From: an uncultured Flavobacteriaceae bacterium
GTDB taxonomy: Bacteria > Bacteroidota > Bacteroidia > Flavobacteriales > Flavobacteriaceae
DNA length: 64,000 nucleotides
Reading direction: 5' to 3'
NCBI GenBank assembly: GCA_964495935.1
Contig: CAZBXQ010000005.1
Location: 3,862-67,861 of the forward strand
Below, one piece after another: positions 1 through 64,000 of the stretch (positions are counted from its first letter, which is position 1; each line of letters opens with the position of its first letter). The translations under genes and the position numbers were made by a program. Under the pieces are notes generated by a model. The model had not been told where the DNA came from. It did not search any database and worked only from the letters and a program-made list of their open reading frames with translations.

Positions 1-79
1 AAACGTTACGGGTCAATTATGATGTGTGACTTATGGGAAGGATAGAAGAGGATTAAAGCATTTAAACCTGCTTAATTCA

Positions 80-102
80 TGAATTTAATTTTGTACAGAT
101 TC
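80..102. repeat. 23-nt dispersed repeat TGAATTTAATTTTGTACAGATTC (second exact copy at 23519-23541)
   Basis: Exact 23-mer occurs twice in the window, both times in non-coding DNA. Confidence 0.7.
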
Positions 103-309
103 GAGGCGTCGAAATCCGTAGGAATAGTGGACTATTTCAAGGGTTTTCAAACGAAGAAGATGCTAAAATTAAATCAAAATTTTATTTCGCGATAAATATC
201 ATGTTTTATTGTCATTTTCTATTCTAACATATTTATAATGAATGAAATAGTATGAAGTTTGTTTTATATATTTATGAATTGGTGAATTATGCAGGTAAAA
301 AATTGAATT

Positions 310-1260
310 ATGAGCGAGCAGGAATTAAAAGAATTGGAAAAACGTTTTGAAGAGCGTATTGCCAACGATGAAAAGATCGAACCCAAGGACTGGATGCCGG
401 AGAAGTATCGGCAAATGAATATCCGTCAGATTTCACAGCATGCCCATTCCGAGATTGTGGGAATGTTACCGGAGGGAAACTGGATTACCCGAGCTCCTTC
501 TCTGTTGCGGAAAGTAACCTTGCTGGCCAAGGTTCAAGATGAAGCCGGACACGGCTTGTATCTGTACAGCGCGGCAGAAACGCTGGGTATTTCCCGGGAT
601 GAGATGACGGAGCAACTGCTTGCCGGGAAGGCCAAATATTCCAGTATCTTTAATTATCCGACACTGACCTGGGCGGATATTGGTGCCATTGGTTGGCTGG
701 TCGATGGAGCAGCTATCGTGAATCAGGTTTCCTTAACGCACACCTCGTATGGACCTTATGCCCGCGGAATGGTGCGAATCTGCAAAGAGGAGAGTTTCCA
801 TCAGCGCCAGGGATATCAGATTATGTACGTGATGGCAAACGGTTCCGAGGAACAGAAAGAAATGGCACAGGATGCTTTGGATCGCTGGTGGTGGCCGTCG
901 CTGATGATGTTTGGACCACGGGATGCGAAATCCACGCACACGGAGCAATCCATGGCTTGGAAGATCAAAGTTAAATCCAATGATACGTTACGACAGATGT
1001 TTGTCGATCAGGTGGTGCCACAAGCCGATATTTTGGGCTTGACCATTCCGGACCCCGATTTAAAATTCAATGAAGAAACGGGGCATTATGATTTTGGTGA
1101 TATTGATTGGGATGAGTTCTGGCAAGTCGTTAAAGGTCATGGGATTTGTAACAAACAACGTATCACCGATAAAACCAAATCCTGGGAAGAAGGAAAATGG
1201 GTGCGGGAGGCGGCCTTGGCCTATGCGGAAAAGCAGGAGGAGAAGAGGAAAGCAGGGTGA
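310..1260 (+). CDS. paaA: 1,2-phenylacetyl-CoA epoxidase subunit A
   Basis: 316-aa ORF with ferritin-like di-iron motifs ([14 protein letters not shown]). It heads the canonical paaABCD order. Confidence 0.93.
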
Positions 1261-1325
1261 TGAATTTGAAGCCGATTTCGGTTGCTAGCAGAATAAACTT
1301 GAACCTGAACTCGAAACTTTGAGGA

Positions 1326-1691
1326 ATGACTGGGAAAATTTATCCGTATCAGGATTTATCGGAGCGTCTGGAGGATTTTGCGGCAGATGTAATCCATTTG
1401 TTAGATAAAAAACCGCAGAGTTTCGCGGCAGATTACCTTGCGAAACAACTTATCCGGTCTTCGTGTTCAAGTGCCTTAAATTACGGTGAAGCTCTTGGTG
1501 CTGGAAGTAAAAGGGACAAAGTCCATAAATTGAGATTATGTCTAAAGGAGCTGAGAGAATGTTTACGTAATTTACGGATACAGTTGAAGGCTAAATTATT
1601 ACAAAAAGAACAGCTGAGCTCGCTGATTGAGGAAAATGATCAACTGATCAGAATTATTTTTACACGCATAAAAAATTTAGATAGAAGTTAA
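1326..1691 (+). CDS. four-helix-bundle protein (23S rRNA intervening-sequence protein family)
   Basis: 121 aa. Family motifs QLIRSSCSSALNYGEA and LKELRECLRNL. Paralogous to 4582, 6237 and 16826. Confidence 0.85.
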   Translation: MTGKIYPYQDLSERLEDFAADVIHLLDKKPQSFAADYLAKQLIRSSCSSALNYGEALGAGSKRDKVHKLRLCLKELRECLRNLRIQLKAKLLQKEQLSSLIEENDQLIRIIFTRIKNLDRS

Positions 1692-1777
1692 TTAATCAAA
1701 TACAAAACTTGGTTTTGATTCTTGTATTGACTCTTCAAATCGAGTTCAAATTCAAGTTCCACTTAATATTTATTACA

Positions 1778-2074
1778 ATGACAAAAACAAATAAAAACGA
1801 ATGGCCTCTCTGGGAGGTATTTGTACGCAGTAAAAACGGATTAGAGCATCGGCATTTTGGAAGCTTACACGCGGTGGATGCTGAATCGGCATTGCAGGCG
1901 GCGAGAGATGTCTATACCCGCAGAATGGAGGGAGTGAGTATCTGGGTGGTAGAGTCCAAACAAATCACGGCTTCTGATCCCGCGGCAAGCGAAGAATATT
2001 TTGGGCCGGCAGAGGATAAAATTTATCGCCATCCCACGTTTTATGAATTACCGGAAGGGGTAAAGAACATGTAA
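1778..2074 (+). CDS. paaB: 1,2-phenylacetyl-CoA epoxidase subunit B
   Basis: Internal ATG of ORF 1709-2074 gives MTKTNKNEWPLWEVFVR..., about 98 aa, the typical PaaB size. The upstream extension is translated repeat DNA. Confidence 0.88.
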   Translation: MTKTNKNEWPLWEVFVRSKNGLEHRHFGSLHAVDAESALQAARDVYTRRMEGVSIWVVESKQITASDPAASEEYFGPAEDKIYRHPTFYELPEGVKNM

Positions 2075-2105
2075 TTCATCAAGAAAAGAATTTAAAAAAG
2101 CAATT

Positions 2106-2891
2106 ATGGCAACAAATAAAAGAATTAATCCCTATCCCAAGGATGACGGTCTGATAGGATTCATTTACGGTTTGGCGGATAGCTCTTTGATACTGGCCCA
2201 GCGATTAAGTGAACTCTGTGGCCACGGTCCTTCTCTGGAATTGGATATGGGGATGACCAATATTGCACTGGATCTTTTTGGTCAGGTGCGTTCCTATTAT
2301 CAATATGCAGCAAAGAAGATAGGAGGAGAGACAACGGAAGATGACTTGGCTTTTTTCAGGACCGAAAGGGAGTTCCGAAGTGTACTTTTGGTCGAGCAGC
2401 CCAATACGGATTTTGCCTATGTCATGGCCCGTCAATTTTTGTACGATCATTATCATTACTTAATGCTGCAAAAACTGCAGCAAAGTGAAGATGGCATGCT
2501 GGCCTCTATTGCGAGGAAGAGCGTTAAAGAGGTGGAGTATCACCGGGAATATTCTTCCGGGTGGATAAGACGATTTGGTGATGGAACCGGAGAAAGCCAC
2601 GAACGAATTCAAAAAGCGATTGATGATCTTTGGGTTTATACCGACGAACTCTTCCATAAGATGCCGGCCGATAAAAATATGATCAATGAAGGAATCGGAG
2701 TGGATTTTGAGGCCTTTAAAGAAGAATACTACAAAAATGTAGAAGAAGTACTTGAAGAAGCAACTCTTAAAGTTCCCGAATCCAAATATTTCCAAAAAGG
2801 AGGCAAAAATGGTGTTCATACCGAACATATGGGACATTTATTGACAGAAATGCAGTATATGCAAAGAACGTATCCGGGGATGGAATGGTGA
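2106..2891 (+). CDS. paaC: 1,2-phenylacetyl-CoA epoxidase subunit C
   Basis: 261 aa, PaaC-like ferritin fold, located after paaB. Confidence 0.88.
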   Translation: MATNKRINPYPKDDGLIGFIYGLADSSLILAQRLSELCGHGPSLELDMGMTNIALDLFGQVRSYYQYAAKKIGGETTEDDLAFFRTEREFRSVLLVEQPNTDFAYVMARQFLYDHYHYLMLQKLQQSEDGMLASIARKSVKEVEYHREYSSGWIRRFGDGTGESHERIQKAIDDLWVYTDELFHKMPADKNMINEGIGVDFEAFKEEYYKNVEEVLEEATLKVPESKYFQKGGKNGVHTEHMGHLLTEMQYMQRTYPGMEW

Positions 2892-3168
2892 TAAGTACGG
2901 AGTATGGAGTAATTAGTAGTGAGTAATGAGATCAAAGTTGATCATAGAATACGGGATGAACCTGAACATTATCAACGGTCGTTGAGCCTGTCGAAACGAG
3001 GATGACGAACTTGAATTTGAACTCAATTAACCGATTCATTAGTTCACCGATTAACCAATTAAACAGCTCACCGACCAGCCGATTCACCAGTTAAACTACA
3101 TATCTAATCTCTTCCCTCCAAAACCTATTTCCTAACACCTAACGCCTAACACCTCTAATACCTAAACC

Positions 3169-3675
3169 ATGATTACCTTACCCAATAAAGTTCAAATAGA
3201 TAAAAGGTTATTCCCGGTGTTGAAGAATGTTCACGATCCGGAAATTCCGGTAGTTTCTATTATTGATATGGGAATGGTGCGGGAAGCCGTCTTGGATGGA
3301 AATATTGCTAAAGTCAAGATTACGCCGACCTATAGCGGCTGCCCGGCCACGGATATGATTAAATTTGACGTTGGCGTGGCCCTGGAGCAAGCGGGTTATG
3401 AGCCCGAGGTGGAACAAGTTATCGATCCCCCCTGGACGACTGATTGGATTACTGAAGAAGGACGTCAGGCCATGGCCGATTTTGGAATTGCTCCGCCGGA
3501 GGAGGCAACCGCCGATCGAAGGGCCTTAAATGGAGAAACCCATGTGGTAAAATGCCTACATTGCGGTTCCAGCCATACCAAAATGGTGAGCCAGTTTGGA
3601 TCTACAGCTTGTAAGGCACATTTTAAATGCTTGGATTGTGGGGAGCCTTTTGATTATTTTAAATGTATGATTTAA
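3169..3675 (+). CDS. paaD: phenylacetate-CoA oxygenase subunit PaaD (MIP18/SUF-like domain plus C-terminal Cys cluster)
   Basis: 168 aa. DPEIPVVSIIDMGMV motif and CxxC...CxxC tail. Located after paaC. Confidence 0.85.
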   Translation: MITLPNKVQIDKRLFPVLKNVHDPEIPVVSIIDMGMVREAVLDGNIAKVKITPTYSGCPATDMIKFDVGVALEQAGYEPEVEQVIDPPWTTDWITEEGRQAMADFGIAPPEEATADRRALNGETHVVKCLHCGSSHTKMVSQFGSTACKAHFKCLDCGEPFDYFKCMI

Positions 3676-3715
3676 GCCTATAACGGGGTTTTTCAAAACC
3701 AATAATAAAAATTGA

Positions 3716-4498
3716 ATGAGTGATTCTATACTTTATGAGATTGAAAATCAGGTAGCTTATATCTGGTTAAACCGACCCAAAGCGTATAATAGTTGTAACC
3801 GTGAGATGGCTCTGGCTTTTCAGGAGGCTTTGAAAAAAGCAGATACTGATGAAAACGTCCGTGCTGTTTTTATTTCCGGGAAAGGGAAAGCCTTTTGCGC
3901 AGGACAGGACTTAAAAGAAGTGATCGATCAGGATAAAAATCCCGGATTTGAAAAGATTCTGGATGAGGGTTATAACCCTATTATAAAGCTGATTCGGAAC
4001 CTACAAAAGCCGGTTCTTGCTGCAGTCAACGGAGTGGCTGCCGGAGCCGGAGCCAATATGGCCCTGGCTTGTGATATTTGCATTGCTTCCGAAGAAGCAA
4101 CCTTTATTCAGGCCTTTAGTAAAATCGGATTGATTCCCGACAGTGGGGGAACGTTTTTCCTGCCCCGTTTGGTTGGAATTCAAAAAGCTGCGGGATTGAT
4201 GATGTTAGGGGAGAAAATCAATGCTCGGGAAGCGGAACGCATCGGATTGATTTACAAATGCATTCCTGCTGCTGACTTTGAAAAGGAAGCCACCACATTA
4301 GTTCGCCGATTGTCTCAAATGCCTACAAAAGCCCTCTGGAAGACCAAACAACTATTGAATCAAAGTTTTTATAATACGCTGGACGAACAACTTCATTTAG
4401 AAAGCAAAACTCAGATTGAAGCCTCCAAAACCCGGGATTATAAGGAAGGAGTACAGGCCTTTATCGAGAAAAGAAAGCCGAGGTTTGAAGGGAGGTGA
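3716..4498 (+). CDS. paaG: 2-(1,2-epoxy-1,2-dihydrophenyl)acetyl-CoA isomerase (crotonase family)
   Basis: 260 aa. FCAGQDL, AVNGVAAGAGA, FSKIGLIPDSGGT and a C-terminal DYKEGVQAFIEKRKPRF closely track E. coli PaaG. Confidence 0.85.
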   Translation: MSDSILYEIENQVAYIWLNRPKAYNSCNREMALAFQEALKKADTDENVRAVFISGKGKAFCAGQDLKEVIDQDKNPGFEKILDEGYNPIIKLIRNLQKPVLAAVNGVAAGAGANMALACDICIASEEATFIQAFSKIGLIPDSGGTFFLPRLVGIQKAAGLMMLGEKINAREAERIGLIYKCIPAADFEKEATTLVRRLSQMPTKALWKTKQLLNQSFYNTLDEQLHLESKTQIEASKTRDYKEGVQAFIEKRKPRFEGR

Positions 4499-4581
4499 TG
4501 ATTGGAGATTGATGATTGGAGATTGATGATTGATGATTGGAGATTGGAGATTTTGGATTGTTGAATTAATTAAAACTAATT

Positions 4582-4935
4582 ATGAGACCTGCGGACTTGG
4601 AGGATAGATTAATACAATTTTCCATATCTATTATTATTTTTTGCAGACAAGTGGAACGTACTTTTTCAGCTGAACATTTATCAAAGCAATTAATCCGTTC
4701 AGCCACCTCTGCTGCTTTAAATTATGGGGAAGCTCGGAGTGCAGAATCACCTCGTGATTTCTTACACAAGATGAAAATTTGTTTAAAGGAGTTACGAGAA
4801 TGTATGGTTAATCTGAAAATCCAGAAGGGAGCGGGGTTAAGTCAAAAGGAGATGTTGGTAGAATCTTTACTGAAGGAGAATAATGAGCTTATATCCATTT
4901 TTGTTAGTAGTATTAAAACTTCCTCAAGAAAATGA
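4582..4935 (+). CDS. four-helix-bundle protein (23S rRNA IVS family)
   Basis: 117 aa. QLIRSATSAALNYGEA and LKELRECMVNL motifs. Confidence 0.85.
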   Translation: MRPADLEDRLIQFSISIIIFCRQVERTFSAEHLSKQLIRSATSAALNYGEARSAESPRDFLHKMKICLKELRECMVNLKIQKGAGLSQKEMLVESLLKENNELISIFVSSIKTSSRK

Positions 4936-5010
4936 AATAAGAATTAATTGAAATTAGAAAAACATCAAATCGTTAATCAACAATCGTTGATCTTAAATCG
5001 TTAATCAAAC

Positions 5011-6189
5011 ATGAACATCACAATAATCGGAGCCGGAACCATGGGAAGTGGGATTGCACAAGTGGCGTCCACCGCCGGCTGTAGGGTAAAATTATTTGAC
5101 ACCAATGAGGAAGCTTTGACCAAAAGCAAAGAAGCATTGGAAAAAATCCTTCGGCATATCACCGATAAAGGCAGGATCACGGAAGATGAAAAAAACCGGA
5201 TTCAGGGGAATATTTCCTATGTCCAAAAAATGGCGGATCTGCATGATGCCGAATTGACCATCGAGGCCATAGTCGAGAATGTGGATATCAAACACCAGGT
5301 CTTTAAAGAATTGGAAAAGATTCAAAAGAAAGATGCCATTTTGGCTTCCAACACCTCTTCCATCCCAATCGCTGAGATTGCGTCGGTTTTGGAGCATCCG
5401 GAACGGGCTATTGGAATTCATTTCTTTAATCCGGCACCGCTGATGGCGTTGGTGGAAATCATTCCGGCGGTTCAAACTTCCGAGGAGATAAAAAACAAGG
5501 TTGTTCAGATTATAAAGGATTGGGGGAAGATTGGTGTTCTGGCCAAGGATACCCCGGGCTTTATCGTCAATCGCGTGGCCCGGCCGTTTTATGGAGAAGC
5601 CTTGCGTATTTATGAGGAAGGAGAAGCGAGCTTTGCGGAGATTGATAAGGCAATGAAGGAACTGGGAGGTTTCCGGATGGGCCCTTTTCAGTTGATGGAC
5701 TTTATCGGCAATGATATCAATTACAGTGTGACGGAAACCGTTTTCCGAGAGTTTTATTACGACCCTCGGTATAAGCCTTCTTTTACCCAGAAACGCCATG
5801 CGCAGGCCGGATATTTGGGAAGAAAAACGGGAAGAGGATATTATTTCTATAAAGACGGAAAGATGGATACCGAGAAGTCACCCGACTGGGACAAGGAGCT
5901 CGATCAAGAAAAAGGACAAAAAATAGTCGATCGAATTCTGGTGATGCTGATTAATGAAGCTGCCGATGCTTTGTTTTTAAATGTGGCCACCGCTAAGGAT
6001 ATTGATCTGGCCATGACCAAAGGAGTCAATTATCCCAAAGGACTTTTGGCCTGGGCCAACGAAAAAGGAATCGATTGGTGTGTGGAAGAAATGGATGAAC
6101 TCTACCATATTTATCACGAAGACCGGTATCGATGTAGTCCGTTGTTGAGGAAGATGAAAGAAGAGGGAAGTAGTTTTGTAGTCTTATAG
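5011..6189 (+). CDS. paaH: 3-hydroxyacyl-CoA dehydrogenase (3-hydroxyadipyl-CoA dehydrogenase role)
   Basis: 392 aa. N-terminal Rossmann motif IIGAGTMGSGIA plus a 3HCDH C-terminal domain, in paa context. Confidence 0.82.
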   Translation: MNITIIGAGTMGSGIAQVASTAGCRVKLFDTNEEALTKSKEALEKILRHITDKGRITEDEKNRIQGNISYVQKMADLHDAELTIEAIVENVDIKHQVFKELEKIQKKDAILASNTSSIPIAEIASVLEHPERAIGIHFFNPAPLMALVEIIPAVQTSEEIKNKVVQIIKDWGKIGVLAKDTPGFIVNRVARPFYGEALRIYEEGEASFAEIDKAMKELGGFRMGPFQLMDFIGNDINYSVTETVFREFYYDPRYKPSFTQKRHAQAGYLGRKTGRGYYFYKDGKMDTEKSPDWDKELDQEKGQKIVDRILVMLINEAADALFLNVATAKDIDLAMTKGVNYPKGLLAWANEKGIDWCVEEMDELYHIYHEDRYRCSPLLRKMKEEGSSFVVL

Positions 6190-6236
6190 TTTTTTAGTTT
6201 CGTGGTCTTATAGTTCTTTTTAAAATTCGACTTAAT

Positions 6237-6605
6237 ATGAAAAATGAACCTTATTTTAAGTTTGAGGATTTAAAAATCTATCAGAAAGCGTTGGATTATG
6301 GGGAATTTGTGAATGAGCAGATTTCTAAATTTCCAAGAGACGAAACATTTCGATTGTCATCTCAATTCATTAGAGCTGCAGATTCTATCGCTCTGAATAT
6401 AGCGGAGGGATATTCGGGCTCTCCTACAAACTTTATTCGTTATTTAAGGATAGCACGGGGAAGCTTGGATGAATGAGTGGTTTGTTCTACTAAGGCACTT
6501 AGAAGACATTTTATAACAAAAGATATAGATATGCGGAATCGTGAGAAATTGTCTGAACTTTCAAAAATGATTTCTTCTTATATAAATTATTTAAAAGGGA
6601 AATAA
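6237..6605 (+). pseudogene. four-helix-bundle (23S rRNA IVS family) gene interrupted by an in-frame TGA
   Basis: The ORF stops at 6474-6476 (..GSLDE*). The same frame continues VVCSTKALRRHF...SSYINYLKGK* to 6605 and aligns with paralog 16826 (..SLHECVACNAKALRREY..). The TGA replaces the conserved Cys codon. Confidence 0.75.
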
Positions 6606-6686
6606 CAATTAAAATTACTTAGATAAACTGCGATGCCATCCAGCCACATAACTACTCAACTACATAACTAACAAACAAACTATATC

Positions 6687-7112
6687 ATGAATCGATTACT
6701 AACCCCTTCCGAAATCACCGAAACCATGCTGGCCAATGATAAGTTTAGCCAGTGGCTGGGAATTGAGATTTTAGAGACCCGGAAGGATTATTGTAAATTA
6801 AAAATGACGATTCGGGATGAAATGCTCAATGGGATGAAAAAGGCCCAAGGAGGGATTACTTTTTCTTTTGCCGATTCTTGTTTTGCCTTTGCCAGTAATA
6901 CGAGAGGAAAGAAGGCGGTTTCCATAGAGGCTTCCATTAATCATATTGAAGCTTTGGAGTCGGGTGACGAAATCACGGCTGAAGCAGAAATGGAGAGCAT
7001 GAAGAATAAACTGGGGTTTTATATCGTTAGAGTATATAAGGGGGATAAGGTCGTGGCTTTGTTTAAGGGGGTAGTGTATCGCACAAGTGTAGAGTGGAGG
7101 GAAGGGGATTGA
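6687..7112 (+). CDS. paaI: hydroxyphenylacetyl-CoA thioesterase (hot-dog fold)
   Basis: 141 aa, PaaI-like, in paa context. Confidence 0.82.
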   Translation: MNRLLTPSEITETMLANDKFSQWLGIEILETRKDYCKLKMTIRDEMLNGMKKAQGGITFSFADSCFAFASNTRGKKAVSIEASINHIEALESGDEITAEAEMESMKNKLGFYIVRVYKGDKVVALFKGVVYRTSVEWREGD

Positions 7113-7297
7113 ACCTGAACTTGAAGAATTATAAAATTGGAGTACTATAATGGACTTGGCAGATTAACTATAGCATCAACGGTAAATTTATATGAGTAAA
7201 ACAGCTAATAATGAATATATATTAGTCATTATACTAATAATACTATAATATTAGTTTTTTCACTAATAATTATTATCTTTGGAAAAAGTCTGATTTT

Positions 7298-7993
7298 ATG
7301 AGGTATTCGGTTTTGTCAGGAGATATCATATCCTATACGGCATTGAACTCCTCTAATAGGGAGTTTTTGGTGGAGGAGCTCAACAGGTTTTTGGATCAGT
7401 TGAATTCTCATTTTAAAACTTTTGGGAGGATTATAAAAGGTGATTATTTGGAATGTGTAGTTCCCGATTCGACCGAGGGACTTACAGTAGCGTTAGCCTT
7501 TAAAGGATTTGTAAAATCACTTCCCATCGAAGAGAAAGAAGAGACCCCCCGGTTTAAATTGTTTAAAACTTATGGGATTCGAATGGCCATAGGATATGGA
7601 GAATTAAGTCGTTATAACCCTGGAGATGGCGTGATGGATGGCGAGGCAATTTATCTTTCGGGTCGTAAGATTTCCGGTCTGACAACCTATGATAAAAAGA
7701 GGGTTACCATAAAGCATTCCTTATATTTTGCTTCCAATGAACCCGATTTGAATGATTGTTTTGAGCCGTTGATGAATTTACTTGATGTTTTGTTGACAAA
7801 AGCCACGGCTCGACAATGTGAAGTATTATATCTCAAGTTACTGGGATTATCAGAGGATGAAGTCGCCTCGAAGTTGGGAATTGGGCAATCGGCCGTAAAT
7901 CAACATTCGACCAGTATAGGTTGGAATGCCATTGATTCTGCGGTTCAATATTTTAAAAAAGTAATTTCAGGAGAGGAGGATAATGAGATTTAA
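7298..7993 (+). CDS. SatD-like protein: N-terminal nucleotide-cyclase-like domain plus C-terminal sigma70-region-4/LuxR-type HTH
   Basis: 231 aa. The C-terminus (ARQCEVLYLKLLGLSEDEVASKLGIGQSAVNQH) is an HTH. Family assignment is from memory of the SatD/DUF3307 pairing. Confidence 0.5.
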   Translation: MRYSVLSGDIISYTALNSSNREFLVEELNRFLDQLNSHFKTFGRIIKGDYLECVVPDSTEGLTVALAFKGFVKSLPIEEKEETPRFKLFKTYGIRMAIGYGELSRYNPGDGVMDGEAIYLSGRKISGLTTYDKKRVTIKHSLYFASNEPDLNDCFEPLMNLLDVLLTKATARQCEVLYLKLLGLSEDEVASKLGIGQSAVNQHSTSIGWNAIDSAVQYFKKVISGEEDNEI

Positions 7994-8690
7994 GGAATTC
8001 ATAATACTACAGATCGTGGCTCATGTGCTCTTGGATTATTTTTTTCAAACTCATAAGCTGGCACAACTTAAGAATACGAAGGGTTTCAAAAGTAAGTTTC
8101 TCTACGGCCATGCTTTATTGTGCTTTTTGTTATCCTGGGTTTTTTCTTTGCAATTGAATTTTGTCTGGGCTGCTTTGATTATTGCTGTAACGCATCTTTT
8201 AGTAGATGGTTTTAAACCGATTTTGGGGAGAATCAACCGGCTTCGACCCTATCTCTTTTATCTGGATCAGTTTGTTCATGTTCTGGTCTTGATTGCCGTG
8301 GTTTACGGGTTTGATTCATGGATTGGAATACAGCCGTCCATTGATGTTGAGCTCAACTTTAAGGTCCTGTTAATGGTAACCGGATATTTAGTTTGTCTAA
8401 AACCCACTAATATTTTTATCCAGGAGATTTTTAGATCCACGGAGATTCAGGTATCCAGTGATAACGAGATGCCGAATGCCGGTAAGGTGATCGGGATCTT
8501 AGAACGGATTTTGACGCTGACTTTGATTTTAGTCAGCCAATATTCGGCAGTCGGGTTTTTAATCGCGGCCAAATCCATCTTGCGTTATCGGAGTGATGAA
8601 ACCTTAAAATCTGAATATGTTCTTATCGGAACGCTGCTGAGTTTTGGGGTTGCTGTGATTGTAGGGATCATGATAAATGTCTGGGGATAG
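7983..8690 (+). CDS. multi-pass membrane protein, DUF3307-like
   Basis: 235 aa, several hydrophobic helices. Overlaps the previous gene by 11 nt, which suggests translational coupling. Confidence 0.5.
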   Translation: MRFKEFIILQIVAHVLLDYFFQTHKLAQLKNTKGFKSKFLYGHALLCFLLSWVFSLQLNFVWAALIIAVTHLLVDGFKPILGRINRLRPYLFYLDQFVHVLVLIAVVYGFDSWIGIQPSIDVELNFKVLLMVTGYLVCLKPTNIFIQEIFRSTEIQVSSDNEMPNAGKVIGILERILTLTLILVSQYSAVGFLIAAKSILRYRSDETLKSEYVLIGTLLSFGVAVIVGIMINVWG

Positions 8691-8790
8691 GATAAGCGTA
8701 TAAATATAAATTGCGAGCCAGTCTTGATGAATGCAATCGATTATGGAAAGTTTTTAATCATCTCAATACGAACAAATAAAACATAGCTAT

Positions 8791-10002
8791 ATGAAAGAAG
8801 TTTATATAATAGATGGGATTCGAACGCCCATCGGAAAATTTAAAGGAACCCTGTCATCCGTGCGAACAGACGATTTAGGGGCCCTGGTGATTAAGGAAAT
8901 CGTTGAACGCAATCCCGATATCCCGAAAGAAGCCTATGACGATGTCATTATGGGATGTGCCAATCAGGCGGGAGAAGATAACCGGAATGTAGCGCGGATG
9001 TGCCTGTTATTGGCGGGCTTGCCCTATACGGTTCCGGGGGAGACGGTCAACCGGCTTTGCAGTAGCGGATTATCCTCTATTATTCATGCTAATCGGGCTA
9101 TTAAAGCCGGAGATGGAGATCTGTTTATTTCGGGTGGAGTAGAACACATGACCCGGGGGCCCTATGCCATTTCCAAACCCAGTTCGGCTTATGGAACGGA
9201 TTCAAAGATGTATGATACGAGTTTTGGCTGGCGGTTTGTCAATCCGAAGATGGAGGAAATGTACGGTACGGAGGGAATGGGGTTTACCGCTGAGAATTTG
9301 GTCGATAAGTACAAAATTTCACGAGCAGACCAGGATGCATTTGCGACCTGGAGTCAGCAGAAAGCAACCAAAGCGCAGGAAAATGGTCGATTGGCCAAAG
9401 AAATAGTACCGGTGGAAATTCCCAGAAGAAAACAGGAGCCCTTGATTTTTGAAAAAGATGAATTTGTACGCCCCGGTACAACAACAGAAATACTGGCACA
9501 ATTACGACCTGCTTTTCGTAAAAAGGAGGGAACCGTAACCGCCGGGAATTCATCCGGATTAAACGATGGAGCAGCGGCTACGATTATTGCCTCAGAAGAT
9601 GCTATTAAGCAGTATAATTTAAAGCCAATGGCGCGAATCATCAGCTCTGCGGTGGTTGGAGTAGAACCCCGGATTATGGGAATCGGGCCGGTAACGGCCT
9701 CCAACAAAGCCCTGAAAAAAGCGAGGTTGAGTATGAACGACATGGATATTATTGAATTGAATGAAGCTTTTGCCGCCCAAAGCTTGGCTTGTACCCGTGC
9801 TTGGGGATTAGCTGATGACGACCCACGTTTAAATCCGAATGGGGGAGCCATTGCCATTGGCCATCCTTTGGGAGTGACAGGAACGCGAATTTGTTATTCG
9901 GCAGCACTGGAATTACAGCTGACCGGTAAAAAATATGCGCTGGTTACCATGTGTGTGGGGGTCGGGCAGGGCTACGCCGCTGTGATTGAAAATGCCAGTT
10001 AA
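8791..10002 (+). CDS. paaJ: 3-oxoadipyl-CoA/acetyl-CoA C-acyltransferase (thiolase)
   Basis: 403 aa. Thiolase motifs NRLCSSGL, NEAFAAQ, GHPLGVTG and CVGVGQG. Confidence 0.9.
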   Translation: MKEVYIIDGIRTPIGKFKGTLSSVRTDDLGALVIKEIVERNPDIPKEAYDDVIMGCANQAGEDNRNVARMCLLLAGLPYTVPGETVNRLCSSGLSSIIHANRAIKAGDGDLFISGGVEHMTRGPYAISKPSSAYGTDSKMYDTSFGWRFVNPKMEEMYGTEGMGFTAENLVDKYKISRADQDAFATWSQQKATKAQENGRLAKEIVPVEIPRRKQEPLIFEKDEFVRPGTTTEILAQLRPAFRKKEGTVTAGNSSGLNDGAAATIIASEDAIKQYNLKPMARIISSAVVGVEPRIMGIGPVTASNKALKKARLSMNDMDIIELNEAFAAQSLACTRAWGLADDDPRLNPNGGAIAIGHPLGVTGTRICYSAALELQLTGKKYALVTMCVGVGQGYAAVIENAS

Positions 10003-10040
10003 TCCGGTCATAGTACATTGAAGAAGATTATTGATTTGCA

Positions 10041-10075
10041 AAAACTACTGCTCTTCCGAGGTCGGTAGTTTTTTG
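10041..10075 (+). terminator. putative intrinsic terminator after the thiolase gene
   Basis: AAAACTAC...GTAGTTTT stem followed by a T-run, about 40 nt after the stop. Confidence 0.5.
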
Positions 10076-10244
10076 ATTTATGGATTCCGGTGCGATAAAC
10101 GGAAACGTGATCTATAATTCGTATTCTTATTTAAGGACATGTAAGTCTTTGATAATGATGCTAATAAAATAATAAAACATAATAAGTATAGAGTTTTTGG
10201 ACAATGATTTTTGTAAATTCATAGGGTAATCAAAAATTTATGTC

Positions 10245-10715
10245 ATGGATATGTTGAAAACCCCTCTCAAATTTGGAATTCTGACCGCTGTTATTTTAAT
10301 CGTCTATTTCCTTGTATTAGGAATGGGTGGCGTCAATGCCAATCCGGCTTATAGTGTTTTTAATGTGGTTATTACAGCTTCGGGAATAGCTCTCGCAATT
10401 AAGGAAATTAAGGAGAAAAATGCAGGAAAAATCCACTATAGGAGAGGCTTTGAGACGGCTTTTTTGACAGGCATTATAGCTACCGTAATATTCTCGGTGT
10501 TCTTTATTACGTATTTTGTTTATGCCCCGGGTTTTTCGGAAAAACTCCTAAAAGTGGTAGGAAAATATGCCAATACAGGAGGCGTTTTTGCCACGGTGGT
10601 TATCATGGGGGTTACGACTTCTTTTGTGGTCTCATTTGCCTTGATGCAATTGAATAAAAGCCTGATGTATAAGAAAATCAAGTCTAAAGAACAGAAGTCC
10701 GAGGCCTCCCACTAA
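10245..10715 (+). CDS. small four-TM membrane protein (DUF4199-like)
   Basis: 156 aa with four hydrophobic segments. Family guess only. Confidence 0.45.
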   Translation: MDMLKTPLKFGILTAVILIVYFLVLGMGGVNANPAYSVFNVVITASGIALAIKEIKEKNAGKIHYRRGFETAFLTGIIATVIFSVFFITYFVYAPGFSEKLLKVVGKYANTGGVFATVVIMGVTTSFVVSFALMQLNKSLMYKKIKSKEQKSEASH

Positions 10716-10775
10716 TATTTCCTGTATAGACGAATATAAAATAATTCCAGAACCGAAAATATCTTACTTGTTATA

Positions 10776-11050
10776 TCATGAGGAGGGAACCTTAAAAACT
10801 CCCTTAAACTTTCGGTTGAAGGAAGCAACCGAGTTAAATCCACTGGCATAACATATCTGGGAGATCGTCATTAAATTTTCAGCTTGCACTATCAGTTTTG
10901 CGGCAAATTGCATTTTTTTTGGAATAAGGTAATTATGAGGTACACCCCAAGATATCTCTAAATTTGGTATTGGTATATAATTGAGCCTTGTTTAAGCCGG
11001 CAATCTCCAGGAGACCGGAGATGAATATTTTTGATCAGAAATCCGGAATG
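10776..11050 (-). pseudogene. AraC/XylS-family regulator remnant (C-terminal HTH region only, frameshifted)
   Basis: Minus-strand translation gives ISGLLEIAGLNKAQLYTNTKFRDILG, then a frameshift in a G-run, then VPHNYLIPKKMQFAAKLIVQAENLMTISQICYASGFNSVASFNRKFKGVFKVPSS*. No N-terminal domain is present. Confidence 0.6.
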
Positions 11051-11165
11051 AGTAATGCCCGAAATTAATTAGAATTAAAACAAATAAATAAAAAGAATAA
11101 ACATAGCCCTTTGAGGTTATAAACTTTTTTATACATTGGGCTAACAAATGTTAGTTAGTTAAATT

Positions 11166-12524
11166 ATGAAAGCACAATTTCCTGTAGAACAGCTCTCCCG
11201 AGAGGAATTAAAGAAATTGCAAAGTGATCGTCTGGTGGAACAAGTCCGGTACGTAGAAGAAAAATCTCCTTTTTATCAGCAGAAATTCAAGGAGGCCGGA
11301 ATTACTGCAGATGATATAGAATCTATTGACGATATCCGTAGATTACCTTTGACGTATAGCCAGGATTTAAGAGATAATTATCCCATGGATTTGTTTACGG
11401 TTCCCAAAAATGAAATAGCGCGTATTCACTGTTCCAGCGGAAGTACGGGAATTCCAAAAGTAATCGGCTATACGCAAGGAGATGTGGATATCTGGTCAGA
11501 GGTCGTGGCCCGTTGCTTGAATGCGGCGGGTGCAGAACCCGGGATGATGTTGCACAATGCTTATGGATATGGCCTCTTTACAGGGGGCTTAGGCTTGCAT
11601 TATGGAGCTGAGAAATTAGGGATGACGGTACTTCCCATATCGGGCGGAGGTACGATTCGCCAAGTGGATTTAATTCAGGATTTAAAACCCGATGTCATTT
11701 GTTGTTCGCCATCCTACGCATTGACTATTGCCGATGAAATGGCTAAACGCGGTCTGAATCCATCGGACTGCAGTTTGAAGTATGCCGTTTTGGGATCTGA
11801 AGCCTGGACCGAGGCCATTCGGGATCATGTGGAGAATCGCTTGGGGGTAGAAGCTACTAATATCTATGGGTTGAGCGAAATTATTGGTCCGGGAGTATCC
11901 AACGAAGATTATCGCGAAAAAGGAGGTTCTTATGTGTGGGAGGATCATTTTTATCCCGAGATTTTAGATGCCAAAACCAAACAACCGGTAGCCTTTGGGA
12001 AACAGGGAGTATTGGTACTGACGACCTTGACCAAAAAAGGAATGCCGATGTTGCGGTATTGGACCAATGATATTACCAGTTTGTACTACGATCCTGATTC
12101 CAATCGAAATATGGTGAAAATGAATCCGATTGTGGGGAGAGCCGATGATATGTTGATTATTCGGGGAGTGAATGTATATCCCAGTCAGATTGAAGAGGTC
12201 TTTGATCATATTGATGGAGTGATTCCGAATTACTATTTGACCCCTATCGAAAAGCAAGCAATGAACATCCGACTGGAAGTAGATATAGAAGCCTCAAATG
12301 ACTACATTAAAAAATATGATTCCAAGCCCGGAGAGAGAGATTATGAAGAGCTTTTTAAAGAATTGGAAGATGAAATCCGGGAGCAAATAAAAAAACGAGT
12401 CGGAATTACGACCCATGTCAAGGTTCATCCCGAAGATTCTTTGCCAAAGAATACAGGTGGAAAAATCGACCGTATTCTCAAGAAGAAACAAATGATTGAA
12501 ATGCGCGGAGAAGGTTGGGATTAA
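11166..12524 (+). CDS. paaK: phenylacetate-CoA ligase
   Basis: 452 aa. Adenylate-forming motif SSGSTGIPKV and PaaK-like length. Confidence 0.9.
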   Translation: MKAQFPVEQLSREELKKLQSDRLVEQVRYVEEKSPFYQQKFKEAGITADDIESIDDIRRLPLTYSQDLRDNYPMDLFTVPKNEIARIHCSSGSTGIPKVIGYTQGDVDIWSEVVARCLNAAGAEPGMMLHNAYGYGLFTGGLGLHYGAEKLGMTVLPISGGGTIRQVDLIQDLKPDVICCSPSYALTIADEMAKRGLNPSDCSLKYAVLGSEAWTEAIRDHVENRLGVEATNIYGLSEIIGPGVSNEDYREKGGSYVWEDHFYPEILDAKTKQPVAFGKQGVLVLTTLTKKGMPMLRYWTNDITSLYYDPDSNRNMVKMNPIVGRADDMLIIRGVNVYPSQIEEVFDHIDGVIPNYYLTPIEKQAMNIRLEVDIEASNDYIKKYDSKPGERDYEELFKELEDEIREQIKKRVGITTHVKVHPEDSLPKNTGGKIDRILKKKQMIEMRGEGWD

Positions 12525-12599
12525 GTCTTATGCAATGAGGACTCTGTTTTTCAAATATCTTCATTCTTGAATCCACCTGTCTTCAACAAGTTTCAGATG

Positions 12600-12755
12600 T
12601 TATCGACTGAGTACATAGAATCCATGGATAACTCCGGGAAACCAGCCCAAAATCGTTAAAAGTACGTTGATTAGAAAGTCTTTTCCAAACCCTTTTTCAA
12701 GGCCGACGGCTAAAGGCGGAAGTAAAATGCAGAGGATGATTGTTAATATAGACAT
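12600..12755 (-). CDS. Pmp3/YqaE (UPF0057) family small membrane proteolipid
   Basis: 51-aa ORF missing from the track: MSILTIILCILLPPLAVGLEKGFGKDFLINVLLTILGWFPGVIHGFYVLSR. It matches the LLPPL...INxxLTxLGxxPGxIH family signature. Confidence 0.8.
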   Translation of the reverse strand: MSILTIILCILLPPLAVGLEKGFGKDFLINVLLTILGWFPGVIHGFYVLSR

Positions 12756-13054
12756 GGCAATAAAAACTTAGTGAGTATCTAAAGTTAAAATCTTTTTATA
12801 AAACAGCTTGCTGATTTTAGCGAGAATTAAATTTTTGTTGATGCATTTCGTTTTTTTATTAACACATATGTTTTTGGAAGGAAGTGTCCCTATAAAATTA
12901 GCTTTGAGATACAGGGGTTGATAGGGATTAGAGCTCGGGATGAGGGTTAACTTTGGAGATAAAAATATTTTGAGTTGAGGACTACAGGTTATTCCTTAAC
13001 TTTGATAAGCAGAATCTGGTGAGAGATTAAAATGACACGAAAGAGAATAAAATA

Positions 13055-15598
13055 ATGATAAAAGAAACAAAACATTACATTCAGGGTGAATGGAAAGCCG
13101 GAAAAGGAGAAGGACGCCCCATTTATGATGCGGTGACAGGAGAAGTGTATTCAACCGTAAGCACCGAGGGCCTGGATATTCCATCTATTTTGCAATATGG
13201 TCGGGAGAAGGGGAAAGCATTACGCAAAATGACTTTTATGGAACGAGGAAATATGCTGAAGAAACTGGCCTTTCATCTGTTGCGTAAAAAGTATGATTTT
13301 TATGAGGAGAGCTACCACAGCGGCACGACCAAAGCCGATGCCTGGTTTGATATTGATGGCGGGATTGGGAACCTGTTTGCCAATGCCTCGTTACGTAAGG
13401 AATTTCCTAATCAGCCGTATGATGTAGAAGGCTATCCGGTGGATCTTTCGCGAGGCGGTAAATTTATGGGGCACCATATTTTGGTTCCCAAGCAAGGGGT
13501 AGCCGTGCATATCAATGCGTTTAACTTTCCGGTTTGGGGAATGCTCGAAAAATGTGCTCCTACCTGGATGGCCGGAATGCCGGCAGTAGTAAAACCGGCA
13601 ACCGATACCAGTTATGTAACCGAAGCCGTGGTCAAAGAGATTATTGCTTCCGGGATTCTTCCCGAAGGGGCACTGCAATTGATTAGCGGGTCGGCTCATA
13701 CGATTCTGGATACCGTGCAGTCACAGGATGTGGTCACGTTTACCGGTTCGGCCGATACGGGGAGAAAATTAAAGGTAAATCCGCAGGTGATTCAGGAGTC
13801 CGTGCCTTTTAATATGGAGGCAGACTCCTTAAATGCTACGATTTTAGGGGAGGACGCCAAGCCCGGAACGCCGGAATTTGATTTGTTTGTCCGGGAAATT
13901 AGAAGAGAAATGACTTCCAAATGCGGCCAAAAATGTACGGCCATTCGCCGGATTATCGTTCCGGAAAGCCTGATTGAAGACGTTCAGATCGCAGTCGGTA
14001 AAACCCTGGATAAAGTAGTGGTGGGAAATCCGCGGCTAAAGGAAGTGCGGATGGGCTCTCTGGTGAGCCGTAAGCAATTAGAAGAGGTTCGTAATCGGAT
14101 TAAAGAAATATCCAAAACTGCGGAATTAGTATATGGGGATTTGGAAAAGGTGGATCTGGTTGATGCCGATTCGGAAAAGGGAGCATTTATCAGTCCCATT
14201 CTGATGCGAGAAAATGATCCTTTGCATAACCCGACGGTACATGAAACCGAAGCTTTTGGGCCGGTGAGTACGATTATGCCCTATAAAGATTTGGAGGAAG
14301 CGGTGGAAATTTCACGATTGGGGAAAGGCTCTCTGGTGAGTTCTATCTTTACTAATGATGACAAGATCGCACGGGAATATACGATCAATGCGGCGACGCA
14401 TCACGGTCGGATTCTCTGTGTCAATCGGGAGAGTGCCAAACAAAGTACCGGCCACGGTTCTCCGCTGCCTACATTGATTCACGGCGGTCCGGGGCGAGCC
14501 GGAGGAGGCGAGGAAATGGGAGGATTGCGGGGTATCCGTCATTTTATGCAGCGTTGTGCCGTTCAGGGTTCGCCCTCTACGGTGACCGAAATCACCGGGA
14601 TTTATCAGCCCCATGCAGATTATAAAGAAACTGAGAAGCATCCTTTTGCGTATTATTGGGAGGATATTCAACCCGGTATGTCTTTGAAAACCCATAGCCG
14701 TACCATTCGGGACGCTGATATCATAGATTTTGCCAATCTGACCTGGGATCATTTCTATGCCCATACCGATGAAACCGCATTGGAAGGAACTATTTTTGAA
14801 CATCGAACCGCCCACGGATATTTTATCGTTTCCCTGGCGGCGGGACTGTTTGTCTATCCCAATAAGGGGCCCGTTGCAGCCAATTACGGACTGGAGGATA
14901 TTAGGTTTATCCGTCCGCTTTATGACGGAGATACCGTGCACGTTCGTCTCACTTGTAAGCAAAAGATAGACCGCGATCAGAAAGGAAAAGTCCTGCCCAG
15001 CGGAATCGTAAAATGGTATGTGGAGGTCTTTGACACCAACGTAACCGACGGGAATATCCCGGATGATGAATTGGGAGACAAAGAGGCTTTGGTTGCTGTA
15101 GCCACCATCCTGACGATGGTGCAGAAAAAACAAACTGTTTTTGTGGAAATGACAGAGGAGAATATGGATCGGGCGTTGGCAAAGTTGACTCCCGAAACCA
15201 AACCGAAATGGGGATCGATGACAGCCCAGGAAATGATCGAGCATTTGGAGCTGTTGTATCACCGTTCCATCAGTGAAGACGTTCAGCAAGAGGAAGTGGC
15301 TACTCCTGAGAAGTATCTGGAGGATACCCAAGCTTTTTTATGGAATTACAAACCTATTCCTAAGAATTTTAAACTGCCGATTTATAAGGATAACAAGCTG
15401 CCGGAATTGAAGTACAAGGATTTGCAAACGGCAATTGAAAAAATGAAGGAAGCCCGTAAAGCGCATTACGATTATTTCAAAAAACATCCGGACGCCACGC
15501 GTCGCCATATTATCTACGGAGACCTGACAAAGTTTGAATGGAAGCTCTTAGACCGCAAGCACCTGAATCATCATTTTTCACAGTTTGGGATTTTATAA
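13055..15598 (+). CDS. paaZ: bifunctional oxepin-CoA hydrolase / 3-oxo-5,6-dehydrosuberyl-CoA semialdehyde dehydrogenase, with an extra C-terminal DinB/DUF1569-like domain
   Basis: 847 aa: ALDH domain, then MaoC hot-dog domain (as in the 681-aa E. coli PaaZ), then about 160 additional residues ending ...HLNHHFSQFGIL. Confidence 0.88.
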   Translation: MIKETKHYIQGEWKAGKGEGRPIYDAVTGEVYSTVSTEGLDIPSILQYGREKGKALRKMTFMERGNMLKKLAFHLLRKKYDFYEESYHSGTTKADAWFDIDGGIGNLFANASLRKEFPNQPYDVEGYPVDLSRGGKFMGHHILVPKQGVAVHINAFNFPVWGMLEKCAPTWMAGMPAVVKPATDTSYVTEAVVKEIIASGILPEGALQLISGSAHTILDTVQSQDVVTFTGSADTGRKLKVNPQVIQESVPFNMEADSLNATILGEDAKPGTPEFDLFVREIRREMTSKCGQKCTAIRRIIVPESLIEDVQIAVGKTLDKVVVGNPRLKEVRMGSLVSRKQLEEVRNRIKEISKTAELVYGDLEKVDLVDADSEKGAFISPILMRENDPLHNPTVHETEAFGPVSTIMPYKDLEEAVEISRLGKGSLVSSIFTNDDKIAREYTINAATHHGRILCVNRESAKQSTGHGSPLPTLIHGGPGRAGGGEEMGGLRGIRHFMQRCAVQGSPSTVTEITGIYQPHADYKETEKHPFAYYWEDIQPGMSLKTHSRTIRDADIIDFANLTWDHFYAHTDETALEGTIFEHRTAHGYFIVSLAAGLFVYPNKGPVAANYGLEDIRFIRPLYDGDTVHVRLTCKQKIDRDQKGKVLPSGIVKWYVEVFDTNVTDGNIPDDELGDKEALVAVATILTMVQKKQTVFVEMTEENMDRALAKLTPETKPKWGSMTAQEMIEHLELLYHRSISEDVQQEEVATPEKYLEDTQAFLWNYKPIPKNFKLPIYKDNKLPELKYKDLQTAIEKMKEARKAHYDYFKKHPDATRRHIIYGDLTKFEWKLLDRKHLNHHFSQFGIL

Positions 15599-15618
15599 AA
15601 TCCCAAACTGTGAAAAAT
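15573..15618 (+). terminator. 46-bp perfect palindrome spanning the paaZ stop codon (possible terminator or processing hairpin)
   Basis: ATTTTTCACAGTTTGGGATTTTA|TAAAATCCCAAACTGTGAAAAAT, 23-nt arms with no mismatch. A second hairpin, ATTACCGC-GAAG-GCGGTAAT, follows at 15617-15636. Confidence 0.6.
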
Positions 15619-15690
15619 TACCGCGAAGGCGGTAATCTATGGAGAACAATAGGCATGTCTTAGGCACTGGTTATAGCGTATAGAACGATA

Positions 15691-15981
15691 ATGAAATATT
15701 TTTTATATATCATTACCAATAAAAATAATACCGTTTTATATATTGGAATTACCAATAATCTAAAAAGACGGATGTACCAACATAAAAATAAGGTGCATCC
15801 TAATACTTTATCTGCGCGTTACAATCTTTATAAATTGATTTATTATGAACTATTTGACTCCAAAGCAGAAGCTCTAAAACGTGAACGGCAAATGAAGAAG
15901 TGGAATCGGCAGTGGAAAATTAATTTAATTGAAAAAGAGAATCCGAAGTGGTTGGATTTAATACAAGAAAATAAAGTATAA
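15691..15981 (+). CDS. GIY-YIG nuclease family protein
   Basis: 96 aa. YIITNKNNTVLYIGITNNLKRRMYQH is the GIY-YIG motif region. Followed by the hairpin TTCCCGCATGCGCGGGAA. Confidence 0.85.
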   Translation: MKYFLYIITNKNNTVLYIGITNNLKRRMYQHKNKVHPNTLSARYNLYKLIYYELFDSKAEALKRERQMKKWNRQWKINLIEKENPKWLDLIQENKV

Positions 15982-16015
15982 CCTTAAAAGATTCCCGCAT
16001 GCGCGGGAAATAAAT

Positions 16016-16777
16016 ATGAACACCGAACAATCATACGTCAAAAAAAACACCCAAAACGGTATCGCTACCGTAGAATTTTACACCCCTCATCACAACTCCC
16101 TGCCGGGACCGATTTTGGCGGAACTGGCCGAAACGATCACCGCGCTGGGGGAGGATGAAAGCGTAAAGGTAATTATTCTTAAAAGTGGCGGAAACCGGAC
16201 CTTTTGTGCCGGGGCCAACTTTCAGGAATTGATTTCCATTGAAAATAAAGAGCAGGGTGAACAATTCTTTATGGGGTTTGCCCATGTAATCAATGCCATG
16301 CGCAAGTGCCCCAAATTTATCATCGGCCGCGTTCAAGGTAAGGCCGTTGGGGGAGGAGTCGGTTTAGCCGCCTCAACCGATTATTGTCTGGCTACCAAAT
16401 TTGCGGCCATCAAACTCAGCGAATTGAATTTGGGAATTGGTCCCTTTACGGTCGGCCCGGCCGTTCAACGTAAGATCGGAGTCAGTGCCTTTGCCCAGAT
16501 GTCCATCAACTGCAATGGTTTCTACGATCCCGATTGGGCAAAGGAAAAAGGCTTCTATGCCGATGTCTTGGAAACCGCTGAAGACCTCGATAAAGCTGTT
16601 CAGGAGTTAGCCGAAGAATTGACTACTTTCAATCCCGATGCCATGGCCGAGATGAAAAAGATCTATTGGGAAGGTACGGAAAACTGGGATGATCTGCTTC
16701 ACGAAAGAGCCCTGATCAGCGGCCGATTGGTGTTGTCGGAATTTACGAAGGAGAAGTTGGAGAAGTATCGGGAGTAG
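16016..16777 (+). CDS. enoyl-CoA hydratase/isomerase family protein (possible PaaF role)
   Basis: 253 aa, crotonase fold (FCAGANF, GGGVGLAA), in paa context. Confidence 0.8.
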   Translation: MNTEQSYVKKNTQNGIATVEFYTPHHNSLPGPILAELAETITALGEDESVKVIILKSGGNRTFCAGANFQELISIENKEQGEQFFMGFAHVINAMRKCPKFIIGRVQGKAVGGGVGLAASTDYCLATKFAAIKLSELNLGIGPFTVGPAVQRKIGVSAFAQMSINCNGFYDPDWAKEKGFYADVLETAEDLDKAVQELAEELTTFNPDAMAEMKKIYWEGTENWDDLLHERALISGRLVLSEFTKEKLEKYRE

Positions 16778-16825
16778 GTAGTAGGAGATAGGTGGTAGGG
16801 ATTAGACAGATAGACGGATAACAGC

Positions 16826-17212
16826 ATGGAAATGAAAAGATCAAAATATCACTTTAAGTTTGAAGATTTATTGATCTATCAGAAGGCCATGGTATTTGGT
16901 GAAGATGTCAACGAATTGACTCAAACCTTTCCATCTGCCGAGAGATTCAACCTGATTTCTCAGTACAATAGGGCTGCAGATTCCATCGCTTTAAATATCG
17001 CCGAAGGGGCATCGGGAACTGATAAACAATTTTTGCATTACCTTAGTAATGCTTATCGAAGTTTACATGAATGCGTAGCTTGTAACGCTAAAGCTTTACG
17101 AAGAGAATATATCACTTTTCAACAAAGTGAAAAATATAGGAAACAAATGGTTGAGCTGGCGAAGATGATTTCTTCTTTACGTCGAACAATCGCCAAAAGA
17201 ATAAGTACATAG
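16826..17212 (+). CDS. four-helix-bundle protein (23S rRNA IVS family)
   Basis: 128 aa. YQKAMVFGEDV, RAADSIALNIAEG and SLHECVAC motifs. Confidence 0.85.
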   Translation: MEMKRSKYHFKFEDLLIYQKAMVFGEDVNELTQTFPSAERFNLISQYNRAADSIALNIAEGASGTDKQFLHYLSNAYRSLHECVACNAKALRREYITFQQSEKYRKQMVELAKMISSLRRTIAKRIST

Positions 17213-17260
17213 TTTTTATTTTTATTGACGCCTACAGCCTAATACCTAACACCTAAATCC

Positions 17261-17860
17261 ATGATTTACAAATTCAACAACTTCATCCCCGTCGTGCATA
17301 AGTCCAGTTTTGTGCACCCTTTGGCAGCAGTGACGGGGAATGTGATTATCGGGAAAGACTGTTACATTGGCCCGGGGGCGGCAATTCGGGGGGATTGGGG
17401 GGAGATTATCTTAAAAGATGGCGTCAACGTACAGGAAAATTGTACAATTCATGTTTTTCCCGGGAAAAGTGTGACCCTTGAGGAAAGTGCTCACATCGGG
17501 CATGGGGCGATTATCCATGGCGGTCATATCGGTGAGAACTGTATGGTGGGGATGAATGCCGTGGTGATGGACGATACTGATATCGGCAAGGAGTCGATCA
17601 TCGGGGCGATGGCCTTTGTAAAGGCCGAAACCAGAATCCCGCCGCGGAGTTTGGTCGTGGGTAGCCCGGCAAAAGTCATTCGCCAAGTGCCGGATGAAAT
17701 GATTGCCTGGAAAACAGCCGGAACCCGATTATACCAGCGTTTACCGGCAGATTGCCACGAAAGTCTTGAGGCTGTTGAGCCGTTGCGGGAAGTCCCCAAG
17801 AACCGCCCTAAACAAGAGGATTTTTATAAGACTTTAGAAGATTTCAGGAAAGAAAAATAG
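17261..17860 (+). CDS. paaY: phenylacetate degradation hexapeptide-repeat protein (gamma-CA-like thioesterase)
   Basis: 199 aa, colinear with E. coli PaaY (left-handed beta-helix repeats, VGSPAKVIR, EPLREV). Confidence 0.85.
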   Translation: MIYKFNNFIPVVHKSSFVHPLAAVTGNVIIGKDCYIGPGAAIRGDWGEIILKDGVNVQENCTIHVFPGKSVTLEESAHIGHGAIIHGGHIGENCMVGMNAVVMDDTDIGKESIIGAMAFVKAETRIPPRSLVVGSPAKVIRQVPDEMIAWKTAGTRLYQRLPADCHESLEAVEPLREVPKNRPKQEDFYKTLEDFRKEK

Positions 17861-17899
17861 ATCTAAATAGTTATATTCGTTTACAGCTGAAATAATATA

Positions 17900-18139
17900 A
17901 TGATGAGCCTTGATAAGATTAATTGCGATAAATTGGAAATCATTCACTGGATAAGTGAATTGCAGGATAAAGATGTAATAGGTGAATTGAAAGCTCTGAT
18001 GAAAGCAAAACCGAACCCCAAATTGACACAGAAGGAAAAAAAGGCTATTGATGATGGCCTGGAGTCCATGAAGGAAGGGACAGAGTCGTATGAACTTATT
18101 TTGAAGGAAACAAAAGAGAAATTCCCTCATTTATTTTAG
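17900..18139 (+). CDS. putative antitoxin of a type II TA pair
   Basis: 79-aa acidic/helical ORF ending 6 nt upstream of a ParE/RelE-like toxin gene. Confidence 0.5.
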   Translation: MMSLDKINCDKLEIIHWISELQDKDVIGELKALMKAKPNPKLTQKEKKAIDDGLESMKEGTESYELILKETKEKFPHLF

Positions 18140-18145
18140 GTAAAA

Positions 18146-18439
18146 ATGCGGCGTATAGTATGGGCCAATAGAGCAAAATTGGATTATTGGGATAATATTT
18201 CTTATCTGCAGAAGGAGTGGACTGAAAAGGAGGTGAAGTTCTTTATTTCGGAAGTGGATAGTATAATGGAACTGCTTCAAGTTGACACTGTTGAATTTCA
18301 ATCCACGGGTTATAAGAATACTTTTCGTGTTCCTGTAGTAACTCAAATTGTACTCTTTTACTTTGTGGATTCAAATAATGTGGTGAACATCTTGAGATTT
18401 TTTAATGCGAATCGGGACCCGGGGAAATTGGTCCTATAA
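18146..18439 (+). CDS. type II toxin-antitoxin system RelE/ParE-family toxin
   Basis: 97 aa. N-terminal IVWANRAKLDYWDNISYL and a C-terminal ...FFNANRDP, typical of Bacteroidota ParE-like toxins. Confidence 0.7.
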   Translation: MRRIVWANRAKLDYWDNISYLQKEWTEKEVKFFISEVDSIMELLQVDTVEFQSTGYKNTFRVPVVTQIVLFYFVDSNNVVNILRFFNANRDPGKLVL

Positions 18440-18496
18440 AGCCTTTTATAGGCCGATTAACTGTGCTGAATCGGGCTTAAAAATAAATTAAACTTT

Positions 18497-19843
18497 ATGA
18501 GTGAATCCTTAATTGAAATTATTCTTCCAAAATTAGGAGAAAGTATCACCGAAGCCACCGTTTTGGACTGGCAGGTAAAAGTCGGGGATTGGGTGGAGGA
18601 AGGCGATACCCTTCTTGAAGTGGGTACCGATAAGGTCAATTCTGAAATCGTAGCCCCGGCAAGCGGCGTGATCACCGAGATCGTTACAGAATCCGATGAG
18701 GTGGTAAAAGTGGGGGCGATTTTGGGGAGGATCGATAGTTCGGTAGCCGCGCCGAAAGGGCAAAAAGAGGAGAGGCCGATTAAAGAAGATTCTGCAAAGA
18801 AAAAGGAGAACAAAAAACCGGTCCCCACGAAGCCCCGGGCTTCAACTCGACCCTCAGCAGAATACGAAGTTCAATCGTCGGTTTTGCCGGGTCGCAATGA
18901 CAACCGGTTTTATTCGCCCTTGGTAGAAAAGATTGCACGGGAACATCATATCAGTTATGAAGAATTGGCTCGGATCCCTTCCACCGGAAATGACAACCGA
19001 CTTCGAAAAAGTGATATTTTTAAATATTTGGAAGAAGGCCGGCCGGCACAGTTTATCCAGTCTGCACCGGTGCAGCAAGGAGGTAATTTTCAAATTCCCG
19101 ACTTACAATTTGACAAGGGGAAAGGGAAGATTATTGAAATGGATCGCATGCGGCAGATGATTGCCGATCATATGGTTTTTTCCAAGCATATCTCTCCGCA
19201 CGTGACGGCTTATGTAGAGGCTGATATGACGAATATGGTCGAGTGGCGAAATGCCCGGAAAGCCGATTTCCAAAAGAAACACCATCAAAAACTGACGTTT
19301 ACGCCGCTTTTTATTCAGGCGGTCAGTCGGGCAATTCAAGACTTTCCACGGATGAATTCTTCCTTAGACGGAAAAAACATCATTGAAAAAGAAGAGATTA
19401 ATATCGGAATGGCAACGGCTTTACCGAATGGAAATCTGATTGTTCCGGTAGTGAAGCATACCGACAAGAAAGCACTGGTCGAACTGGCAGAAGAGGTCAA
19501 TACCCTAGCCGAAAAAGCCCGAAATAACAAGTTGGCGGCCGATGATACCCGAGGCGGAACATTTACGATCTCCAATGTGGGGACCTTCGGGAGTCTGATG
19601 GGAACCCCGATTATCAATCAGCCGGAAGCCGCAATCCTGGCCACGGGAATTATCAAAAAACGGGCTGAAGTAATGGAATATGAAAAAGGTGATGAGATAG
19701 AAATCCGGCAGATGATGTATTTATCGTTGTCCTTTGACCACCGTCTGATTGACGGCTATCTGGCCGGAAGTTTTTTGAGGCGGATTGCCGATTATTTTGA
19801 AGGAAAAAATATGGAATGGGGAGAGGAAATCTCAAGTAAGTAA
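18497..19843 (+). CDS. 2-oxoacid dehydrogenase E2 (dihydrolipoamide acyltransferase)
   Basis: 448 aa: lipoyl domain (EVGTDKVNSEI), E3/E1-binding domain and catalytic DHRLIDG motif. Confidence 0.9.
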   Translation: MSESLIEIILPKLGESITEATVLDWQVKVGDWVEEGDTLLEVGTDKVNSEIVAPASGVITEIVTESDEVVKVGAILGRIDSSVAAPKGQKEERPIKEDSAKKKENKKPVPTKPRASTRPSAEYEVQSSVLPGRNDNRFYSPLVEKIAREHHISYEELARIPSTGNDNRLRKSDIFKYLEEGRPAQFIQSAPVQQGGNFQIPDLQFDKGKGKIIEMDRMRQMIADHMVFSKHISPHVTAYVEADMTNMVEWRNARKADFQKKHHQKLTFTPLFIQAVSRAIQDFPRMNSSLDGKNIIEKEEINIGMATALPNGNLIVPVVKHTDKKALVELAEEVNTLAEKARNNKLAADDTRGGTFTISNVGTFGSLMGTPIINQPEAAILATGIIKKRAEVMEYEKGDEIEIRQMMYLSLSFDHRLIDGYLAGSFLRRIADYFEGKNMEWGEEISSK

Positions 19844-19995
19844 GGTGCACTCCGGGCAGAGTTGAGTGAAGGTTGAGGTGAAAAAAGTATCACGCAAAGT
19901 CGCAAAGATGCTAAGCGAGATGAAAAGAAGTGAGAACGTTTAACGTAGTAGGAAAAAATGTAAACAAAGAGATAGAAGTAAAGAAAGATTCAGCT

Positions 19996-20373
19996 ATGGA
20001 TGAAAATCAGCTTTCAAAAATGATCGTTCATACGGCTTATCAGATTCACACCCAGTTGGGACCCGGGCTGTTGGAATCTGTATATGAAGAAATCATGTAT
20101 TATGAGCTGCGTAAACAAAATATTTTTGTGGAGCGTCAAAAAGGAATTCCCGTAATCTGGGATCATTTGGAAATGCCATTGGCTTTTCGAGCGGATTTGA
20201 TTGTTCAGCGAAAAGTGATTATTGAGTTGAAATCTGTCGAACAAATAGCACCTGTACATCCCAAACAGTTGCTGACTTATTTGAAACTGACCGGATTGAA
20301 GTTGGGATTGCTGATTAATTTTAATGAGCCTCTAATCAAAACCGGAATTACAAGGATTGTTAATAATCTATGA
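19996..20373 (+). CDS. GxxExxY protein (PD-(D/E)XK-like, 23S rRNA IVS-associated family)
   Basis: Internal ATG of ORF 19930 gives MDENQLSKMIVH... The GPGLLESVYEE motif is present, about 125 aa. Confidence 0.85.
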   Translation: MDENQLSKMIVHTAYQIHTQLGPGLLESVYEEIMYYELRKQNIFVERQKGIPVIWDHLEMPLAFRADLIVQRKVIIELKSVEQIAPVHPKQLLTYLKLTGLKLGLLINFNEPLIKTGITRIVNNL

Positions 20374-20537
20374 GTCTTTGCGAGAATTATTTTTCAGGGA
20401 ACAGCTCTTTGTGCCTTCGCGTCTTTGCGAGAGTTTAATTTTTCAGGAAATAGCTCTTTGCACCTTCGCGTCTTTGCGGGAGTTTAATTTTTTAGATAAT
20501 AGCTCTTTCTGCCTTCGCGTCTTTACGAGAGATTTGC
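20374..20537. repeat. tandem repeat, about 3.4 copies of a 47-49-bp unit (GTCTTTGCGAGAGTTTAATTTTTCAGGAAATAGCTCTTTGCACCTTCGC)
   Basis: Units at 20374-20420, 20421-20469 and 20470-20518, with a partial unit at 20519-20537, directly after the GxxExxY stop. Confidence 0.85.
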
Positions 20538-20554
20538 ATAAACTTTAAAGAACT

Positions 20555-22612
20555 ATGAAATTGACAAAAGAGATACTAAAACAAGCTTTTCGATATATGG
20601 CTACGGCCCGGGAGTTGTCGGATATATACGAGGAAAACTTCAGAGTCGTGTCAAAATATGTACACGCGACCTCCAAAGGTCATGAAACCATACAGATTGC
20701 CACGGGCATGCAGCTACTTCCGCAGGATTTGGTCTATCCTTATTATCGGGATGATTCGATTCTGCTTTCGATTGGAATGACCGCACGGGATTTGTTATTT
20801 CAATTACGCGGTAAAAAGGAAGATCCTTTTTCGGGAGGGCGAACCTATTATTCGCATCCTAGCGTATGCGATAAAGATAAACCCAAGGTACCGCATCAGA
20901 GCTCGGCCACCGGGATGCAGGCCATCCCCGCCACGGGAGCGGCTCTGGGATTGTGGTATAAGGAAAAAGAGGGACTGACAGATGCCGAAGATAAGGAGCT
21001 TCCGGTGGTGGTTTGCTCTTTGGGGGATGCCTCGGTGACCGAAGGAGAAGTGGCTGAGGCCTTCCAGATGGCGGCTCTTAAACAACTTCCGATTTTGTAT
21101 TTAATTCAGGATAACGGTTGGGACATCTCGGCTCATAAGGAAGAATTCCGGGCTCAAAATGCGTATGAATACGCTCGCGGATTTAAGGGATTAGAAGCGG
21201 TTTCTATTGATGGGATAGATTTTGAGGAATCATATAGTACCATTCAGAAGTCGATTGCTAAGATCCGCAAAGAACGCCGGCCTCTGCTGATTCGAGCTGA
21301 GGTCCCCTTGTTAAATCATCATACTTCGGGGGTTCGTTCAGAAACATACAGAGATGATTTGGAGGAGCATAGGAAAAGGGATCCGTATCCGAAATTGATA
21401 AGTCTTTTAAAAAAATATGGAATCTCCGATAAAGAAATAGAAGATATTAAAACGCAAACAAAAGAAGAGGTGAAAGAGGCTTATAAGAAGGCCGATCAAG
21501 CCGATGATCCCGATCCCGAAGATTTGTTTGATCATATTTTTGAACCCACTCCGATAACTGAAGAGCAGGGAGAACGTGAACCAGAAGGAAAGGAAAAAGC
21601 AGTGATGGTTGATAATGCGCTTTTTGCCATGCGGGAGATTCTGAGAAATCACAAAGAGGCTTTGTTTTACGGGCAGGATGTGGGGCGGCGATTGGGTGGA
21701 GTTTTTCGGGAAGCCGCTACTCTGGCACAGGAATTCGGTGACCACCGGGTATTCAACACCCCGATTCAGGAAGCTTTTATCGTAGGTTCTACGGTCGGGA
21801 TGTCAGCCGTGGGACTAAAACCCATTGTTGAGGTCCAATTCGCCGATTATCTTTGGCCCGGTCTCAACCAACTGTTTACCGAAGTGAGCCGCAGTAATTA
21901 TTTGTCCAACGGGAAATGGCCGGTGTCCATGGTTTTGCGGGTTCCCATCGGAGCCTACGGTGGAGGCGGCCCCTACCACTCCGGTTCAATGGAAAGTGTG
22001 GTTTGCAACATTACCGGGGTAAAAGTGGTCTATCCGAGTAATGGGGCCGATATGAAGGGACTTTTAAAAGCGGCGTTTTACGATCCGAATCCGGTGGTAG
22101 TCTTTGAACATAAAGGCCTGTATTGGAGTAAGGTCCCCGGGACTCAAAGAGCAACTTCCGTGGAGCCGGATGAGAAGTATGCATTGCCCCTCGGAAAAGC
22201 CAAGGTATATCAGGAAATCTGGAAGCAGGAAGACCAGGAGACCGTTTCTGTGATTACCTACGGAATGGGAGTCCACTGGGCTTTAAATGCAGCTGAAAAA
22301 CTGGGATTACAAGAGCAAATTGAAGTGGTGGATCTGCGTTCCCTCTCTCCGCTCGATATGGATACCGTGACACAATCCGTTAAAAAATGTGGAAAATGCT
22401 TGGTCATTACCGAGGAGCCCTCTGATCATTCTTTTGCTCGTGCTTTATCCGGTCGGATTCAGGAAACCTGTTTTCAGTATCTCGATGCCCCCGTGATGAC
22501 TATCGGCAGTGAAAACCTACCGGCTATTCCGTTAAGTGAGGTTTTGGAAAAGGCGATGATCCCTTCTACCGAAAAGGTGGCACAAAAGATCCGGGAGCTG
22601 TTAGATTATTAA
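20555..22612 (+). CDS. 2-oxoacid (branched-chain type) dehydrogenase E1 component, fused alpha+beta subunits
   Basis: 685 aa. TPP motif GDASVTEGE...LIQDNGW in the N-terminal half and a transketolase-like beta half. Confidence 0.88.
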   Translation: MKLTKEILKQAFRYMATARELSDIYEENFRVVSKYVHATSKGHETIQIATGMQLLPQDLVYPYYRDDSILLSIGMTARDLLFQLRGKKEDPFSGGRTYYSHPSVCDKDKPKVPHQSSATGMQAIPATGAALGLWYKEKEGLTDAEDKELPVVVCSLGDASVTEGEVAEAFQMAALKQLPILYLIQDNGWDISAHKEEFRAQNAYEYARGFKGLEAVSIDGIDFEESYSTIQKSIAKIRKERRPLLIRAEVPLLNHHTSGVRSETYRDDLEEHRKRDPYPKLISLLKKYGISDKEIEDIKTQTKEEVKEAYKKADQADDPDPEDLFDHIFEPTPITEEQGEREPEGKEKAVMVDNALFAMREILRNHKEALFYGQDVGRRLGGVFREAATLAQEFGDHRVFNTPIQEAFIVGSTVGMSAVGLKPIVEVQFADYLWPGLNQLFTEVSRSNYLSNGKWPVSMVLRVPIGAYGGGGPYHSGSMESVVCNITGVKVVYPSNGADMKGLLKAAFYDPNPVVVFEHKGLYWSKVPGTQRATSVEPDEKYALPLGKAKVYQEIWKQEDQETVSVITYGMGVHWALNAAEKLGLQEQIEVVDLRSLSPLDMDTVTQSVKKCGKCLVITEEPSDHSFARALSGRIQETCFQYLDAPVMTIGSENLPAIPLSEVLEKAMIPSTEKVAQKIRELLDY

Positions 22613-23251
22613 ATGATATTATGTACCCCGTCTATTGGGGTATCCTGTCCGGACTTGATCTCGGAGTTCATTTCCTTATACTGATACAAACCAATCAGAA
22701 GGTTACAAAACCCATTTCCTGACCTGCATTCCAAATAGTGCTTTATCATCGCTAACAAAAAGAGCTAACTGTATAGAGCGACTGTGAAGCCTATGAATTT
22801 AGTGATGAGTGTGATCCCTGACTGAAAGTAGCCTTCTCATTATTTTTTTCGGAGTGATTCCGATACGCAGTGAGGAATCTTTATATCTGTATATTCAACG
22901 AAGAAAGAGATCCTTCGCTGCGCTCTGGATGACAGGAAACATCAAAGTTTGTTATAGAAAAAGAATGTCATTTCGTCCCGAGGCTTCGGGAGAGAAATCT
23001 TTTTCCGGTTCATGGATTCAGATCTCTCTTCCGATAGCTATACGGAAGCGTTCGAGATGCCATTGTTAGGAGAGTACCAATCCAAATTATATCTGATCTT
23101 CAAAAATAACAACTAACAAATTATCAGTTACTTACTGAAGTTTCGGAGACGTTCTAATGTATCATATTCAACAGGGTTTATTGGAGTCAACTTACATGAT
23201 ATGGGTTTTTATCAGGTTATAAAAACAGTAAATGGATTCAATTCATCGGAA

Positions 23252-23392
23252 ACACCCCGCCTACGGCACCCCTCTTTAAAAAGAGGGGAATGGATTTGAG
23301 GTTCAATAAAATTTAGTTAGAGATTTGAAGGATTAAAAAAGAAAGCAAGCCTAATTCCCCTCTGGTAGAGGGGTGCCCGCAGGGCGGGGTGT
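23252..23392. repeat. about 40-bp inverted repeat pair (ACACCCCGCC..CCCCTC..GAGGGGAAT) inside a 23138-23446 segment bounded by the 11-bp IR AAGTTTCGGAG/CTCCGAAACTT
   Basis: Arms at 23252-23291 and 23354-23392 are reverse complements with a few mismatches. Each arm also contains its own short palindrome. Confidence 0.6.
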
Positions 23393-23416
23393 CGATTTCG
23401 GAACCATAAGCATAAA

Positions 23417-23434
23417 TTGATACTTGAATCCGCC
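23417..23434. repeat. 18-nt solo copy of the IS30-family right terminus (TTGATACTTGAATCCGCC)
   Basis: Identical to 29227-29244, the last 18 nt of the IS at 28153-29244. Confidence 0.6.
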
Positions 23435-23712
23435 ACTCCGAAACTTTTGTTACTTATAAAAGTGGATAGATAAGAATATTTACCGATAAATAGATTCAAA
23501 TACTGCTTATTTACTCGGTGAATTTAATTTTGTACAGATTCAGGGTTTATGCCGTTTTATGAGACACCAAAATTTGAAAAAATAGGGGGTTGTTTCAGTA
23601 AAATATTTTTATCAGCGAGCTTTACGGTTCCGTCAATCTTCTTTTTTAGCGTCGTAACTTCGTCCAAAGTTTGCTTATGTCAAATAAAAAAGGGCTTACT
23701 TTAATGTAAACC

Positions 23713-23774
23713 CTTGATTATCAGAGTGACCTCGACAGGATTCAAACCCACAACCTCCTGATCCGTAGTCAGGT
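23713..23774. repeat. att repeat (partial tRNA-Arg 3' copy plus 14 nt), distal end of island
   Basis: 59/62 nt identical to 43833-43894. The differences are three bases in the T-stem. Confidence 0.85.
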
Positions 23775-23892
23775 TTTTTTATGTTTATTATTATAGTAGA
23801 ATTCTTTATTTTAATTTATATGAGCTGATTTACAGTAATTTATTAGTTTATATATTTTATTATGCTTTAGAATTATTTTATGTTTGTAGGGT

Positions 23893-23914
23893 AAATGTTC
23901 GTGAAATGTTCGTG
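23893..23914. repeat. tandem AAATGTTCGTG x2, candidate integrase arm-type sites
   Basis: Lies directly upstream of the int ATG. A related pair, AAATGTTCGTG AAATGTTAGGG, sits at 43775-43796 near the other att end. Confidence 0.45.
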
Positions 23915-23918
23915 AAAA

Positions 23919-25130
23919 ATGACAAGTTATAATTTTACTTTAGCTAATAGACCTCGGAAGAATGGAGAGTACTCCATAGTTATCCAATTTGTAAAAGATC
24001 GAAAGAATACAAGTTTGTCGATTTCCAAATCTTGTAAAACGGAAGATTGGAGTTTTGAGACCTCCCGGGTAAAAAAAAGGAATAAGAACCATAAGATGCT
24101 CAATAAGTTTATAGAGAAATATGAGCAGATTATAGCAACTCTGATTGATGATTTTGAATTATCAGGGGAACCATACGGGTTGGATGACTTAATTATAGCC
24201 ATAAAAAACTATCAGGGCAAAAAATTACGGTTGTCCTATACCGAATTTGCAGAGAAACGAATTAGAACGTTAAAAAAAGCGGGGAAGGTGAGTAGTAGTT
24301 TAATAGAATATGACACCTTACGATCACTTCAAAAATTCTTCAAAAGGAATAAGATTAGCTTTAAAGAGGTTGATTATCGGAATCTTCAAAAATATGTGAC
24401 CTTTTTACGGACTAATGGAAATAAGAATTCTACCATAGGAATCCGACTGCGCACTACACGAGCCATTTTTAACGAGGCCATTAGAGAAGAAATTATACCT
24501 AAATCCTTTTATCCCTTCGATAAGCTTAAGGTTTCGAAATATAAAAGTAGTGATAAGAAGGAGTTCCTGACCATGGAAGAGATAGAAAAATTAAAGAAAT
24601 ACGAATGTAAAACCACCAAAGACCAGTTAGCCAAGGATATGTTTCTATTTAGCTATTATGCCCGAGGAATCAATTTTGTGGATCTGATTCTTTTAACCAA
24701 ATCTGCATTTTCAGGTAATCACATTAACTATTTGAGACATAAAACCAAGGCTCATGTTACCTTTAAAGTAAATGACTTTATTTTGGAGGTTATTAAAAGA
24801 TATAAAGCCCCGGCCAACTCTCCTTTTATCTTTGAATTTATTAGGAGAAATGACCCGGCTCCCGGCTATGTTAAAAATAAGACCCATAATTACCTCGGGA
24901 AATATATTAACCCTGGGCTAAAAACTATAATTGGAGAATGTGGAATCCAAAAACACATCACTTTTTATTGTGCTCGTCACTCTTTTGCTACGGCATTAAA
25001 GTTTAACAACATTTCGGTCGAAACAATCCGTGAAGCCTTGGGACACCGAGATATAAAATCAACGATGTCCTATCTGAATACCCTACCGGAAAAGAAACTG
25101 GATAATGTGATTGAAAAGATTATTGTTTGA
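23919..25130 (+). CDS. tyrosine-type site-specific recombinase/integrase
   Basis: 403 aa. Catalytic region ARHSFAT...LGHRDIKSTMSYL, with N-terminal arm-binding and SAM-like domains. Confidence 0.9.
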   Translation: MTSYNFTLANRPRKNGEYSIVIQFVKDRKNTSLSISKSCKTEDWSFETSRVKKRNKNHKMLNKFIEKYEQIIATLIDDFELSGEPYGLDDLIIAIKNYQGKKLRLSYTEFAEKRIRTLKKAGKVSSSLIEYDTLRSLQKFFKRNKISFKEVDYRNLQKYVTFLRTNGNKNSTIGIRLRTTRAIFNEAIREEIIPKSFYPFDKLKVSKYKSSDKKEFLTMEEIEKLKKYECKTTKDQLAKDMFLFSYYARGINFVDLILLTKSAFSGNHINYLRHKTKAHVTFKVNDFILEVIKRYKAPANSPFIFEFIRRNDPAPGYVKNKTHNYLGKYINPGLKTIIGECGIQKHITFYCARHSFATALKFNNISVETIREALGHRDIKSTMSYLNTLPEKKLDNVIEKIIV

Positions 25131-25162
25131 AACTTTCTCTTTTTTACAAGCAATTCTTATAA

Positions 25163-25609
25163 TCAACCACGCTCTGGAAGTGCGGGTTTGATTATGGGGA
25201 GGATATAATTAGCAAAAATATCATCTTGTAATTTCATCATAAGGATACCGCGGACCGTGGAGTGTGTAATAGCACTTATTGAGATTCCTAAATTGAGATC
25301 GATTTTGGTTTTTCCTTCATCCTTTGAATATAAATCTTTTAAGGGATGATAGCCGAAAATAAAGACAAAATCGAAACCTCGTTTGGCCTCTTCTTTATTT
25401 TTGGATTCGGTGATTAAAGAAACTGTATATTGCGAACGGATTAGTTCTTTTTCTAAGTTATAACTAAGTTTGGTTTCGAATTTTGTTTCGTACTTGGAAA
25501 TAAGAGTAGGATCGAATACTTCCGGAATATCTGTATTTTCAGATAAAGTTTTAAAGCTCAATATTTCGAGCTTTTCCGCACTGAATTTTGAAGATTGAGG
25601 ATCCTTCAT
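25163..25609 (-). CDS. hypothetical protein, possible SecB-like chaperone of a TAC module
   Basis: 148 aa. Third gene of a tight operon (3-nt gaps). Segment order resembles SecB (LEILSFKT..PEVF; ..YTVSLITE; FDFVFIFG; ..STVRGILMM..ILPIIKP), but similarity was judged by eye only. Confidence 0.35.
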   Translation of the reverse strand: MKDPQSSKFSAEKLEILSFKTLSENTDIPEVFDPTLISKYETKFETKLSYNLEKELIRSQYTVSLITESKNKEEAKRGFDFVFIFGYHPLKDLYSKDEGKTKIDLNLGISISAITHSTVRGILMMKLQDDIFANYILPIIKPALPERG

Positions 25610-25612
25610 CTC

Positions 25613-26005
25613 TTAAGCTACGGGTTTTAGTGGAAATGGTTTAAATTCCACATCATTGAAACTTTCAGAGGTCCTTTTTGTTTTTCGCTTACTCACTTTA
25701 AAAACAACTTCACTGTCTTGCCATTCTGTTTCTTGGATTGTACCTGTAGGAATTTCTATCAAAGTCTCTCCCAGTTCAGCTTCCAGTTTGGCAATGCTTT
25801 TTAAGGTAAGGTTGCCTTTTCCATTCAACCAACGGCTAATAGCCGAAGGCTTCTGTCCCATATTTTCAGCCAAATCCTTTTGAGACCAATCTTTTTTGGT
25901 CAATATGTCCTCAATGCGAACCATTAATGCCGCATATTTTTCCACAAAGATTTCTGTTTCTTTGGAAGTCTCATCCACTATTTGTTGAAGCAGTTTGTTA
26001 CGCAT
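25613..26005 (-). CDS. XRE-family HTH antitoxin-like protein with a C-terminal extension
   Basis: 130 aa. HTH WSQKDLAENMGQKPSAISRWLNGKGNLTLKSIAKLE, followed by a tail of about 40 aa. Confidence 0.75.
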   Translation of the reverse strand: MRNKLLQQIVDETSKETEIFVEKYAALMVRIEDILTKKDWSQKDLAENMGQKPSAISRWLNGKGNLTLKSIAKLEAELGETLIEIPTGTIQETEWQDSEVVFKVSKRKTKRTSESFNDVEFKPFPLKPVA

Positions 26006-26008
26006 AAT

Positions 26009-26527
26009 TCACAAAATTATTTCTGAAATATCATCTGACTCGTAATAATCCATAATGGATTTTTGATTATGATCCAGTTTTAAAATCCGACCTCTTAACG
26101 CTTCTAAAATCCGATCAGCAAATTCATTTGCTTCGTGAAATGCCATGCTTGTTTTTCCCCCTTGACTGGTTTGGCTTGTTTTTTCTCCACCATTAAACAA
26201 AATTACGCAGGAGTTAGAAAGCCGTAAACAGTATAACCGTAGTGGGAAGTTATATGGTATTCTTATTTCCCTTAAACCCGGTTTAGGAGGTAAGGCTTGA
26301 GCTTTTCTTTCAGGTCTAAAAAAGATTTCCCTCGCCCCATACTTATTCCCAATTTCATTTTGAAGTAATACGGCCAACTCCTGTACGTAAGATTTTAAGC
26401 TTGCATCCCTATAAAACTTATCAAAGAATCGTTCGGTCTCTGAAATCTCAGCATCCAAGTACCTGACGGTATAAAAAGAGCATTCCGTGCCTTCGTCATC
26501 AAATATTTCGAGAACAAAATTAGACAT
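26009..26527 (-). CDS. HigB/Gp49-like (RelE superfamily) toxin candidate, extended
   Basis: 172 aa. The core LRLYCLRLSNSCVILFNGGEKTSQ resembles the Gp49/HigB FRVLFF...KxxQ strand region. It is the first gene of the operon. Confidence 0.45.
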   Translation of the reverse strand: MSNFVLEIFDDEGTECSFYTVRYLDAEISETERFFDKFYRDASLKSYVQELAVLLQNEIGNKYGAREIFFRPERKAQALPPKPGLREIRIPYNFPLRLYCLRLSNSCVILFNGGEKTSQTSQGGKTSMAFHEANEFADRILEALRGRILKLDHNQKSIMDYYESDDISEIIL

Positions 26528-26548
26528 AAACTAAATTATAAACAAGAT

Positions 26549-26568
26549 AAATAACATATATGTTATTT
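26549..26568. promoter_or_regulatory. 20-bp perfect palindrome AAATAACATATATGTTATTT, candidate operator of the TA(C) operon
   Basis: Located 22 nt upstream of the toxin-like ORF start on the minus strand. Confidence 0.5.
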
Positions 26569-27037
26569 TTTGAATACTCATATACGATTGAAAATTGAGG
26601 TCTTTTCATTTTAAATAGGTGCGACTTCCTTCTTATTTTCCAAAGATACCTAAGACTATGACTTCTTTTAGGTGGCTTTCATGGAAGTTATGAACAAGTA
26701 ATTCTGTTTTTCTGTGTGTAAGTCTGAAATCGTTGGCAGCGGAAGGCTAAGGAAGTTTTAGGATTGCTGAACGTTGCTTTTTATATAGGGTAGTAGTGGG
26801 CTTAGATTTGTTTTAAATATTTATTCTATTCCTGAAATCAAATTTCACGAGGGTTAACTTGCCCTAAGGTCTTGTACAATGATATTCCGTCTTTGTTATT
26901 TAAGTGGTCAACATCCGCCGGAGCGGTGGCACTGGAAAATTTACACTCTCCCCAATCCAAAAAATAATCATCAACTGCAAATGGATTCAAAAAATCCAAT
27001 ATGTTAGGATAGGTATTACAACTAAGTAGAAAGTACT

Positions 27038-28153
27038 CTAATGATATTCCCAAACGCGTTGTCCCTCTTTATTGATTCTGAACCTATTGTCATTCATTGT
27101 TCTCACAAATGCTAATCCATTGGAAAAGTTATAAACTGTCTGGAATTCCAAAGGGAGAACAATAGCTCCCTTTTTATCTATAAATCCCATTTTTCCGTCT
27201 TTTTTCACTCCCACCAACCCTTCAGAAAACCCATAAAAGACTGGCCCAATATTTGTATTGGCAATAGAATCATATTTAAAAGGTATAACGACTCTTCCTG
27301 TTTCGTCTATAAACCCATATTTCCCGTCCTTGTATACAGCGGCTAATCCCTCGGAAAAAGGGTAAGCCCATTCATATATAAAAGGAATAACAATTCTTCC
27401 TAAATTATCTATAAAACCCCATTTATTTCCCTGTTTCACAGCAATTAACTCCTCCGAAAATTGCCTATTTTTAACTTCCTCAAATTCAAAAGGAATAACT
27501 ACTTCCCCCGTTTTATCTATGAACCCCCACTTATTAGAGTATTTATTCCTCATTGCCGCTAATCCACCTGAAAAATTCCTTTCTCCTATATCATTAAAGT
27601 TAGGATTATAAGTCTTAAATGGAATAACAATACTTCCGGCCTTGTCCAAGTATCCCCATTCCATACCTTTTTTAACGAGTACCAATCCTTCGGAAAAATG
27701 CTCCGTATAGTCATATTTTATAGGAATAACCACTTTTCCAGATTTATCTATAAACCCCCATTTATTATTCTTACTTACTGCTGCTAAGCCTTCAGAAAAA
27801 TAATTTACATCGTCATAAATATAAGGAACAATAATATTTCCTGCTTTATTTATATAACCATATTTCCCGTATCGTTTAACGCCAGCCAATCCCTCATTAA
27901 AAAGCTGAGCCCCATCAAATTTAAAAGGTACTATAACTTTTCCTCTCTCATCAATAAATCCAGCCTTATTACCTTTAAAAACAGGTGTCAAGGACAAATT
28001 TGGGTCAGTATTTATTCTCTTTTGAAAAACACTTATTGGGTAAATATTGTCATGCACGTATTTGACACCAAAAGACAGTAATCCAAAAATCAGAGCCACT
28101 ATACCCCAAATTATTTTCTTTTTACTTCCGGAAGAATTTCTTGTATTACTTAG
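27038..28153 (-). CDS. membrane-anchored WG-repeat (KWG) protein, with its start codon and first 4 codons severed by the IS30 insertion
   Basis: About 12 repeats of the form KWGFIDKxGxxVIPxxY after a TM anchor (IIWGIVALIFGLLSFGV). The frame runs straight into the IS end, and the original ATG can be reconstructed at 29260-29258. Confidence 0.8.
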   Translation of the reverse strand, partial: LSNTRNSSGSKKKIIWGIVALIFGLLSFGVKYVHDNIYPISVFQKRINTDPNLSLTPVFKGNKAGFIDERGKVIVPFKFDGAQLFNEGLAGVKRYGKYGYINKAGNIIVPYIYDDVNYFSEGLAAVSKNNKWGFIDKSGKVVIPIKYDYTEHFSEGLVLVKKGMEWGYLDKAGSIVIPFKTYNPNFNDIGERNFSGGLAAMRNKYSNKWGFIDKTGEVVIPFEFEEVKNRQFSEELIAVKQGNKWGFIDNLGRIVIPFIYEWAYPFSEGLAAVYKDGKYGFIDETGRVVIPFKYDSIANTNIGPVFYGFSEGLVGVKKDGKMGFIDKKGAIVLPLEFQTVYNFSNGLAFVRTMNDNRFRINKEGQRVWEYH

Positions 28154-29244
28154 ATTCAATTGTTAGTGCGAGTATTTAGGAAAATAGGAGACTCCCTTGG
28201 GCGGCCCCGGGGCCGCCCAAGGGAGTCTCCAGAAAAATTCAAATATTTGCATATGCACTACAAACATCTGAACTATGAGCAAAGATATACAATTGAGCAA
28301 ATGCTGCGGCAAGGGATTGCCAAAAATAAAATCGCCAGAACGATAGACGTTCACCAAAGCACACTCTACAGGGAGCTCAAACGAAATAGGCACAAACGAG
28401 GATATACCGCCGGGTATGCTCAGATGGTGGCCGATGAACGACAACAGGACACCCATCACAAGAAGTGCTTCACAGCGTCTATGAAACGCTATATCGTTCA
28501 AAAGCTGGAGACTCTTCAATGCTCTCCTGAGCAGATTGTGGGACTGGCCCAAAAAGAGAATATAGAAATGGTCAGCCATGAACGGATCTATCAGTTTATT
28601 TGGAACGACAAACGACAAGGTGGAGCACTGTATAAAAACCTTAGAAATGCCAGCAGGAAATACAGGAAACGGTACGGGAAAGAGGACGATAGAGGCCAAA
28701 TAAAAGATAAAGTGCCCATTGACGAACGTCCTGAGATCGTTGAAGACAGAAGCCGTATAGGGGACTTTGAGTCGGATTTAATAATTGGCAAGAACCATCA
28801 AGGAGCATTATTAACCATTGTCGATAGACGTTCAGGATTTGTGATCATCGACAAACTGGAAGGCAAGAATGCCCGTCAGGTGACTAAGAAAACCATTAAT
28901 GCTCTGGCTCCCTACAAAGAATGGCTACATACCATTACTAATGACAACGGCAAGGAATTCTCCGAGCACAAACAGATTGCTTCAAAGCTCAACTGTAAAG
29001 TCTTTTTTGCCCATCCCTACTCCTCTTGGGAAAGAGGCACAAATGAAAATACGAATGGCCTTATAAGACAATACTTCCCGAAAGGAACCAAATTCAACGA
29101 TATAAAAACGAGCCAAGTGGTTCAAGTGATGAAGAAATTGAACCATAGACCCCGAAAAAGATTGAACTTCAAAACCCCAATCGAAGAATTTTATCAATAC
29201 ATTTACAAAAATTCAGCCACTTGCACTTGATACTTGAATCCGCC
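28153..29244 (+). mobile_element. IS30-family insertion sequence
   Basis: About 1.09 kb. Imperfect terminal IRs (GATTCAATTGTTAGTGCGAGT / ACTTGCACTTGATACTTGAATC), a flanking TTA(G) duplication at 28150-28153 and 29245-29248, and a single transposase ORF. Confidence 0.85.
28253..29230 (+). CDS. IS30-family transposase
   Basis: The ATG at 28253 gives MHYKHLNYEQRYTIEQ...STLYRELKRN (HTH), followed by a DDE integrase core. The upstream part of ORF 28160 is translated palindrome. Confidence 0.9.
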   Translation: MHYKHLNYEQRYTIEQMLRQGIAKNKIARTIDVHQSTLYRELKRNRHKRGYTAGYAQMVADERQQDTHHKKCFTASMKRYIVQKLETLQCSPEQIVGLAQKENIEMVSHERIYQFIWNDKRQGGALYKNLRNASRKYRKRYGKEDDRGQIKDKVPIDERPEIVEDRSRIGDFESDLIIGKNHQGALLTIVDRRSGFVIIDKLEGKNARQVTKKTINALAPYKEWLHTITNDNGKEFSEHKQIASKLNCKVFFAHPYSSWERGTNENTNGLIRQYFPKGTKFNDIKTSQVVQVMKKLNHRPRKRLNFKTPIEEFYQYIYKNSATCT

Positions 29245-30152
29245 TTAGTTTTATCTTCATTCACTTTTGTCTTTTGATACGAAAAAACATTAACTTTGTG
29301 ATTCATTTTTGAGACCACTGTTTCTTCATCGTTATTTTTTCTAAACAGTGTATCAAAATATTTTAAAGCATTCCTGGCACTTAATCTTTTGTTTGGTTCC
29401 TTTTCTAAACCAGGTTTTAAAATGTTAAGCCAATTCTCCGGAATAGAGTCCAATTCCAAATCTCCCTGAACGATCTTCATCTGTATCTCGAAACCTGAAT
29501 CTTCATCTGTGTTGGAAATGATAGATCGACCCTTTATTAAAGTAGCAAAAGTAACAGTGAGAGAATATATATCAGTCGCTGATGTTACCCGTTTCGGGTC
29601 TCTTATCTGTTCAGGGCTCATATACAAGATCGTTCCTAAACCTTGTCCGGTCATTGTCATTGATATTTCGTGCCTTACTTTTGCAATTCCAAAATCAAGT
29701 ATCTTTATATCACCACTATCTTGTAGAAAAATATTGGAAGGCTTGATATCCCGGTGTATTATCCCTCTATTATGAGTATGCTCTAAGGCACTCAAAGCCT
29801 GTTTCCACCATCTCCCAAATTCGGCATCTGAAAAGCTTCGGCCTTTTGCCTGACTGTGACCGAGTGTTTCTCCCTCAAGGTATTCCATTATAATAAAAGG
29901 AAGTCCCCCATATTCTCCATAATCCAGTACTTGACGAATATTGGGATGGTCTAATTGAATCATCGTTTTTGCTTCTGTTTCAAAGCGGATCTTAACCTGT
30001 TCCTCTTCAACAAACTTAGTATGCATTATCTTGATGGCTGCCTTTCTACCGATAGTATTTTCTGCGTACCACACCTCCGCCATACCGCCTTTACCCAACA
30101 GGTATTTTAAATGATAACCGTGAAGTACTGTATCTCTCATTGTATCTCTCAT
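29169..30152 (-). CDS. Hanks-type Ser/Thr protein kinase (soluble), with an IS-encoded replacement C-terminus
   Basis: GKGGMAEV, AIKIM, HRDIKPSNIF, DFGIAK and SPEQ motifs. The last 24 codons (ADSSIKCKW...RLGF) are read from IS30 DNA. Confidence 0.9.
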   Translation of the reverse strand: MRDTMRDTVLHGYHLKYLLGKGGMAEVWYAENTIGRKAAIKIMHTKFVEEEQVKIRFETEAKTMIQLDHPNIRQVLDYGEYGGLPFIIMEYLEGETLGHSQAKGRSFSDAEFGRWWKQALSALEHTHNRGIIHRDIKPSNIFLQDSGDIKILDFGIAKVRHEISMTMTGQGLGTILYMSPEQIRDPKRVTSATDIYSLTVTFATLIKGRSIISNTDEDSGFEIQMKIVQGDLELDSIPENWLNILKPGLEKEPNKRLSARNALKYFDTLFRKNNDEETVVSKMNHKVNVFSYQKTKVNEDKTKADSSIKCKWLNFCKCIDKILRLGF

Positions 30153-30158
30153 TTGAGT

Positions 30159-31796
30159 TTATGAAGCGCAATCAATTTTATAATTACTCTCAAGATGTTG
30201 TCGAATACATGAAGCTCGTTTGCTGCTATACGGATGGCTTCTAAATAATTCATCAAAATTATTTGCTTTTTTTTCTTTTTGAGACATCCGTCTCCATATC
30301 TGGATGGCTTCACATGGATTAATATTTGCCTTAATCATCATATCTACTCCCAACAGATCTGCCAAAACCTCGTCTTTTTGATTAAAAGGAGTTGTAAAGA
30401 AACCTTCCATCTCCATAATTACATCTGCTAATTCTTGTCCAAACATATTTCCTGTTGCTTGCATTAGTCGTAATTTTCGAGAGATATGCCCCAATTCGTT
30501 ATGTGCTATTTCGTGGCTTATAACTGCGGCCAACTCCCGATCACTTTTTATAAAATCCATCATCCCGCTAAATATATAGATATAGCCTCCAACAGTAAAG
30601 GCGTTAATATCTTCACCCTCGATTTCATAAATTGAATAACTATACTCTGAACGAGGTTTTACATTGATCAACTTTTCCAAAAGGTGATTTAGTCTTATAG
30701 AAGATTTTACGAGGTTTTCGCTACTAAAGGCTTGATGAAACATTCTTCCCTGCTCCATTTCCTCCTCTACGGAAATTTTATTTATGGTAAAATCAATCAT
30801 CTTTTCACGTTGTAACGCGAGCATGTTAACCCATCCCATTTGGCTTTCCTTGTCATTTTCCAAACAAGAAGAATCGAATGTAATATCTTTATACTTTAAA
30901 TCTTTTCTGGGATTTACAAAGCCGACCTCCTGCTCAATAGGAGACTGCGGACCTACCTTATTTTTTGAAGAATTCAAAAAATAGATCATCACAAATAGGG
31001 CGATTAAAAGCAATCCTATTAATGTAAGTAAGAGGCTCCTGTTTTTTAATCTTTGCCTTTCTTTTACACAATGAATTAAGACAATCGTAATATTATCTAT
31101 ACCTCCTTTTTTATTGGCTGTCTCAATTAAATCTTGCCCCGTTTTTTCTAAAGATTCATCCGAAAGAACAATCTCCGTTATTCTATTATCAGGAATCATA
31201 TTTGTTAAGCCATCTGTACAAAGCAAAATATAATCTTCTTCTTGCAACTCCACAGCCTCCAGACAAATGTCTGACTCTACGTCTGGATTAATACCTATAG
31301 CCCGGGTTATTTCATTTTTTCTGGGATGATTTTTAGCCTCCTCTCTCGTAATTAGCTTGCTTTGTACCAATTCTTCCACAAAAGAATGATCTTGTGTAAG
31401 TTGCGAGATTTCCTTATTACGAATAAGATACAATCGGCTGTCCCCAACATGAGCATAAAATAATTTTTTATTTTTCACGATGGCGATAACCAAAGTTGTT
31501 CCCATGCCTTTGCGACCGATTTCCGACAAAGAATATTCATAAACCCTTTTATTAACGGTATCGATACAGTTCTTAAGTAGCCAATATTCCGGCTTTGTTT
31601 GATGAAACCTTATAAAATCTATTGCCGCTTCACAGGCCATCTTAGCGGCAACTTCTCCTTTAGCATGACCTCCCATTCCATCACATAATACGAAGGCAGT
31701 TCCATTTGAGAGTTCCACGGAGCTTGAGTAGTCCTCATTGATAGACCTCTTAAGGCCCCTATCAGTTTTCTGTATATAGATTATTCTATCTTTCAA
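30159..31796 (-). CDS. PP2C phosphatase - TM - M48 zinc metalloprotease fusion protein
   Basis: 545 aa. N-terminal PP2C (CDGMGGH, HVGDSR, CTDGL, GGIDNIT), a TM helix (LLLTLIGLLLIALFVMIYFL) and a C-terminal M48 domain (INAFTVGGYIY, HEIAHNELGH, EVLADLLG, SHPYSSKR). The apparent start codon is TTG. Confidence 0.85.
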   Translation of the reverse strand: MKDRIIYIQKTDRGLKRSINEDYSSSVELSNGTAFVLCDGMGGHAKGEVAAKMACEAAIDFIRFHQTKPEYWLLKNCIDTVNKRVYEYSLSEIGRKGMGTTLVIAIVKNKKLFYAHVGDSRLYLIRNKEISQLTQDHSFVEELVQSKLITREEAKNHPRKNEITRAIGINPDVESDICLEAVELQEEDYILLCTDGLTNMIPDNRITEIVLSDESLEKTGQDLIETANKKGGIDNITIVLIHCVKERQRLKNRSLLLTLIGLLLIALFVMIYFLNSSKNKVGPQSPIEQEVGFVNPRKDLKYKDITFDSSCLENDKESQMGWVNMLALQREKMIDFTINKISVEEEMEQGRMFHQAFSSENLVKSSIRLNHLLEKLINVKPRSEYSYSIYEIEGEDINAFTVGGYIYIFSGMMDFIKSDRELAAVISHEIAHNELGHISRKLRLMQATGNMFGQELADVIMEMEGFFTTPFNQKDEVLADLLGVDMMIKANINPCEAIQIWRRMSQKEKKANNFDELFRSHPYSSKRASCIRQHLESNYKIDCAS

Positions 31797-31827
31797 GACT
31801 TTATAGTTTACTTAAATCAAGTCCTTA

Positions 31828-34056
31828 TTAAATTATTCCCCATCGTCCGTTTTTGTATTCAAGTAAAATATCTTGTGTTTCTTCCGTATCGTCAGCTTCG
31901 GAGGTGCCTATGGATTGGGTCAGAATGATTTGATTATCATCTTTCCATTCAACATTTATTGTATAATCATAATTAATAGTAGATGGTAGAGTCTCTTTTA
32001 TAATCTTGTTATGTTTTTTAGAATAAACTTCAAATTTCTGACCCCTTGTAAGTTCTGCAAGAGCACTATAGAAATCGATAAATTTATTTCCATTAGGAGA
32101 AAATAATGGTTTCGTCCAAGTAATAACCATGTCGCCGGAGTTTTCATCAATCAAATAAAACCAGTAAAAATCTCCCACATCTCCCTCCTGCCCTCGTATC
32201 ATGTAACAATTTATGGATTTGTAATAGTTTTCGAATAGATATCTTAGATTCGAATAGGGATCGCCAATTTGTTTTGTTGAATCATCGAAATTATATCCGT
32301 TTCTAAATGTTATATCATGAGCTGCTTCTATTTTCAAGGCAAGATTTTTTTTATCTCTGGTAACCCAATGCTTATACCTACGAATAGCAAAAGCATCATA
32401 CTTCATTATATATTGGCTATCACTGTAATTTTCATCATTCATCAAACTCTGTTGCCAATTTCCCAACTCATCATCCGTTAAGGGCGGAACATCTTGAATA
32501 GCAAATTTCCTAACCTCGATTATTTCCTCTTTTTTATCAAATTTAAAATATAGATCTGACTTCAATTTATTCTCTTTATTTTCATTTTTTGAAACAAAAG
32601 AATATAAGGTTTCAAGGTAATATTCGTTGGATCTCAGTTTTTTTATCTCTAAGACCCTATTATGTCTTTTGCTAGTCCTTGACCAACTGTCGTGGTAAAG
32701 AGAATATAATTTTTTATAAGTAGGATTTTTTAAACCCCAATAATTTTCTATCTGATTAGATAACAGGTAAGTGATTCTGCTCCAATCCTTTTCATCTTCG
32801 GCTTTTAAAAAGGCCCTGATTTTCTCTATATTCGAAAGTGAGACCAAGTCTTTGAAATCACCAGATTCTTTTATTGCCTTTTGATAAGCTCTACTACTTT
32901 CATCCAAATCTTTTCCCGCAACATCTTTTTCCATTATGGGTTCTACTTGCTCAACCGAGGTAGTTTTATTTTCTTCTTTTGAAGACGATAAATCAAAAAA
33001 TAACACACCTATCAATATAAGTATCACTACTATTAAGGATACACCAATGAATCTTCCAATTCCCTTTTCCTTATTTATCTTATTCTCCTCTTCGTAGTTT
33101 TTATATCTCTTATCAATAATATTGATATCAATATCGCTGGAAGGCTCCTTTCCACTATTCTTTGAGTTTCTCGTTTTATCAGTGGGGGCTGTTATGATGG
33201 TTTTATCTCCTGCTAAATTTATAGTCTTGTCTGTAGTTAAGTCAGCCTTCTTTTCGGGGATAAAACTTGCTTGATCGGTAGTAAGGAATCTGTTCAAATC
33301 TTTTAACCGTTCATCGACATTCTTAGCCGTGGCTTCTTGAATTACTTGATCCCATTTAGTAGAAGTCAGAGGCAGAGGTTCTTTGACTATCTTAACTTGG
33401 AGATCAAAAGTAGATAATGTATTCATATCATAGGGCCTTTTGCCACTAACCATTTCCCAAAGGATAACACCAAGGCTATAAACATCAGAAGCTTGGGTTA
33501 GTCCCTTTAAACTCCTTACTTGCTCCGGGCTCATATACATGGGGGTACCCATAACCATTTTAGTTACAGTTTCTGTATAGTCGCTATTCTGCATGGAATT
33601 GTCTTTAGATATTCCAAAATCGGTAAGCTTTAACCGCCCATCATTATTGAAAATAAAATTAGACGGTTTCAAATCCCTATGTATTAATCCTTTCGAATGG
33701 ATGTATCTAACGGCTTCAACCATTTGAGTGAGATTTGACCCTATCTCATTATCATTCAATTTCCGTTTTAATAATGCATCTTTAAGGGTTTTTCCATCAA
33801 GATATTCCATTATAAAGAATGCTTTATCTTGATTTACAGATATATCCATTACGGTAACCACGTTGGGATGGTTAATTTGGGCCATTTTTTTAGCTTCCTC
33901 TATAAATCGGCCTCGAATATTTTCATTGTTTACAAACTCTTTGTTCAGTACCTTTACGGCTACCTTAGTTCCCAAAATCTTGTGCTTCGCAAGATATACG
34001 GTTGCCATCCCACCTTTCCCCAGCTCTTTTATAGCCCTATAATTATGAAAATCCAC
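31828..34056 (-). CDS. membrane Ser/Thr protein kinase with a large extracytoplasmic C-terminal domain of unknown family
   Basis: 742 aa. GKGGMATV, AVKVL, HRDLKPSNF, DFGISK and SPEQ motifs, a TM helix (FIGVSLIVVILILIGVLFF), then about 370 aa. Confidence 0.9.
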   Translation of the reverse strand: MDFHNYRAIKELGKGGMATVYLAKHKILGTKVAVKVLNKEFVNNENIRGRFIEEAKKMAQINHPNVVTVMDISVNQDKAFFIMEYLDGKTLKDALLKRKLNDNEIGSNLTQMVEAVRYIHSKGLIHRDLKPSNFIFNNDGRLKLTDFGISKDNSMQNSDYTETVTKMVMGTPMYMSPEQVRSLKGLTQASDVYSLGVILWEMVSGKRPYDMNTLSTFDLQVKIVKEPLPLTSTKWDQVIQEATAKNVDERLKDLNRFLTTDQASFIPEKKADLTTDKTINLAGDKTIITAPTDKTRNSKNSGKEPSSDIDINIIDKRYKNYEEENKINKEKGIGRFIGVSLIVVILILIGVLFFDLSSSKEENKTTSVEQVEPIMEKDVAGKDLDESSRAYQKAIKESGDFKDLVSLSNIEKIRAFLKAEDEKDWSRITYLLSNQIENYWGLKNPTYKKLYSLYHDSWSRTSKRHNRVLEIKKLRSNEYYLETLYSFVSKNENKENKLKSDLYFKFDKKEEIIEVRKFAIQDVPPLTDDELGNWQQSLMNDENYSDSQYIMKYDAFAIRRYKHWVTRDKKNLALKIEAAHDITFRNGYNFDDSTKQIGDPYSNLRYLFENYYKSINCYMIRGQEGDVGDFYWFYLIDENSGDMVITWTKPLFSPNGNKFIDFYSALAELTRGQKFEVYSKKHNKIIKETLPSTINYDYTINVEWKDDNQIILTQSIGTSEADDTEETQDILLEYKNGRWGII

Positions 34057-34083
34057 AGTCAGCTTTATTATGGTTTAATATCA

Positions 34084-36381
34084 TTATCGAGTCATTTTTA
34101 TTAAGAAGTGATAGGTAATGAATATTAATAGTACTCCTAAACCCATCAGCATAAGAAAGTCCAATAAAAATGTATAGCTTAAATTATTGAAAATATCATC
34201 GTAAATTTCATGGTATTGAGCCTTTAAAAATTCAACTGGACCGATATTTTCTTTCAATTGCGTGTAAGCAAACTCGTCATTTTGTATTTTAATAGGTAAG
34301 CCTTCCTCATTTATTTGAATTCTTCTGATATTATTTCTAATACTTTTTTGGATATGAGCCAATCCCTCAACTCCCCACCTGGAAAAAGTAAAATAGCTTA
34401 AAAACTCTACAACACCACTCTGAATTTTAGTGATCACTCCGGAAAGCATCAATTGAGGGATTAGGATTATAGGGATTAATGATAAAACTTTATCTGAAGT
34501 TTTCATGGCAGCGCTAACTAATAGCCCCATAATAGCCGCGATCAAATTGATTAACCACAGCCATGAAAATACTGCCAAAAAATCTCTTAGGGGGTTTCTT
34601 GTTTCCATATATGCAATGGATATGATGCCGGTAAAGAGTATACTTTGCACCCCTCCCAATAAGAATAAAGATATAAGTTTTGAGGACAAATAACTGCCTA
34701 TATATAGGTTATATAATCGCTCCCTAATAAAAATAACCCTTTCTTTTACAACTTCTCTCGCAGCATTGTTAACTCCAAACCAAATAGAAGATACCACCAT
34801 CATAAATAAGACTCCCATATCAAGGTCGTTAAAAATAAAAACGATTAGAAGTGCAATGACCGGGGCTTGTCCTATTACTAACCCTGTGTTCATCTTGTCA
34901 TTCTCCTTAATTTTCAGGTTGCGTTTTGTTAACCAAAAGAATTGCCTAAAACCATTGACCTGAGAGGTTCTCTGTGCATATCTCTTTTTTCTCTCGCCAA
35001 GAATTTGACCTTGCCTTTCCATTGTCCACTGTTGAGATTGTCCTCCTGTTAATTCATTATAGACTTCAATAGCCGAGTTTACCCCGAAATATTGTAGATA
35101 ATTTTTTGTACTTCCCTTATAGGCTAAATTACCTTTCTCGGTAAGGAAAATTACCTCGTCCATAAATTGCAGGTCTTCCGGCTTATGGGTAACCATAATT
35201 ATAGTAGTACCAGAGTCCACCAAATCTTTTAATATGGACATAAAGCCTTCGATGGATTGTGGATCTAAAGGTGAGGTGGGTTCATCCAAAAGAAGTAATA
35301 GAGGTTCAGAAAGTAATTCTATGGCGATGCAAACTCGCTTTCTCTGCCCTCCACTAATATCTTGATTGAGGTTATTTCTAACAGATTTTATTTTAAGTTT
35401 ACTAAGTAAAAATTCTATCCTGCCTAATATTTTGGATTTGGATAAATGCTCGAGACGCAACATTGCGGCATAATACAAAGATTGATATACTGTTAATTGT
35501 GGATGTACTATGTCGTCTTGTGGCACATAACCAATGTTACTTTTGAAATAATCGTAGTATTCGTTTAATTCTAAGTCGAATAGGGAAACTCTTCCTGTAG
35601 AATTAGGAACCATCCCATTCATTATTTTCAATAATGTTGATTTTCCACATCCCGAAGGACCCATTATGGCGGTCAAGGTTTTGGGAAACACCTCTAATGA
35701 AAGTGGTTTTATAACAGTTTTGCGTTCATAATTCTTAGATACTCTTTCTAAACGAACTACCGTTCGATCATCTAATTTCCTGTACTCTCCAAATACGTTC
35801 ATCACGAAGTTTCCGATCAGAAATTCGGAAGTAATATCAAGAGTAACCCTTTGTATTCTTTCTCCTTTATAAAAGGTTCCGTTTGTTGAATTTAGATCTT
35901 CAAGTTTGAAATGCTCTTTATCAACTTGTTTTAACCGAGCATGTTTGCGACTGATACTTGGTTCTTTAATTACAATATCGCAGGACTCATCTCTGCCAAT
36001 CAATAGGGCTTTGTACTTGGAACTAGGCTCTGGATCCGTCTTCTTTGAATCCGGTTTTATGCCTATGAGTAATTTTGATCGGGCATCGGAAAAAAGAATT
36101 TCGTCCCCGTTTCCAAGTAAAACAGATTTCTCCTTATCGATTTTTAGCCCATTAACAAAAGTGCCATTGCTACTTCCCAAATCTTTAAGCTCCAAACCTT
36201 TTTTACTCAACTGGATAGAGGCATGCCTACGCGATATTCCGGGGGATTCAAATATAATTTCATTGCCCTTTTTTCTACCTATATAAAGTTGGTCGCCGGG
36301 AAGGATTTTAACTTCTCTAATCACCTCATCATTCTCAAAAAAAGAAAGTGTAGTGCTATTTTGTAAAACTGTACCAGACAT
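34084..36381 (-). CDS. FHA-FHA-ABC transporter (ATPase plus ABC-2 type permease in one polypeptide)
   Basis: Two FHA cores (IGRKKG..SRRHASI..SSNGTFVNG; IGRDES..SRKHARL..STNGTFYKG). Walker A GPSGCGKST, signature ISGGQRKR, Walker B LLLLDEPTS, and 6 C-terminal TM helices. Start taken as the ATG one codon inside the TTG of the track ORF. Confidence 0.9.
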   Translation of the reverse strand: MSGTVLQNSTTLSFFENDEVIREVKILPGDQLYIGRKKGNEIIFESPGISRRHASIQLSKKGLELKDLGSSNGTFVNGLKIDKEKSVLLGNGDEILFSDARSKLLIGIKPDSKKTDPEPSSKYKALLIGRDESCDIVIKEPSISRKHARLKQVDKEHFKLEDLNSTNGTFYKGERIQRVTLDITSEFLIGNFVMNVFGEYRKLDDRTVVRLERVSKNYERKTVIKPLSLEVFPKTLTAIMGPSGCGKSTLLKIMNGMVPNSTGRVSLFDLELNEYYDYFKSNIGYVPQDDIVHPQLTVYQSLYYAAMLRLEHLSKSKILGRIEFLLSKLKIKSVRNNLNQDISGGQRKRVCIAIELLSEPLLLLLDEPTSPLDPQSIEGFMSILKDLVDSGTTIIMVTHKPEDLQFMDEVIFLTEKGNLAYKGSTKNYLQYFGVNSAIEVYNELTGGQSQQWTMERQGQILGERKKRYAQRTSQVNGFRQFFWLTKRNLKIKENDKMNTGLVIGQAPVIALLIVFIFNDLDMGVLFMMVVSSIWFGVNNAAREVVKERVIFIRERLYNLYIGSYLSSKLISLFLLGGVQSILFTGIISIAYMETRNPLRDFLAVFSWLWLINLIAAIMGLLVSAAMKTSDKVLSLIPIILIPQLMLSGVITKIQSGVVEFLSYFTFSRWGVEGLAHIQKSIRNNIRRIQINEEGLPIKIQNDEFAYTQLKENIGPVEFLKAQYHEIYDDIFNNLSYTFLLDFLMLMGLGVLLIFITYHFLIKMTR

Positions 36382-36745
36382 CAAATTGGTTATTTTACCT
36401 CCTGTATATTGACAACATACGTACCTCGTCAGAAGTATTTTTACCTTAAAAAGGATTCAAAACAGAGTGTTATTTAACGAGTTTTATGAAACGACTGTTA
36501 ATATACATAAAAATAAAGGATTATATCAATCCTTTTTGAAAACTGAAATACAGTAATCTTTGGAGAATTATGACGAGAGGCCTAATGTTTAAAAATGGAA
36601 TTACAGTAAATGTATTATCGCCTAGAATTATTAGTAACAGCTATCCAATTCATTAAGAGAGGCCAGAACAAATCCTCAAACCTTCATCAAAGCAAAGATC
36701 TTATGGGAAGCCTATTTGTAGTCCTTATCTTAATGAGACAATACA

Positions 36746-37261
36746 TCAGCAGTTTACAATTGCCTCTTTATCAATTGCAATTCCCCTTTTCTCCATAAAA
36801 TTTAATAAATCATTTAGATTTGTTACATCGAGGTAATCCAAAAAGAAGCGTTCAAGATTAATTCCGTCACTATCAGAATAGGTTTCGAAATCCGGTTTTT
36901 CATTGGTAAAGTCTTCAATACAATACTTAAATTTATGTACAACATTATCCTCATAAATTTTCACGCCTGAAACCGTAATATTGTCCAATTTATATTTCTT
37001 TTTCCCTTTACATTCAACTTCTTGAAAACCGAGTTTATGTAAGTGCTTGGGCTCGGTTAGAATTATACTAATATCTTGAAAACCACAATAGATACTTTCT
37101 TTATAGCGAAGCAAATACAAGCTGAGCCCTTCAGCCGTCTTAAAGGTTTTAAAAGTTTCTATTCGGCCGAAACCCTTATCTCTAAGAACATTTGAATCTG
37201 TAGATAAATTACCTTTATATTTTACATAGTCCCCTTTTTCGTAGTAATGCTCTCTCGTCAT
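36746..37261 (-). CDS. hypothetical protein
   Basis: 171-aa ORF with no recognisable motif. AT-rich island cargo. Confidence 0.5.
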   Translation of the reverse strand: MTREHYYEKGDYVKYKGNLSTDSNVLRDKGFGRIETFKTFKTAEGLSLYLLRYKESIYCGFQDISIILTEPKHLHKLGFQEVECKGKKKYKLDNITVSGVKIYEDNVVHKFKYCIEDFTNEKPDFETYSDSDGINLERFFLDYLDVTNLNDLLNFMEKRGIAIDKEAIVNC

Positions 37262-37383
37262 AATTGAATCATATATTTATGAAAACTAATTGATTACCCA
37301 AATATTTTGCAATTTATCAAATAAAAACGATAAGCTATAATTAAAGATATTTTAACATTTTTGGATTATTAATTTATTTAACA

Positions 37384-37391
37384 TAAATTTG
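37384..37391 (+). promoter_or_regulatory. candidate Bacteroidota -7 promoter box TAAATTTG
   Basis: Matches the TAnnTTTG consensus, 29 nt upstream of the ATG at 37420. Confidence 0.35.
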
Positions 37392-37419
37392 CATTATAAT
37401 AATTATAAACAAAAAAATT

Positions 37420-37848
37420 ATGAATAAAACAATAAATAAGTTAAGAGTAGAAGTTTTTCAATTCTTAAATAAGAATTTTAACAAAAATGTTTCGTTTAAG
37501 GACTTGGTTCGCGCATTAGAATTGGACTATTTTACTATTAAATTAGACAATGGGGATAAAATGACTTTGAAGTCCTATACACATGAGCCAATTCCTGTTT
37601 ATTATCAGAATCTAATTGATGCATTAAAGTATTTGTGCAGTAATGATTTAATCGAAATTGATAACAAAAATGGTTTTTTTAAGATAAGTAAGAGAGGAGT
37701 TTTAATATCTGAATATGGACAAATAGGAATATACTTATACACTTTTAATAATTTTGTTTCCCCTATTTCTTCGGTCATAAAATTGATATACTATTTATTA
37801 TTCATATTGTATTTAATTCTTGAGCTTTTCATTTTATTTATGTTTTAA
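37420..37848 (+). CDS. hypothetical protein with a C-terminal membrane anchor
   Basis: 142 aa. Soluble N-terminal part and a strongly hydrophobic tail (LIYYLLFILYLILELFILFMF). Confidence 0.5.
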   Translation: MNKTINKLRVEVFQFLNKNFNKNVSFKDLVRALELDYFTIKLDNGDKMTLKSYTHEPIPVYYQNLIDALKYLCSNDLIEIDNKNGFFKISKRGVLISEYGQIGIYLYTFNNFVSPISSVIKLIYYLLFILYLILELFILFMF

Positions 37849-38047
37849 AGGTTAATTGTTGAATATGTTATGATTATTCATGGGCTTTATTTCCTCTTAA
37901 GCCACCGACAGCGCAATAATTTGTTTTTCGCCGGGGCAGGTTCCAAAAGTTTTTGAGGTACGATAAAAAGTTTTGGGTTCTGTTTATAATACCCCAAGAA
38001 ACTCAAATTATTGGAGCCTATATTTGCGGTAGAGGAGAATAAAAGAG

Positions 38048-39049
38048 TTATCGTCCAAAATCGAATCCTCGATTCCGGTTCCTTTCATGCTGTCGAAGCT
38101 TTTGTTCTCTTTCCTTTTTGTATTGTTGGTTTTTAGATTGTAGTGTTTCTCTCTCCTTGTAGTACACCTTAAACCGGCCACCCTCTTCTAACCCCATAAA
38201 GTAGGTACGGGCTCTTCTGGATTTTTTATCGTTTTCGGGAGCTGTAATATTTTCTGATAGAACTTCCTTTCCGCGATAGAGGTCATTGACCTGGTCATCT
38301 GTAAAACCAATGCTATGCAGGGTTTGAATAATTTCTTGTTGCCGGGCTTCCAATTGCCTGTTGTACTCGATTTTCTCACGGACCAAGCGTTCGATCTCTT
38401 CGGGAGTTGCCTTTTTATATTCTTTTTTGTATTCAAACTTGTCTTCTAATCTTCGCTGGTAAAGGAACATCCGGTCAAAAGCTTGCTCAGTCCCATTATA
38501 AAAACCGACCCTTGAAAAACCGCCTTTTACTGGCCCCTTTTTCGTGTTTTTATGATTGGTCTGCGGCGATATTTTTCTTCTGCCATCAGCTGTTTTACGG
38601 GAGACGATGACATGTACATGGACATTGCCGCTTTCCTCTTCCTGTCGGTGATGATGAACCTTGGCATAATACATAATGTCCTTGGCGTGTAATCCTTTAT
38701 TAAAAGATGCCGCATATTGCTCCATAAAACCTTGACGTATGAACTCTTTGAGCTTCTTCGACTGTTCTTGCGGAGTATTTCCTAAATGACGAAGCTCATC
38801 GGCTGATGGGCTTAAGGTCAGCAAATAGAACTTGGCATCTTTTTTACAAAGCTTGCGCTTGTTGTTATCCAATTTATCAATTACCGTAGTGGGGTTGACT
38901 TGATTTTCCCGATGAGAAAAGAAAGGTTCCATAGGTTTCCCGTTTTTTATATTCTCCCAATCTTCATGTTCCAGGTAACGAACAAGCCCTCCTGAACTAC
39001 CCTGGTTGGCCGTTCTCCCGGAACCACCGCCTTGTATCTTGGCATGCAT
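38048..39049 (-). CDS. relaxase/mobilization nuclease (Bacteroidota MobB-like)
   Basis: 333 aa. N-terminal ...GGLVRYLEHED and His-cluster NVHVHVIVSR. Located downstream of a small Mob accessory gene. Confidence 0.75.
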   Translation of the reverse strand: MHAKIQGGGSGRTANQGSSGGLVRYLEHEDWENIKNGKPMEPFFSHRENQVNPTTVIDKLDNNKRKLCKKDAKFYLLTLSPSADELRHLGNTPQEQSKKLKEFIRQGFMEQYAASFNKGLHAKDIMYYAKVHHHRQEEESGNVHVHVIVSRKTADGRRKISPQTNHKNTKKGPVKGGFSRVGFYNGTEQAFDRMFLYQRRLEDKFEYKKEYKKATPEEIERLVREKIEYNRQLEARQQEIIQTLHSIGFTDDQVNDLYRGKEVLSENITAPENDKKSRRARTYFMGLEEGGRFKVYYKERETLQSKNQQYKKEREQKLRQHERNRNRGFDFGR

Positions 39050-39053
39050 AACT

Positions 39054-39563
39054 TTATTTTTTAAAATAAATCCCCCTTTTGCTTTTGACTTGCTCGATGT
39101 CCGTTTTTAAATCTTCAAAAAGATTGATTAGTCGTTTTTCGTGGCTACCCAACTGTTTTTTAAAATTCTTTTGAATAATGTCGATAGCCTTATTGTGGTA
39201 TTGGAGGTTTTGTTCCGAAGTTAAGAGCGGTTTCAAATCCTGTTTTTTAGCGACATTTTCAATGTGATTTTTGAGTCTTTCCTCGGTCTTAATAATAGCT
39301 TCCATGGCCGGCCGGATGAATTCTTTTTCTTGCGTTTTAACAAACCCAATATTATAGTCGATCCGTTTTTTTATTCGGGCTAACTCCGTTTTCGGAGCAT
39401 TATCCGTTTTGGGGTTGATGCCATTATTTTCCAGAAAATTCAGGGTGATAGATATAAAGTCCTTCTTAAGGATTTTATAGGTCTCACAATACTCGGTTAG
39501 CCGCTCGTTATCTGCTATTGACACGGCAATGGTAGTCGTTCGTTTTTGCTTTTTATTTTTCAT
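39054..39563 (-). CDS. mobilization accessory protein (MobA-like)
   Basis: 169-aa basic helical protein ending 4 nt upstream of the relaxase gene. Assigned by context. Confidence 0.5.
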   Translation of the reverse strand: MKNKKQKRTTTIAVSIADNERLTEYCETYKILKKDFISITLNFLENNGINPKTDNAPKTELARIKKRIDYNIGFVKTQEKEFIRPAMEAIIKTEERLKNHIENVAKKQDLKPLLTSEQNLQYHNKAIDIIQKNFKKQLGSHEKRLINLFEDLKTDIEQVKSKRGIYFKK

Positions 39564-39716
39564 GGTTCCCCTCTTTAAATATAGTAAGTTGATTCGTTAG
39601 TTTGTTTACAGTCAGCGTGTTATATGATATTCATAAATTTCGGATATAGTCAAAATATATTTTACAGGATTTTTAAATTTATTAAACGGTTGATAATCAG
39701 ATAATAGCCCCGCAGG

Positions 39717-39754
39717 GCAAGACTGAACGACGGCTCTGCCTCGTTCCGTCTTGC
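39717..39754. other. candidate oriT hairpin
   Basis: GCAAGACTGAACGA-CGGCTCTGCC-TCGTTCCGTCTTGC (14-nt arms, 1 mismatch) in a locally GC-rich stretch upstream of the mob genes. Confidence 0.4.
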
Positions 39755-39884
39755 TCCTGACGGACATCTTATCACTTCGTGATTCCCGGAGCCTTAAAGC
39801 GACCGGGGTTTGTACTTTATAATCTTCTAAAATGATCATCCGTTCCTTGCCGTTGAAAGGATAGAAAAGTCATTTTCTAATCCT

Positions 39885-40778
39885 TTATTTCTTATTCAAT
39901 CCGATCAAAAAATCGTTGAAATCTTTGTATCCGGTATAATGATATCGAGCATCCAGAATTTTGTCCCCAAAGACGTTCAAGAGCATTTTCGTAGCTGCTT
40001 CTCCTGCATCATCGTTATCCAGACAAGTGGTGATGGAAGTGTATGCATGGAGGTCTCCCTGTTGATCTTTAAGCAACCCATTGATTAGGGATAACGAGTT
40101 AAGGATCATAAAATCATAGGCCTCTTCCCGACTCGGGTAGAGGGTAAGAAACGCGATAAAATCAGCCCATCCTTCAAATATCATTAAGGCTTCCTTTTTA
40201 TGGCGGATCGTGGTTATAGCTTTCTTGCCAAAACAACGCTTATCCCGGCTGTTCCGCAGTTCAAATCCACCCAGATCGTTTTTGAATCCGATGGAGAAAT
40301 ACTCATTCTCATTATTGGCATACCGATAATGAATTTCCCGACAATATTTTTGTGCCATCCGCAAACTGAGTTTTCGTTTTTGCTTGATGTAACTGACCAA
40401 GGCAGGATGACGAATATTCCCTTCAGAAGTAATTTTATAGGTCTTATAAACTCTTCTTCTTTTTGCAGTAAATCTCCTTTTTACAGAAGACGGCTGGTGA
40501 AAAGAAAAACAATTAAGTTTTTCTTCCATTAGCTGGAGTGCCTCTTTAAAATCTACCTTATAGTAAGTCATCACAAAGTCGATCACGTTGCCGCCTTCTC
40601 CGATTCCGAAATCGTAATAAATGTTCCGGTTTTTATCGACTTTAAAGGAAGGGGTCTTCTCTTTCCTAAACGGACTTAAATACCAGGCTTCAAAACTATT
40701 TTCTTTGGCCACCGGAACGCCTAATTGATTTAAAATACCGACGATGCTAACATATTCTTTGGCTTGTTTGGAATTCAT
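39885..40778 (-). CDS. Toprim domain DNA primase-like protein
   Basis: 297 aa. Degenerate CHC2-like N-terminus and Toprim motifs (EGWADF, CLDNDDAG). Confidence 0.78.
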   Translation of the reverse strand: MNSKQAKEYVSIVGILNQLGVPVAKENSFEAWYLSPFRKEKTPSFKVDKNRNIYYDFGIGEGGNVIDFVMTYYKVDFKEALQLMEEKLNCFSFHQPSSVKRRFTAKRRRVYKTYKITSEGNIRHPALVSYIKQKRKLSLRMAQKYCREIHYRYANNENEYFSIGFKNDLGGFELRNSRDKRCFGKKAITTIRHKKEALMIFEGWADFIAFLTLYPSREEAYDFMILNSLSLINGLLKDQQGDLHAYTSITTCLDNDDAGEAATKMLLNVFGDKILDARYHYTGYKDFNDFLIGLNKK

Positions 40779-40942
40779 AATTTCTTGGTTTTAAAAGTTG
40801 GTTTTTGCACGGTTGTGGGGTGTGAAATTTTGTTGATTTGTTGACAAATTGTCGTTACGCCTTTACTGGTATGGCTTCCCAGCTTCAACAAAAATTCAAC
40901 GTTTCAACAAACTCAAATTTGGTTGCGCAACGTTTGGTCAAC

Positions 40943-40966
40943 GAAAACAGGCGAAATCGGCCTGTT
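40943..40966 (-). terminator. putative intrinsic terminator after the helicase-like gene
   Basis: ACAGGC-GAAATCG-GCCTGT stem followed by TTTT on the minus strand. Confidence 0.45.
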
Positions 40967-41026
40967 CCAAAAACGTTGACCATTTTGCTGAGGACGTAAC
41001 TCCTTGTTTTTCTTTTCATTAGCAAG

Positions 41027-42268
41027 TTATCTCAACGATTCAACAAAATTTTGATGGATAAAGGATTTCGAAATCGTATAAAACCGCCCTTTTGCCGGGC
41101 TGGGGTCAAATCCGCTGGTAAAAACATTATACGATTGTCGGGTATAGCTCAATCCGTTTTTTTGAGGCTCCAATTGCCAGTTCTTTTTCAGAATTTTACG
41201 GACGTCGTTGGGGCTCCAATAGTTGCGGGGAAACATCTGCTTGATCATATTAGTGACATCTCCCGGGATCACTTCAATTTCGATGGCTTCCTCATTGGTC
41301 TCAAAGAATTCATAGAAGAGCTCAAACATTTTGATTTCTAACTTGTTGTTATTGAGCACGAGGTTTTCCAAAGCCTTTGTCCGGATTTGCTCCGGGGTAA
41401 ACCACATCCGGGTTTTGCGCTGGGTGGAGTAAGGCCGGTTCAATAAGTAACGCAAGAACGCTGGAATCTCTTTTTTCAGCTTCTTTAAAAAATCGGGGTC
41501 TTCGGATTTTAGAGGACGGATCCGACGGACCCAGAACCGGGTCTCATTTTGATCGATCTGGATAAAATTATCGACGTTATTTGAACAGAGAATGAATTTG
41601 ACGAAAAATAGGATTTCGACCCGATCCATCCCTTTGGCCTCCATCTTATCGCGATTGGTCGTTGCCAGGAATTTTAACCGTTCTGTAATTTCCCTTTTAT
41701 CGAAAAAAACCTCGTCAATAGCCACCAATAACTTATCGGCCCAGTCGGAGTTGAACTGGCTCCCAAAAGTGTCTCCCTTTATATAAGTCATGTTGAACCC
41801 GAAAATGAGCTTTAACCACTTGAGTAGGGTTGACTTCCCGGTGGATCTTTCATTGGATACCAGGCACAGAATAGGGAGTACCTGTAAAGGGTTTTCAAAG
41901 AGTACTTTTAGATAATCGAGCCCCAGTTCGAGTTGATCTTCAAAGATGTGTTCCATAAAAGTCAGGGAATGCTTGATCTGGCTTTCTTCTATCGCAGCCG
42001 TCTCGATAGGGGAAATGGGGATCTCGTGATAAGTATTATAAAATCCGGCTACAGTTTGCTGAAAGTTTAGATGACTGGGAATCGTACAGAATCCATCGTA
42101 TTTGGGAACTTTGTCGGCATATTTCCTGCTTTTGTCATTGACGATGGCCTGTCTTGACCACTTTAATAACACGGATGTTTTCTCTCCGCCTCCCATGGGT
42201 TTTTCGGATAATTTGTAATAAGTCGTCCCGATTCTCAGATACGGGATCTTACTTTTGTCTTTTTCCAT
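41027..42268 (-). CDS. P-loop NTPase, phage/plasmid primase-helicase (D5/P4 C-terminal-like)
   Basis: 413 aa. Walker A SNERSTGKST and Walker B LLVAIDEV. Adjacent to the primase gene. Confidence 0.65.
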   Translation of the reverse strand: MEKDKSKIPYLRIGTTYYKLSEKPMGGGEKTSVLLKWSRQAIVNDKSRKYADKVPKYDGFCTIPSHLNFQQTVAGFYNTYHEIPISPIETAAIEESQIKHSLTFMEHIFEDQLELGLDYLKVLFENPLQVLPILCLVSNERSTGKSTLLKWLKLIFGFNMTYIKGDTFGSQFNSDWADKLLVAIDEVFFDKREITERLKFLATTNRDKMEAKGMDRVEILFFVKFILCSNNVDNFIQIDQNETRFWVRRIRPLKSEDPDFLKKLKKEIPAFLRYLLNRPYSTQRKTRMWFTPEQIRTKALENLVLNNNKLEIKMFELFYEFFETNEEAIEIEVIPGDVTNMIKQMFPRNYWSPNDVRKILKKNWQLEPQKNGLSYTRQSYNVFTSGFDPSPAKGRFYTISKSFIHQNFVESLR

Positions 42269-42377
42269 AATGCTTAGGTATTATGGAAGCATAAGGGCAA
42301 TTATTTGTATATTTACCCTTTACTTCCTGATAAGAAGAATTTTTAAAGCGTGGGCTGTAGTGGGTCCGCGCTTTTCT

Positions 42378-42722
42378 TTATTTTTTCCAGGCCTGTTTAA
42401 TGTCATCTTCGAAGGCCTCGTAAGCCTCCTTTTCACTTCTCTCCGATGTTGTTTGGTTCAGGAGGTAATTTTCTAAATCAATTTTCCTGAAGTAGATTTT
42501 TTTCTGCCCTTTCCGCTTGATAGCTTTTAGTTTTCCGTAATGATTCAATTGATAAAGGTAATCCGGAGATAGATTAAGGAAGGCTGCCGCCTCTTCTTTG
42601 GAATAGATGTCCTTCACGCTAAGGGACATCAATAGAAGTGCTTTTTTTACGAAATTTTCCTGAGATTTTGCCATTTCGGTTACCTTGTTCTCAAGGCTTG
42701 ATAATTTCTCTTGCAAGCTCAT
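42378..42722 (-). CDS. excisionase-type/MerR-like HTH DNA-binding protein
   Basis: The ATG inside track ORF 42378-42773 gives MSLQEKLSS... HTH YSKEEAAAFLNLSPDYLYQLNHYGKLKAIK..IYFRKIDLENYL. Confidence 0.65.
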   Translation of the reverse strand: MSLQEKLSSLENKVTEMAKSQENFVKKALLLMSLSVKDIYSKEEAAAFLNLSPDYLYQLNHYGKLKAIKRKGQKKIYFRKIDLENYLLNQTTSERSEKEAYEAFEDDIKQAWKK

Positions 42723-42849
42723 AATATGTTGTTTTCTCCCGAAGTTAGTGGATAAAACAGGAAGAAAGGGCAAAGCAATAAAGTTGCAATAGAATACTAA
42801 AGGAACTCTTTATAACTCTTTATGAATAGTGGTGTTGAATGAAAAAAAT

Positions 42850-42880
42850 AATCCCATTGCAATAAAATTGCATTGGGATT
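42850..42880 (-). terminator. hairpin flanked by A/T runs after 42909-43706
   Basis: AATCCCATTGCAAT-AAA-ATTGCATTGGGATT (13/14 paired). Confidence 0.45.
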
Positions 42881-42908
42881 TTAATGAAAAAATAGGGTTT
42901 ACGGCCAC

Positions 42909-43706
42909 TTACCCCTTTCTATATCTTGTCCAAATTGAATTATCAATAATAATGGGGCCATTTAATTCCCGATAATCTCTATCGTCGGTATGAAATTTAG
43001 TATGTTCTTCTTGAAAGCTTTTAATTTCGTTTAAGGAATAAAGCCAGTGGTGGTTTTTTTGATCATATAACTCAAAGCAAAACAAAAAAAATAGGACAAC
43101 CCTTTTTTTAACAATACTACCTCTATGCTTTTGTGTGAAAATGATTGGGTTTTGTGGAGGTAAACCACTTAAAAGACGGTTCACATCGTATTTTGAATCA
43201 ATGTGAATCCCAAATTTATCTTGGATTTCTTCAAATTGGACTTCTTTGAAATGCCTCCGAAGTTTGAAAGGTAATTCGTTTCCAATAGAAAGATTATCAA
43301 TTTTTGTGAACTCTTCCGCTTCGTATGCGGAAGATGCGTTGGTTTTGAGCATTTTATACCATACTTTGAAAGTATCTTTTAGAGAATATGATAATTTTTT
43401 CTCGATAAAGTATAGTAGATATACTTGAATTAAACCAATGGAGAGTGTGGCTATATAGCGATTACCGGAATTTTGATGGATGTCGGATCTTAATATAGAG
43501 GCCGAAAGCAAAATTATGAGAGAAAGAATTACAATAAGGATGAACTTGTTTTTATTCATTCCTTTATACCAAAGAATCTTTTCCTCATATAAATAGCGGG
43601 AAAAAACAGGGGTGAAAGTAAAAAGTACCCTGATGATTATATAGAATGGGATGAGAAAAATAGGAATTTTAGATAACCAAACAGTAATTTTCCCAATCCA
43701 TTCCAT
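42909..43706 (-). CDS. hypothetical membrane protein (about 3 N-terminal TM helices plus a soluble C-terminal domain)
   Basis: 265-aa ORF, the last gene before the att site. No recognisable motif. Confidence 0.5.
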   Translation of the reverse strand: MEWIGKITVWLSKIPIFLIPFYIIIRVLFTFTPVFSRYLYEEKILWYKGMNKNKFILIVILSLIILLSASILRSDIHQNSGNRYIATLSIGLIQVYLLYFIEKKLSYSLKDTFKVWYKMLKTNASSAYEAEEFTKIDNLSIGNELPFKLRRHFKEVQFEEIQDKFGIHIDSKYDVNRLLSGLPPQNPIIFTQKHRGSIVKKRVVLFFLFCFELYDQKNHHWLYSLNEIKSFQEEHTKFHTDDRDYRELNGPIIIDNSIWTRYRKG

Positions 43707-43774
43707 AATTTCTTTTCCCTAAAGATAAAGAAAAATAAAATTATCAGTTATCAAAATAAGATGGAAGAGACTCG

Positions 43775-43796
43775 AAATGTTCGTGAAATGTTAGGG
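43775..43796. repeat. AAATGTTCGTG AAATGTTAGGG, candidate arm-type integrase sites (tRNA-proximal end)
   Basis: Same 11-mer as at 23893-23914, in the same orientation. Confidence 0.45.
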
Positions 43797-43832
43797 AAAA
43801 TAAAAAGCGATTACACTTATTAGATGTAATCG

Positions 43833-43894
43833 CTTGATTATCAGAGTGACCTCGACAGGATTCAAACCTGTAACCTCCTGATCCGTAGTCAGGT
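43833..43894. repeat. att repeat overlapping the 3' two-thirds of tRNA-Arg
   Basis: Direct repeat of 23713-23774. Covers the tRNA from the anticodon stem to the 3' end plus 14 nt. Confidence 0.85.
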
Positions 43895-43920
43895 GCTCTA
43901 TTCAGTTAAGCTACGAGGCC
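43847..43920 (-). tRNA. tRNA-Arg (anticodon ACG)
   Basis: 74-nt cloverleaf read by hand: acceptor GGCCTCG/CGAGGTC, anticodon arm CCTGA-CTACGGA-TCAGG, T arm ACAGG-TTTGAAT-CCTGT. No encoded CCA. Confidence 0.88.
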
Positions 43921-44025
43921 ATTGGCTTTGCTTGATTCTGATGGGTATCGGAATCAGCTACGAGGCCTAAAATACGGACTGCAAATATATAAACTTTTGG
44001 AATTATGACACTCCTTTTATAAATA

Positions 44026-44580
44026 TTATTTCGGAGGGTATTCCCGAAGGGTTTTTTCTGCGATAGTAGTAAAAAGACGAGTGCGGTCTTCGGGTGTGCG
44101 ATTATGCTTTAATCGCACTTCGGCGACCCCTTGCCAGTATAGAGTATTCTCTTGAGCATCAATCAATTCTATGGTAACATTCATAATCTTTCGGTTATTT
44201 GTAATCGGGATTCCGCTGGCGATGTTCCCTCCGACAGGAGATCCGATGGCTCCAATACTGATACCAAGACTATTGTGATTGGTTTCTTTCGTGAAGTCGG
44301 CATAATAGTTAATCAGAAAATCCGGATGCTTACTTCGAGAGAAGCCTTTTTCTTCCAGATTTTTTACGAGTGCCCGTTGTAGGCGTTTCTGATCTAAAGT
44401 ATCCAGGCCGGACTTTATACTCTCATAAAAATTGAAACTTTGGTAAGTCTTAAAATCTTTTGTTTCGTCATAATCGGTGTATATCTTCGGGCTACCGCAA
44501 GCTGCGGCCAATAGTAGTACAGCCAGTAAACCCGATAGGAAAAGCCACGTTCTTTTCATCGTTGCAAAAATTAATTTCAA
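44026..44580 (-). CDS. lipoprotein, DUF4136-like
   Basis: 184 aa. Lipobox LLAAACGS. Family guess from the overall pattern. Confidence 0.55.
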   Translation of the reverse strand: MKLIFATMKRTWLFLSGLLAVLLLAAACGSPKIYTDYDETKDFKTYQSFNFYESIKSGLDTLDQKRLQRALVKNLEEKGFSRSKHPDFLINYYADFTKETNHNSLGISIGAIGSPVGGNIASGIPITNNRKIMNVTIELIDAQENTLYWQGVAEVRLKHNRTPEDRTRLFTTIAEKTLREYPPK

Positions 44581-44584
44581 AAAC

Positions 44585-45604
44585 TTATTCTAAGGCTTCA
44601 AGCGGTTGGTTGAGAACCTCCCACAAGCGGTCTTTTAGCTTTTGCAAGCCTTGTTGGGCCACTGCAGAAATAAAAACATAGTTTTCTCCTTGAAATACGC
44701 CTTTTAGTTCCTCATCCAGTTCGCTCAACAATTCAAGATCCATCAAATCGCATTTGGAAATAGCAATAAGGCGGGATTTATCCAAGAGTTGAGGATTGTA
44801 GCGTCGGAGTTCATCTATAAGAATATCGTATTCCTTCTTGATATCCGGAGTATCGCTGGGAATGACAAAAAGCAGCGTTGAGTTGCGTTCGATATGGCGT
44901 AAAAAAAGATGCCCCAAACCTTTTCCCTCGGCGGCTCCTTCAATGATTCCGGGGATGTCGGCCATAACAAAGCTTTGGCGTTCTCGGTTTTTGACAATCC
45001 CCAAATTGGGTTTCAAGGTGGTAAATTCGTAATTGGCGATCTTTGGTTTGGCAGCTGTTAAGGCAGCTAATAGGGTGGATTTTCCGGCGTTGGGAAAACC
45101 TACCAAACCGACATCAGCCAGTACTTTAAGTTCCAAGGTGAGTGCTCGTTCTTCCCCGGGTAATCCGGGTTGTGCATATCGTGGAGTTTGACGGGTAGAA
45201 GATTTAAAATGCCAATTTCCTTTTCCTCCTTTTCCTCCTTTGGCAACGATTTTTTCCTCGCCGTCTTTTGTGATTTCTGTGATAATTTCCTGGGTATGAG
45301 TATCGCGAATGACCGTTCCCAAAGGAACTTCTATATAACGCGATTCTCCATCCGTTCCAAATTTGCGTTGTTTCCCTCCGTTTTCTCCGTGTCCGGCACG
45401 AATGTGACGTTTAAAGTTAAATTCATAGAGCGTCCAGAGATTTTTATTGCCGCGAATGATAATGTCTCCACCTTTTCCTCCATCGCCACCATCCGGACCT
45501 CCTTTTTCTACGAATTTCTCACGCCGGAGATGAGAGGAACCTTTTCCGCCTTTTCCCGAAGCCACATGAAGTTTAACGTAGTCGATAAAATTCCCTGTTT
45601 TCAT
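44585..45604 (-). CDS. obgE: GTPase Obg/CgtA
   Basis: 339 aa. Glycine-rich Obg fold (GGDGGKGG) and GTPase motifs [13 protein letters not shown] and SKCD. Confidence 0.95.
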
Positions 45605-45690
45605 AAACGCTAAGATACTAAAATTAAGTGGCGTGCTCTACAGGATTAACATAGAACCATGAGCAATGTGAGGTGAATGCAGTCTCTATT

Positions 45691-46266
45691 TTATTGAACT
45701 GAATCGATCACCCGGCTTAGGCGATCGGTGACTTCCTCTACGCTTCCAACTCCGTCGATTTCATAGAATTTGTCTGATTTTTGATAGTATTCTTTTACCA
45801 CTTCAGACTGATCGTAATACACCTGCATCCGTTTTCGGATAATTTCCTCATTGGCATCATCGGCGCGACCCGAGGTTTTACCGCGTTCCAAAATCCGCTT
45901 GATGAGAATGTCCTCATCGACCTGTAAAGCCAACATCGCATGAATCTGACTGCCTTTATGATCCACCAACTTGTCCAAATCTTTGGCTTGTGCTGTGGTT
46001 CGGGGGAAACCATCAAATATAAACCCGTTGGAGTTATGGTGTTTATTTACTTCCGAATGCAGCATATTAATAGTTACCTCATCAGGGACGAGTTGACCAT
46101 TGTCGATGTATTTTTTGGCAAGTTCTCCCAGTTCCGTTTTGTTTTTGATATTATAACGAAAAACGTCACCGGTTGAAATATGTTTTAGATTGTACTTTTT
46201 TTCTAATCGTTTGGCTTGGGTTCCTTTTCCTGCTCCGGGTAGGCCGAATAGTATTACATTTATCAT
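45691..46266 (-). CDS. adk: adenylate kinase
   Basis: MINVILFGLPGAGKGTQ... The track ORF starts one codon earlier on a TTG. Confidence 0.95.
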   Translation of the reverse strand: MINVILFGLPGAGKGTQAKRLEKKYNLKHISTGDVFRYNIKNKTELGELAKKYIDNGQLVPDEVTINMLHSEVNKHHNSNGFIFDGFPRTTAQAKDLDKLVDHKGSQIHAMLALQVDEDILIKRILERGKTSGRADDANEEIIRKRMQVYYDQSEVVKEYYQKSDKFYEIDGVGSVEEVTDRLSRVIDSVQ

Positions 46267-46442
46267 CAAGTCGTTTTTAATTTCAAGTCCCTTCTTCTAT
46301 GGGGGAAGGGAATTAAGCAAGCTACAAATATAATGTTTTTTGTTCTGAATGTTTGGGTAAATGTCTACTTTTGTGCTTATAAAGGGGTGAAAGAGAGGAT
46401 TATTTTGGGATGGACGGAACCAATAACAGATGATTTTGTGAA

Positions 46443-47600
46443 ATGAAAAATTATTTTTCTTCAGATTTTAAATTGGGTATTCTTGGAGGGGGACAATTAG
46501 GCAAAATGTTGCTCTATGAGACCCGGAAGTATGATATTCAGACTTATGTTCTGGATCCCAGTGACCAGGCACCCTGCCGAATTGCTTGTAATCATTTTGA
46601 GCAGGGAGAATTGCTGGATTATGATACGGTTTACAATTTTGGGAAACAGGTTGATCTCTTGACGATTGAGATTGAAGCTGTGAATGTTGATGCTATGGAA
46701 CAATTGGAAAAGGAAGGGGTGACGGTCTATCCCTCCAGTGCCACACTAAAAAAGATTCAGGATAAAGGAGTGCAGAAAAATTTTTATGCCGAGCATACTA
46801 TTCCGACTGCAGATTTTGAGGTTTTTGAGCATAAAAAAGGGCTCTTCGAGGCGATTGAACAGGGAAAATGGTCTTTTCCTTTTGTTTGGAAAAGTAGAAA
46901 AGGAGGGTATGATGGCCGAGGGGTTGCCATGATTCAAAATAAAAATGATTTAAAAGATCTTCCGGATGTTCCGTGTCTGGCAGAAAGTAAGATTCCCTTT
47001 AAAAATGAACTGGCGGTTATTGTGGCTCGAACTCCGGCAGGGGAAGTAAAAACTTTTCCGGTGGTGGAGATGGAGTTTCATCCGATGGCCCATCAAGTGG
47101 AATATGTGATTTGCCCCGCTCGTATTGGAGATAAGGTGGCCGAAAGAGCCCGAAAGGTAGCCAAACAGGTGTCTCATGCTTTTGAACATGTCGGGCTTTT
47201 GGCTGTTGAAATGTTTCAGACCCGAGAGGATGAAGTATTGGTTAACGAAGTGGCACCACGCCCCCACAATAGCGGACACTACAGTATTGAGGCTGCTTTT
47301 ATCAGTCAGTTTGAGCAACATTTGCGGGCTATTCTAAATTTGCCGCTGGGCAATACGGCAAGTAAAGTCGGGGGGGTGATGGTCAACTTGGTAGGTGATG
47401 AACATTATAGCGGTCCGGTACACTATAAAAATATGGATGAAATTTTAAAACTCCCGGGAGTTACTCCTCACATCTATGGAAAAGCGAAGACCCGGCCTTT
47501 TCGAAAAATGGGACACGTAACGATTGTACACCAAGATTTAAACCAGGCGCGGAAAATTGCCGAGAAGGTAAAAGGAATCGTAAGAGTGATTAGCGACTAA
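46443..47600 (+). CDS. purK: 5-(carboxyamino)imidazole ribonucleotide synthase
   Basis: 385 aa. ATP-grasp fold, ILGGGQLGKM N-terminus and NEVAPRPHNSGH motif. Confidence 0.9.
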   Translation: MKNYFSSDFKLGILGGGQLGKMLLYETRKYDIQTYVLDPSDQAPCRIACNHFEQGELLDYDTVYNFGKQVDLLTIEIEAVNVDAMEQLEKEGVTVYPSSATLKKIQDKGVQKNFYAEHTIPTADFEVFEHKKGLFEAIEQGKWSFPFVWKSRKGGYDGRGVAMIQNKNDLKDLPDVPCLAESKIPFKNELAVIVARTPAGEVKTFPVVEMEFHPMAHQVEYVICPARIGDKVAERARKVAKQVSHAFEHVGLLAVEMFQTREDEVLVNEVAPRPHNSGHYSIEAAFISQFEQHLRAILNLPLGNTASKVGGVMVNLVGDEHYSGPVHYKNMDEILKLPGVTPHIYGKAKTRPFRKMGHVTIVHQDLNQARKIAEKVKGIVRVISD

Positions 47601-47630
47601 GTTGAAATTCGTACTTTTGAGGATTCGGTT

Positions 47631-48923
47631 ATGGTTTTAATCTATATACAGAAGCAGACCCCGCGAATGACTTATGCATTTAAACAAATGATAGGTCGTA
47701 TCTTGGGGTTGAAGGTCAACCTCACTTCCAAGATTGAGGAATTTATTGCTTTTAAAGGAGCAAAATTTTCCTATGGTGAAAAGCGAATGGGGAATGAGGT
47801 CTTTGTAAAGGCCTATGGATTATTACAGGAGCAGGGAATTGAAAGGAAAACGATAGAAGTGAAATATTGGGGAGAAATTCCCGTATTTTTCTATGTAGGA
47901 CAAGAAAGTGATGTCCCTTTTGATATTTTTTCGGCAGCCTTTTATTTACTCTCGCGATATGAAGAATATCTACCATATAATCGGGATCAGTATGGACGCT
48001 ATCCGGCTGAGGAGAGCTTGGCCTATAGCAATAAATTTCTGCGAATGCCGGTTATAGACTTGTGGGCATATCGGTTTCAGGCCATCTTGAAGCGCGAGTT
48101 TCCTCTGCAGGAATTCCCCGAGCGAAAATTTCAAGCTAAAAACATTATGACAGTGGCCGAGGTCTTTAAATATAAAGAGAAAGGATTGGTCAGAAATATC
48201 GGTGGGGGGCTGCGAGATCTCTTGCGATTTCGGTTTAAAACCGTTTTCAACCGGATAAAAACCCAGTTGTCCCTGAATCGCGATCCCTACGATGTATATG
48301 AAGAGATCTTACGGTTTAGCCGGCAAAATGGATTTTCTTGGGAGTTCATGTTTCAGTTGAGTGATTATTCCTCCCATTGTAATAACATCGGGCACAACAA
48401 TCTCAAGTATCACAGCATGATCAAATCTATGGGTGATTATGGTCCGATAGGCTTATTGTTGGGATATGATGCCATTTATGACAAAGGAATATTGCGGAAG
48501 GAAAAGAAGCGTTGGGAGGAAATCGTCAATCGGGATCTCGAAGTGGCATTGAGTCCCATGTATGGCATCAATCTGCCAGAATTGTATAACAATTATGACG
48601 ACTTGGAGATTGCCCATGATTATTCTATGGGGTATCCCGATAAGGTAGGGTTTCGGGCGGGTACCTGTACTCCGTTTTTGTACTACGATTTAAGTCTGGA
48701 GCGCATTTCGCCGTTATTGATTCACCCGATAGCCTTCAATAGCATTACCTTTGCGCGAGGTTCTTTCTTTGAAATACGAACGGTTTTGGATCGCTTGCGT
48801 AAACAGGTGAAAGCGGTAAATGGTGAACTGCTGATGATTTATAGAAACTCCGATTTCAAGGAGGGGGCAAGCCGGGAAAAGTTTTTTCAAATATTGGAAC
48901 GAATGAATAATGAGGAAGATTAA
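47631..48923 (+). CDS. conserved hypothetical protein (possibly polysaccharide-deacetylase-like)
   Basis: 430-aa ORF. No firm motif. Confidence 0.45.
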   Translation: MVLIYIQKQTPRMTYAFKQMIGRILGLKVNLTSKIEEFIAFKGAKFSYGEKRMGNEVFVKAYGLLQEQGIERKTIEVKYWGEIPVFFYVGQESDVPFDIFSAAFYLLSRYEEYLPYNRDQYGRYPAEESLAYSNKFLRMPVIDLWAYRFQAILKREFPLQEFPERKFQAKNIMTVAEVFKYKEKGLVRNIGGGLRDLLRFRFKTVFNRIKTQLSLNRDPYDVYEEILRFSRQNGFSWEFMFQLSDYSSHCNNIGHNNLKYHSMIKSMGDYGPIGLLLGYDAIYDKGILRKEKKRWEEIVNRDLEVALSPMYGINLPELYNNYDDLEIAHDYSMGYPDKVGFRAGTCTPFLYYDLSLERISPLLIHPIAFNSITFARGSFFEIRTVLDRLRKQVKAVNGELLMIYRNSDFKEGASREKFFQILERMNNEED

Positions 48924-49593
48924 AGCCCTTTTTTTTGACTTGGACGGAACCTTGTGGGATTTTCGGAAGAATAGTGAGGAGGTTCTTATTGATATTTTGG
49001 AACGGCATGATGTTCCCATAGCTTATGATGAGTTTTTGCACGTTTATGCCCCTATTAATCAGAAATTGTGGCGACGCTATCGCTTTCGAGAAATAAATCC
49101 TCGCGAGCTTAATTATGAGCGTTTTCATCAGACTTTTAAGGCCTTAAAACTTAATCGCAGCAAAACGTGGATAGGAGAGTTTAGGGATTCCTATATTGCG
49201 GGGTTGGGGGATCCTGCAAAATTGTATCCCCACACCCGGGAGACCTTAGAATACCTGAGAGAGCGGTATTCGCTGCACGTTATTACCGATGGTTTTTCCG
49301 AATTGCAAAAAAATAAATTGAAACGAACTGGAATTTTTTCGTACTTTGATACCCTGACATTTTCAGATGAGGCCGGAGCGACCAAACCGAGTCCGCTGAT
49401 TTTTAAAACGGCTTTGTCACGGGCGGAGGTGGCTCCCGAACAAAGTTTGATGATCGGTGATCACCCCGAATTTGATGTCCAAGGTGCCCGGAAATCAGGA
49501 TTGCAGGCTATTCATTTTGTGCCCGATGCCGATATTGCTTCAGAAGAAAATGGAAGAATATCATCAATTTTTGAACTAACAAAAATCTTATAA
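48910..49593 (+). CDS. HAD-family hydrolase (YjjG-type nucleotidase-like)
   Basis: 227 aa. FFDLDGTLWD motif I and GDHPEFDVQGA motif. Overlaps the upstream gene by 14 nt. Confidence 0.8.
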   Translation: MRKIKALFFDLDGTLWDFRKNSEEVLIDILERHDVPIAYDEFLHVYAPINQKLWRRYRFREINPRELNYERFHQTFKALKLNRSKTWIGEFRDSYIAGLGDPAKLYPHTRETLEYLRERYSLHVITDGFSELQKNKLKRTGIFSYFDTLTFSDEAGATKPSPLIFKTALSRAEVAPEQSLMIGDHPEFDVQGARKSGLQAIHFVPDADIASEENGRISSIFELTKIL

Positions 49594-50412
49594 ATGAGGA
49601 AAACAGCTCTTTTTTTAGGTGTATTTATCTTTTTTTGTACAAGTCTGCAACTTCAGGCTCAAAATGATATTGAAAAGTTAAACGATTACAAATATGTTAT
49701 TATTCCCCTGCAATTTGGTTTTCAGGATGAGGATAATCAGTATATGGTGAATTCAAAACTAAAATATTTGTTGAATCAATATGGTTTTGACACCTATATG
49801 GATGTTGAGGACGGCCCTCTGGATTTGGAGATGAACAGCTGTCTTGCCCTACATGCCGAATTAAAAAGCGATGCAGAAGGTTTTTTGGCCATGCAAACGA
49901 AGTTGCGTTTGCTCTTAAAAGATTGCCGGAATCGTGTGGTCTTTGAGAGTGAGGAAGGGACCAGTCGCGAAAAAGAATTTAAGAAGGGATATCTGGATGC
50001 TTTAGATGATCTTTTTGACCGTACTTTTAGTGGATTTGAATACCATTATAACAATCATGTAAAGAATGAGGATACAGCCTTGGCCGAGAATCAGGAAACA
50101 ACAGAAACAGTGGCCAAACCAAAGAAAGATAGCGATGTGAATGGATTGTCGGCTACCAAGGATCGTATCTATTTGTTGAATGGAACAACGTATGGGATCC
50201 ACAAAATTCAAGCGGGATATCTTTTGCTGAATGAACATACCGGAGAACGCAAGGCACTTCTGCATGAAACTGATGAACATACGATTCTGTATAACTCCAC
50301 TACAGTCAACGGGACCGCTTCTGTTAAAGAAGGGGGGAGGATTATAAAAGTTGAATATTTTGACAAAGAAAAGGGCGGTGTAGAAAGCTTTGTGCTGAAG
50401 GAAAAGGAATAA
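49594..50412 (+). CDS. secreted hypothetical protein
   Basis: 272 aa with an N-terminal signal peptide (FLGVFIFFCTSLQLQAQ). Confidence 0.5.
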   Translation: MRKTALFLGVFIFFCTSLQLQAQNDIEKLNDYKYVIIPLQFGFQDEDNQYMVNSKLKYLLNQYGFDTYMDVEDGPLDLEMNSCLALHAELKSDAEGFLAMQTKLRLLLKDCRNRVVFESEEGTSREKEFKKGYLDALDDLFDRTFSGFEYHYNNHVKNEDTALAENQETTETVAKPKKDSDVNGLSATKDRIYLLNGTTYGIHKIQAGYLLLNEHTGERKALLHETDEHTILYNSTTVNGTASVKEGGRIIKVEYFDKEKGGVESFVLKEKE

Positions 50413-50587
50413 CAGCTATTTCTATTTTAAAAAATTTATCCGGGAGTGGGGTAGGAGGATTAAAAAAACACCGGAGACCGTGATGATCGGGGTAGCGCGG
50501 GCGGATTCTGAGCTTCGTTTTTAGTCACGAACCGCTATTGGCTAAGAGAAGCTGTGAATCATCCGGTTCATCGATAGCGTTGATCGG

Positions 50588-51865
50588 TCAATAATCGTAT
50601 TTTCCTTTCCAACGGGTCTTTAGAAATTGTTGAAGTCGTTCTTCCCGTTTATTCTTTCCCGGTTTAAACAGGGTGGTGGATTTTAGTTCGTCCGGCAGGA
50701 ATTCAATATCGACAAAGTTGTTTTTGTAGTTATGAGCATATTTATAATCCTCCCCATATCCCAAATCTTTCATGAGCTTGGTGGGCGCATTGCGGATATG
50801 CAGGGGGACCGATAAATCACCGGTTTTCTTTACCAGACGCTGAGCCTCATTGATGGCTTCGTATGCCGAATTACTTTTGGGGGAGGTTGCCAGATAAATT
50901 GTACATTGACTCAGAATAATCCGGGATTCCGGGAAGCCGATGGTGTTTACCGCTTGAAAAGTGTTATTGGCCATCACCAGAGCGGTAGGATTAGCCAGGC
51001 CGATATCTTCGCTGGCCAAGATAAGCAGTCGGCGCGCAATAAACTTGACATCTTCTCCGCCTTCAATCATGCGCGCCAGCCAATATATCGCTGCATTGGG
51101 ATCACTTCCCCGAATAGATTTTATAAAAGCCGAAATAATATCGTAGTGTTGGTCGCCGGTTTTGTCGTAACGAACCGTGTTTTGTTGTACTTTCTGCGTT
51201 ACCATATCATCGGTAATCACTACTTTATCGGTGTTTTCAGAAGTAACAAGGAGTTCAAAAATATTGAGGAGCTTTCGAGCATCCCCACCGCTCAGGCGAA
51301 GCAAGGCGTTAGTTTCGCGAAGCTCAATTTCTTTTTTCGCCAGGACTTGATCTTCTCGAATGGCCTTTTCCAGCAGTTCTAATAAGTCCTTTTTGCTAAA
51401 GGGCTCAAGAGTGTACACTTGGCAGCGGGAAAGCAGGGCGGGAATCACTTCAAAACTTGGGTTCTCGGTAGTGGCACCAATCAAGGTAATCCACCCTTTT
51501 TCGACGGCTCCCAATAGGGAATCTTGCTGAGATTTGCTGAAACGATGAATTTCGTCAATGAATAAAATGGGGTTCTTTGTGGTAAAAAGCCCGTCCTGCT
51601 GTTGAGCTTTTTGAATTACATTTCGAACATCTTTAACCCCACTGCTAATTGCACTTACCGTAAAAAAAGGCCGTCCGGTCTCATGAGCGATGATATGGGC
51701 GAGAGTAGTTTTTCCGACACCCGGCGGCCCCCAGAAAATAAGAGAAGGAACTACATCGTTTTTTAACTGCATACGCAAGGGCCCGTTTTGGCCCAACAGG
51801 TGTTTCTGGCTTAAACAACCCTCCAATGTATTCGGTCGTAATCGTTCTGCAAGCGGTTTATTCAT
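50588..51865 (-). CDS. rarA: replication-associated recombination protein A (AAA+ ATPase)
   Basis: 425 aa. GPPGVGKTT, FIDEIHRF and a MgsA C-terminal domain. Confidence 0.95.
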   Translation of the reverse strand: MNKPLAERLRPNTLEGCLSQKHLLGQNGPLRMQLKNDVVPSLIFWGPPGVGKTTLAHIIAHETGRPFFTVSAISSGVKDVRNVIQKAQQQDGLFTTKNPILFIDEIHRFSKSQQDSLLGAVEKGWITLIGATTENPSFEVIPALLSRCQVYTLEPFSKKDLLELLEKAIREDQVLAKKEIELRETNALLRLSGGDARKLLNIFELLVTSENTDKVVITDDMVTQKVQQNTVRYDKTGDQHYDIISAFIKSIRGSDPNAAIYWLARMIEGGEDVKFIARRLLILASEDIGLANPTALVMANNTFQAVNTIGFPESRIILSQCTIYLATSPKSNSAYEAINEAQRLVKKTGDLSVPLHIRNAPTKLMKDLGYGEDYKYAHNYKNNFVDIEFLPDELKSTTLFKPGKNKREERLQQFLKTRWKGKYDY

Positions 51866-52157
51866 AGTATTGCAAAAATAGAATTTGGTATGGACATACC
51901 TTCTTTTTTGGGATAAACTTTAAGTTAAAGACACTTTTTTTACGGCTGATGGAACCGTAATATTGTTTATGGGGTAACGACCTAATTACAGAGCTTCTGT
52001 TCGGTGGATTGGAGTCGCAGCAAGCGAAATTTGTTAATAGATCTGAGGGCTTTTCCCGTGCAGAGCCATCTTTTTGGCATCAACTATTTCGTTAAGGAGT
52101 GTCCAAAATTAAAAAGTGAGGAATTTGGTTTTCCAAAAAATAGGTTATTTTGCGGCC

Positions 52158-53183
52158 ATGGAGGTTGCCGTAGTTATTTTAAATTGGAATGGACAAAAAC
52201 TTCTTGAGCAGTTTTTGCCTTCGGTGGTTCGGTATTCTGAGGAAGCAACGGTATATGTAGCCGATAACGCTTCCACCGACCATTCTGTGGATTTTATAAA
52301 AAGACATTTTCCGGCTGTTCAAATTATTCGAAATAGGGCTAATTATGGATTTGCAGAAGGCTATAACCGAGCCCTTTCCGGATTGAATGAGGAGCTTTAT
52401 ATATTGCTCAATAGTGATGTTGAAGTGACGAAAGGTTGGCTTTGCCCGATAATCGATCATTTTAAAACCCATCCCGATACGGCTGTTGCCCAACCGAAGT
52501 TGCTGGATTATAAGCGTAAAACGTATTTTGAATATGCCGGTGCCGCCGGAGGCTTTGTTGATAAGTACGGCTACCCTTTTTGTCGTGGGAGGATTTTTGA
52601 TACGATTGAGGAAGATATCAAGCAATATGAGGAAGAAACCCCCATTTTTTGGGCCAGCGGTGCCTGCTTTGTGATACGGAGTTCGGTATATCATCGATTA
52701 GCGGGTATGGATTCGGCTTATTTTGCGCACCAGGAGGAGATTGATTTATGCTGGCGTGCTTTTAACCTGGGCTATCGGGTTTATTATATCCCGCAAAGCA
52801 GGGTTTATCATTTGGGGGGAGCAACTTTGGACAAATCGAGCCCCCGAAAAACCTATTTAAATTTTAGAAATTCACTCTTTAATCTCATCAAAAATATACC
52901 GAGCAGAAGAGTCTATGGCATACTTTTTGTGCGTCTTTGCTTGGACGGTTTGGCCGGTTTTAAATTTTTTATTGAAGGAAAGCCGAAGCATAGCGGGGCC
53001 ATTATTCGTGCGCATTTTGATTTTTATAGACAATTTCGCTCGATGAGACGTAAAGGTCAGCATCAATCCAAGCGAGTGAATTATGCTAAATTACGTAGTA
53101 TTGCATGGCAATACTACGTAAAAAAGCGAAAAAAATTTGGAAATTTGATCCTATTAAAGGGAAATAATAATTACAAAATTTAA
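52158..53183 (+). CDS. family 2 glycosyltransferase
   Basis: The internal ATG gives MEVAVVILNWNG... DNASTD and NSD motifs. Confidence 0.85.
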   Translation: MEVAVVILNWNGQKLLEQFLPSVVRYSEEATVYVADNASTDHSVDFIKRHFPAVQIIRNRANYGFAEGYNRALSGLNEELYILLNSDVEVTKGWLCPIIDHFKTHPDTAVAQPKLLDYKRKTYFEYAGAAGGFVDKYGYPFCRGRIFDTIEEDIKQYEEETPIFWASGACFVIRSSVYHRLAGMDSAYFAHQEEIDLCWRAFNLGYRVYYIPQSRVYHLGGATLDKSSPRKTYLNFRNSLFNLIKNIPSRRVYGILFVRLCLDGLAGFKFFIEGKPKHSGAIIRAHFDFYRQFRSMRRKGQHQSKRVNYAKLRSIAWQYYVKKRKKFGNLILLKGNNNYKI

Positions 53184-53263
53184 AAGAATAAATAGGTCCT
53201 ATAAAAATAAGTTCAATATATTTGCATTATAATCCTATAAACACTTTATACTTTTAATTTATT

Positions 53264-54187
53264 ATGAAAAAGTTTGCACTTTTGTCGGTTGCTATAGTCT
53301 TTATATTTACGTCTTGTGTTCCGACCAAGAAATTCAACGCTCTTCAGCAGAAAAAAGATCAGCTTGAGAATCAAGTTTATAAATTGAATGCGAAGTTAGA
53401 TGAATGTAAAGGGAATCAAGATCGCGCCAATTCTGAGATTACCAGCTTGGAAAAGCAGATCAAAACCTTAGAGAATACCAATTCGGCCTTGCTCAATACG
53501 CAGGGAGATTTTGCAACTATTTCTAAAAAAGCAGCAGAGAATCTCGAGCGTTCTTTGGAAAGCATTAGAGAAAAGGACAAACAATTGCGATCGCTGCGAG
53601 ATGCGGTTAATAAAAAAGATTCTGTAACCTTGGCTTTAGTGACCAGTTTAAAAGGAGCACTGGGGAATTTACAGGATGAAGACATTCAGGTCAACGTTGA
53701 GAAAGGTGTAGTCTTCGTGTCCATTTCAGATAAATTATTGTTTGGAAGCGGAAGTTATCAAGTGACGCAACGAGCCCGAGAAGTATTGGGTAAAGTGGCT
53801 AAAGTAGTAAATGACAAACCTGATATTGAATTTATGGTAGAAGGGCATACCGATACCGATCCCGTAAAGAAGGGAATTCCAAATATGAAGGATAATTGGG
53901 ATTTAAGTACACTGCGTGCTAATGCGGTAGTTCGAATCCTGCAAAATGATTACCATGTTGATCCTGCACGGATGACCTCTGCCGGGCGTAGTGAATACGT
54001 GCCGGTTGCTTCTAACGCAACAGCCGAAGGAAAGGCCAAGAACCGAAGAACCCGTATTGTGGTCTTGCCAAAACTGGACAGATTCTACGACCTGATTGAA
54101 AAAGGGATGAAGAAAGCGGAGCAAAACGGAGCCTTCGAAGAAACCGAAATGCCCGATATCAATAAGAAAGATGAAGGAATCGACTAA
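53264..54187 (+). CDS. OmpA-family lipoprotein with a coiled-coil N-terminal region
   Basis: 307 aa. Lipobox FIFTSC and OmpA_C motifs (GHTD, LSTLRA, NRRTRIV). Confidence 0.85.
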   Translation: MKKFALLSVAIVFIFTSCVPTKKFNALQQKKDQLENQVYKLNAKLDECKGNQDRANSEITSLEKQIKTLENTNSALLNTQGDFATISKKAAENLERSLESIREKDKQLRSLRDAVNKKDSVTLALVTSLKGALGNLQDEDIQVNVEKGVVFVSISDKLLFGSGSYQVTQRAREVLGKVAKVVNDKPDIEFMVEGHTDTDPVKKGIPNMKDNWDLSTLRANAVVRILQNDYHVDPARMTSAGRSEYVPVASNATAEGKAKNRRTRIVVLPKLDRFYDLIEKGMKKAEQNGAFEETEMPDINKKDEGID

Positions 54188-54256
54188 AAGAAAAAACAGA
54201 AGTTAATAATAGAAAATGAGTATTGGATAGCTACCTGTCCAATAGGGATTAAAATA

Positions 54257-54288
54257 AATCCCGCTTTATGATCCAGTAAGGCGGGATT
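54257..54288 (+). terminator. putative intrinsic terminator after the ompA-like gene
   Basis: AATCCCGC...GCGGGATT stem followed by ATTTGTTATTT. Confidence 0.5.
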
Positions 54289-54310
54289 ATTTGTTATTTA
54301 GAATTGTACG

Positions 54311-55849
54311 ATGGCAAACACAGATACTACATTTAAAACGGTTATTTCACATGCTAAGGAATACGGTTATGTATTCGCCTCCAGCGAGATTTATGATGGC
54401 CTCGGGGCGGTTTATGATTATGGCCCTCATGGAGTAGAACTCAAAAGGAATATAAAAACCTATTGGTGGAAGAGTATGACGCAACTCCATCAGAATATTG
54501 TCGGGCTGGATGCTGCTATATTAATGCATCCGAAAACCTGGAAGGCATCCGGGCACATCGATGCTTTTAATGATCCACTCATTGATAACAAGGATTCTAA
54601 AAAGCGATACCGAGCCGATGTTTTAGTTGAAGAGTATGCCGAAAAAAGACGACAGAAAGCCGACAAAGAAATTAGAAAAGCCAAAAAACGATATGGAGAG
54701 GCCTTTGATGAAGTCGAGTTTGTAACCACCAATAAACGGGTTCTCCGGTATAACAAAGAAGCTGATGAGGCGATTGCGAGGTTGACCCGGGCATTGGAGG
54801 CCGATGATTTGAAGGCTGTAAAAGAATTAATTTTAGATTTAAAGATTACGTGCCCCGTGAGCGGATCGGCAAATTGGACCGATGTAAAGCAGTTTAACCT
54901 CATGTTTAAAACCCAGCTTGGGGCCGATTCGGAAACCGCTATGGATCTTTATTTGAGGCCGGAAACCGCACAGGGTATCTTTGTCAACTTTGCTCATGTT
55001 CAAAATACTTCTCGGATGAAAATTCCTTTTGGAATTGCACAGATAGGAAAGGCTTTCCGAAATGAAATCGTGGCGAGGCAGTTCATTTTTAGACAGCGGG
55101 AATTTGAACAGATGGAGATGCAGTTCTTTGTCAAACCGGGTGATGAGTTGGAATGGTTTGAATATTGGAAAAATCAGCGGGAGGCATGGCATAAATCGCT
55201 TGGGTTTGATACCGGGGATTACCGTTTTCATCCACATGATAAATTAGCCCATTATGCCAATGCGGCAACCGATATCGAATTTAATTTCCCCTTTGGATTT
55301 AAGGAATTGGAAGGAATCCATTCGCGAACGGATTTTGACCTGGCAGCCCATGAAAAATTATCGGGTAAAAAACTTCGATTTTTTGATCCCGAAACACAAA
55401 AAAGCTATGTGCCGTATGTAATTGAGACCTCGGTAGGACTGGATCGGCTCTTTTTGGCGGTTTTCTCAAAGGCTTTGGAAGAAGAAGATTTGGGAGATGG
55501 GAAAACACGAATCGTACTGCGCTTGCCGGCAATTCTGGCACCGACAAAAGTGGCTGTTTTTCCACTTGTCAAGCGGGATGGTCTGCCGGAAATTGCCCGA
55601 GAGATCGTCGATGATTTGAAATGGGATTACAAAGTTCTGTTTGATGATAAGGATGCGGTCGGAAGGCGATATCGAAGGCAGGATGCAGCGGGAACGCCAT
55701 TTTGTATTACGGTAGATTACGAGACTAAAGAAGACCAAAGTGTAACCATTCGCTATCGCGATTCTATGGAACAAAAACGAATTCCTATTACGGCCTTAAA
55801 GAAATTACTGCATAAAGAACTTGATTTTAGAAGCTGGGCTCAAAAATGA
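54311..55849 (+). CDS. glyQS: glycine--tRNA ligase (homodimeric type)
   Basis: 512 aa. Class II aaRS motifs and a GlyRS-specific N-terminus (VISHAKEYGYVFASSEIYDGL). Confidence 0.95.
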   Translation: MANTDTTFKTVISHAKEYGYVFASSEIYDGLGAVYDYGPHGVELKRNIKTYWWKSMTQLHQNIVGLDAAILMHPKTWKASGHIDAFNDPLIDNKDSKKRYRADVLVEEYAEKRRQKADKEIRKAKKRYGEAFDEVEFVTTNKRVLRYNKEADEAIARLTRALEADDLKAVKELILDLKITCPVSGSANWTDVKQFNLMFKTQLGADSETAMDLYLRPETAQGIFVNFAHVQNTSRMKIPFGIAQIGKAFRNEIVARQFIFRQREFEQMEMQFFVKPGDELEWFEYWKNQREAWHKSLGFDTGDYRFHPHDKLAHYANAATDIEFNFPFGFKELEGIHSRTDFDLAAHEKLSGKKLRFFDPETQKSYVPYVIETSVGLDRLFLAVFSKALEEEDLGDGKTRIVLRLPAILAPTKVAVFPLVKRDGLPEIAREIVDDLKWDYKVLFDDKDAVGRRYRRQDAAGTPFCITVDYETKEDQSVTIRYRDSMEQKRIPITALKKLLHKELDFRSWAQK

Positions 55850-56900
55850 CTCCCGCGCTATGATCTTTTGGGGCTCCGGTAACCTCACCTAAGATATTAT
55901 TTTCATTTCGAAGACGAAGCACGCCAAGAAGCCCGAATATCAGAGCTTCTTTGTAGTTAATAAGCTCCTCATCGGGAATGACTACTTGACATGATGTTTG
56001 TTTCCGTATGGATTCAATCAGAAAATCATTATAGGCCCCACCGCCGGTAATCAGGATTTTGGCAGAGGATTGCGAGGGGGCAGCATGAGCCAATTGCTGG
56101 GCGATGTGCTGTGTATAAGTGGCTAATATTCTATTTGGGGAAAGATGGAAATGGTCAATCAGAGGAAATACTTCTCCTTTTACCCATTCAATTCCCAAAG
56201 ATTTTGGAGGGGACAACCGATAAAAAGGCAACTCATTGAGTTTTTTTAATAAAGGAGGGTGAGACTTTTCTTCTCGGGCTATTTTTCCCTTGTTGTCGTA
56301 GGCTTGTCCTAAACGCATGGCATAATGGTTTAAAACGGTATTTACGGCACAAATGTCATACGCTTTTCGGGTTCCTTTTTCGGCCCTTGAGATGTTGGCA
56401 AATCCGCCTAAGTTTAGACAGGCTTCATACTTTGAAAAAAGCAATTGATCGCCCATCGGAACCAAAGGCGCGCCTTGCCCGCCCATTGATACATCGGCAG
56501 TTCGAAAATCACATACTACTTTTTGGTGGGTGTAATTGGCAATTTTGGGGAGATTACCGATTTGTAGCGTGTATTTCTTTTCCGGCTGATGAAAAACGGT
56601 GTGGCCATGGGAGCAAATTGCATTCAGGATTGTAATTCCACAGTCATCGATAAACGTATTGATTGTACTCGCGAGATACTCCGTATATCTGGAATCGAGT
56701 TGATGGACTTCCTCTTGAGCAAGTTGATCGGCTTCTTCCAACCTTTTTTTCCATTGCGGAGAGTAGGGCAAGGTGGCACAGTTAAGAAAAGTATAATGCC
56801 ATTCTCCTTGTCGAAGTGTGAATCGTATATGGGCGAGATCAATGCCGTCTTTGGAAGTCCCCGACATCACTCCGATTACGGTGTAGGTTTTGGAATTCAT
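55827..56900 (-). CDS. anmK: anhydro-N-acetylmuramic acid kinase
   Basis: 357 aa. GVMSGTSKDGIDLA N-terminus, typical of AnmK. Confidence 0.9.
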   Translation of the reverse strand: MNSKTYTVIGVMSGTSKDGIDLAHIRFTLRQGEWHYTFLNCATLPYSPQWKKRLEEADQLAQEEVHQLDSRYTEYLASTINTFIDDCGITILNAICSHGHTVFHQPEKKYTLQIGNLPKIANYTHQKVVCDFRTADVSMGGQGAPLVPMGDQLLFSKYEACLNLGGFANISRAEKGTRKAYDICAVNTVLNHYAMRLGQAYDNKGKIAREEKSHPPLLKKLNELPFYRLSPPKSLGIEWVKGEVFPLIDHFHLSPNRILATYTQHIAQQLAHAAPSQSSAKILITGGGAYNDFLIESIRKQTSCQVVIPDEELINYKEALIFGLLGVLRLRNENNILGEVTGAPKDHSAGVIFEPSF

Positions 56901-56965
56901 GGTTGAAAAAGATTTGGCTTAGTTGGAATTGCTTTATATTTGTTAGAAAAGACAAAGTTAGACAT

Positions 56966-58108
56966 ATGGATTTTAATTTGAGTGAAGAGCATCTGATGAT
57001 TCGGGATGCCGCACGAGATTTTGCCAGAAATGAATTACTGCCCGGGGTTATTGAAAGGGATACCCACCAGCTTTACCCGGAAAAGCAAGTTCAGAAAATG
57101 GCCGAGATGGGGTTTTTGGGGATGATGACTTCGCCGGAGTATGGCGGCGGTGGAATGGATACGGTTTCTTATGCCCTGGCGATGGAAGAAATTTCTAAGA
57201 TTGATGCCTCCTGTTCGGTTATTATGTCGGTTAATAATTCTTTGGTTTGTTGGGGAATTGAGACATACGGAACCGAAGCGCAAAAACAAAAATACCTGAC
57301 AAAGTTGGCTGCCGGTGAGGCGACAGGTGCTTTTTGTTTAAGTGAGCCTGAAGCCGGGAGTGATGCTACACATCAAAAAACTACGGCGGTTGATAAAGGG
57401 GATCACTATGTTTTAAACGGAACGAAAAATTGGATCACAAACGGGGGAACCGCCGATTATTATTTGGTTATTGCACAGACCCATCCGGAGAAAAAACATC
57501 ATGGAATTAATGTTTTTATTGTAGAAAAAGGTTGGGCGGGTTTTAAGATCGGAGCCAAACAGAATAAAATGGGAATACGGGCCAGCGACACGCATACATT
57601 GATTTTTAATGATGTTGAGGTACCCCGGGAAAATCGGATTGGAGCCGACGGTTTTGGATTTACTTTTGCCATGAAAACCCTTTCCGGCGGGCGCATTGGA
57701 ATTGCTTCTCAGGCCTTGGGGATTGCTTCGGGTGCCTATGAGTTAGCCTTGAAATACAGTAAGGAGCGGGAGACTTTTGGAAAGCCCATTGCTCAACATC
57801 AAGCCATTGCCTTTAAACTGTCTGATATGTACACAGAAATTGAGGCGGCTCGGTATTTGGTGATGAAGGCGGCATTTGATAAAGACACGGGCCAAAACTA
57901 TGATTTGTCGGGTGCTTTGGCAAAATACCACGCTTCGAAAACGGCGATGGCGGTAACGACTGAGGCTGTTCAGATTCACGGTGGGAATGGCTATGTTAAG
58001 GAGTACCACGTAGAACGTTTAATGCGCGATGCGAAGATTACGCAGATTTATGAAGGAACTTCAGAGATTCAGCAACTGGTGATTTCCAGAGCTTTGATAA
58101 AAGGATAA
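56966..58108 (+). CDS. acyl-CoA dehydrogenase (short/medium-chain type)
   Basis: The internal ATG gives MDFNLSEEHLMIRD... ACAD motifs and a C-terminal YEGTSEIQ. Confidence 0.9.
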   Translation: MDFNLSEEHLMIRDAARDFARNELLPGVIERDTHQLYPEKQVQKMAEMGFLGMMTSPEYGGGGMDTVSYALAMEEISKIDASCSVIMSVNNSLVCWGIETYGTEAQKQKYLTKLAAGEATGAFCLSEPEAGSDATHQKTTAVDKGDHYVLNGTKNWITNGGTADYYLVIAQTHPEKKHHGINVFIVEKGWAGFKIGAKQNKMGIRASDTHTLIFNDVEVPRENRIGADGFGFTFAMKTLSGGRIGIASQALGIASGAYELALKYSKERETFGKPIAQHQAIAFKLSDMYTEIEAARYLVMKAAFDKDTGQNYDLSGALAKYHASKTAMAVTTEAVQIHGGNGYVKEYHVERLMRDAKITQIYEGTSEIQQLVISRALIKG

Positions 58109-58127
58109 GGGATCTGATAAAATCCGT

Positions 58128-58727
58128 TTATTGTAGATTTTGCTGGAGGGAGTCAATGTAATCCAGGACTTCCTCTTTTCCTTTATTATGCACTGAAGAA
58201 GTTAAGAAATAAGGAGGTAAGGGGGCCCATATTTCTGATAAGACGGCCTTATAGGCTTCAATGTTCCGCTCCAGAGCTTTGGGTTTTAATTTGTCGGTCT
58301 TGGTAAAAATGATGGCAAAAGGGAGGCTGTTTTGCCCCAGCCAGATCATAAAATCTAAGTCTATTTTTTGGGGCTTGTGGCGGGAATCGATAAGTACAAA
58401 GGCTGTTATTAGGGAATCGCGACGGAGAAAATAGGAGGTTATTCGACGCTGAAAATCACGCTTGTTTTTCTTGCTGGTTTGGGCATAACCATATCCGGGT
58501 AAATCGACGATGTACCAACTTTCGTTAATCAGAAAGTGGTTAATGAGTTGAGTTTTTCCGGGTGTGCCAGAGGTTTTTGCCAATTTCTTTTGATGGGTAA
58601 GCATATTGATGAGGGAAGATTTTCCCACATTGCTCCGACCGATAAAGGCATATTCCGGAATACCGGTTGCCGGACCATCTTCTACGGTGGCGCTACTCGT
58701 TACAAAAGAAGCAGAGTGAATCTCCAT
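58128..58727 (-). CDS. engB: ribosome biogenesis GTP-binding protein YihA/EngB
   Basis: 199 aa. GRSNVGKSSLIN, DLPGYG and TKTDK motifs. Confidence 0.9.
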   Translation of the reverse strand: MEIHSASFVTSSATVEDGPATGIPEYAFIGRSNVGKSSLINMLTHQKKLAKTSGTPGKTQLINHFLINESWYIVDLPGYGYAQTSKKNKRDFQRRITSYFLRRDSLITAFVLIDSRHKPQKIDLDFMIWLGQNSLPFAIIFTKTDKLKPKALERNIEAYKAVLSEIWAPLPPYFLTSSVHNKGKEEVLDYIDSLQQNLQ

Positions 58728-58766
58728 GACACTACTTAAAGAGAGGGAAGATTTTATAGAATCGAT

Positions 58767-59531
58767 TTATAATCCACGGTCTTGCAGCCATCCGTATAGA
58801 ATCTCATTAAATTCATCGGGATGTTCCATCATCGCTGCATGCCCGCATTTATCAATCCAGAACAAATCCGAATCGGGGAGGAGTGTATGGAAATCCTCGG
58901 CTACGGAAGGAGGCGTCACATGATCCTGCTTTCCCCAAATGATACAGACCGGAACATTCATATTGGGAAGATCTTTGGACATGTTATGACGAATAGCACT
59001 CTTGGCAATAGTGATTGTTCGGATTAATTTGGCACGATCGTTTAAGGTTTGAAAGACATCATCGACCACCTCTTTGGTTGCTACTTTGGGATCGTAAAAA
59101 ACCTCCTCCGATTTTTTTTTGATATAGTCATAGCTGTGGCGTCGGGGATAAGTGCCTCCCATAGAGTTTTCATAAAGCCCGGAACTCCCCGTAATAATCA
59201 ATGCATGTATATGCTCGGGGTATAATTTTAACGTTGAGAGTGCAATATGACCTCCTAAAGAATTTCCCAGTAAAATCGGTTCTGTATAGTTTTTGAATTC
59301 AATGAATTCTTTGACGAATTTTGCAAAAGCACTCACTTTTGTCTTAACAATGGGTAAGGAGTAAAGAGGAAGTTCGGGGAGTACTATTTTATAGCCTTTT
59401 TTGGGGAAGAAATCAACGACGCCGTCAAAATTGCTCAATTGCCCCATTAATCCATGTAAGATAATTATGGGCCGACCTTCCCCGATTTCCTTATACGTAT
59501 ATTTTCCTTCTGTAATTAGATGGTTTTCCAT
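58767..59531 (-). CDS. alpha/beta-fold hydrolase
   Basis: 254 aa. HGLMG oxyanion region and nucleophile elbow GNSLGG. Confidence 0.8.
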   Translation of the reverse strand: MENHLITEGKYTYKEIGEGRPIIILHGLMGQLSNFDGVVDFFPKKGYKIVLPELPLYSLPIVKTKVSAFAKFVKEFIEFKNYTEPILLGNSLGGHIALSTLKLYPEHIHALIITGSSGLYENSMGGTYPRRHSYDYIKKKSEEVFYDPKVATKEVVDDVFQTLNDRAKLIRTITIAKSAIRHNMSKDLPNMNVPVCIIWGKQDHVTPPSVAEDFHTLLPDSDLFWIDKCGHAAMMEHPDEFNEILYGWLQDRGL

Positions 59532-59807
59532 TCAAATCAGGGTTTGAAACGACAAATATAAGGATTATTTATCATTTTTATGGACATCCTAAATCTCAAT
59601 AATTCTACGAATTTATCGCCTTCGATTTCTCCTGAAACTCCCTCTTTATTCTCGTTTTTTAATGGGTAAATAGCTTTTAACAGCTTTTTTTCAATGATCC
59701 GGTCTGTAAATTCCCACATGATATAAATATATAATATACTGATAATCAATATTTTTTGATAATAATTAAGATGAGATGAAGAAGGGGTATAAAAACTTAT
59801 CAACAAT

Positions 59808-59832
59808 GTGGTAATAAGTGGGAGAATGTGGT
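59808..59832 (+). promoter_or_regulatory. MraZ operator-like array: three GTGG(T/G) boxes at exact 10-bp spacing
   Basis: GTGGTAATAAGTGGGAGAATGTGGT, about 35 nt upstream of the mraZ ATG. Confidence 0.6.
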
Positions 59833-59866
59833 ATTATTTTTAATATCTTTGAAATTATTAATGGCC

Positions 59867-60328
59867 ATGTTGAATCTGATCGGAACATACGAGTGTAAAA
59901 TAGATGCCAAAGGGCGTTTATTACTGCCGTCCCGGCTCAAAAAACAGCTATTGCCTTTACTGGAAGACGGGTTTGTGCTCAAAAGAGCGGTATTTCAACC
60001 CTGTCTGGAATTATATCCCATGAAGGAATGGGATATTTTGATGGGGAAGATGAATAAATTAAATCGTTTTAAAAAGAAGAATAATGATTTTATAAGACGA
60101 TTTACGGCAGGGGTTAAAATTGTAGAAGTTGACAGTAATGGTCGGCTCTTGGTGCCTCGGGACCTTTTTAATTTTGCCGGGCTGGAAAAGGAAATCGTGC
60201 TTTCCTCGGCTATTAATATTGTGGAGCTGTGGGACAAGGAGAAATATGAAGAGGCTATTGATGAAACGGCTGATGATTTTGCAGATTTAGCCGAGGAAGT
60301 TATGGGTAACACAGAAGATGATGAGTAG
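59867..60328 (+). CDS. mraZ: transcriptional regulator MraZ
   Basis: The internal ATG gives MLNLIGTYECKIDAKGRLLLPS..., the canonical MraZ N-terminus with two SpoVT/AbrB-like halves. Confidence 0.9.
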   Translation: MLNLIGTYECKIDAKGRLLLPSRLKKQLLPLLEDGFVLKRAVFQPCLELYPMKEWDILMGKMNKLNRFKKKNNDFIRRFTAGVKIVEVDSNGRLLVPRDLFNFAGLEKEIVLSSAINIVELWDKEKYEEAIDETADDFADLAEEVMGNTEDDE

Positions 60329-61220
60329 TTATCATGTTCCTGTTTTATTGAAAGAAAGCGTGGCGGGATTAAACATACGTTCAACGGGTGTTTATGTAGA
60401 TGTGACTTTTGGGGGTGGAGGACATGCGGCCGAGATTTTGAAGCAGTTGGGGCAAGCCGGTAAACTGTTGGCGTTTGATCAGGATGCAGAAGCTCATAAG
60501 AACGCCTTGAAAGACCCCCGATTAAAGTTGATACAAGCCAATTTTCGATACTTTAAACGGTTTTTGAGATTGGAAGGGATACGGCAGGTTGATGGTATTT
60601 TGGCAGATTTTGGAGTGTCTTCACATCAGTTTGATAAGGCCGATCGAGGGTTTTCCACCCGATTTGATGCGCGATTGGATATGCGTATGAATCAACAGCA
60701 GCAAAAGGATGCTTTTGCGGTGATAAATACATATCCGGAAGAAGAACTGCGACGATTGTTTTATGAATATGGGGAACTTCGAAATGCTCCTAATCTGGCA
60801 AAGACAATCGTCGAAAGACGGCAAGAAAAACCCATAGAAACGAGTGGGGAACTAAACGAATTGTTACGCCCTCTTTTATTTAAAAAGAAACAGAATAAGA
60901 TTTTAGCCCAAATCTACCAAGCGATTAGAATTGAGGTCAATGAGGAGATCGAGGCGTTAAAAGAGTTTTTGAAACAGACCGGGGAAGTGCTTAAACCCGG
61001 TGGGCGATTGAGCGTAATCTCTTATCATTCCTTGGAGGATCGGTTGGTTAAACGCTATATACGAAGTGGGCTTTTTGAGGGAGAACCGAAGAAAGATTTT
61101 TATGGAAATGTCTCGGTTCCCTTTAAAAAGATAGGGAAGATGAAGACCGCCAGCAAAACGGAGATAGAAGCAAATAGCCGAGCGAGAAGCGCAAAATTAA
61201 GAATAGGAGAACGATTGTAG
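60318..61220 (+). CDS. rsmH: 16S rRNA (cytosine1402-N4)-methyltransferase
   Basis: 300 aa. YHVPVLL, DVTFGGGGH and DFGVSSHQFD motifs. Confidence 0.95.
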   Translation: MMSSYHVPVLLKESVAGLNIRSTGVYVDVTFGGGGHAAEILKQLGQAGKLLAFDQDAEAHKNALKDPRLKLIQANFRYFKRFLRLEGIRQVDGILADFGVSSHQFDKADRGFSTRFDARLDMRMNQQQQKDAFAVINTYPEEELRRLFYEYGELRNAPNLAKTIVERRQEKPIETSGELNELLRPLLFKKKQNKILAQIYQAIRIEVNEEIEALKEFLKQTGEVLKPGGRLSVISYHSLEDRLVKRYIRSGLFEGEPKKDFYGNVSVPFKKIGKMKTASKTEIEANSRARSAKLRIGERL

Positions 61221-61221
61221 G

Positions 61222-61530
61222 ATGAGCAGAATTCATGACATATTAAAAGGTCGCTATCTGATTGATAAGGATGCAGTAAAAAACTGGATTTTTATCCTTT
61301 TTTGTACCCTTTTGGCCATTATCATGATTGCCAGTTCCCATAAAGCGGAAAATAAAGTGCATCAAATCGCGAAACTACAGAAAGAGGAACGACAATTAAG
61401 GAGTGAATTTGTGGATCAACGCCAGCAATTAATGCAAATGAAAATGGAGTCAACAATTAATAGTCGGCTGCAGGATAAAGGAATAACGATTTTGAACAGA
61501 GCCCCTCATAAAATTATTGTGAGAAATTAA
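61222..61530 (+). CDS. FtsL-like cell division protein
   Basis: 102 aa. A single TM helix plus coiled coil, located between rsmH and ftsI. Confidence 0.6.
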   Translation: MSRIHDILKGRYLIDKDAVKNWIFILFCTLLAIIMIASSHKAENKVHQIAKLQKEERQLRSEFVDQRQQLMQMKMESTINSRLQDKGITILNRAPHKIIVRN

Positions 61531-61533
61531 TAT

Positions 61534-63501
61534 ATGACAAACGATCGTAACATATTAAATCGCTTTTACGGGATTGTGATCCTGCTTCTTGTCTTTGTCT
61601 TTTCGGTAAGTTTTAAATTGTTAAATATACAGTTTGTACACGGAGAGGATTATGAAAAGATTGGACGAAGTCGGGTATATAAAAATTTTATTATCCCGGC
61701 CAATCGTGGGAATCTCTATGATGATACGGGAAGTTTGTTGGCTACTTCGGTACCCAAATACGATATCTATTTTGATCCGTTATCGATAAAAGATGAATCT
61801 TATTTTAATAGTGAGGTAACAGCTTTGGCAAAAGCACTTTCCGGCATGTTGGGAGGGACGGTAAATTACCACAAAAACCGGTTAATACACGCCCGCCGGA
61901 GTCATAATCGATACTTGCCTATTGCAAAAAATTTACGCTATTCGGAATATCTTAAGATCAAACAATTTCCCATTTTTAAACGGGGGACTTATGGTGGAGG
62001 ATTTATTGCCGAACAACGAACAGTTCGGGAATTGCCGTTGGGAAAACTGGCTGAACGAACGGTGGGTAAGGGAGCTTCGGGGCTGGAAGGAGCTTTCCAT
62101 GAATACTTGAAAGGGAAAGATGGACATCAACTGAAGCAGAAAATTGCCAATGGACTTTGGAAGCCCATCAATGATGTTAACGAGATGGATCCTCAGGACG
62201 GTTTGGACGTCATCTCCACCATTGATGTCAATGTTCAGGATATCGTTCATCATGCTTTGTTAGCGCAAATGGAAGAATATGAAGCCGACCACGGGACGGC
62301 TGTTTTGATGGAGGTGAAGACCGGTGAGATTAAAGGAATGGCCAATCTGGGGCGTACCTCTGACGGGAAGTACTATGAGAAACGAAATTATGCGGTTTGG
62401 GAAGCTCAGGAACCGGGCTCTACCTTTAAGTTGATGGCCATGGTGGCCGCTCTGGAGGATAAAGTGGTTGATACGGCACAGATTTTCGATACCGAAGGAG
62501 GTGTGGTTAAATATTATGGACGGTCGGTACGGGACTCACATGTTGGCGGATATGGAAAAATCTCTGCGGCACGTGGGTTTGAGGTATCTTCAAATACGGT
62601 TTTTTCAAAAATTATAACCGAGGGCTATAAAAATAACGCCCGGGCTTTTGTCAATCGCCTCGATTATATGGGCCTCAGTCAAAAAACGGGAATTGCTATC
62701 CAGGGAGAGGGGCAACCTATGATTCCTCATCCCGGAGATAAAAACTGGTATGGAACGACCCTTCCTTGGATGTCTTTTGGCTATGGTGTTTTACTCACCC
62801 CTTTACAGATTCTTACCTTTTATAATGCGATTGCCAATGATGGTGTTTCTGTGCCCCCGCGGTTGATTAAAGAAATTCGGGATCGAGATCGATTAGTAGA
62901 TTCGAATATTGGAAACCGGCGGCCTAACTCTATTGTTTCTAAGGAGACTGCAAAAATTGCACAAACCTTGCTACGGCATGTTGTTGAACGAGGAACGGGG
63001 GTAACGGTGCAATCGGATATTTTACCTTTAGCCGGGAAGACGGGAACCGCCCAGGCAGGTTATTCGGCGGGAAACAAAGGACATTATGTGGCGTCTTTTG
63101 CAGGTTATTTTCCGGCTGATAATCCACAGTATTCCTGTATTGTAGTTGTCAATGAACCCAATACATTACGTGGTTTTTATGGGGGATCGGTGGCAGGACC
63201 GGTTTTTCGCGAGATTGCCGAGAAAATATATAACCGCACTCCGGTAAAAGATACAATTCAAATGAATTTTCCAAAAGGCGAGGCCTTGGCCAAAGCCTAT
63301 AATGATTTTTATGAACGAGCTCAGGAATCTCAGTCCGTTATGCCGGATGTACAGGGATGGCCTGCAATGGACGCCCTTTCTTTATTGGAAAATTTGGGAC
63401 TTCGGCCCCGGGTAGAAGGATATGGAAAAATTGTCAAACAGTCTATTCGTCCCGGAACGGATATCCAAAAAGGAACTCCTTTAAAATTAACAGCAGAGTG
63501 A
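61534..63501 (+). CDS. ftsI: penicillin-binding protein (FtsI/PBP3-type transpeptidase)
   Basis: 655 aa. STFK, SSN and KTGT motifs plus a C-terminal PASTA-like domain. Confidence 0.9.
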   Translation: MTNDRNILNRFYGIVILLLVFVFSVSFKLLNIQFVHGEDYEKIGRSRVYKNFIIPANRGNLYDDTGSLLATSVPKYDIYFDPLSIKDESYFNSEVTALAKALSGMLGGTVNYHKNRLIHARRSHNRYLPIAKNLRYSEYLKIKQFPIFKRGTYGGGFIAEQRTVRELPLGKLAERTVGKGASGLEGAFHEYLKGKDGHQLKQKIANGLWKPINDVNEMDPQDGLDVISTIDVNVQDIVHHALLAQMEEYEADHGTAVLMEVKTGEIKGMANLGRTSDGKYYEKRNYAVWEAQEPGSTFKLMAMVAALEDKVVDTAQIFDTEGGVVKYYGRSVRDSHVGGYGKISAARGFEVSSNTVFSKIITEGYKNNARAFVNRLDYMGLSQKTGIAIQGEGQPMIPHPGDKNWYGTTLPWMSFGYGVLLTPLQILTFYNAIANDGVSVPPRLIKEIRDRDRLVDSNIGNRRPNSIVSKETAKIAQTLLRHVVERGTGVTVQSDILPLAGKTGTAQAGYSAGNKGHYVASFAGYFPADNPQYSCIVVVNEPNTLRGFYGGSVAGPVFREIAEKIYNRTPVKDTIQMNFPKGEALAKAYNDFYERAQESQSVMPDVQGWPAMDALSLLENLGLRPRVEGYGKIVKQSIRPGTDIQKGTPLKLTAE

Positions 63502-64000
63502 AACACACCTTACGAGACATATTGTATAAGGTCGCTATTGAGGCCGTGGAAGGTGAGACCTCCATTGCTGTTGGAGAAGTGGTATTTGATTCTCGAAAAG
63601 TGAATGATCACGCTGCATTTGTAGCCATTAGAGGAGAAAAAGATGATGGCCACGATTTTATAGAAGAGGCGATAAAAAAGGGAGCCAAGGCGGTTATTTG
63701 TGAATTTCTGCCGCCGGAACGAGCGTCGCAGGTGACGTATGTAAAAGTTAATGATTCAAAAGAAGCTTTAAGCTTGATGGCTTCCAATTTTTACGGCTGC
63801 CCTTCGGCCAATCTCAAATTGGTGGGAGTTACCGGAACCAATGGGAAAACGACTATCGCTACCTTGCTGTATGAGTTATTTACTCGTGCAGGATTTAAAG
63901 TGGGGCTACTCTCAACGGTTCGTATTTGCGTAGGTACCCGAGAATATCCAACCCGGTTGACAACTCCGGATTCCTTGACGATTAATCGATATCTCAAAGA
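63498..64000 (+). CDS. murE: UDP-N-acetylmuramoyl-tripeptide synthetase MurE, 5' partial (runs off the window)
   Basis: Hand translation from the GTG at 63498: VKHTLRDILYKV...GVTGTNGKTTIATLLYELF... The start codon choice is uncertain. Confidence 0.85.
   Translation, partial: MKHTLRDILYKVAIEAVEGETSIAVGEVVFDSRKVNDHAAFVAIRGEKDDGHDFIEEAIKKGAKAVICEFLPPERASQVTYVKVNDSKEALSLMASNFYGCPSANLKLVGVTGTNGKTTIATLLYELFTRAGFKVGLLSTVRICVGTREYPTRLTTPDSLTINRYLK

Follow-up and report, generated by a model that had tools for sequence, protein, structure and literature searches.

The small PF05635/TIGR02436 genes were originally discovered within ribosomal-RNA "intervening sequences" (IVSs). ORF-bearing IVSs of 23S rRNA are described for Coxiella burnetii (helix 45) and Leptospira, that of Coxiella combining an S23p/PF05635 gene, tandem heptamers directly upstream of the ORF and a stem cut by RNase III (Warrier et al. 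2016, PMC4990558). Free-standing homing-endonuclease genes and the ORF-bearing insertions in rRNA genes of CPR bacteria likewise involve small ORFs (GIY-YIG, in CPR bacteria also 23S_rRNA_IVP) at scattered insertion sites, and one site may exist both with and without an ORF (PMC11270868). In Xanthomonas and Nostoc, heptameric simple-sequence repeats occupy the gaps between aligned ORFs; their sense strand is rich in G right after a stop codon and rich in C right ahead of the following ORF (Rehm et al. 2015, PMC4692102). Xanthomonas possesses about 70 convergent (inverted) array pairs per genome; the arrays are transcribed and were read as G-quadruplex formers, with no tie to an enclosed gene family (PMC4692102).

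In the window (the whole stretch of 64,000 nucleotides analysed, from a Flavobacteriaceae bacterium), gene junctions of a phenylacetate-degradation (paa) operon hold four small PF05635/TIGR02436 four-helix-bundle genes, all in sense orientation and each filling one junction. Their PF05635 scores (49.8, 45.1, 70.9 and 96.0 bits for ORFs 1-4) all exceed the Pfam cut-off, confirming the 23S-IVS-type family assignment of the initial annotation, and ORFs 1, 2 and 4 also match NCBIfam TIGR02436. ORF 4 has sequence matches to PDB 2GSC and 2RLD, and a weak one, under the cut-off, to the Avd model NF033474 (1.6e-5; 25 vs 80 bits). Only eight PF05635 genes are present in the genome, four of them inside the 16-kb paa cluster. 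The initial annotation had described four related ORFs of about 120 aa with simple-sequence inverted flanks in the paa gaps; positions and quoted strings were correct on rechecking, and the description as intact ORFs of this size holds for ORFs 1, 2 and 4, but not for ORF 3 (6237). The latter carries an in-frame TGA (6474-6476) where ortholog L003 has the conserved Cys codon TGT, and is otherwise open up to 6605, by which it is judged a fresh TGT-to-TGA pseudogene.

Each ORF (IVP1-4) forms the core of a module of about 460-520 bp, in which the PF05635 gene is flanked by short tandem words, G/T-rich in the 5′ arm and, complementary to these, C/A-rich in the 3′ arm; the module spans from the host paa stop codon to the next paa start codon. 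The arms are complementary within a cassette and specific to each cassette. No promoter or terminator signal of the cassettes' own was found above background. The individual parts are as follows:

1261..1324, + strand: 5′ arm of cassette 1, beginning right behind the paaA stop (1258-1260), with GAAYYT-type hexamer words at 1261-1281 and 1296-1324; inverted-repeat pairs I2 (19 nt, 89 %) and I3 (18 nt, 89 %)
1326..1691, + strand: IVP1, 121 aa, PF05635/TIGR02436 four-helix-bundle gene of the paa-associated P1 clade, IVP1 type
1725..1759, + strand: 3′ arm of cassette 1, followed by the paaB start at 1778; additionally pairs with 3007-3041 in the paaC/paaD spacer (35 nt, 80 %)
4496..4564, + strand: 5′ arm of cassette 2, GATTGGA/GATTGAT heptamer array with 14-nt period, its first base being that of the paaG stop codon TGA (4496-4498)
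4582..4935, + strand: IVP2, 117-aa four-helix-bundle gene in the paaG/paaH junction
4965..5007, + strand: 3′ arm of cassette 2, AATCGTT/AATCAAC words, ending 3 nt before the paaH ATG (5011)
6171..6218, + strand: 5′ arm of cassette 3, TAGTYTN words, coding for the final paaH codons and stop (6187-6189)
6237..6605, + strand: IVP3, pseudogene with in-frame TGA
6650..6676, + strand: 3′ arm of cassette 3, weak (70-76 % complementary), with the paaI ATG at 6687
16775..16807, + strand: 5′ arm of cassette 4, TAGGNNG words, starting on the stop codon of an enoyl-CoA hydratase gene (16775-16777)
16826..17212, + strand: IVP4, 128-aa four-helix-bundle gene with the best Pfam match among the four
17231..17260, + strand: 3′ arm of cassette 4, its last base immediately preceding the paaY ATG (17261)

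With the 23S IVSs the paa cassettes share an ORF enclosed by a long inverted-repeat stem, tandem words immediately ahead of the ORF, similar element size (about 430-500 nt in the IVSs), sporadic distribution, degenerating ORFs in some copies and proposed mobility (PMC4990558); moreover, GACAGATAGACGGAT, next after the 5′ arm of cassette 4, resembles the Coxiella IVS heptamer GACAGAT. The paa cassettes differ in being hosted by a protein-coding operon junction instead of an rRNA helix, in arms that extend from stop to start codon and in having several copies in one operon. Strong purifying selection acts on at least one of their lineages; the Coxiella ORF, by contrast, is in decay and probably not translated. 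Excision by RNase III is demonstrated for the IVS and would be a candidate step for the paa cassettes. The Xanthomonas and Nostoc arrays likewise consist of 7-nt words between co-directional genes, but the paa arms are AT-rich, differ per cassette and frame a PF05635 gene. Unlike homing-endonuclease genes, PF05635 has no recognised nuclease domain, and there is neither an intron or intein nor a defined homing site. MITEs, REPIN-RAYT and integron cassettes are also short intergenic elements with inverted repeats, the last-named with promoter-less ORFs read from upstream; the paa arms, however, are tandem word arrays not common to the copies within a genome, and no transposase, RAYT, integrase or single attC-type site is associated with them. 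Avd, the accessory protein of diversity-generating retroelements (DGRs), has a distantly related four-helix-bundle fold, but the paa IVP genes have neither an adjacent reverse transcriptase nor a template/variable repeat. Since the only reverse transcriptase genes of the genome are located on other contigs, the paa cassettes are not a DGR, as already noted in the initial annotation.

Pairing of the flanks was compared with 300 dinucleotide shuffles per cassette. It was strongest for IVP2 (-48.9 kcal/mol, z -6.4, no shuffle as good), followed by IVP1 (z -3.2, 3/300 as good) and IVP4 (z -2.9, 2/300), and was weak for IVP3 (z -2.0, 8/300), so that the proposed stems surpass shuffled controls in all four cassettes, if only weakly in the last one. 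Reversed-arm controls paired much more weakly. Ranked across the genome for flank pairing (approx. 3027 ORF-called genes), IVP4 was 6th, IVP2 7th and IVP1 82nd, and three family members are among the top seven. Across 76 cassettes from 25 related genomes, matched flanks averaged -29.6 kcal/mol, compared to -17.7 for mismatched ones taken from different family genes (p ~4e-25), and 38 of the 76 belonged to the top 5 % for flank pairing; in about one quarter of the family members in this set, including C21 and C48 of this genome, pairing was not above background. Thus, operon junctions reuse the rRNA IVS arrangement of an ORF enclosed by a stem, a family-wide property in the genomes examined, even if complementary flanks do not accompany every member. 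Cassettes are co-directional with both neighbours in 69 of 70 scorable cases (54 % for genes generally, P ~1e-17), and 47 of 53 cassettes have the G-rich arm on their upstream side, the other 6 having it downstream. Arm mismatches provide no RNA-specific pairing signal, the transition-type ones being about balanced between G·U and A·C on the sense strand (53 vs 60), and transversions form the majority; this pattern fits better with turnover of DNA arrays than with selection on an RNA helix.

Presence, gain and loss were followed in about 100 related operons. In compact relatives, adjacent paa genes overlap or nearly abut (gaps of -13 to +10 nt); filled junctions, at no fewer than eight different positions, measure 456-517 bp and have intact host termini. 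In 49 orthologs at the paaG/paaH junction, the median distance is -1 nt between the host stop and the start of the 5′ arm, and 1 nt between the end of the 3′ arm and the host ATG that follows, a fit also trivially expected if the arms are the ends of an insert in a zero-length junction. In paa-bearing relatives, 15 of 61 PF05635 copies reside inside the paa cluster, at eight or more junctions. The presence/absence polymorphism looked for is evident across relatives: related genomes differ by gains and losses of modules, and ORF-less arm scars are left behind, e.g., in the closest relative (G004), where the paaG/paaH ORF is absent and the 3′ arm retained. The copies in L133, tried as a recently moved or duplicated cassette, are about 99 % identical over a core of approx. 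300 nt but have diverged ends and arms, and therefore represent a gene conversion tract confined to the ORF core; the apparent movement is, at least in part, gene conversion between cassettes. Neither a movement enzyme nor a target duplication was identified. Two further sites in the window carry arm-type words:

2892..3168, + strand: paaC/paaD spacer without ORF, built from arm-type word arrays
7109..7125, + strand: solo array of 5′-type words (TTGAACCTGAACTTGAA) that overlaps the paaI stop

Within the spacer, the 5′ word of cassette 1 recurs at 3007-3024 and the 3′ word of cassette 4 at 3124-3142, and the same junction holds an intact cassette in L010, L142 and L151; judging from these words, it is probably a scar of lost cassettes. 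The solo array (94 % identity to the cassette-1 arm at 1299-1315) has neither a partner arm nor an IVP ORF.

ORFs 1 and 2 belong to a single Flavobacteriaceae lineage (P1), which is resident in flavobacterial paa operons of dozens of genera, 78 of the 80 best P1 loci being located there. IVP2 orthologs occupy the same paaG/paaH junction in 66-67 other Flavobacteriaceae loci and are as similar to each other as the PaaH proteins (73 vs 74 % pairwise identity), the divergence of both being correlated (Mantel r 0.34; 0 of 500 permutations as high). In the ten closest IVP2 pairs with any amino-acid change, pN/pS was about 0.04-0.26 (roughly 0.1); another pair showed no such change. Whatever the junction, the arm motif goes with the clade of the protein (GATTAAC/GTTAATC, GAATATC/GATATTC and GAANNY hexamers, one clade each), and both arms co-vary, the motif changing in concert over all units. 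New here are the near-exclusive association of P1 with paa operons, the slow, PaaH-like divergence and a repeat motif that follows the protein clade. The initial annotation had termed the operon "colonised", a word suggestive of recent selfish inserts; this is not borne out for ORFs 1 and 2, which represent a lineage under strong purifying selection and residing long-term in paa operons. The cassettes thus turn over on an evolutionary timescale, yet are selected, long-term residents.

There is, in our estimate, an even chance that the four ORFs are cargo of IVS-type hairpin cassettes living in an mRNA operon rather than in 23S rRNA. The arms would pair in the polycistronic transcript to form a 20-60 bp stem from which the cassette is looped out, analogous to an IVS bulging from an rRNA helix. 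At the stem base, the host stop codon would come to face the next start codon; a ribosome terminating upstream could unmask the downstream start and/or RNase III (the gene is present in the genome) could cut the stem, and an insert may for this reason be tolerable at an originally translationally coupled junction. The substrate of the Avd-like protein may be nucleic acid of the cassette that encodes it, with a role in maintaining, relocating or controlling the cassette. A chance origin of the complementarity from low-complexity sequence is hardly credible: simple repeats do inflate duplex energies and the IVP3 stem is only marginally better than shuffles, but the matched/mismatched test refutes it, and the ranking among all genes and the weak reversed-arm controls also speak against it. 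That arms are instead pre-existing intergenic hairpins of the target, with the ORF alone entering the apical loop, is rather improbable. Gene-less word hairpins do exist at paa junctions of relatives (e.g., L020 paaG/paaH, z -5.0; L015 paaD/paaG, z -3.6) and the L133 tract comprises the ORF core only; however, the overlapping junctions of compact relatives are too tight for a hairpin, arm motif families go with the protein clade across junctions, and different IVP lineages have different arms at the same junction (paaA/paaB in the window vs L002/L003; fadA/fadE).

A possible, if tentative, reading is that arms are features of the DNA only, i.e., word arrays kept alike by slippage and inter-arm gene conversion and serving as recombination or hairpin substrates for copying the ORF between like junctions, with the RNA stem as by-product. 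The lacking G·U excess, the predominance of transversions, the concerted motif changes, the L133 conversion, the persistence of arrays without ORFs and the recurrence of the same words at several operon junctions agree with this. It leaves unexplained the near-absolute sense orientation, the G-rich-upstream polarity and the exact stop-to-start extent, which together indicate a transcript- or translation-level constraint. It is unlikely that IVP1 and IVP2 are domesticated, non-selfish accessory or regulatory paa proteins, tuning operon expression by binding to the word arrays as RNA or DNA. Their concentration in paa operons, PaaH-like divergence at low pN/pS and the match of arm motif and clade would suit such a role, but P1 is limited to 41 of 401 family genomes, is missing from most paa operons of the relatives examined, is frequently lost with scars left, has no fixed operon position and also occurs in a sugar-oxidoreductase operon, and the PF05635 family displays the same architecture in many unrelated operons (e.g., fadA/fadE).

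A parallel cassette with other cargo is located further downstream in the window:

19844..20554, + strand: GxxExxY / PD-(D/E)XK gene (19930-20373) between E2 and E1 genes

Its upstream CGCAAAG words (19879-19915) are complementary to downstream CTTTGCG words (20374-20537), the latter forming a 3.3x tandem array with a unit of about 50 nt. The operon junctions of the window are shared among GIY-YIG mini-genes, PD-(D/E)XK mini-genes and IVP genes.

The window (C5:3862-67861) is part of a genome of 3.63 Mb with 40.7 % G+C, the relatives of which are all Flavobacteriaceae. Its paa cluster, followed downstream by a 2-oxoacid dehydrogenase E2/E1 gene pair, harbours four cassettes, each consisting of a PF05635 gene (IVP1-IVP4, or ORFs 1-4) between a 5' and a 3' arm, i.e., runs of short tandem words complementary to each other. 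The features are as follows.

310-17860: co-directional paa cluster in the order paaA, paaB, paaC, paaD, enoyl-CoA hydratase (paaG), 3-hydroxyacyl-CoA dehydrogenase (paaH), thioesterase (paaI), thiolase (paaJ), paaK, paaZ, second hydratase, paaY
1326 (start): IVP1, PF05635 gene of cassette 1, paaA/paaB junction (A/B; other junctions likewise), co-directional, 121 aa
4582 (start): IVP2, PF05635 gene of cassette 2, G/H junction, co-directional, 117 aa
6237 (start): IVP3, PF05635 pseudogene of cassette 3, after paaH, co-directional
16826 (start): IVP4, PF05635 gene of cassette 4, after the second hydratase gene, co-directional, 128 aa
19930-20373 (cassette 19844-20554): GxxExxY / PD-(D/E)XK gene (PF13366, TIGR04256), between E2 and E1, cassette-like layout

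The initial annotation described four paralogous ORFs of about 120 aa. Family membership holds for all four, which match PF05635 with 45-96 bits (cut-off 33.8); ORFs 1, 2 and 4 also match TIGR02436 (70-90 bits, cut-off 24), and IVP4 matches PDB 2GSC (4.8e-9) as well as 2RLD, both solved pentameric four-helix-bundle proteins. Intact reading frames of the length expected for the family (~110-130 aa) are, however, confined to ORFs 1, 2 and 4. ORF 3 is a pseudogene with an in-frame TGA (6474-6476) at a Cys codon, the remaining frame being intact. Recoding of this TGA, e.g., as selenocysteine, was rejected, since the congener's ortholog reads TGT and family pseudogenes of relatives carry all three stop types. 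The whole genome contains eight PF05635 genes, half of them within this 16-kb cluster. All four cassettes are located between protein-coding paa genes and not in a helix of a 23S or 16S rRNA gene. No Rfam family was matched in window 1-23000, and no promoter-like or terminator-like signal exceeded background in window 1-20000.

Flank sequences and positions quoted in the initial annotation proved correct on re-check. The complementarity claimed for them is confirmed; it is strong in both cassette 2 and cassette 4, of moderate strength in cassette 1 and weak around the pseudogene. All four stems are better than dinucleotide-preserving shuffles (z -6.4 for cassette 2, -3.2 for cassette 1, -2.9 for cassette 4 and -2.0 for cassette 3), with 0 to 8 per 300 shuffles matching the energy of the real flank duplex, and reversed-arm control duplexes are much weaker than those of the real arms. 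Mononucleotide-shuffle z-scores with 100-nt flanks were noisy and were replaced by these dinucleotide shuffles, by genome-wide ranks and by comparison of matched with mismatched flanks. Among ~3027 ORF-called genes of the genome ranked by flank pairing, PF05635 members occupy ranks 3, 6 and 7 and cassette 1 rank 82, but no flank pairing was seen in this ranking for the copies on contigs C21 and C48. Each of the eight copies has its own arm words.

Flank pairing is a property of the family rather than a quirk of this operon. In a comparison set drawn from 25 genomes of the same order and comprising 76 intact PF05635 genes together with their flanks, own flanks pair with a mean of -29.6 kcal/mol, as compared to -17.7 ± 6.7 kcal/mol with the downstream flank of another gene (Mann-Whitney p = 4e-25, n = 76). 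Half of the cassettes (38/76) fall into the best 5 % of flank pairing and 18/76 into the best 1 %; for about one quarter of the 76, pairing is not above background. The arms (median 32 nt, 81 % identity) consist of consecutive words of 6-10 nt, different in each cassette, and some are perfect over 23-27 bp. Sense orientation is the rule: 69 of 70 scorable cassettes are co-directional with both neighbours, versus 54 % for genes generally (P about 1e-17), and the G-rich arm is upstream in 47 cassettes and downstream in 6 (p = 6e-9). A second hot-spot junction exists in a catabolic acyl-CoA operon, namely between thiolase and acyl-CoA dehydrogenase genes of a beta-oxidation operon, where IVP cassettes of three lineages with three arm motifs (TCTTGA, TTCTCT and CTAACTA words) are present in seven genomes (L024, L029, L032, L033, L036, L047, L049).

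Comparison of the paa operons of 20 relatives revealed cassettes present or absent at differing junctions. Junctions of compact paa operons range from -13 to +10 nt (overlapping or nearly touching); all IVP-holding paa junctions are 456-517 nt long, and the host proteins flanking cassettes keep normal termini. Cassettes are found upstream of paaA and at A/B, B/C, C/D, G/H, H/I, I/J and hydratase/paaY, in combinations varying between genomes. The 22 paa-bearing genomes contain 61 PF05635 matches, 15 of them inside the paa cluster (some are orthologous and not all are thus independent), where about 0.4 would be expected by chance, since the cluster represents roughly 0.6 % of the genome. In the closest relative (G004, 90 % PaaA identity), A/B is without a cassette, and G/H is without an ORF while a class A 3' arm (one of two arm-word types of IVP2 lineages) still precedes paaH. 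Similarly, the 277-nt paaC/paaD spacer of the window contains no ORF and is built of arm-type words, including an 18-nt perfect complement of the 3' arm of cassette 1 and a copy of the 3' arm word of cassette 4, and a solo copy of the 5' word of cassette 1 overlaps the paaI stop. These scars indicate that cassettes come and go and that arms can outlive their genes. A search for strain-level relatives yielded none: the closest genomes having an empty site (no more than 90 % PaaA identity) and the best metagenome match (77 % PaaH identity) were too diverged to define insertion boundaries or a target-site duplication.

Two further observations concern the G/H junction. The paaG/paaH gap of the closest relative (L001 1480-2040, minus strand; 547 nt, fold z -8.6) contains two copies of a ~60-nt unit with CCTCCCCRTCCGGGGGAGG hairpins, which looks like a MITE-like element having replaced the cassette ORF. 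In seven relatives of several genera (L085, L093, L105, L112, L131, L133, L159), a ~1-kb gene encoding a PLP-dependent threonine-dehydratase-like enzyme is inserted between paaG and the IVP2 cassette, and its stop codon, not that of paaG, starts the 5' arm.

In a tree of 77 proteins, paa copies form three clades, with 4 label changes versus 12 in shuffles (0/500 as low). One of these, P1, holds ORFs 1 and 2 and paa copies only. A scan with the P1 alignment (one genome per species) yielded 242 relatives, and 78 of the best 80 reside in paa operons, which belong to numerous genera, among them Flavobacterium, Gelidibacter, Winogradskyella, Aquimarina, Nonlabens, Mesonia and Bizionia; the other two are in a sugar oxidoreductase/isomerase operon, where they are co-directional, too. 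Counting every four-helix-bundle (IVP) gene in the loci of these best 80, 67 occupy G/H, 22 H/I (IVP3/IVP4 type), 16 B/C and 11 I/J. With P1 genes in 41 of 401 sampled Flavobacteriaceae genomes, the lineage is widespread but patchy. The G/H orthologs share a mean pairwise identity of 73 %, versus 74 % for the adjacent PaaH, and distances of the two proteins correlate (r = 0.34; 0/500 permutations as high). Among the eleven closest G/H pairs, one has no amino-acid change, and pN/pS is about 0.04-0.26 in the other ten. The record of ORFs 1 and 2 is unlike that of a decaying parasite and shows purifying selection. Residency in paa operons, PaaH-like divergence and low pN/pS correct the earlier description of the operon as colonised, as far as these two ORFs are concerned.

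The arm motif is inherited together with the protein. On the P1 tree, the IVP1 type has arms of GAANNY hexamers at A/B, B/C and C/D alike, whereas arms of the IVP2 type consist of heptamers, namely GATTNNN (class A) in one clade and GAATAWC (class B) in the remaining lineages, the latter being located at G/H, I/J and C/D. Class A and B words differ at two positions, with both arms changed to match (GATTAAC/GTTAATC versus GAATATC/GATATTC), and cross-class flanks pair worse (class B upstream with class A downstream -11.3 kcal/mol, versus -22.8 kcal/mol within class B). Since the motif tracks the P1 protein clade and both arms change alike, the arms are probably part of the module rather than of the target; the matched changes and poor cross-class pairing further suggest that complementarity, or concerted copying between arms, is maintained. 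The view of the arms as the target's own hairpins was mostly rejected, as junctions of compact relatives overlap and the motif goes with the protein clade.

Junction labels change at least 11 times on the P1 tree (minimum possible 6). The sole near-identical pair of copies, at A/B and B/C of locus L133, shares identity confined to ~300 nt of the ORF core, with diverged ORF ends, spacers and arms. This excludes fresh transposition of a whole cassette and indicates gene conversion between two older cassettes, so the at least 11 changes are an upper-bound style estimate of relocations.

Among known systems, the ORF-bearing 23S rRNA IVS (PMC4990558) is closest, gene family, stem and heptamers being common to both. 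In case of the Coxiella IVS, the stem is cut by RNase III, and tandem heptamers are next to the S23p ORF (PMC4990558). The IVS-like geometry proposed in the initial annotation stands, namely an ORF enclosed by an inverted-repeat stem with tandem short words adjoining it. An rRNA IVS is, however, by definition sited in rRNA, whereas the paa cassettes lie between protein-coding genes. As a separate observation, the spacer before IVP4 (16803-16822), GACAGATAGACGGAT, contains GACAGAT, the heptamer tandemly repeated upstream of the Coxiella burnetii IVS S23p ORF. The cassettes were rightly distinguished from diversity-generating retroelements (DGRs): no reverse transcriptase is present in the window, the only RVT_1 matches of the genome (C16:429-1085 and C18:15563-16147) are not near a PF05635 gene, no template/variable repeat pair was found in 1200-17400, where the longest direct-repeat families are the arm arrays, and the Avd model scored far below its cut-off. 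TIR transposons or MITEs do not apply because arms differ between copies, each of the 8 genome copies and 76 cassettes having its own words and mismatched flanks pairing poorly. Nor are the cassettes homing-endonuclease genes, since the IVP ORFs match PF05635 only and contain no nuclease domain (Pfam), in contrast to two mini-genes nearby, at 15691 (GIY-YIG) and 19930 (PD-(D/E)XK). Heptamer arrays that agree with the cassette arms in placement and polarity were reported, with ~70 inverted pairs per Xanthomonas genome and no gene linked to them (Rehm et al. 2015, PMC4692102). In the searched literature, no description of the PF05635 family in paa operons was found; the gene-in-hairpin module is described for rRNA only, and intergenic heptamer arrays are described without a gene.

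The position of the arms relative to the host genes may explain how such inserts are accommodated. In 49 G/H orthologs, the median distance between the end of the host stop codon and the start of the 5' arm is -1 nt, and that between the end of the 3' arm and the host ATG is 1 nt. In the window, arms start on or directly after the stops of paaA, paaG, paaH and the hydratase gene and, at the other end, leave 19, 3, 10 and 0 nt to the start codon that follows (cassettes 1-4). If the arms pair in the operon mRNA, the cassette would be looped out as in an rRNA IVS, and the stem base would put the upstream stop opposite the downstream start, recreating a coupled junction like those of compact relatives. 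The insert might be tolerable if ribosomes that terminate upstream open the base of the stem and thereby expose the start codon that follows; alternatively, RNase III, the gene of which is present in the genome, could cut the stem. The Avd-like protein may act on the module's own nucleic acid. The composite explanation, IVS-type hairpin cassettes in an mRNA operon with a predicted stem, a putative tolerance mechanism and a candidate role of the protein, has about an even chance of being correct.

The mismatches within arms bear on the level at which the arms are maintained. In 57 arm pairs, G·U-type and A·C-type mismatches number 53 versus 60, i.e., there is no sense-strand G·U bias, and transversions dominate. 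Both findings fit array turnover at the DNA level with arm-to-arm conversion and count against an RNA-only reading. An explanation at the DNA level, favoured by these counts, is judged unlikely as an account of the cassettes. The proposal that the protein is a domesticated paa accessory appears distinctly improbable. Returning to hairpin cassettes in mRNA, one may tentatively speculate, though with considerable doubt, that PF05635 cassettes include operon-resident lineages in which gene and arms form a self-maintaining, transposase-less module of one polycistronic operon across tens of genera. Such a module would move or convert between junctions by transcript- or array-templated copying, with occasional escape to other operons; its stem would re-juxtapose host stop and start, preserving translational coupling across a 0.5-kb insert, its protein would be the nucleic-acid-binding factor of the module, and rRNA IVSs would represent the special case of such an element having landed in rRNA.

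Origin and function of rRNA IVSs and their S23p/PF05635 proteins have been questions since the early 1990s. At the present locus, an IVS-type module resides in a catabolic operon that is inducible and non-essential, and many cultured, genetically tractable strains of the family carry the orthologous cassette (e.g., Flavobacterium aquatile LMG 4008, Mesonia mobilis DSM 19841 and Nonlabens xylanidelens DSM 16809), so that these questions become directly testable: does RNase III cut the stem, is coupling of the flanking genes preserved, what does the protein bind, and why does selection preserve a small gene as strictly as a core enzyme? The window contributes an operon rich in data, with four cassette copies, and junctions that are filled, empty or scarred in different members of a whole bacterial family. 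It further documents an operon-resident lineage that is under purifying selection, shows that arm motif and protein clade are inherited together, and provides evidence of gene conversion as well as a negative wobble test. For annotation, operon 'spacers' consisting of word arrays are likely scars of such cassettes.

The hairpin frame is not tied to one protein fold, since GxxExxY genes share layout and flank pairing. In the cassette between E2 and E1, upstream CGCAAAG words are complementary to CTTTGCG words of a downstream 3.3x tandem array (~50 nt), and in 31 family members from relatives, own flanks pair with -34.6 kcal/mol versus -20.2 kcal/mol for mismatched ones (p = 9e-8).

Other small genes were observed at junctions of the cluster. 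A stand-alone GIY-YIG gene (15691-15981, 96 aa; region 15573-16015) between paaZ and the second hydratase gene is framed by local hairpins instead of long-range arms (a 46-bp perfect palindrome across the paaZ stop, TTACCGC..GCGGTAA and TTCCCGCGCATGCGGGAA), and its homologs in relatives occur at varying paa junctions (A/B, B/C, J/Z, Z/hydratase, Y/E2). PaaZ itself (13055-15598) has 847 aa; its aldehyde dehydrogenase domain and its MaoC domain extend to about residue 646, and the C-terminal ~200 residues have no Pfam match. Between paaI and paaJ (7113-8790), two extra genes encode a 231-aa protein with a weak LuxR/sigma-70 region-4 HTH and a 235-aa DUF3307 membrane protein; neither is present at this junction in any of the examined relatives. 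The paaY/E2 gap (17861-18496) contains a ParE-toxin-like ORF of 97 aa (18146-18439; Pfam 21.4 bits, just below cut-off) and, directly upstream of it, a 79-aa ORF (17900-18139), and the two may constitute a toxin-antitoxin pair.

Follow-up and report, generated by a model that had tools for sequence, protein, structure and literature searches.

A cluster of five co-directional minus-strand genes, carried on a mobile island in a marine-type Flavobacteriaceae genome, is probably a condensed version, acquired by horizontal transfer, of an operon conserved in Bacteroidota, with an ABC-2 (ABCG-like) exporter under phosphothreonine control. In the window, the whole 64,000-nucleotide stretch of DNA that was analyzed, the open reading frame (ORF) list and Pfam identify in this order an FHA-FHA-ABC/ABC-2 protein, a membrane Hanks kinase (STPK1), a PP2C-TM-M48 fusion, a soluble kinase (STPK2), and a transmembrane (TM)-anchored WG-repeat protein, with 27, 31, and 6 nt between the first four genes by ORF coordinates. 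An earlier note on this DNA had proposed the positions, domain content, and membrane topology of five same-strand genes; ORFs at 34084 to 36384, 31828 to 34056, 30159 to 31796, 29169 to 30152, and 27038 to 28159 (all minus strand), Pfam profiles (FHA, ABC_tran, ABC2_membrane, Pkinase, PP2C, Peptidase_M48, and WG_beta_rep), and a hydropathy scan of all five proteins agree with that description. Hydropathy places one TM helix each in STPK1, the PP2C-M48 fusion, and the WG protein, about six in the ABC-2 part of the exporter, and none in STPK2. A concern that kinase or PP2C catalytic residues might be degenerate was not borne out, as every motif was intact.

The literature searched contained neither a characterized system with the same five-gene composition, in keeping with the note, nor a published description of the module. 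Scans of the cluster for sigma-70 promoters and terminators gave counts equal to the shuffled expectation, using a tool that does not cover Bacteroidota promoters, and are uninformative as to operon structure.

Domain architecture of the core genes

The exporter gene (34084 to 36384, minus strand) is a 766-aa ORF beginning at TTG, with an ATG at 36381. It encodes two FHA domains (36091 to 36285 and 35797 to 36012; E value, 1.8e-39), an ABC ATPase (35272 to 35709; ABC_tran, 3e-29), and an ABC-2 membrane domain (34348 to 34947; ABC2_membrane, 2.3e-18). The ATPase motifs are complete (Walker A, Q-loop, SGGQ, Walker B, and H-loop), and both FHA domains have the phosphothreonine-binding residues GR, SxxH, and NGT. 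More than 7000 full-length relatives exist at about 40% identity, and the PDB matches include one FHA domain of Rv1747 (6cah, 1.8e-7). A linker of about 25 aa (GIKPDSKKTDPEPSSKYKALL) separates the two FHA domains. The exporter has neither a long linker nor the TTxI(I/L)(E/D)KF motif conserved in relatives from the usual Bacteroidota operon described below, so self-docking in the style of Rv1747 is unlikely, and we only infer docking on the kinase. The STPK1 gene begins 27 nt downstream on the same strand, and this kinase adjacency is repeated in L004, L007, L096, and most loci of the usual operon.

Upstream of the exporter lie two small unassigned ORFs (36746 to 37261 and 37420 to 37848, the latter with a C-terminal TM helix). 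Their position would suit a module for export of, and immunity to, a bacteriocin or toxin, in which the ABC-2 pump exports or expels a peptide that the M48 domain processes or destroys, and bacteriocin immunity in other phyla does employ ABC-2 pumps and membrane metalloproteases. We consider this reading very unlikely: island scans found no precursor peptide, modification enzyme, or toxin domain, the usual operon likewise lacks such a gene, and related loci contain no homologs of the two ORFs. The 171-aa upstream ORF was also evaluated as the AbiEi-like partner of equal length present in L005 and the P0009 contig, and was rejected when its phmmer matches proved confined to L001 and L002.

STPK1 (31828 to 34056, minus strand; 742 aa) has a kinase domain (33247 to 34041; Pkinase, 7.5e-56) and a TM helix (32995 to 33051; residues 336 to 354). 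The G-loop, VAxK lysine, HRDxKxxN, DFG, and SPE motifs are all present in both STPK1 and STPK2, and the STPK1 kinase domain is 57 to 60% identical to the kinases adjacent to FHA-ABC genes in L004 and L096. The earlier account of a kinase with all motifs and a TM helix stands, but its ectodomain of about 370 aa is not wholly unassigned. An AlphaFold model reached a pLDDT of >90 for ecto residues 20 to 150, the only part where it is reliable, and Foldseek matched the model to limonene epoxide hydrolase, ketosteroid isomerase, and SnoaL, with TM-scores on the target of up to 0.80. About 130 residues of the ectodomain (32497 to 32889; residues ~390 to 520) make up an NTF2/SnoaL-like domain. The C-terminal ~200 aa (region 31831 to 32496) were modeled at a pLDDT of <50 to 60 and have a single database relative (P0392).

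The juxtamembrane segment of STPK1 is Thr rich and carries DKTI motifs (TTDKTINL, GDKTIIT, and PTDKT). Following the kinase domains of module kinases, the pattern [DE][KE]T[IVL] was observed 12 times versus 2.3 expected. This enrichment is modest, with 9 of 69 kinases carrying the pattern and a maximum over 300 shuffles that was also 9.

The third gene (30159 to 31796, minus strand) encodes a 545-aa fusion of a cytoplasmic PP2C domain (31068 to 31769; PP2C_2, 7.5e-18; PP2C, 1.4e-14), a TM helix (30978 to 31034; residues 255 to 273), and a periplasmic M48 metalloprotease (30201 to 30785; Peptidase_M48, 1e-21). PP2C motifs are complete (RxxNED, DGMGG, GDSR, TDG, and DNIT), and the M48 zinc site comprises HEIAH plus the downstream Glu of DEVLAD. 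The fusion scored 276 bits against the NCBIfam Stp1/IreP model (cutoff, 230), and its PDB matches include Stp1 (2pk0, 4.5e-47) and an M48 peptidase (3c37, 7.8e-13); the resemblance of the PP2C to PppA (6jkv, 1.6e-30) is generic to PP2C proteins. Catalytic residues were invariant, as were four cysteines in the extracytoplasmic part, which fit a periplasmic location of the M48 half. Such fusions are rare (13 clusters among 5.8 billion), and a survey from 2025 of how domains are arranged in bacterial PP2C proteins does not mention PP2C-TM-M48. The arrangement, like its counterpart FHA-TM-M48 in the usual operon, physically ties a periplasmic protease to cytoplasmic phospho-signaling.

An IS30 insertion at the last gene junction

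STPK2 (Pkinase, 1e-47) had been described as a soluble kinase at 30152 to 29245. A kinase without a TM helix was found, but those coordinates fit only the gene as it was before an insertion (30152 to ~29245; 303 aa). The present ORF (29169 to 30152, minus strand; 327 aa) runs into an IS30-family element (28160 to 29244, plus strand, ends to within 2 nt; HTH_38 and rve), the end of which contributes a 24-aa tail. Reconstructing the junction with the element removed recovers the overlap that had been proposed, with the TGA stop of STPK2 and the TTG start codon of the WG gene sharing bases within AATTGA. The element is inserted exactly on this overlap, with a possible TT target duplication, and the metagenome contigs L001 to L003 end at the insertion point. 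The WG gene (27038 to 28159, minus strand), encoding a 373-aa protein with seven WG_beta_rep matches (3.6e-92) and a TM helix at residues 16 to 34 by hydropathy, is now cut off from the rest of the operon and may be silenced.

Relatives of the WG protein occur in the Flavobacteriaceae module loci L015 (9e-72) and L009 (3e-76), in the latter fused to a kinase via a TM helix, and a kinase-TM-WG fusion is also present in P0269. A WG protein was found in none of 80 metagenome loci, and both STPK2 and the WG protein are missing from the closest relatives (L088, L089, L004, and L096), which marks the two genes as accessory. As a candidate ortholog of the ~270- to 281-aa soluble kinase of the usual operon, STPK2 was rejected; median identity was 31%, and its best matches were membrane kinases at about 40%.

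A conserved Bacteroidota operon

The usual operon, defined from loci L008, L091 to L094, and L100 to L176, has the order FHA, FHA, PP2C, kinase, FHA-M48, (M48), LEA_2, FHA-FHA-ABC, and kinase; PP2C is preceded by the stand-alone FHA proteins, one of ~200 aa and one of ~530 aa. Across 42 metagenome loci of at least 10 kb, chosen on the same M48/PP2C motifs, the M48 gene was accompanied by FHA-FHA-ABC, kinase, and PP2C genes in 38, so that co-occurrence of the homologs outside this genome is strong. All module genes lay on the same strand in 41 of these loci, and LEA_2 was present in 40, usually just upstream of the FHA-ABC gene. Named genomes with the module include Chitinophaga, Winogradskyella, and Allomuricauda, and the long contigs L091 and L093 carry it as well. 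A scan of genome contigs with an FHA-ABC alignment keyed on generic Walker A and signature patterns, recovering mostly unrelated ABC ATPases, left about 12 of 80 loci informative. The earlier note had raised the prospect of a common core-genome locus with an already assigned function. The locus is indeed common and mostly chromosomal in Bacteroidota, but an assigned function was not found.

The window cluster and the usual operon share an M48 subfamily (HEI[NA]HNELGH ... FNQKDE), the window protein having HEIAHNELGH and FNQKDE and being 36 to 42% identical to FHA-M48 and stand-alone M48 proteins. They also share FHA-FHA-ABC proteins about 40% identical over their full length, a membrane kinase directly 3' of the pump, and a TM-anchored PP2C. 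They differ in that the window M48 is joined to PP2C, whereas the usual M48 is joined to FHA; in L100, L129, and L144, PP2C and M48 are adjacent but unfused. In addition, gene order in the window is rearranged, its second kinase is not the ortholog of the small kinase, a WG protein has been added, carriage is on a mobile element, and the window cluster has neither LEA_2 nor the two stand-alone FHA proteins. A Pfam scan of island ORFs of at least 130 aa found no FHA domain outside the exporter. With a LEA_2 profile, hhalign gave probabilities of ≤0.5% for the STPK1 ectodomain with its orphan C-terminal stretch, for the WG protein, and for both upstream ORFs, and all were rejected as LEA_2 stand-ins.

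The proposal of a self-contained five-gene unit thus does not hold: the conserved core is FHA-ABC, membrane kinase, PP2C, and M48, to which STPK2 and the WG protein are accessory and from which LEA_2 and two FHA proteins are missing. Nearly every copy of the usual operon has LEA_2 and stand-alone FHA proteins, so the condensed version may function in another way or rely on chromosomal copies.

These three missing components, together with the IS30 element at the last junction, could instead indicate decaying or silent cargo, a functionless partial copy of the chromosomal operon that has lost its partners (LEA_2 and FHA adaptors) and been hit by an IS. In metagenomes the cluster was seen in only one population, with proteins identical in sequence across three runs from a single series, which is compatible with that explanation. 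We regard it as quite improbable, given that four large ORFs, of 766, 742, 545, and 303 aa, are unbroken, with all catalytic motifs intact, and that the same reduced trio with a PP2C-M48 fusion recurs in at least 8 further loci at 41 to 53% identity, including L096 with its housekeeping neighborhood. In a quick neighbor-joining tree, the closest clade (L004 and L096) has the same trio with the fusion. Recurrence of the trio points to a viable architecture under selection.

Carriage on a tRNA-integrated island

The proposal that a tRNA-integrated mobilizable element carries the cluster was confirmed. The five genes ride on a 20.1-kb element flanked by 61-nt repeats of a tRNA-Arg 3' end, with 36 nt matching exactly. 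The left repeat (23713 to 23773) is a partial copy, and the right repeat (43833 to 43893) overlaps the 3' part of tRNA-Arg(ACG) (43846 to 43920, minus strand), the sole match in an Rfam scan. Beside the left repeat lies a tyrosine integrase (23919 to 25130, plus strand; Arm-DNA-bind_5, Phage_int_SAM_5, and Phage_integrase). The island backbone identified with Pfam (38048 to 42773, minus strand) consists of DUF5712 (38048 to 39049), which we take to be a putative relaxase, a 169-aa ORF, a CHC2/Toprim primase (39885 to 40778), DUF5906 (41027 to 42268), and HTH_17 (42378 to 42773). GC content is ~0.35 inside the island versus ~0.42 in the flanks.

Cargo of this kind invites a reading as an anti-phage or inter-bacterial conflict system, in which the kinases would respond to infection or to an attack on the envelope, with abortive infection or exclusion carried out by the exporter and protease. 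Besides carriage on an integrative mobilizable element, the cluster adjoins three genes matching the PADLOC candidate PDC-M64, three homologous loci have AbiEii pairs within or next to them, and the NTF2-like sensor domain of STPK1 is found too in a caspase-STAND-WD40 protein. The PADLOC models PD-T4-6 and mad6 score well on both kinases; however, the PD-T4-6, mad6, and mad3 matches span generic kinase or ABC ATPase domains only, and scores of 145 and 148 bits fell below the 460-bit cutoff of NCBIfam antiphage_MADS6. No MADS component, methyltransferase, or restriction enzyme was matched among the other island ORFs scanned. Defense systems are usually patchy in distribution by comparison with the homologous operon, which is tightly syntenic and whose relatives sit in housekeeping neighborhoods, next to rnpA (L096), proS and Nramp (L091), or rpsF-rpsR-rplI (L095). 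A gene of the island backbone type was found at just 1 of 80 metagenome loci, no relative was found in the viral contig collection, and a plasmid search found no PP2C-M48 fusion. A defense role is unlikely and is not supported, and the phage, competition, and self-protection roles suggested earlier draw weak support from context and clash with the synteny and neighborhoods of the relatives.

A model for phosphothreonine-gated export

A condensed exporter operon, the reading we prefer, would likely operate as a phosphothreonine-gated exporter with PP2C reset, by analogy to Rv1747 and its kinase PknF. The earlier proposal of writer, eraser, and reader functions on this pattern is reasonable for two kinases, a PP2C, and an FHA exporter. 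In such a scheme, STPK1 would use its NTF2-like ectodomain to sense a cue from the periplasm or envelope, which is probably a small hydrophobic ligand, and then autophosphorylate the juxtamembrane threonines noted above. The FHA pair of the exporter would dock on these phosphothreonines, or on others placed by the kinases, switching on or clustering the transporter in the way demonstrated for Rv1747/PknF, and the PP2C domain would take the phosphate marks off. An envelope lipid or glycoconjugate is our guess for the export substrate, from general knowledge of ABC-2/ABCG exporters. The M48 domain, kept at the same membrane site, may cut a periplasmic or outer-membrane target linked to export. 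STPK2 and the WG protein, once translationally coupled, may have formed a split receptor kinase providing a second input until IS30 uncoupled them.

A more speculative view, to which we assign a low probability, is that the island is a portable minimal envelope-surveillance device, in which kinases with interchangeable sensors (NTF2-like and WG) detect phage or competitor attack and fire the exporter and tethered M48 via FHA docking, with a protective or abortive outcome. Were it true, the widespread Bacteroidota operon would represent a previously unrecognized class of phospho-signaling-based envelope immunity.

To our knowledge, FHA-gated ABC export has been studied to date in one organism only, through Rv1747 of Mycobacterium tuberculosis, and the substrate of Rv1747 is still under debate. 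The same logic appears to sit in a highly syntenic 8- to 9-gene operon that is common among Bacteroidota of marine, freshwater, and soil habitats. With its naturally reduced four- to five-gene version on a mobile element, the window provides a practical start for reconstitution in a heterologous Flavobacteriaceae host.

Comparison with known systems

The kinase-kinase-phosphatase (KKP) module of Pf prophages, which gives phage defense (PMC11341870) and would favor a conflict role for the cluster, resembles it in having two Ser/Thr kinases and a phosphatase on a mobile element. The likeness is one of composition, and KKP is a cytoplasmic toxin-antitoxin-like defense without FHA, ABC, or M48. 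No type VI secretion domain, as would be expected beside a PpkA/PppA/Fha1 threonine phosphorylation pathway, was found among the island genes scanned. BepA and LoiP share with the window M48 an HExxH-plus-Glu zinc site and a soluble periplasmic M48 fold (3c37 as above; BepA, ~1e-5). The window protease has no TPR domain and is tethered via a TM helix to a cytoplasmic PP2C; it was rejected as an equivalog of either, at 61.9 bits against NCBIfam cutoffs of 570 (BepA) and 365 (LoiP).

The actinobacterial cell-wall signaling cluster, ordered fhaA-fhaB-pstP-rodA-pbpA-pknA-pknB, likewise brings Hanks kinases and FHA readers together in a single operon with a PP2C that is TM anchored and has an extracytoplasmic tail. 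FhaA carries its FHA domain at the C terminus, and so does the ~520- to 530-aa FHA protein of the usual operon (residues 453 to 516 of 524 in L008). In contrast to the actinobacterial cluster, RodA and PBP genes are absent here, the effector is an ABC-2 pump plus M48, and the window lacks FhaA-like and FhaB-like genes.

Rv1747 is a pump under positive regulation by phosphorylation, and it is phosphorylated on Thr-150 and Thr-208 (PMC3138270), which lie within the unstructured linker between its two FHA domains (PMC8339232). The window exporter differs in its ~25-aa linker without a conserved phospho-acceptor motif, and actinobacterial plasmid FHA-ABC proteins are about 28 to 31% identical to it. 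The Rv1747 operon contains two genes only (PMC3138270), without a dedicated PP2C, M48 protease, second kinase, or WG protein, whereas the window copy is borne on an island. What the window and Rv1747/PknF have in common is a single polypeptide with two N-terminal FHA domains, an ABC ATPase, and an ABC-2-type membrane domain, adjacent to a Hanks kinase in the same operon.

Domain content and active sites of the cluster

Both ORF coordinates and Pfam domains agreed with the description of five co-directional minus-strand genes in the earlier note. These genes encode an exporter with two FHA domains, ABC_tran, and ABC2_membrane (34084 to 36384); STPK1, a membrane Hanks kinase with a Pkinase domain (31828 to 34056); a fusion of PP2C and Peptidase_M48 (30159 to 31796); STPK2, a soluble kinase with a Pkinase domain (present ORF, 29169 to 30152); and a protein with seven WG_beta_rep units (27038 to 28159). 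Intergenic gaps were 27, 31, and 6 nt. A motif check found every catalytic or binding motif across the cluster proteins. Catalytic motifs were complete in both kinases, the fusion had the PP2C metal-binding motifs and, in its M48 half, HExxH and the downstream Glu, and the exporter had Walker A, Q-loop, signature, Walker B, and H-loop sequences in its ABC domain and the GR/SxxH/NGT triad in both FHA domains. Hydropathy predicted a single transmembrane (TM) helix in STPK1 (residues 336 to 354), PP2C-M48 (255 to 273), and the WG protein (16 to 34), about six in the ABC-2 part of the exporter, and none in STPK2.

The PP2C half of the fusion cleared the NCBIfam Stp1/IreP cutoff (276 versus 230 bits) and matched the Stp1 structure 2pk0 (4.5e-47). 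The M48 half matched the soluble M48 peptidase 3c37 (7.8e-13) and BepA (about 1e-5), and its four invariant cysteines fit a location in an oxidizing, periplasmic compartment.

A tRNA-integrated island carries the cluster

An imperfect 61-nt direct repeat (36 nt exact) is present at 23713 to 23773 and 43833 to 43893, with the right copy covering the 3' part of tRNA-Arg(ACG). Between the repeats are a tyrosine integrase, three PDC-M64-like genes, the five-gene cluster, two further ORFs, DUF5712, a CHC2/Toprim primase, DUF5906, and HTH_17, and the GC content is about 0.35 compared to about 0.42 outside. The repeats, integrase, and lower GC upheld the proposal that a tRNA-integrated element carries the cluster. 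The flanks contain housekeeping genes (obg, adk, purK, and 2-oxoacid dehydrogenase), and Obg is 76% identical to that of Mesonia spp., which indicates that the host is a member of an undescribed genus of Flavobacteriaceae. A PD-(D/E)XK nuclease family gene (19930 to 20373, plus strand; PDDEXK_3, 3.8e-39) lies between the 2-oxoacid dehydrogenase E2 and E1 genes.

The earlier note described a toxin-antitoxin module beside the cluster. Three small genes are present there (25163 to 26527, minus strand), all of which matched the PADLOC candidate defense system PDC-M64 (1.6e-38, 7.5e-31, and 7.7e-18). The second of them encodes an Xre-type HTH, and no toxin domain was identified. Two ORFs between the cluster and the mobilization genes, at 36746 to 37261 (minus strand, 171 amino acids) and 37420 to 37848 (plus strand, 142 amino acids with a C-terminal TM helix), had no Pfam, NCBIfam, or PADLOC matches and no homologs in the related loci.

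An IS30-family element separates STPK2 from the WG gene

An IS30-family transposase ORF with HTH_38 and rve domains occupies 28160 to 29230 on the plus strand. Joining the sequences that flank this insertion sequence (IS) rebuilt the preinsertion junction as GAAGATAAAACTAATTGAATCTAAG, in which STPK2 is 303 amino acids long, ends in ...EDKTN-TGA, and overlaps at its stop with the WG start codon (TTG). The last junction was thus originally overlapping, as had been claimed. STPK2 now runs 24 codons into the IS, and the insertion has probably cost the WG gene its upstream transcription and translational coupling. Metagenome contigs L001 to L003, which encode identical proteins, all end at the insertion point, as expected of a repeat.

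Two other features involve the IS ends. A perfect 44-bp GC-rich palindrome (28187 to 28230) within the left end precedes the likely ATG start codon of the transposase and may serve as a regulatory hairpin or read-through terminator. The 18-nt sequence TTGATACTTGAATCCGCC at 23417 to 23434, about 280 nt outside the left attachment repeat, is identical to the right IS terminus (29227 to 29244) and adjoins GC-rich hairpin-like sequence at about 23250 to 23400. The 16-nt core of the IS end had two exact matches compared to 0.08 expected. Candidate explanations for the copy are a preferred target, a MITE, or a solo IS end.

The usual operon is widespread in Bacteroidota

Scanning metagenomes with the PP2C-M48 alignment, a search that selected for M48 subfamily motifs, returned 80 loci, on which domains were mapped by jackhmmer. 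A recurring gene order emerged, here called the usual operon: FHA (~201 amino acids), FHA (~532), PP2C (~430 to 600), kinase (~270 to 281), FHA-TM-M48 (~415), sometimes a second M48 (~265), LEA_2 (~290), FHA-FHA-ABC (~760), and a membrane kinase (~650 to 780). M48 was in all loci by design of the scan, so the actual test was co-occurrence of the remaining genes. Among the 42 loci that were 10 kb or longer, FHA-ABC was present in 39, a kinase in 38, PP2C in 39, and LEA_2 in 40; all module genes were on the same strand in 41, and M48, FHA-ABC, kinase, and PP2C occurred together in 38, confirming co-occurrence outside this genome. As a five-gene unit the cluster fared less well, since these four components co-occur but STPK2 and the WG protein are accessory: STPK2 shares only about 31% identity with the small kinase conserved in the usual operon, and the WG protein was found in 0 of the 80 metagenome loci. 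A backbone gene of the window island's kind was found in only 1 of the 80. On long contigs (L091 to L094), the usual operon sits beside proS, Nramp, and other ordinary genes.

Relatives of the window cluster

FHA-FHA-ABC proteins are very common (>7000 at E <= 1e-20, about 40% identity over full length), and the PP2C-M48 fusion is rare (13 full-length clusters among 5.8 billion proteins, 33 to 53% identity). Loci L004 and L007 and the P0009 contig encode the fusion with FHA-ABC and a membrane kinase in the neighborhood, the same trio adjoins rnpA and a tail-specific protease in L096, and on the short contigs L088 and L089 a kinase is directly upstream of the fusion. A reading of the cluster as decaying cargo is quite unlikely, given four large intact ORFs and the recurrence of the reduced trio at 41 to 53% identity.

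In a quick neighbor-joining tree, the window exporter grouped with those of L004, L096, and L095 as sister to usual-operon exporters. The STPK1 kinase domain is 57 to 60% identical to kinases adjoining FHA-ABC in L004 and L096, and the window M48 domain has 36 to 42% identity to FHA-M48 and likewise to stand-alone M48 proteins. In L100, L129, and L144, an M48 gene directly follows a short PP2C gene, a pair from which the fusion could plausibly have arisen.

Unfused versions are also found. A Chitinophaga MAG (L008) encodes FHA, PP2C, kinase, FHA, FHA-M48, LEA_2, FHA-ABC, three kinases, and a WG-containing protein, and loci from Winogradskyella (L009) and Allomuricauda (L010 and L015) encode unfused M48, FHA-ABC, LEA_2, an ECF sigma factor, a WG protein, Sel1 proteins, kinase, and PP2C. 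In an Alteromonas sp. (L012, about 1890 to 12825), a gammaproteobacterium, FHA-ABC is beside PP2C, a kinase, and more FHA proteins, so the association is not confined to Bacteroidota.

The best matches of STPK2 are other membrane kinases (about 40% identity), and only two loci, L009 and L015, both from Flavobacteriaceae, offered parallels to STPK2/WG. A kinase-TM-WG arrangement within a single L009 protein, and the combination of kinase-like domain, NTF2-like domain, and WG repeats in protein P0269, support STPK2 and the WG protein as a putative split receptor kinase.

An AbiEii toxin gene with an adjacent gene of ~170 to 200 amino acids lies in or beside three independent PP2C-M48 loci (L004, 6798 to 8257; L005, 1048 to 2255; P0009 contig, 5597 to 6762). 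A defense role, including the phage or competition functions suggested earlier, is unlikely. Mobile context, PDC-M64-like neighbors, the three related loci with nested AbiE pairs, and the precedent of the prophage kinase-kinase-phosphatase module KKP all speak for it, but the PADLOC matches are generic, with a MAD6 score far under cutoff, and the operon is tightly syntenic amid housekeeping genes. In addition, no cluster relatives were found on the viral contigs searched and no PP2C-M48 fusion on the plasmids searched. A bacteriocin module is very improbable, as no precursor or toxin gene was found.

Part of the STPK1 ectodomain is NTF2-like

The STPK1 ectodomain had been described as unassigned. 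Exhaustive HMMER searching of 1.8 billion representatives returned 163 relatives, nearly all matching ectodomain residues ~40 to 145, with weak SnoaL_2/DUF4440 Pfam signals. In these proteins it forms the C-terminal part, after DnaJ-TM, trypsin-like protease, GYF, kinase-like, or caspase-STAND-WD40 modules. AlphaFold modeled ectodomain residues 20 to 150 at pLDDT >90, and target TM-scores of up to 0.80 were obtained in Foldseek matches to SnoaL, ketosteroid isomerase, and limonene epoxide hydrolase. On this basis the region is an NTF2-like cone; the final ~200 residues are still orphan. NTF2-like folds commonly bind small hydrophobic ligands. Relatives of STPK1 residues ~410 to 515 are C-terminal in very different proteins (P0298, P0269, P0256, and P0272: caspase-nSTAND1-WD40, kinase-like with WG repeats, DnaJ-TM, and trypsin-like proteases), a recurrence that suggests a widely reused ligand-sensing module.

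Proposed mechanism and comparison with known systems

FHA domains prefer a hydrophobic residue at pT+3. In usual-operon relatives, the linker between the two FHA domains has a conserved T-T-[DN]-I-[IL]-[ED]-K-F motif that fits this preference. Exporters of the window's clade have a short linker without this motif. Instead, the STPK1 juxtamembrane segment contains TTDKTINL, GDKTIIT, and PTDKT, and L004, L007, and L009 kinases have similar (D/E)KT(I/L/V) motifs. Such motifs follow kinase domains in module loci 12 times compared to 2.3 expected (9 of 69 kinases). Because the linker lacks the motif and STPK1 has DKT motifs, we propose that the exporter FHA domains could dock on phosphorylated STPK1; PP2C would then reset the switch, and the tethered M48 would act in the periplasm.

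The literature searched gave no account of the usual operon or the PP2C-M48 fusion, in line with the earlier note's knowing of no characterized system of this composition. The analogy it drew with Rv1747/PknF of Mycobacterium tuberculosis, in which the pump is positively regulated by phosphorylation and its FHA domains bind phosphothreonines (PMC3138270), matches the architecture in the window, according to Pfam and motifs. FHA gating of an ABC pump, paired with a cognate kinase and PP2C, is a principle already known; what is new is the gene composition, a protease tethered to phospho-signaling domains, how broadly the operon occurs in Bacteroidota, and its condensed mobile version.
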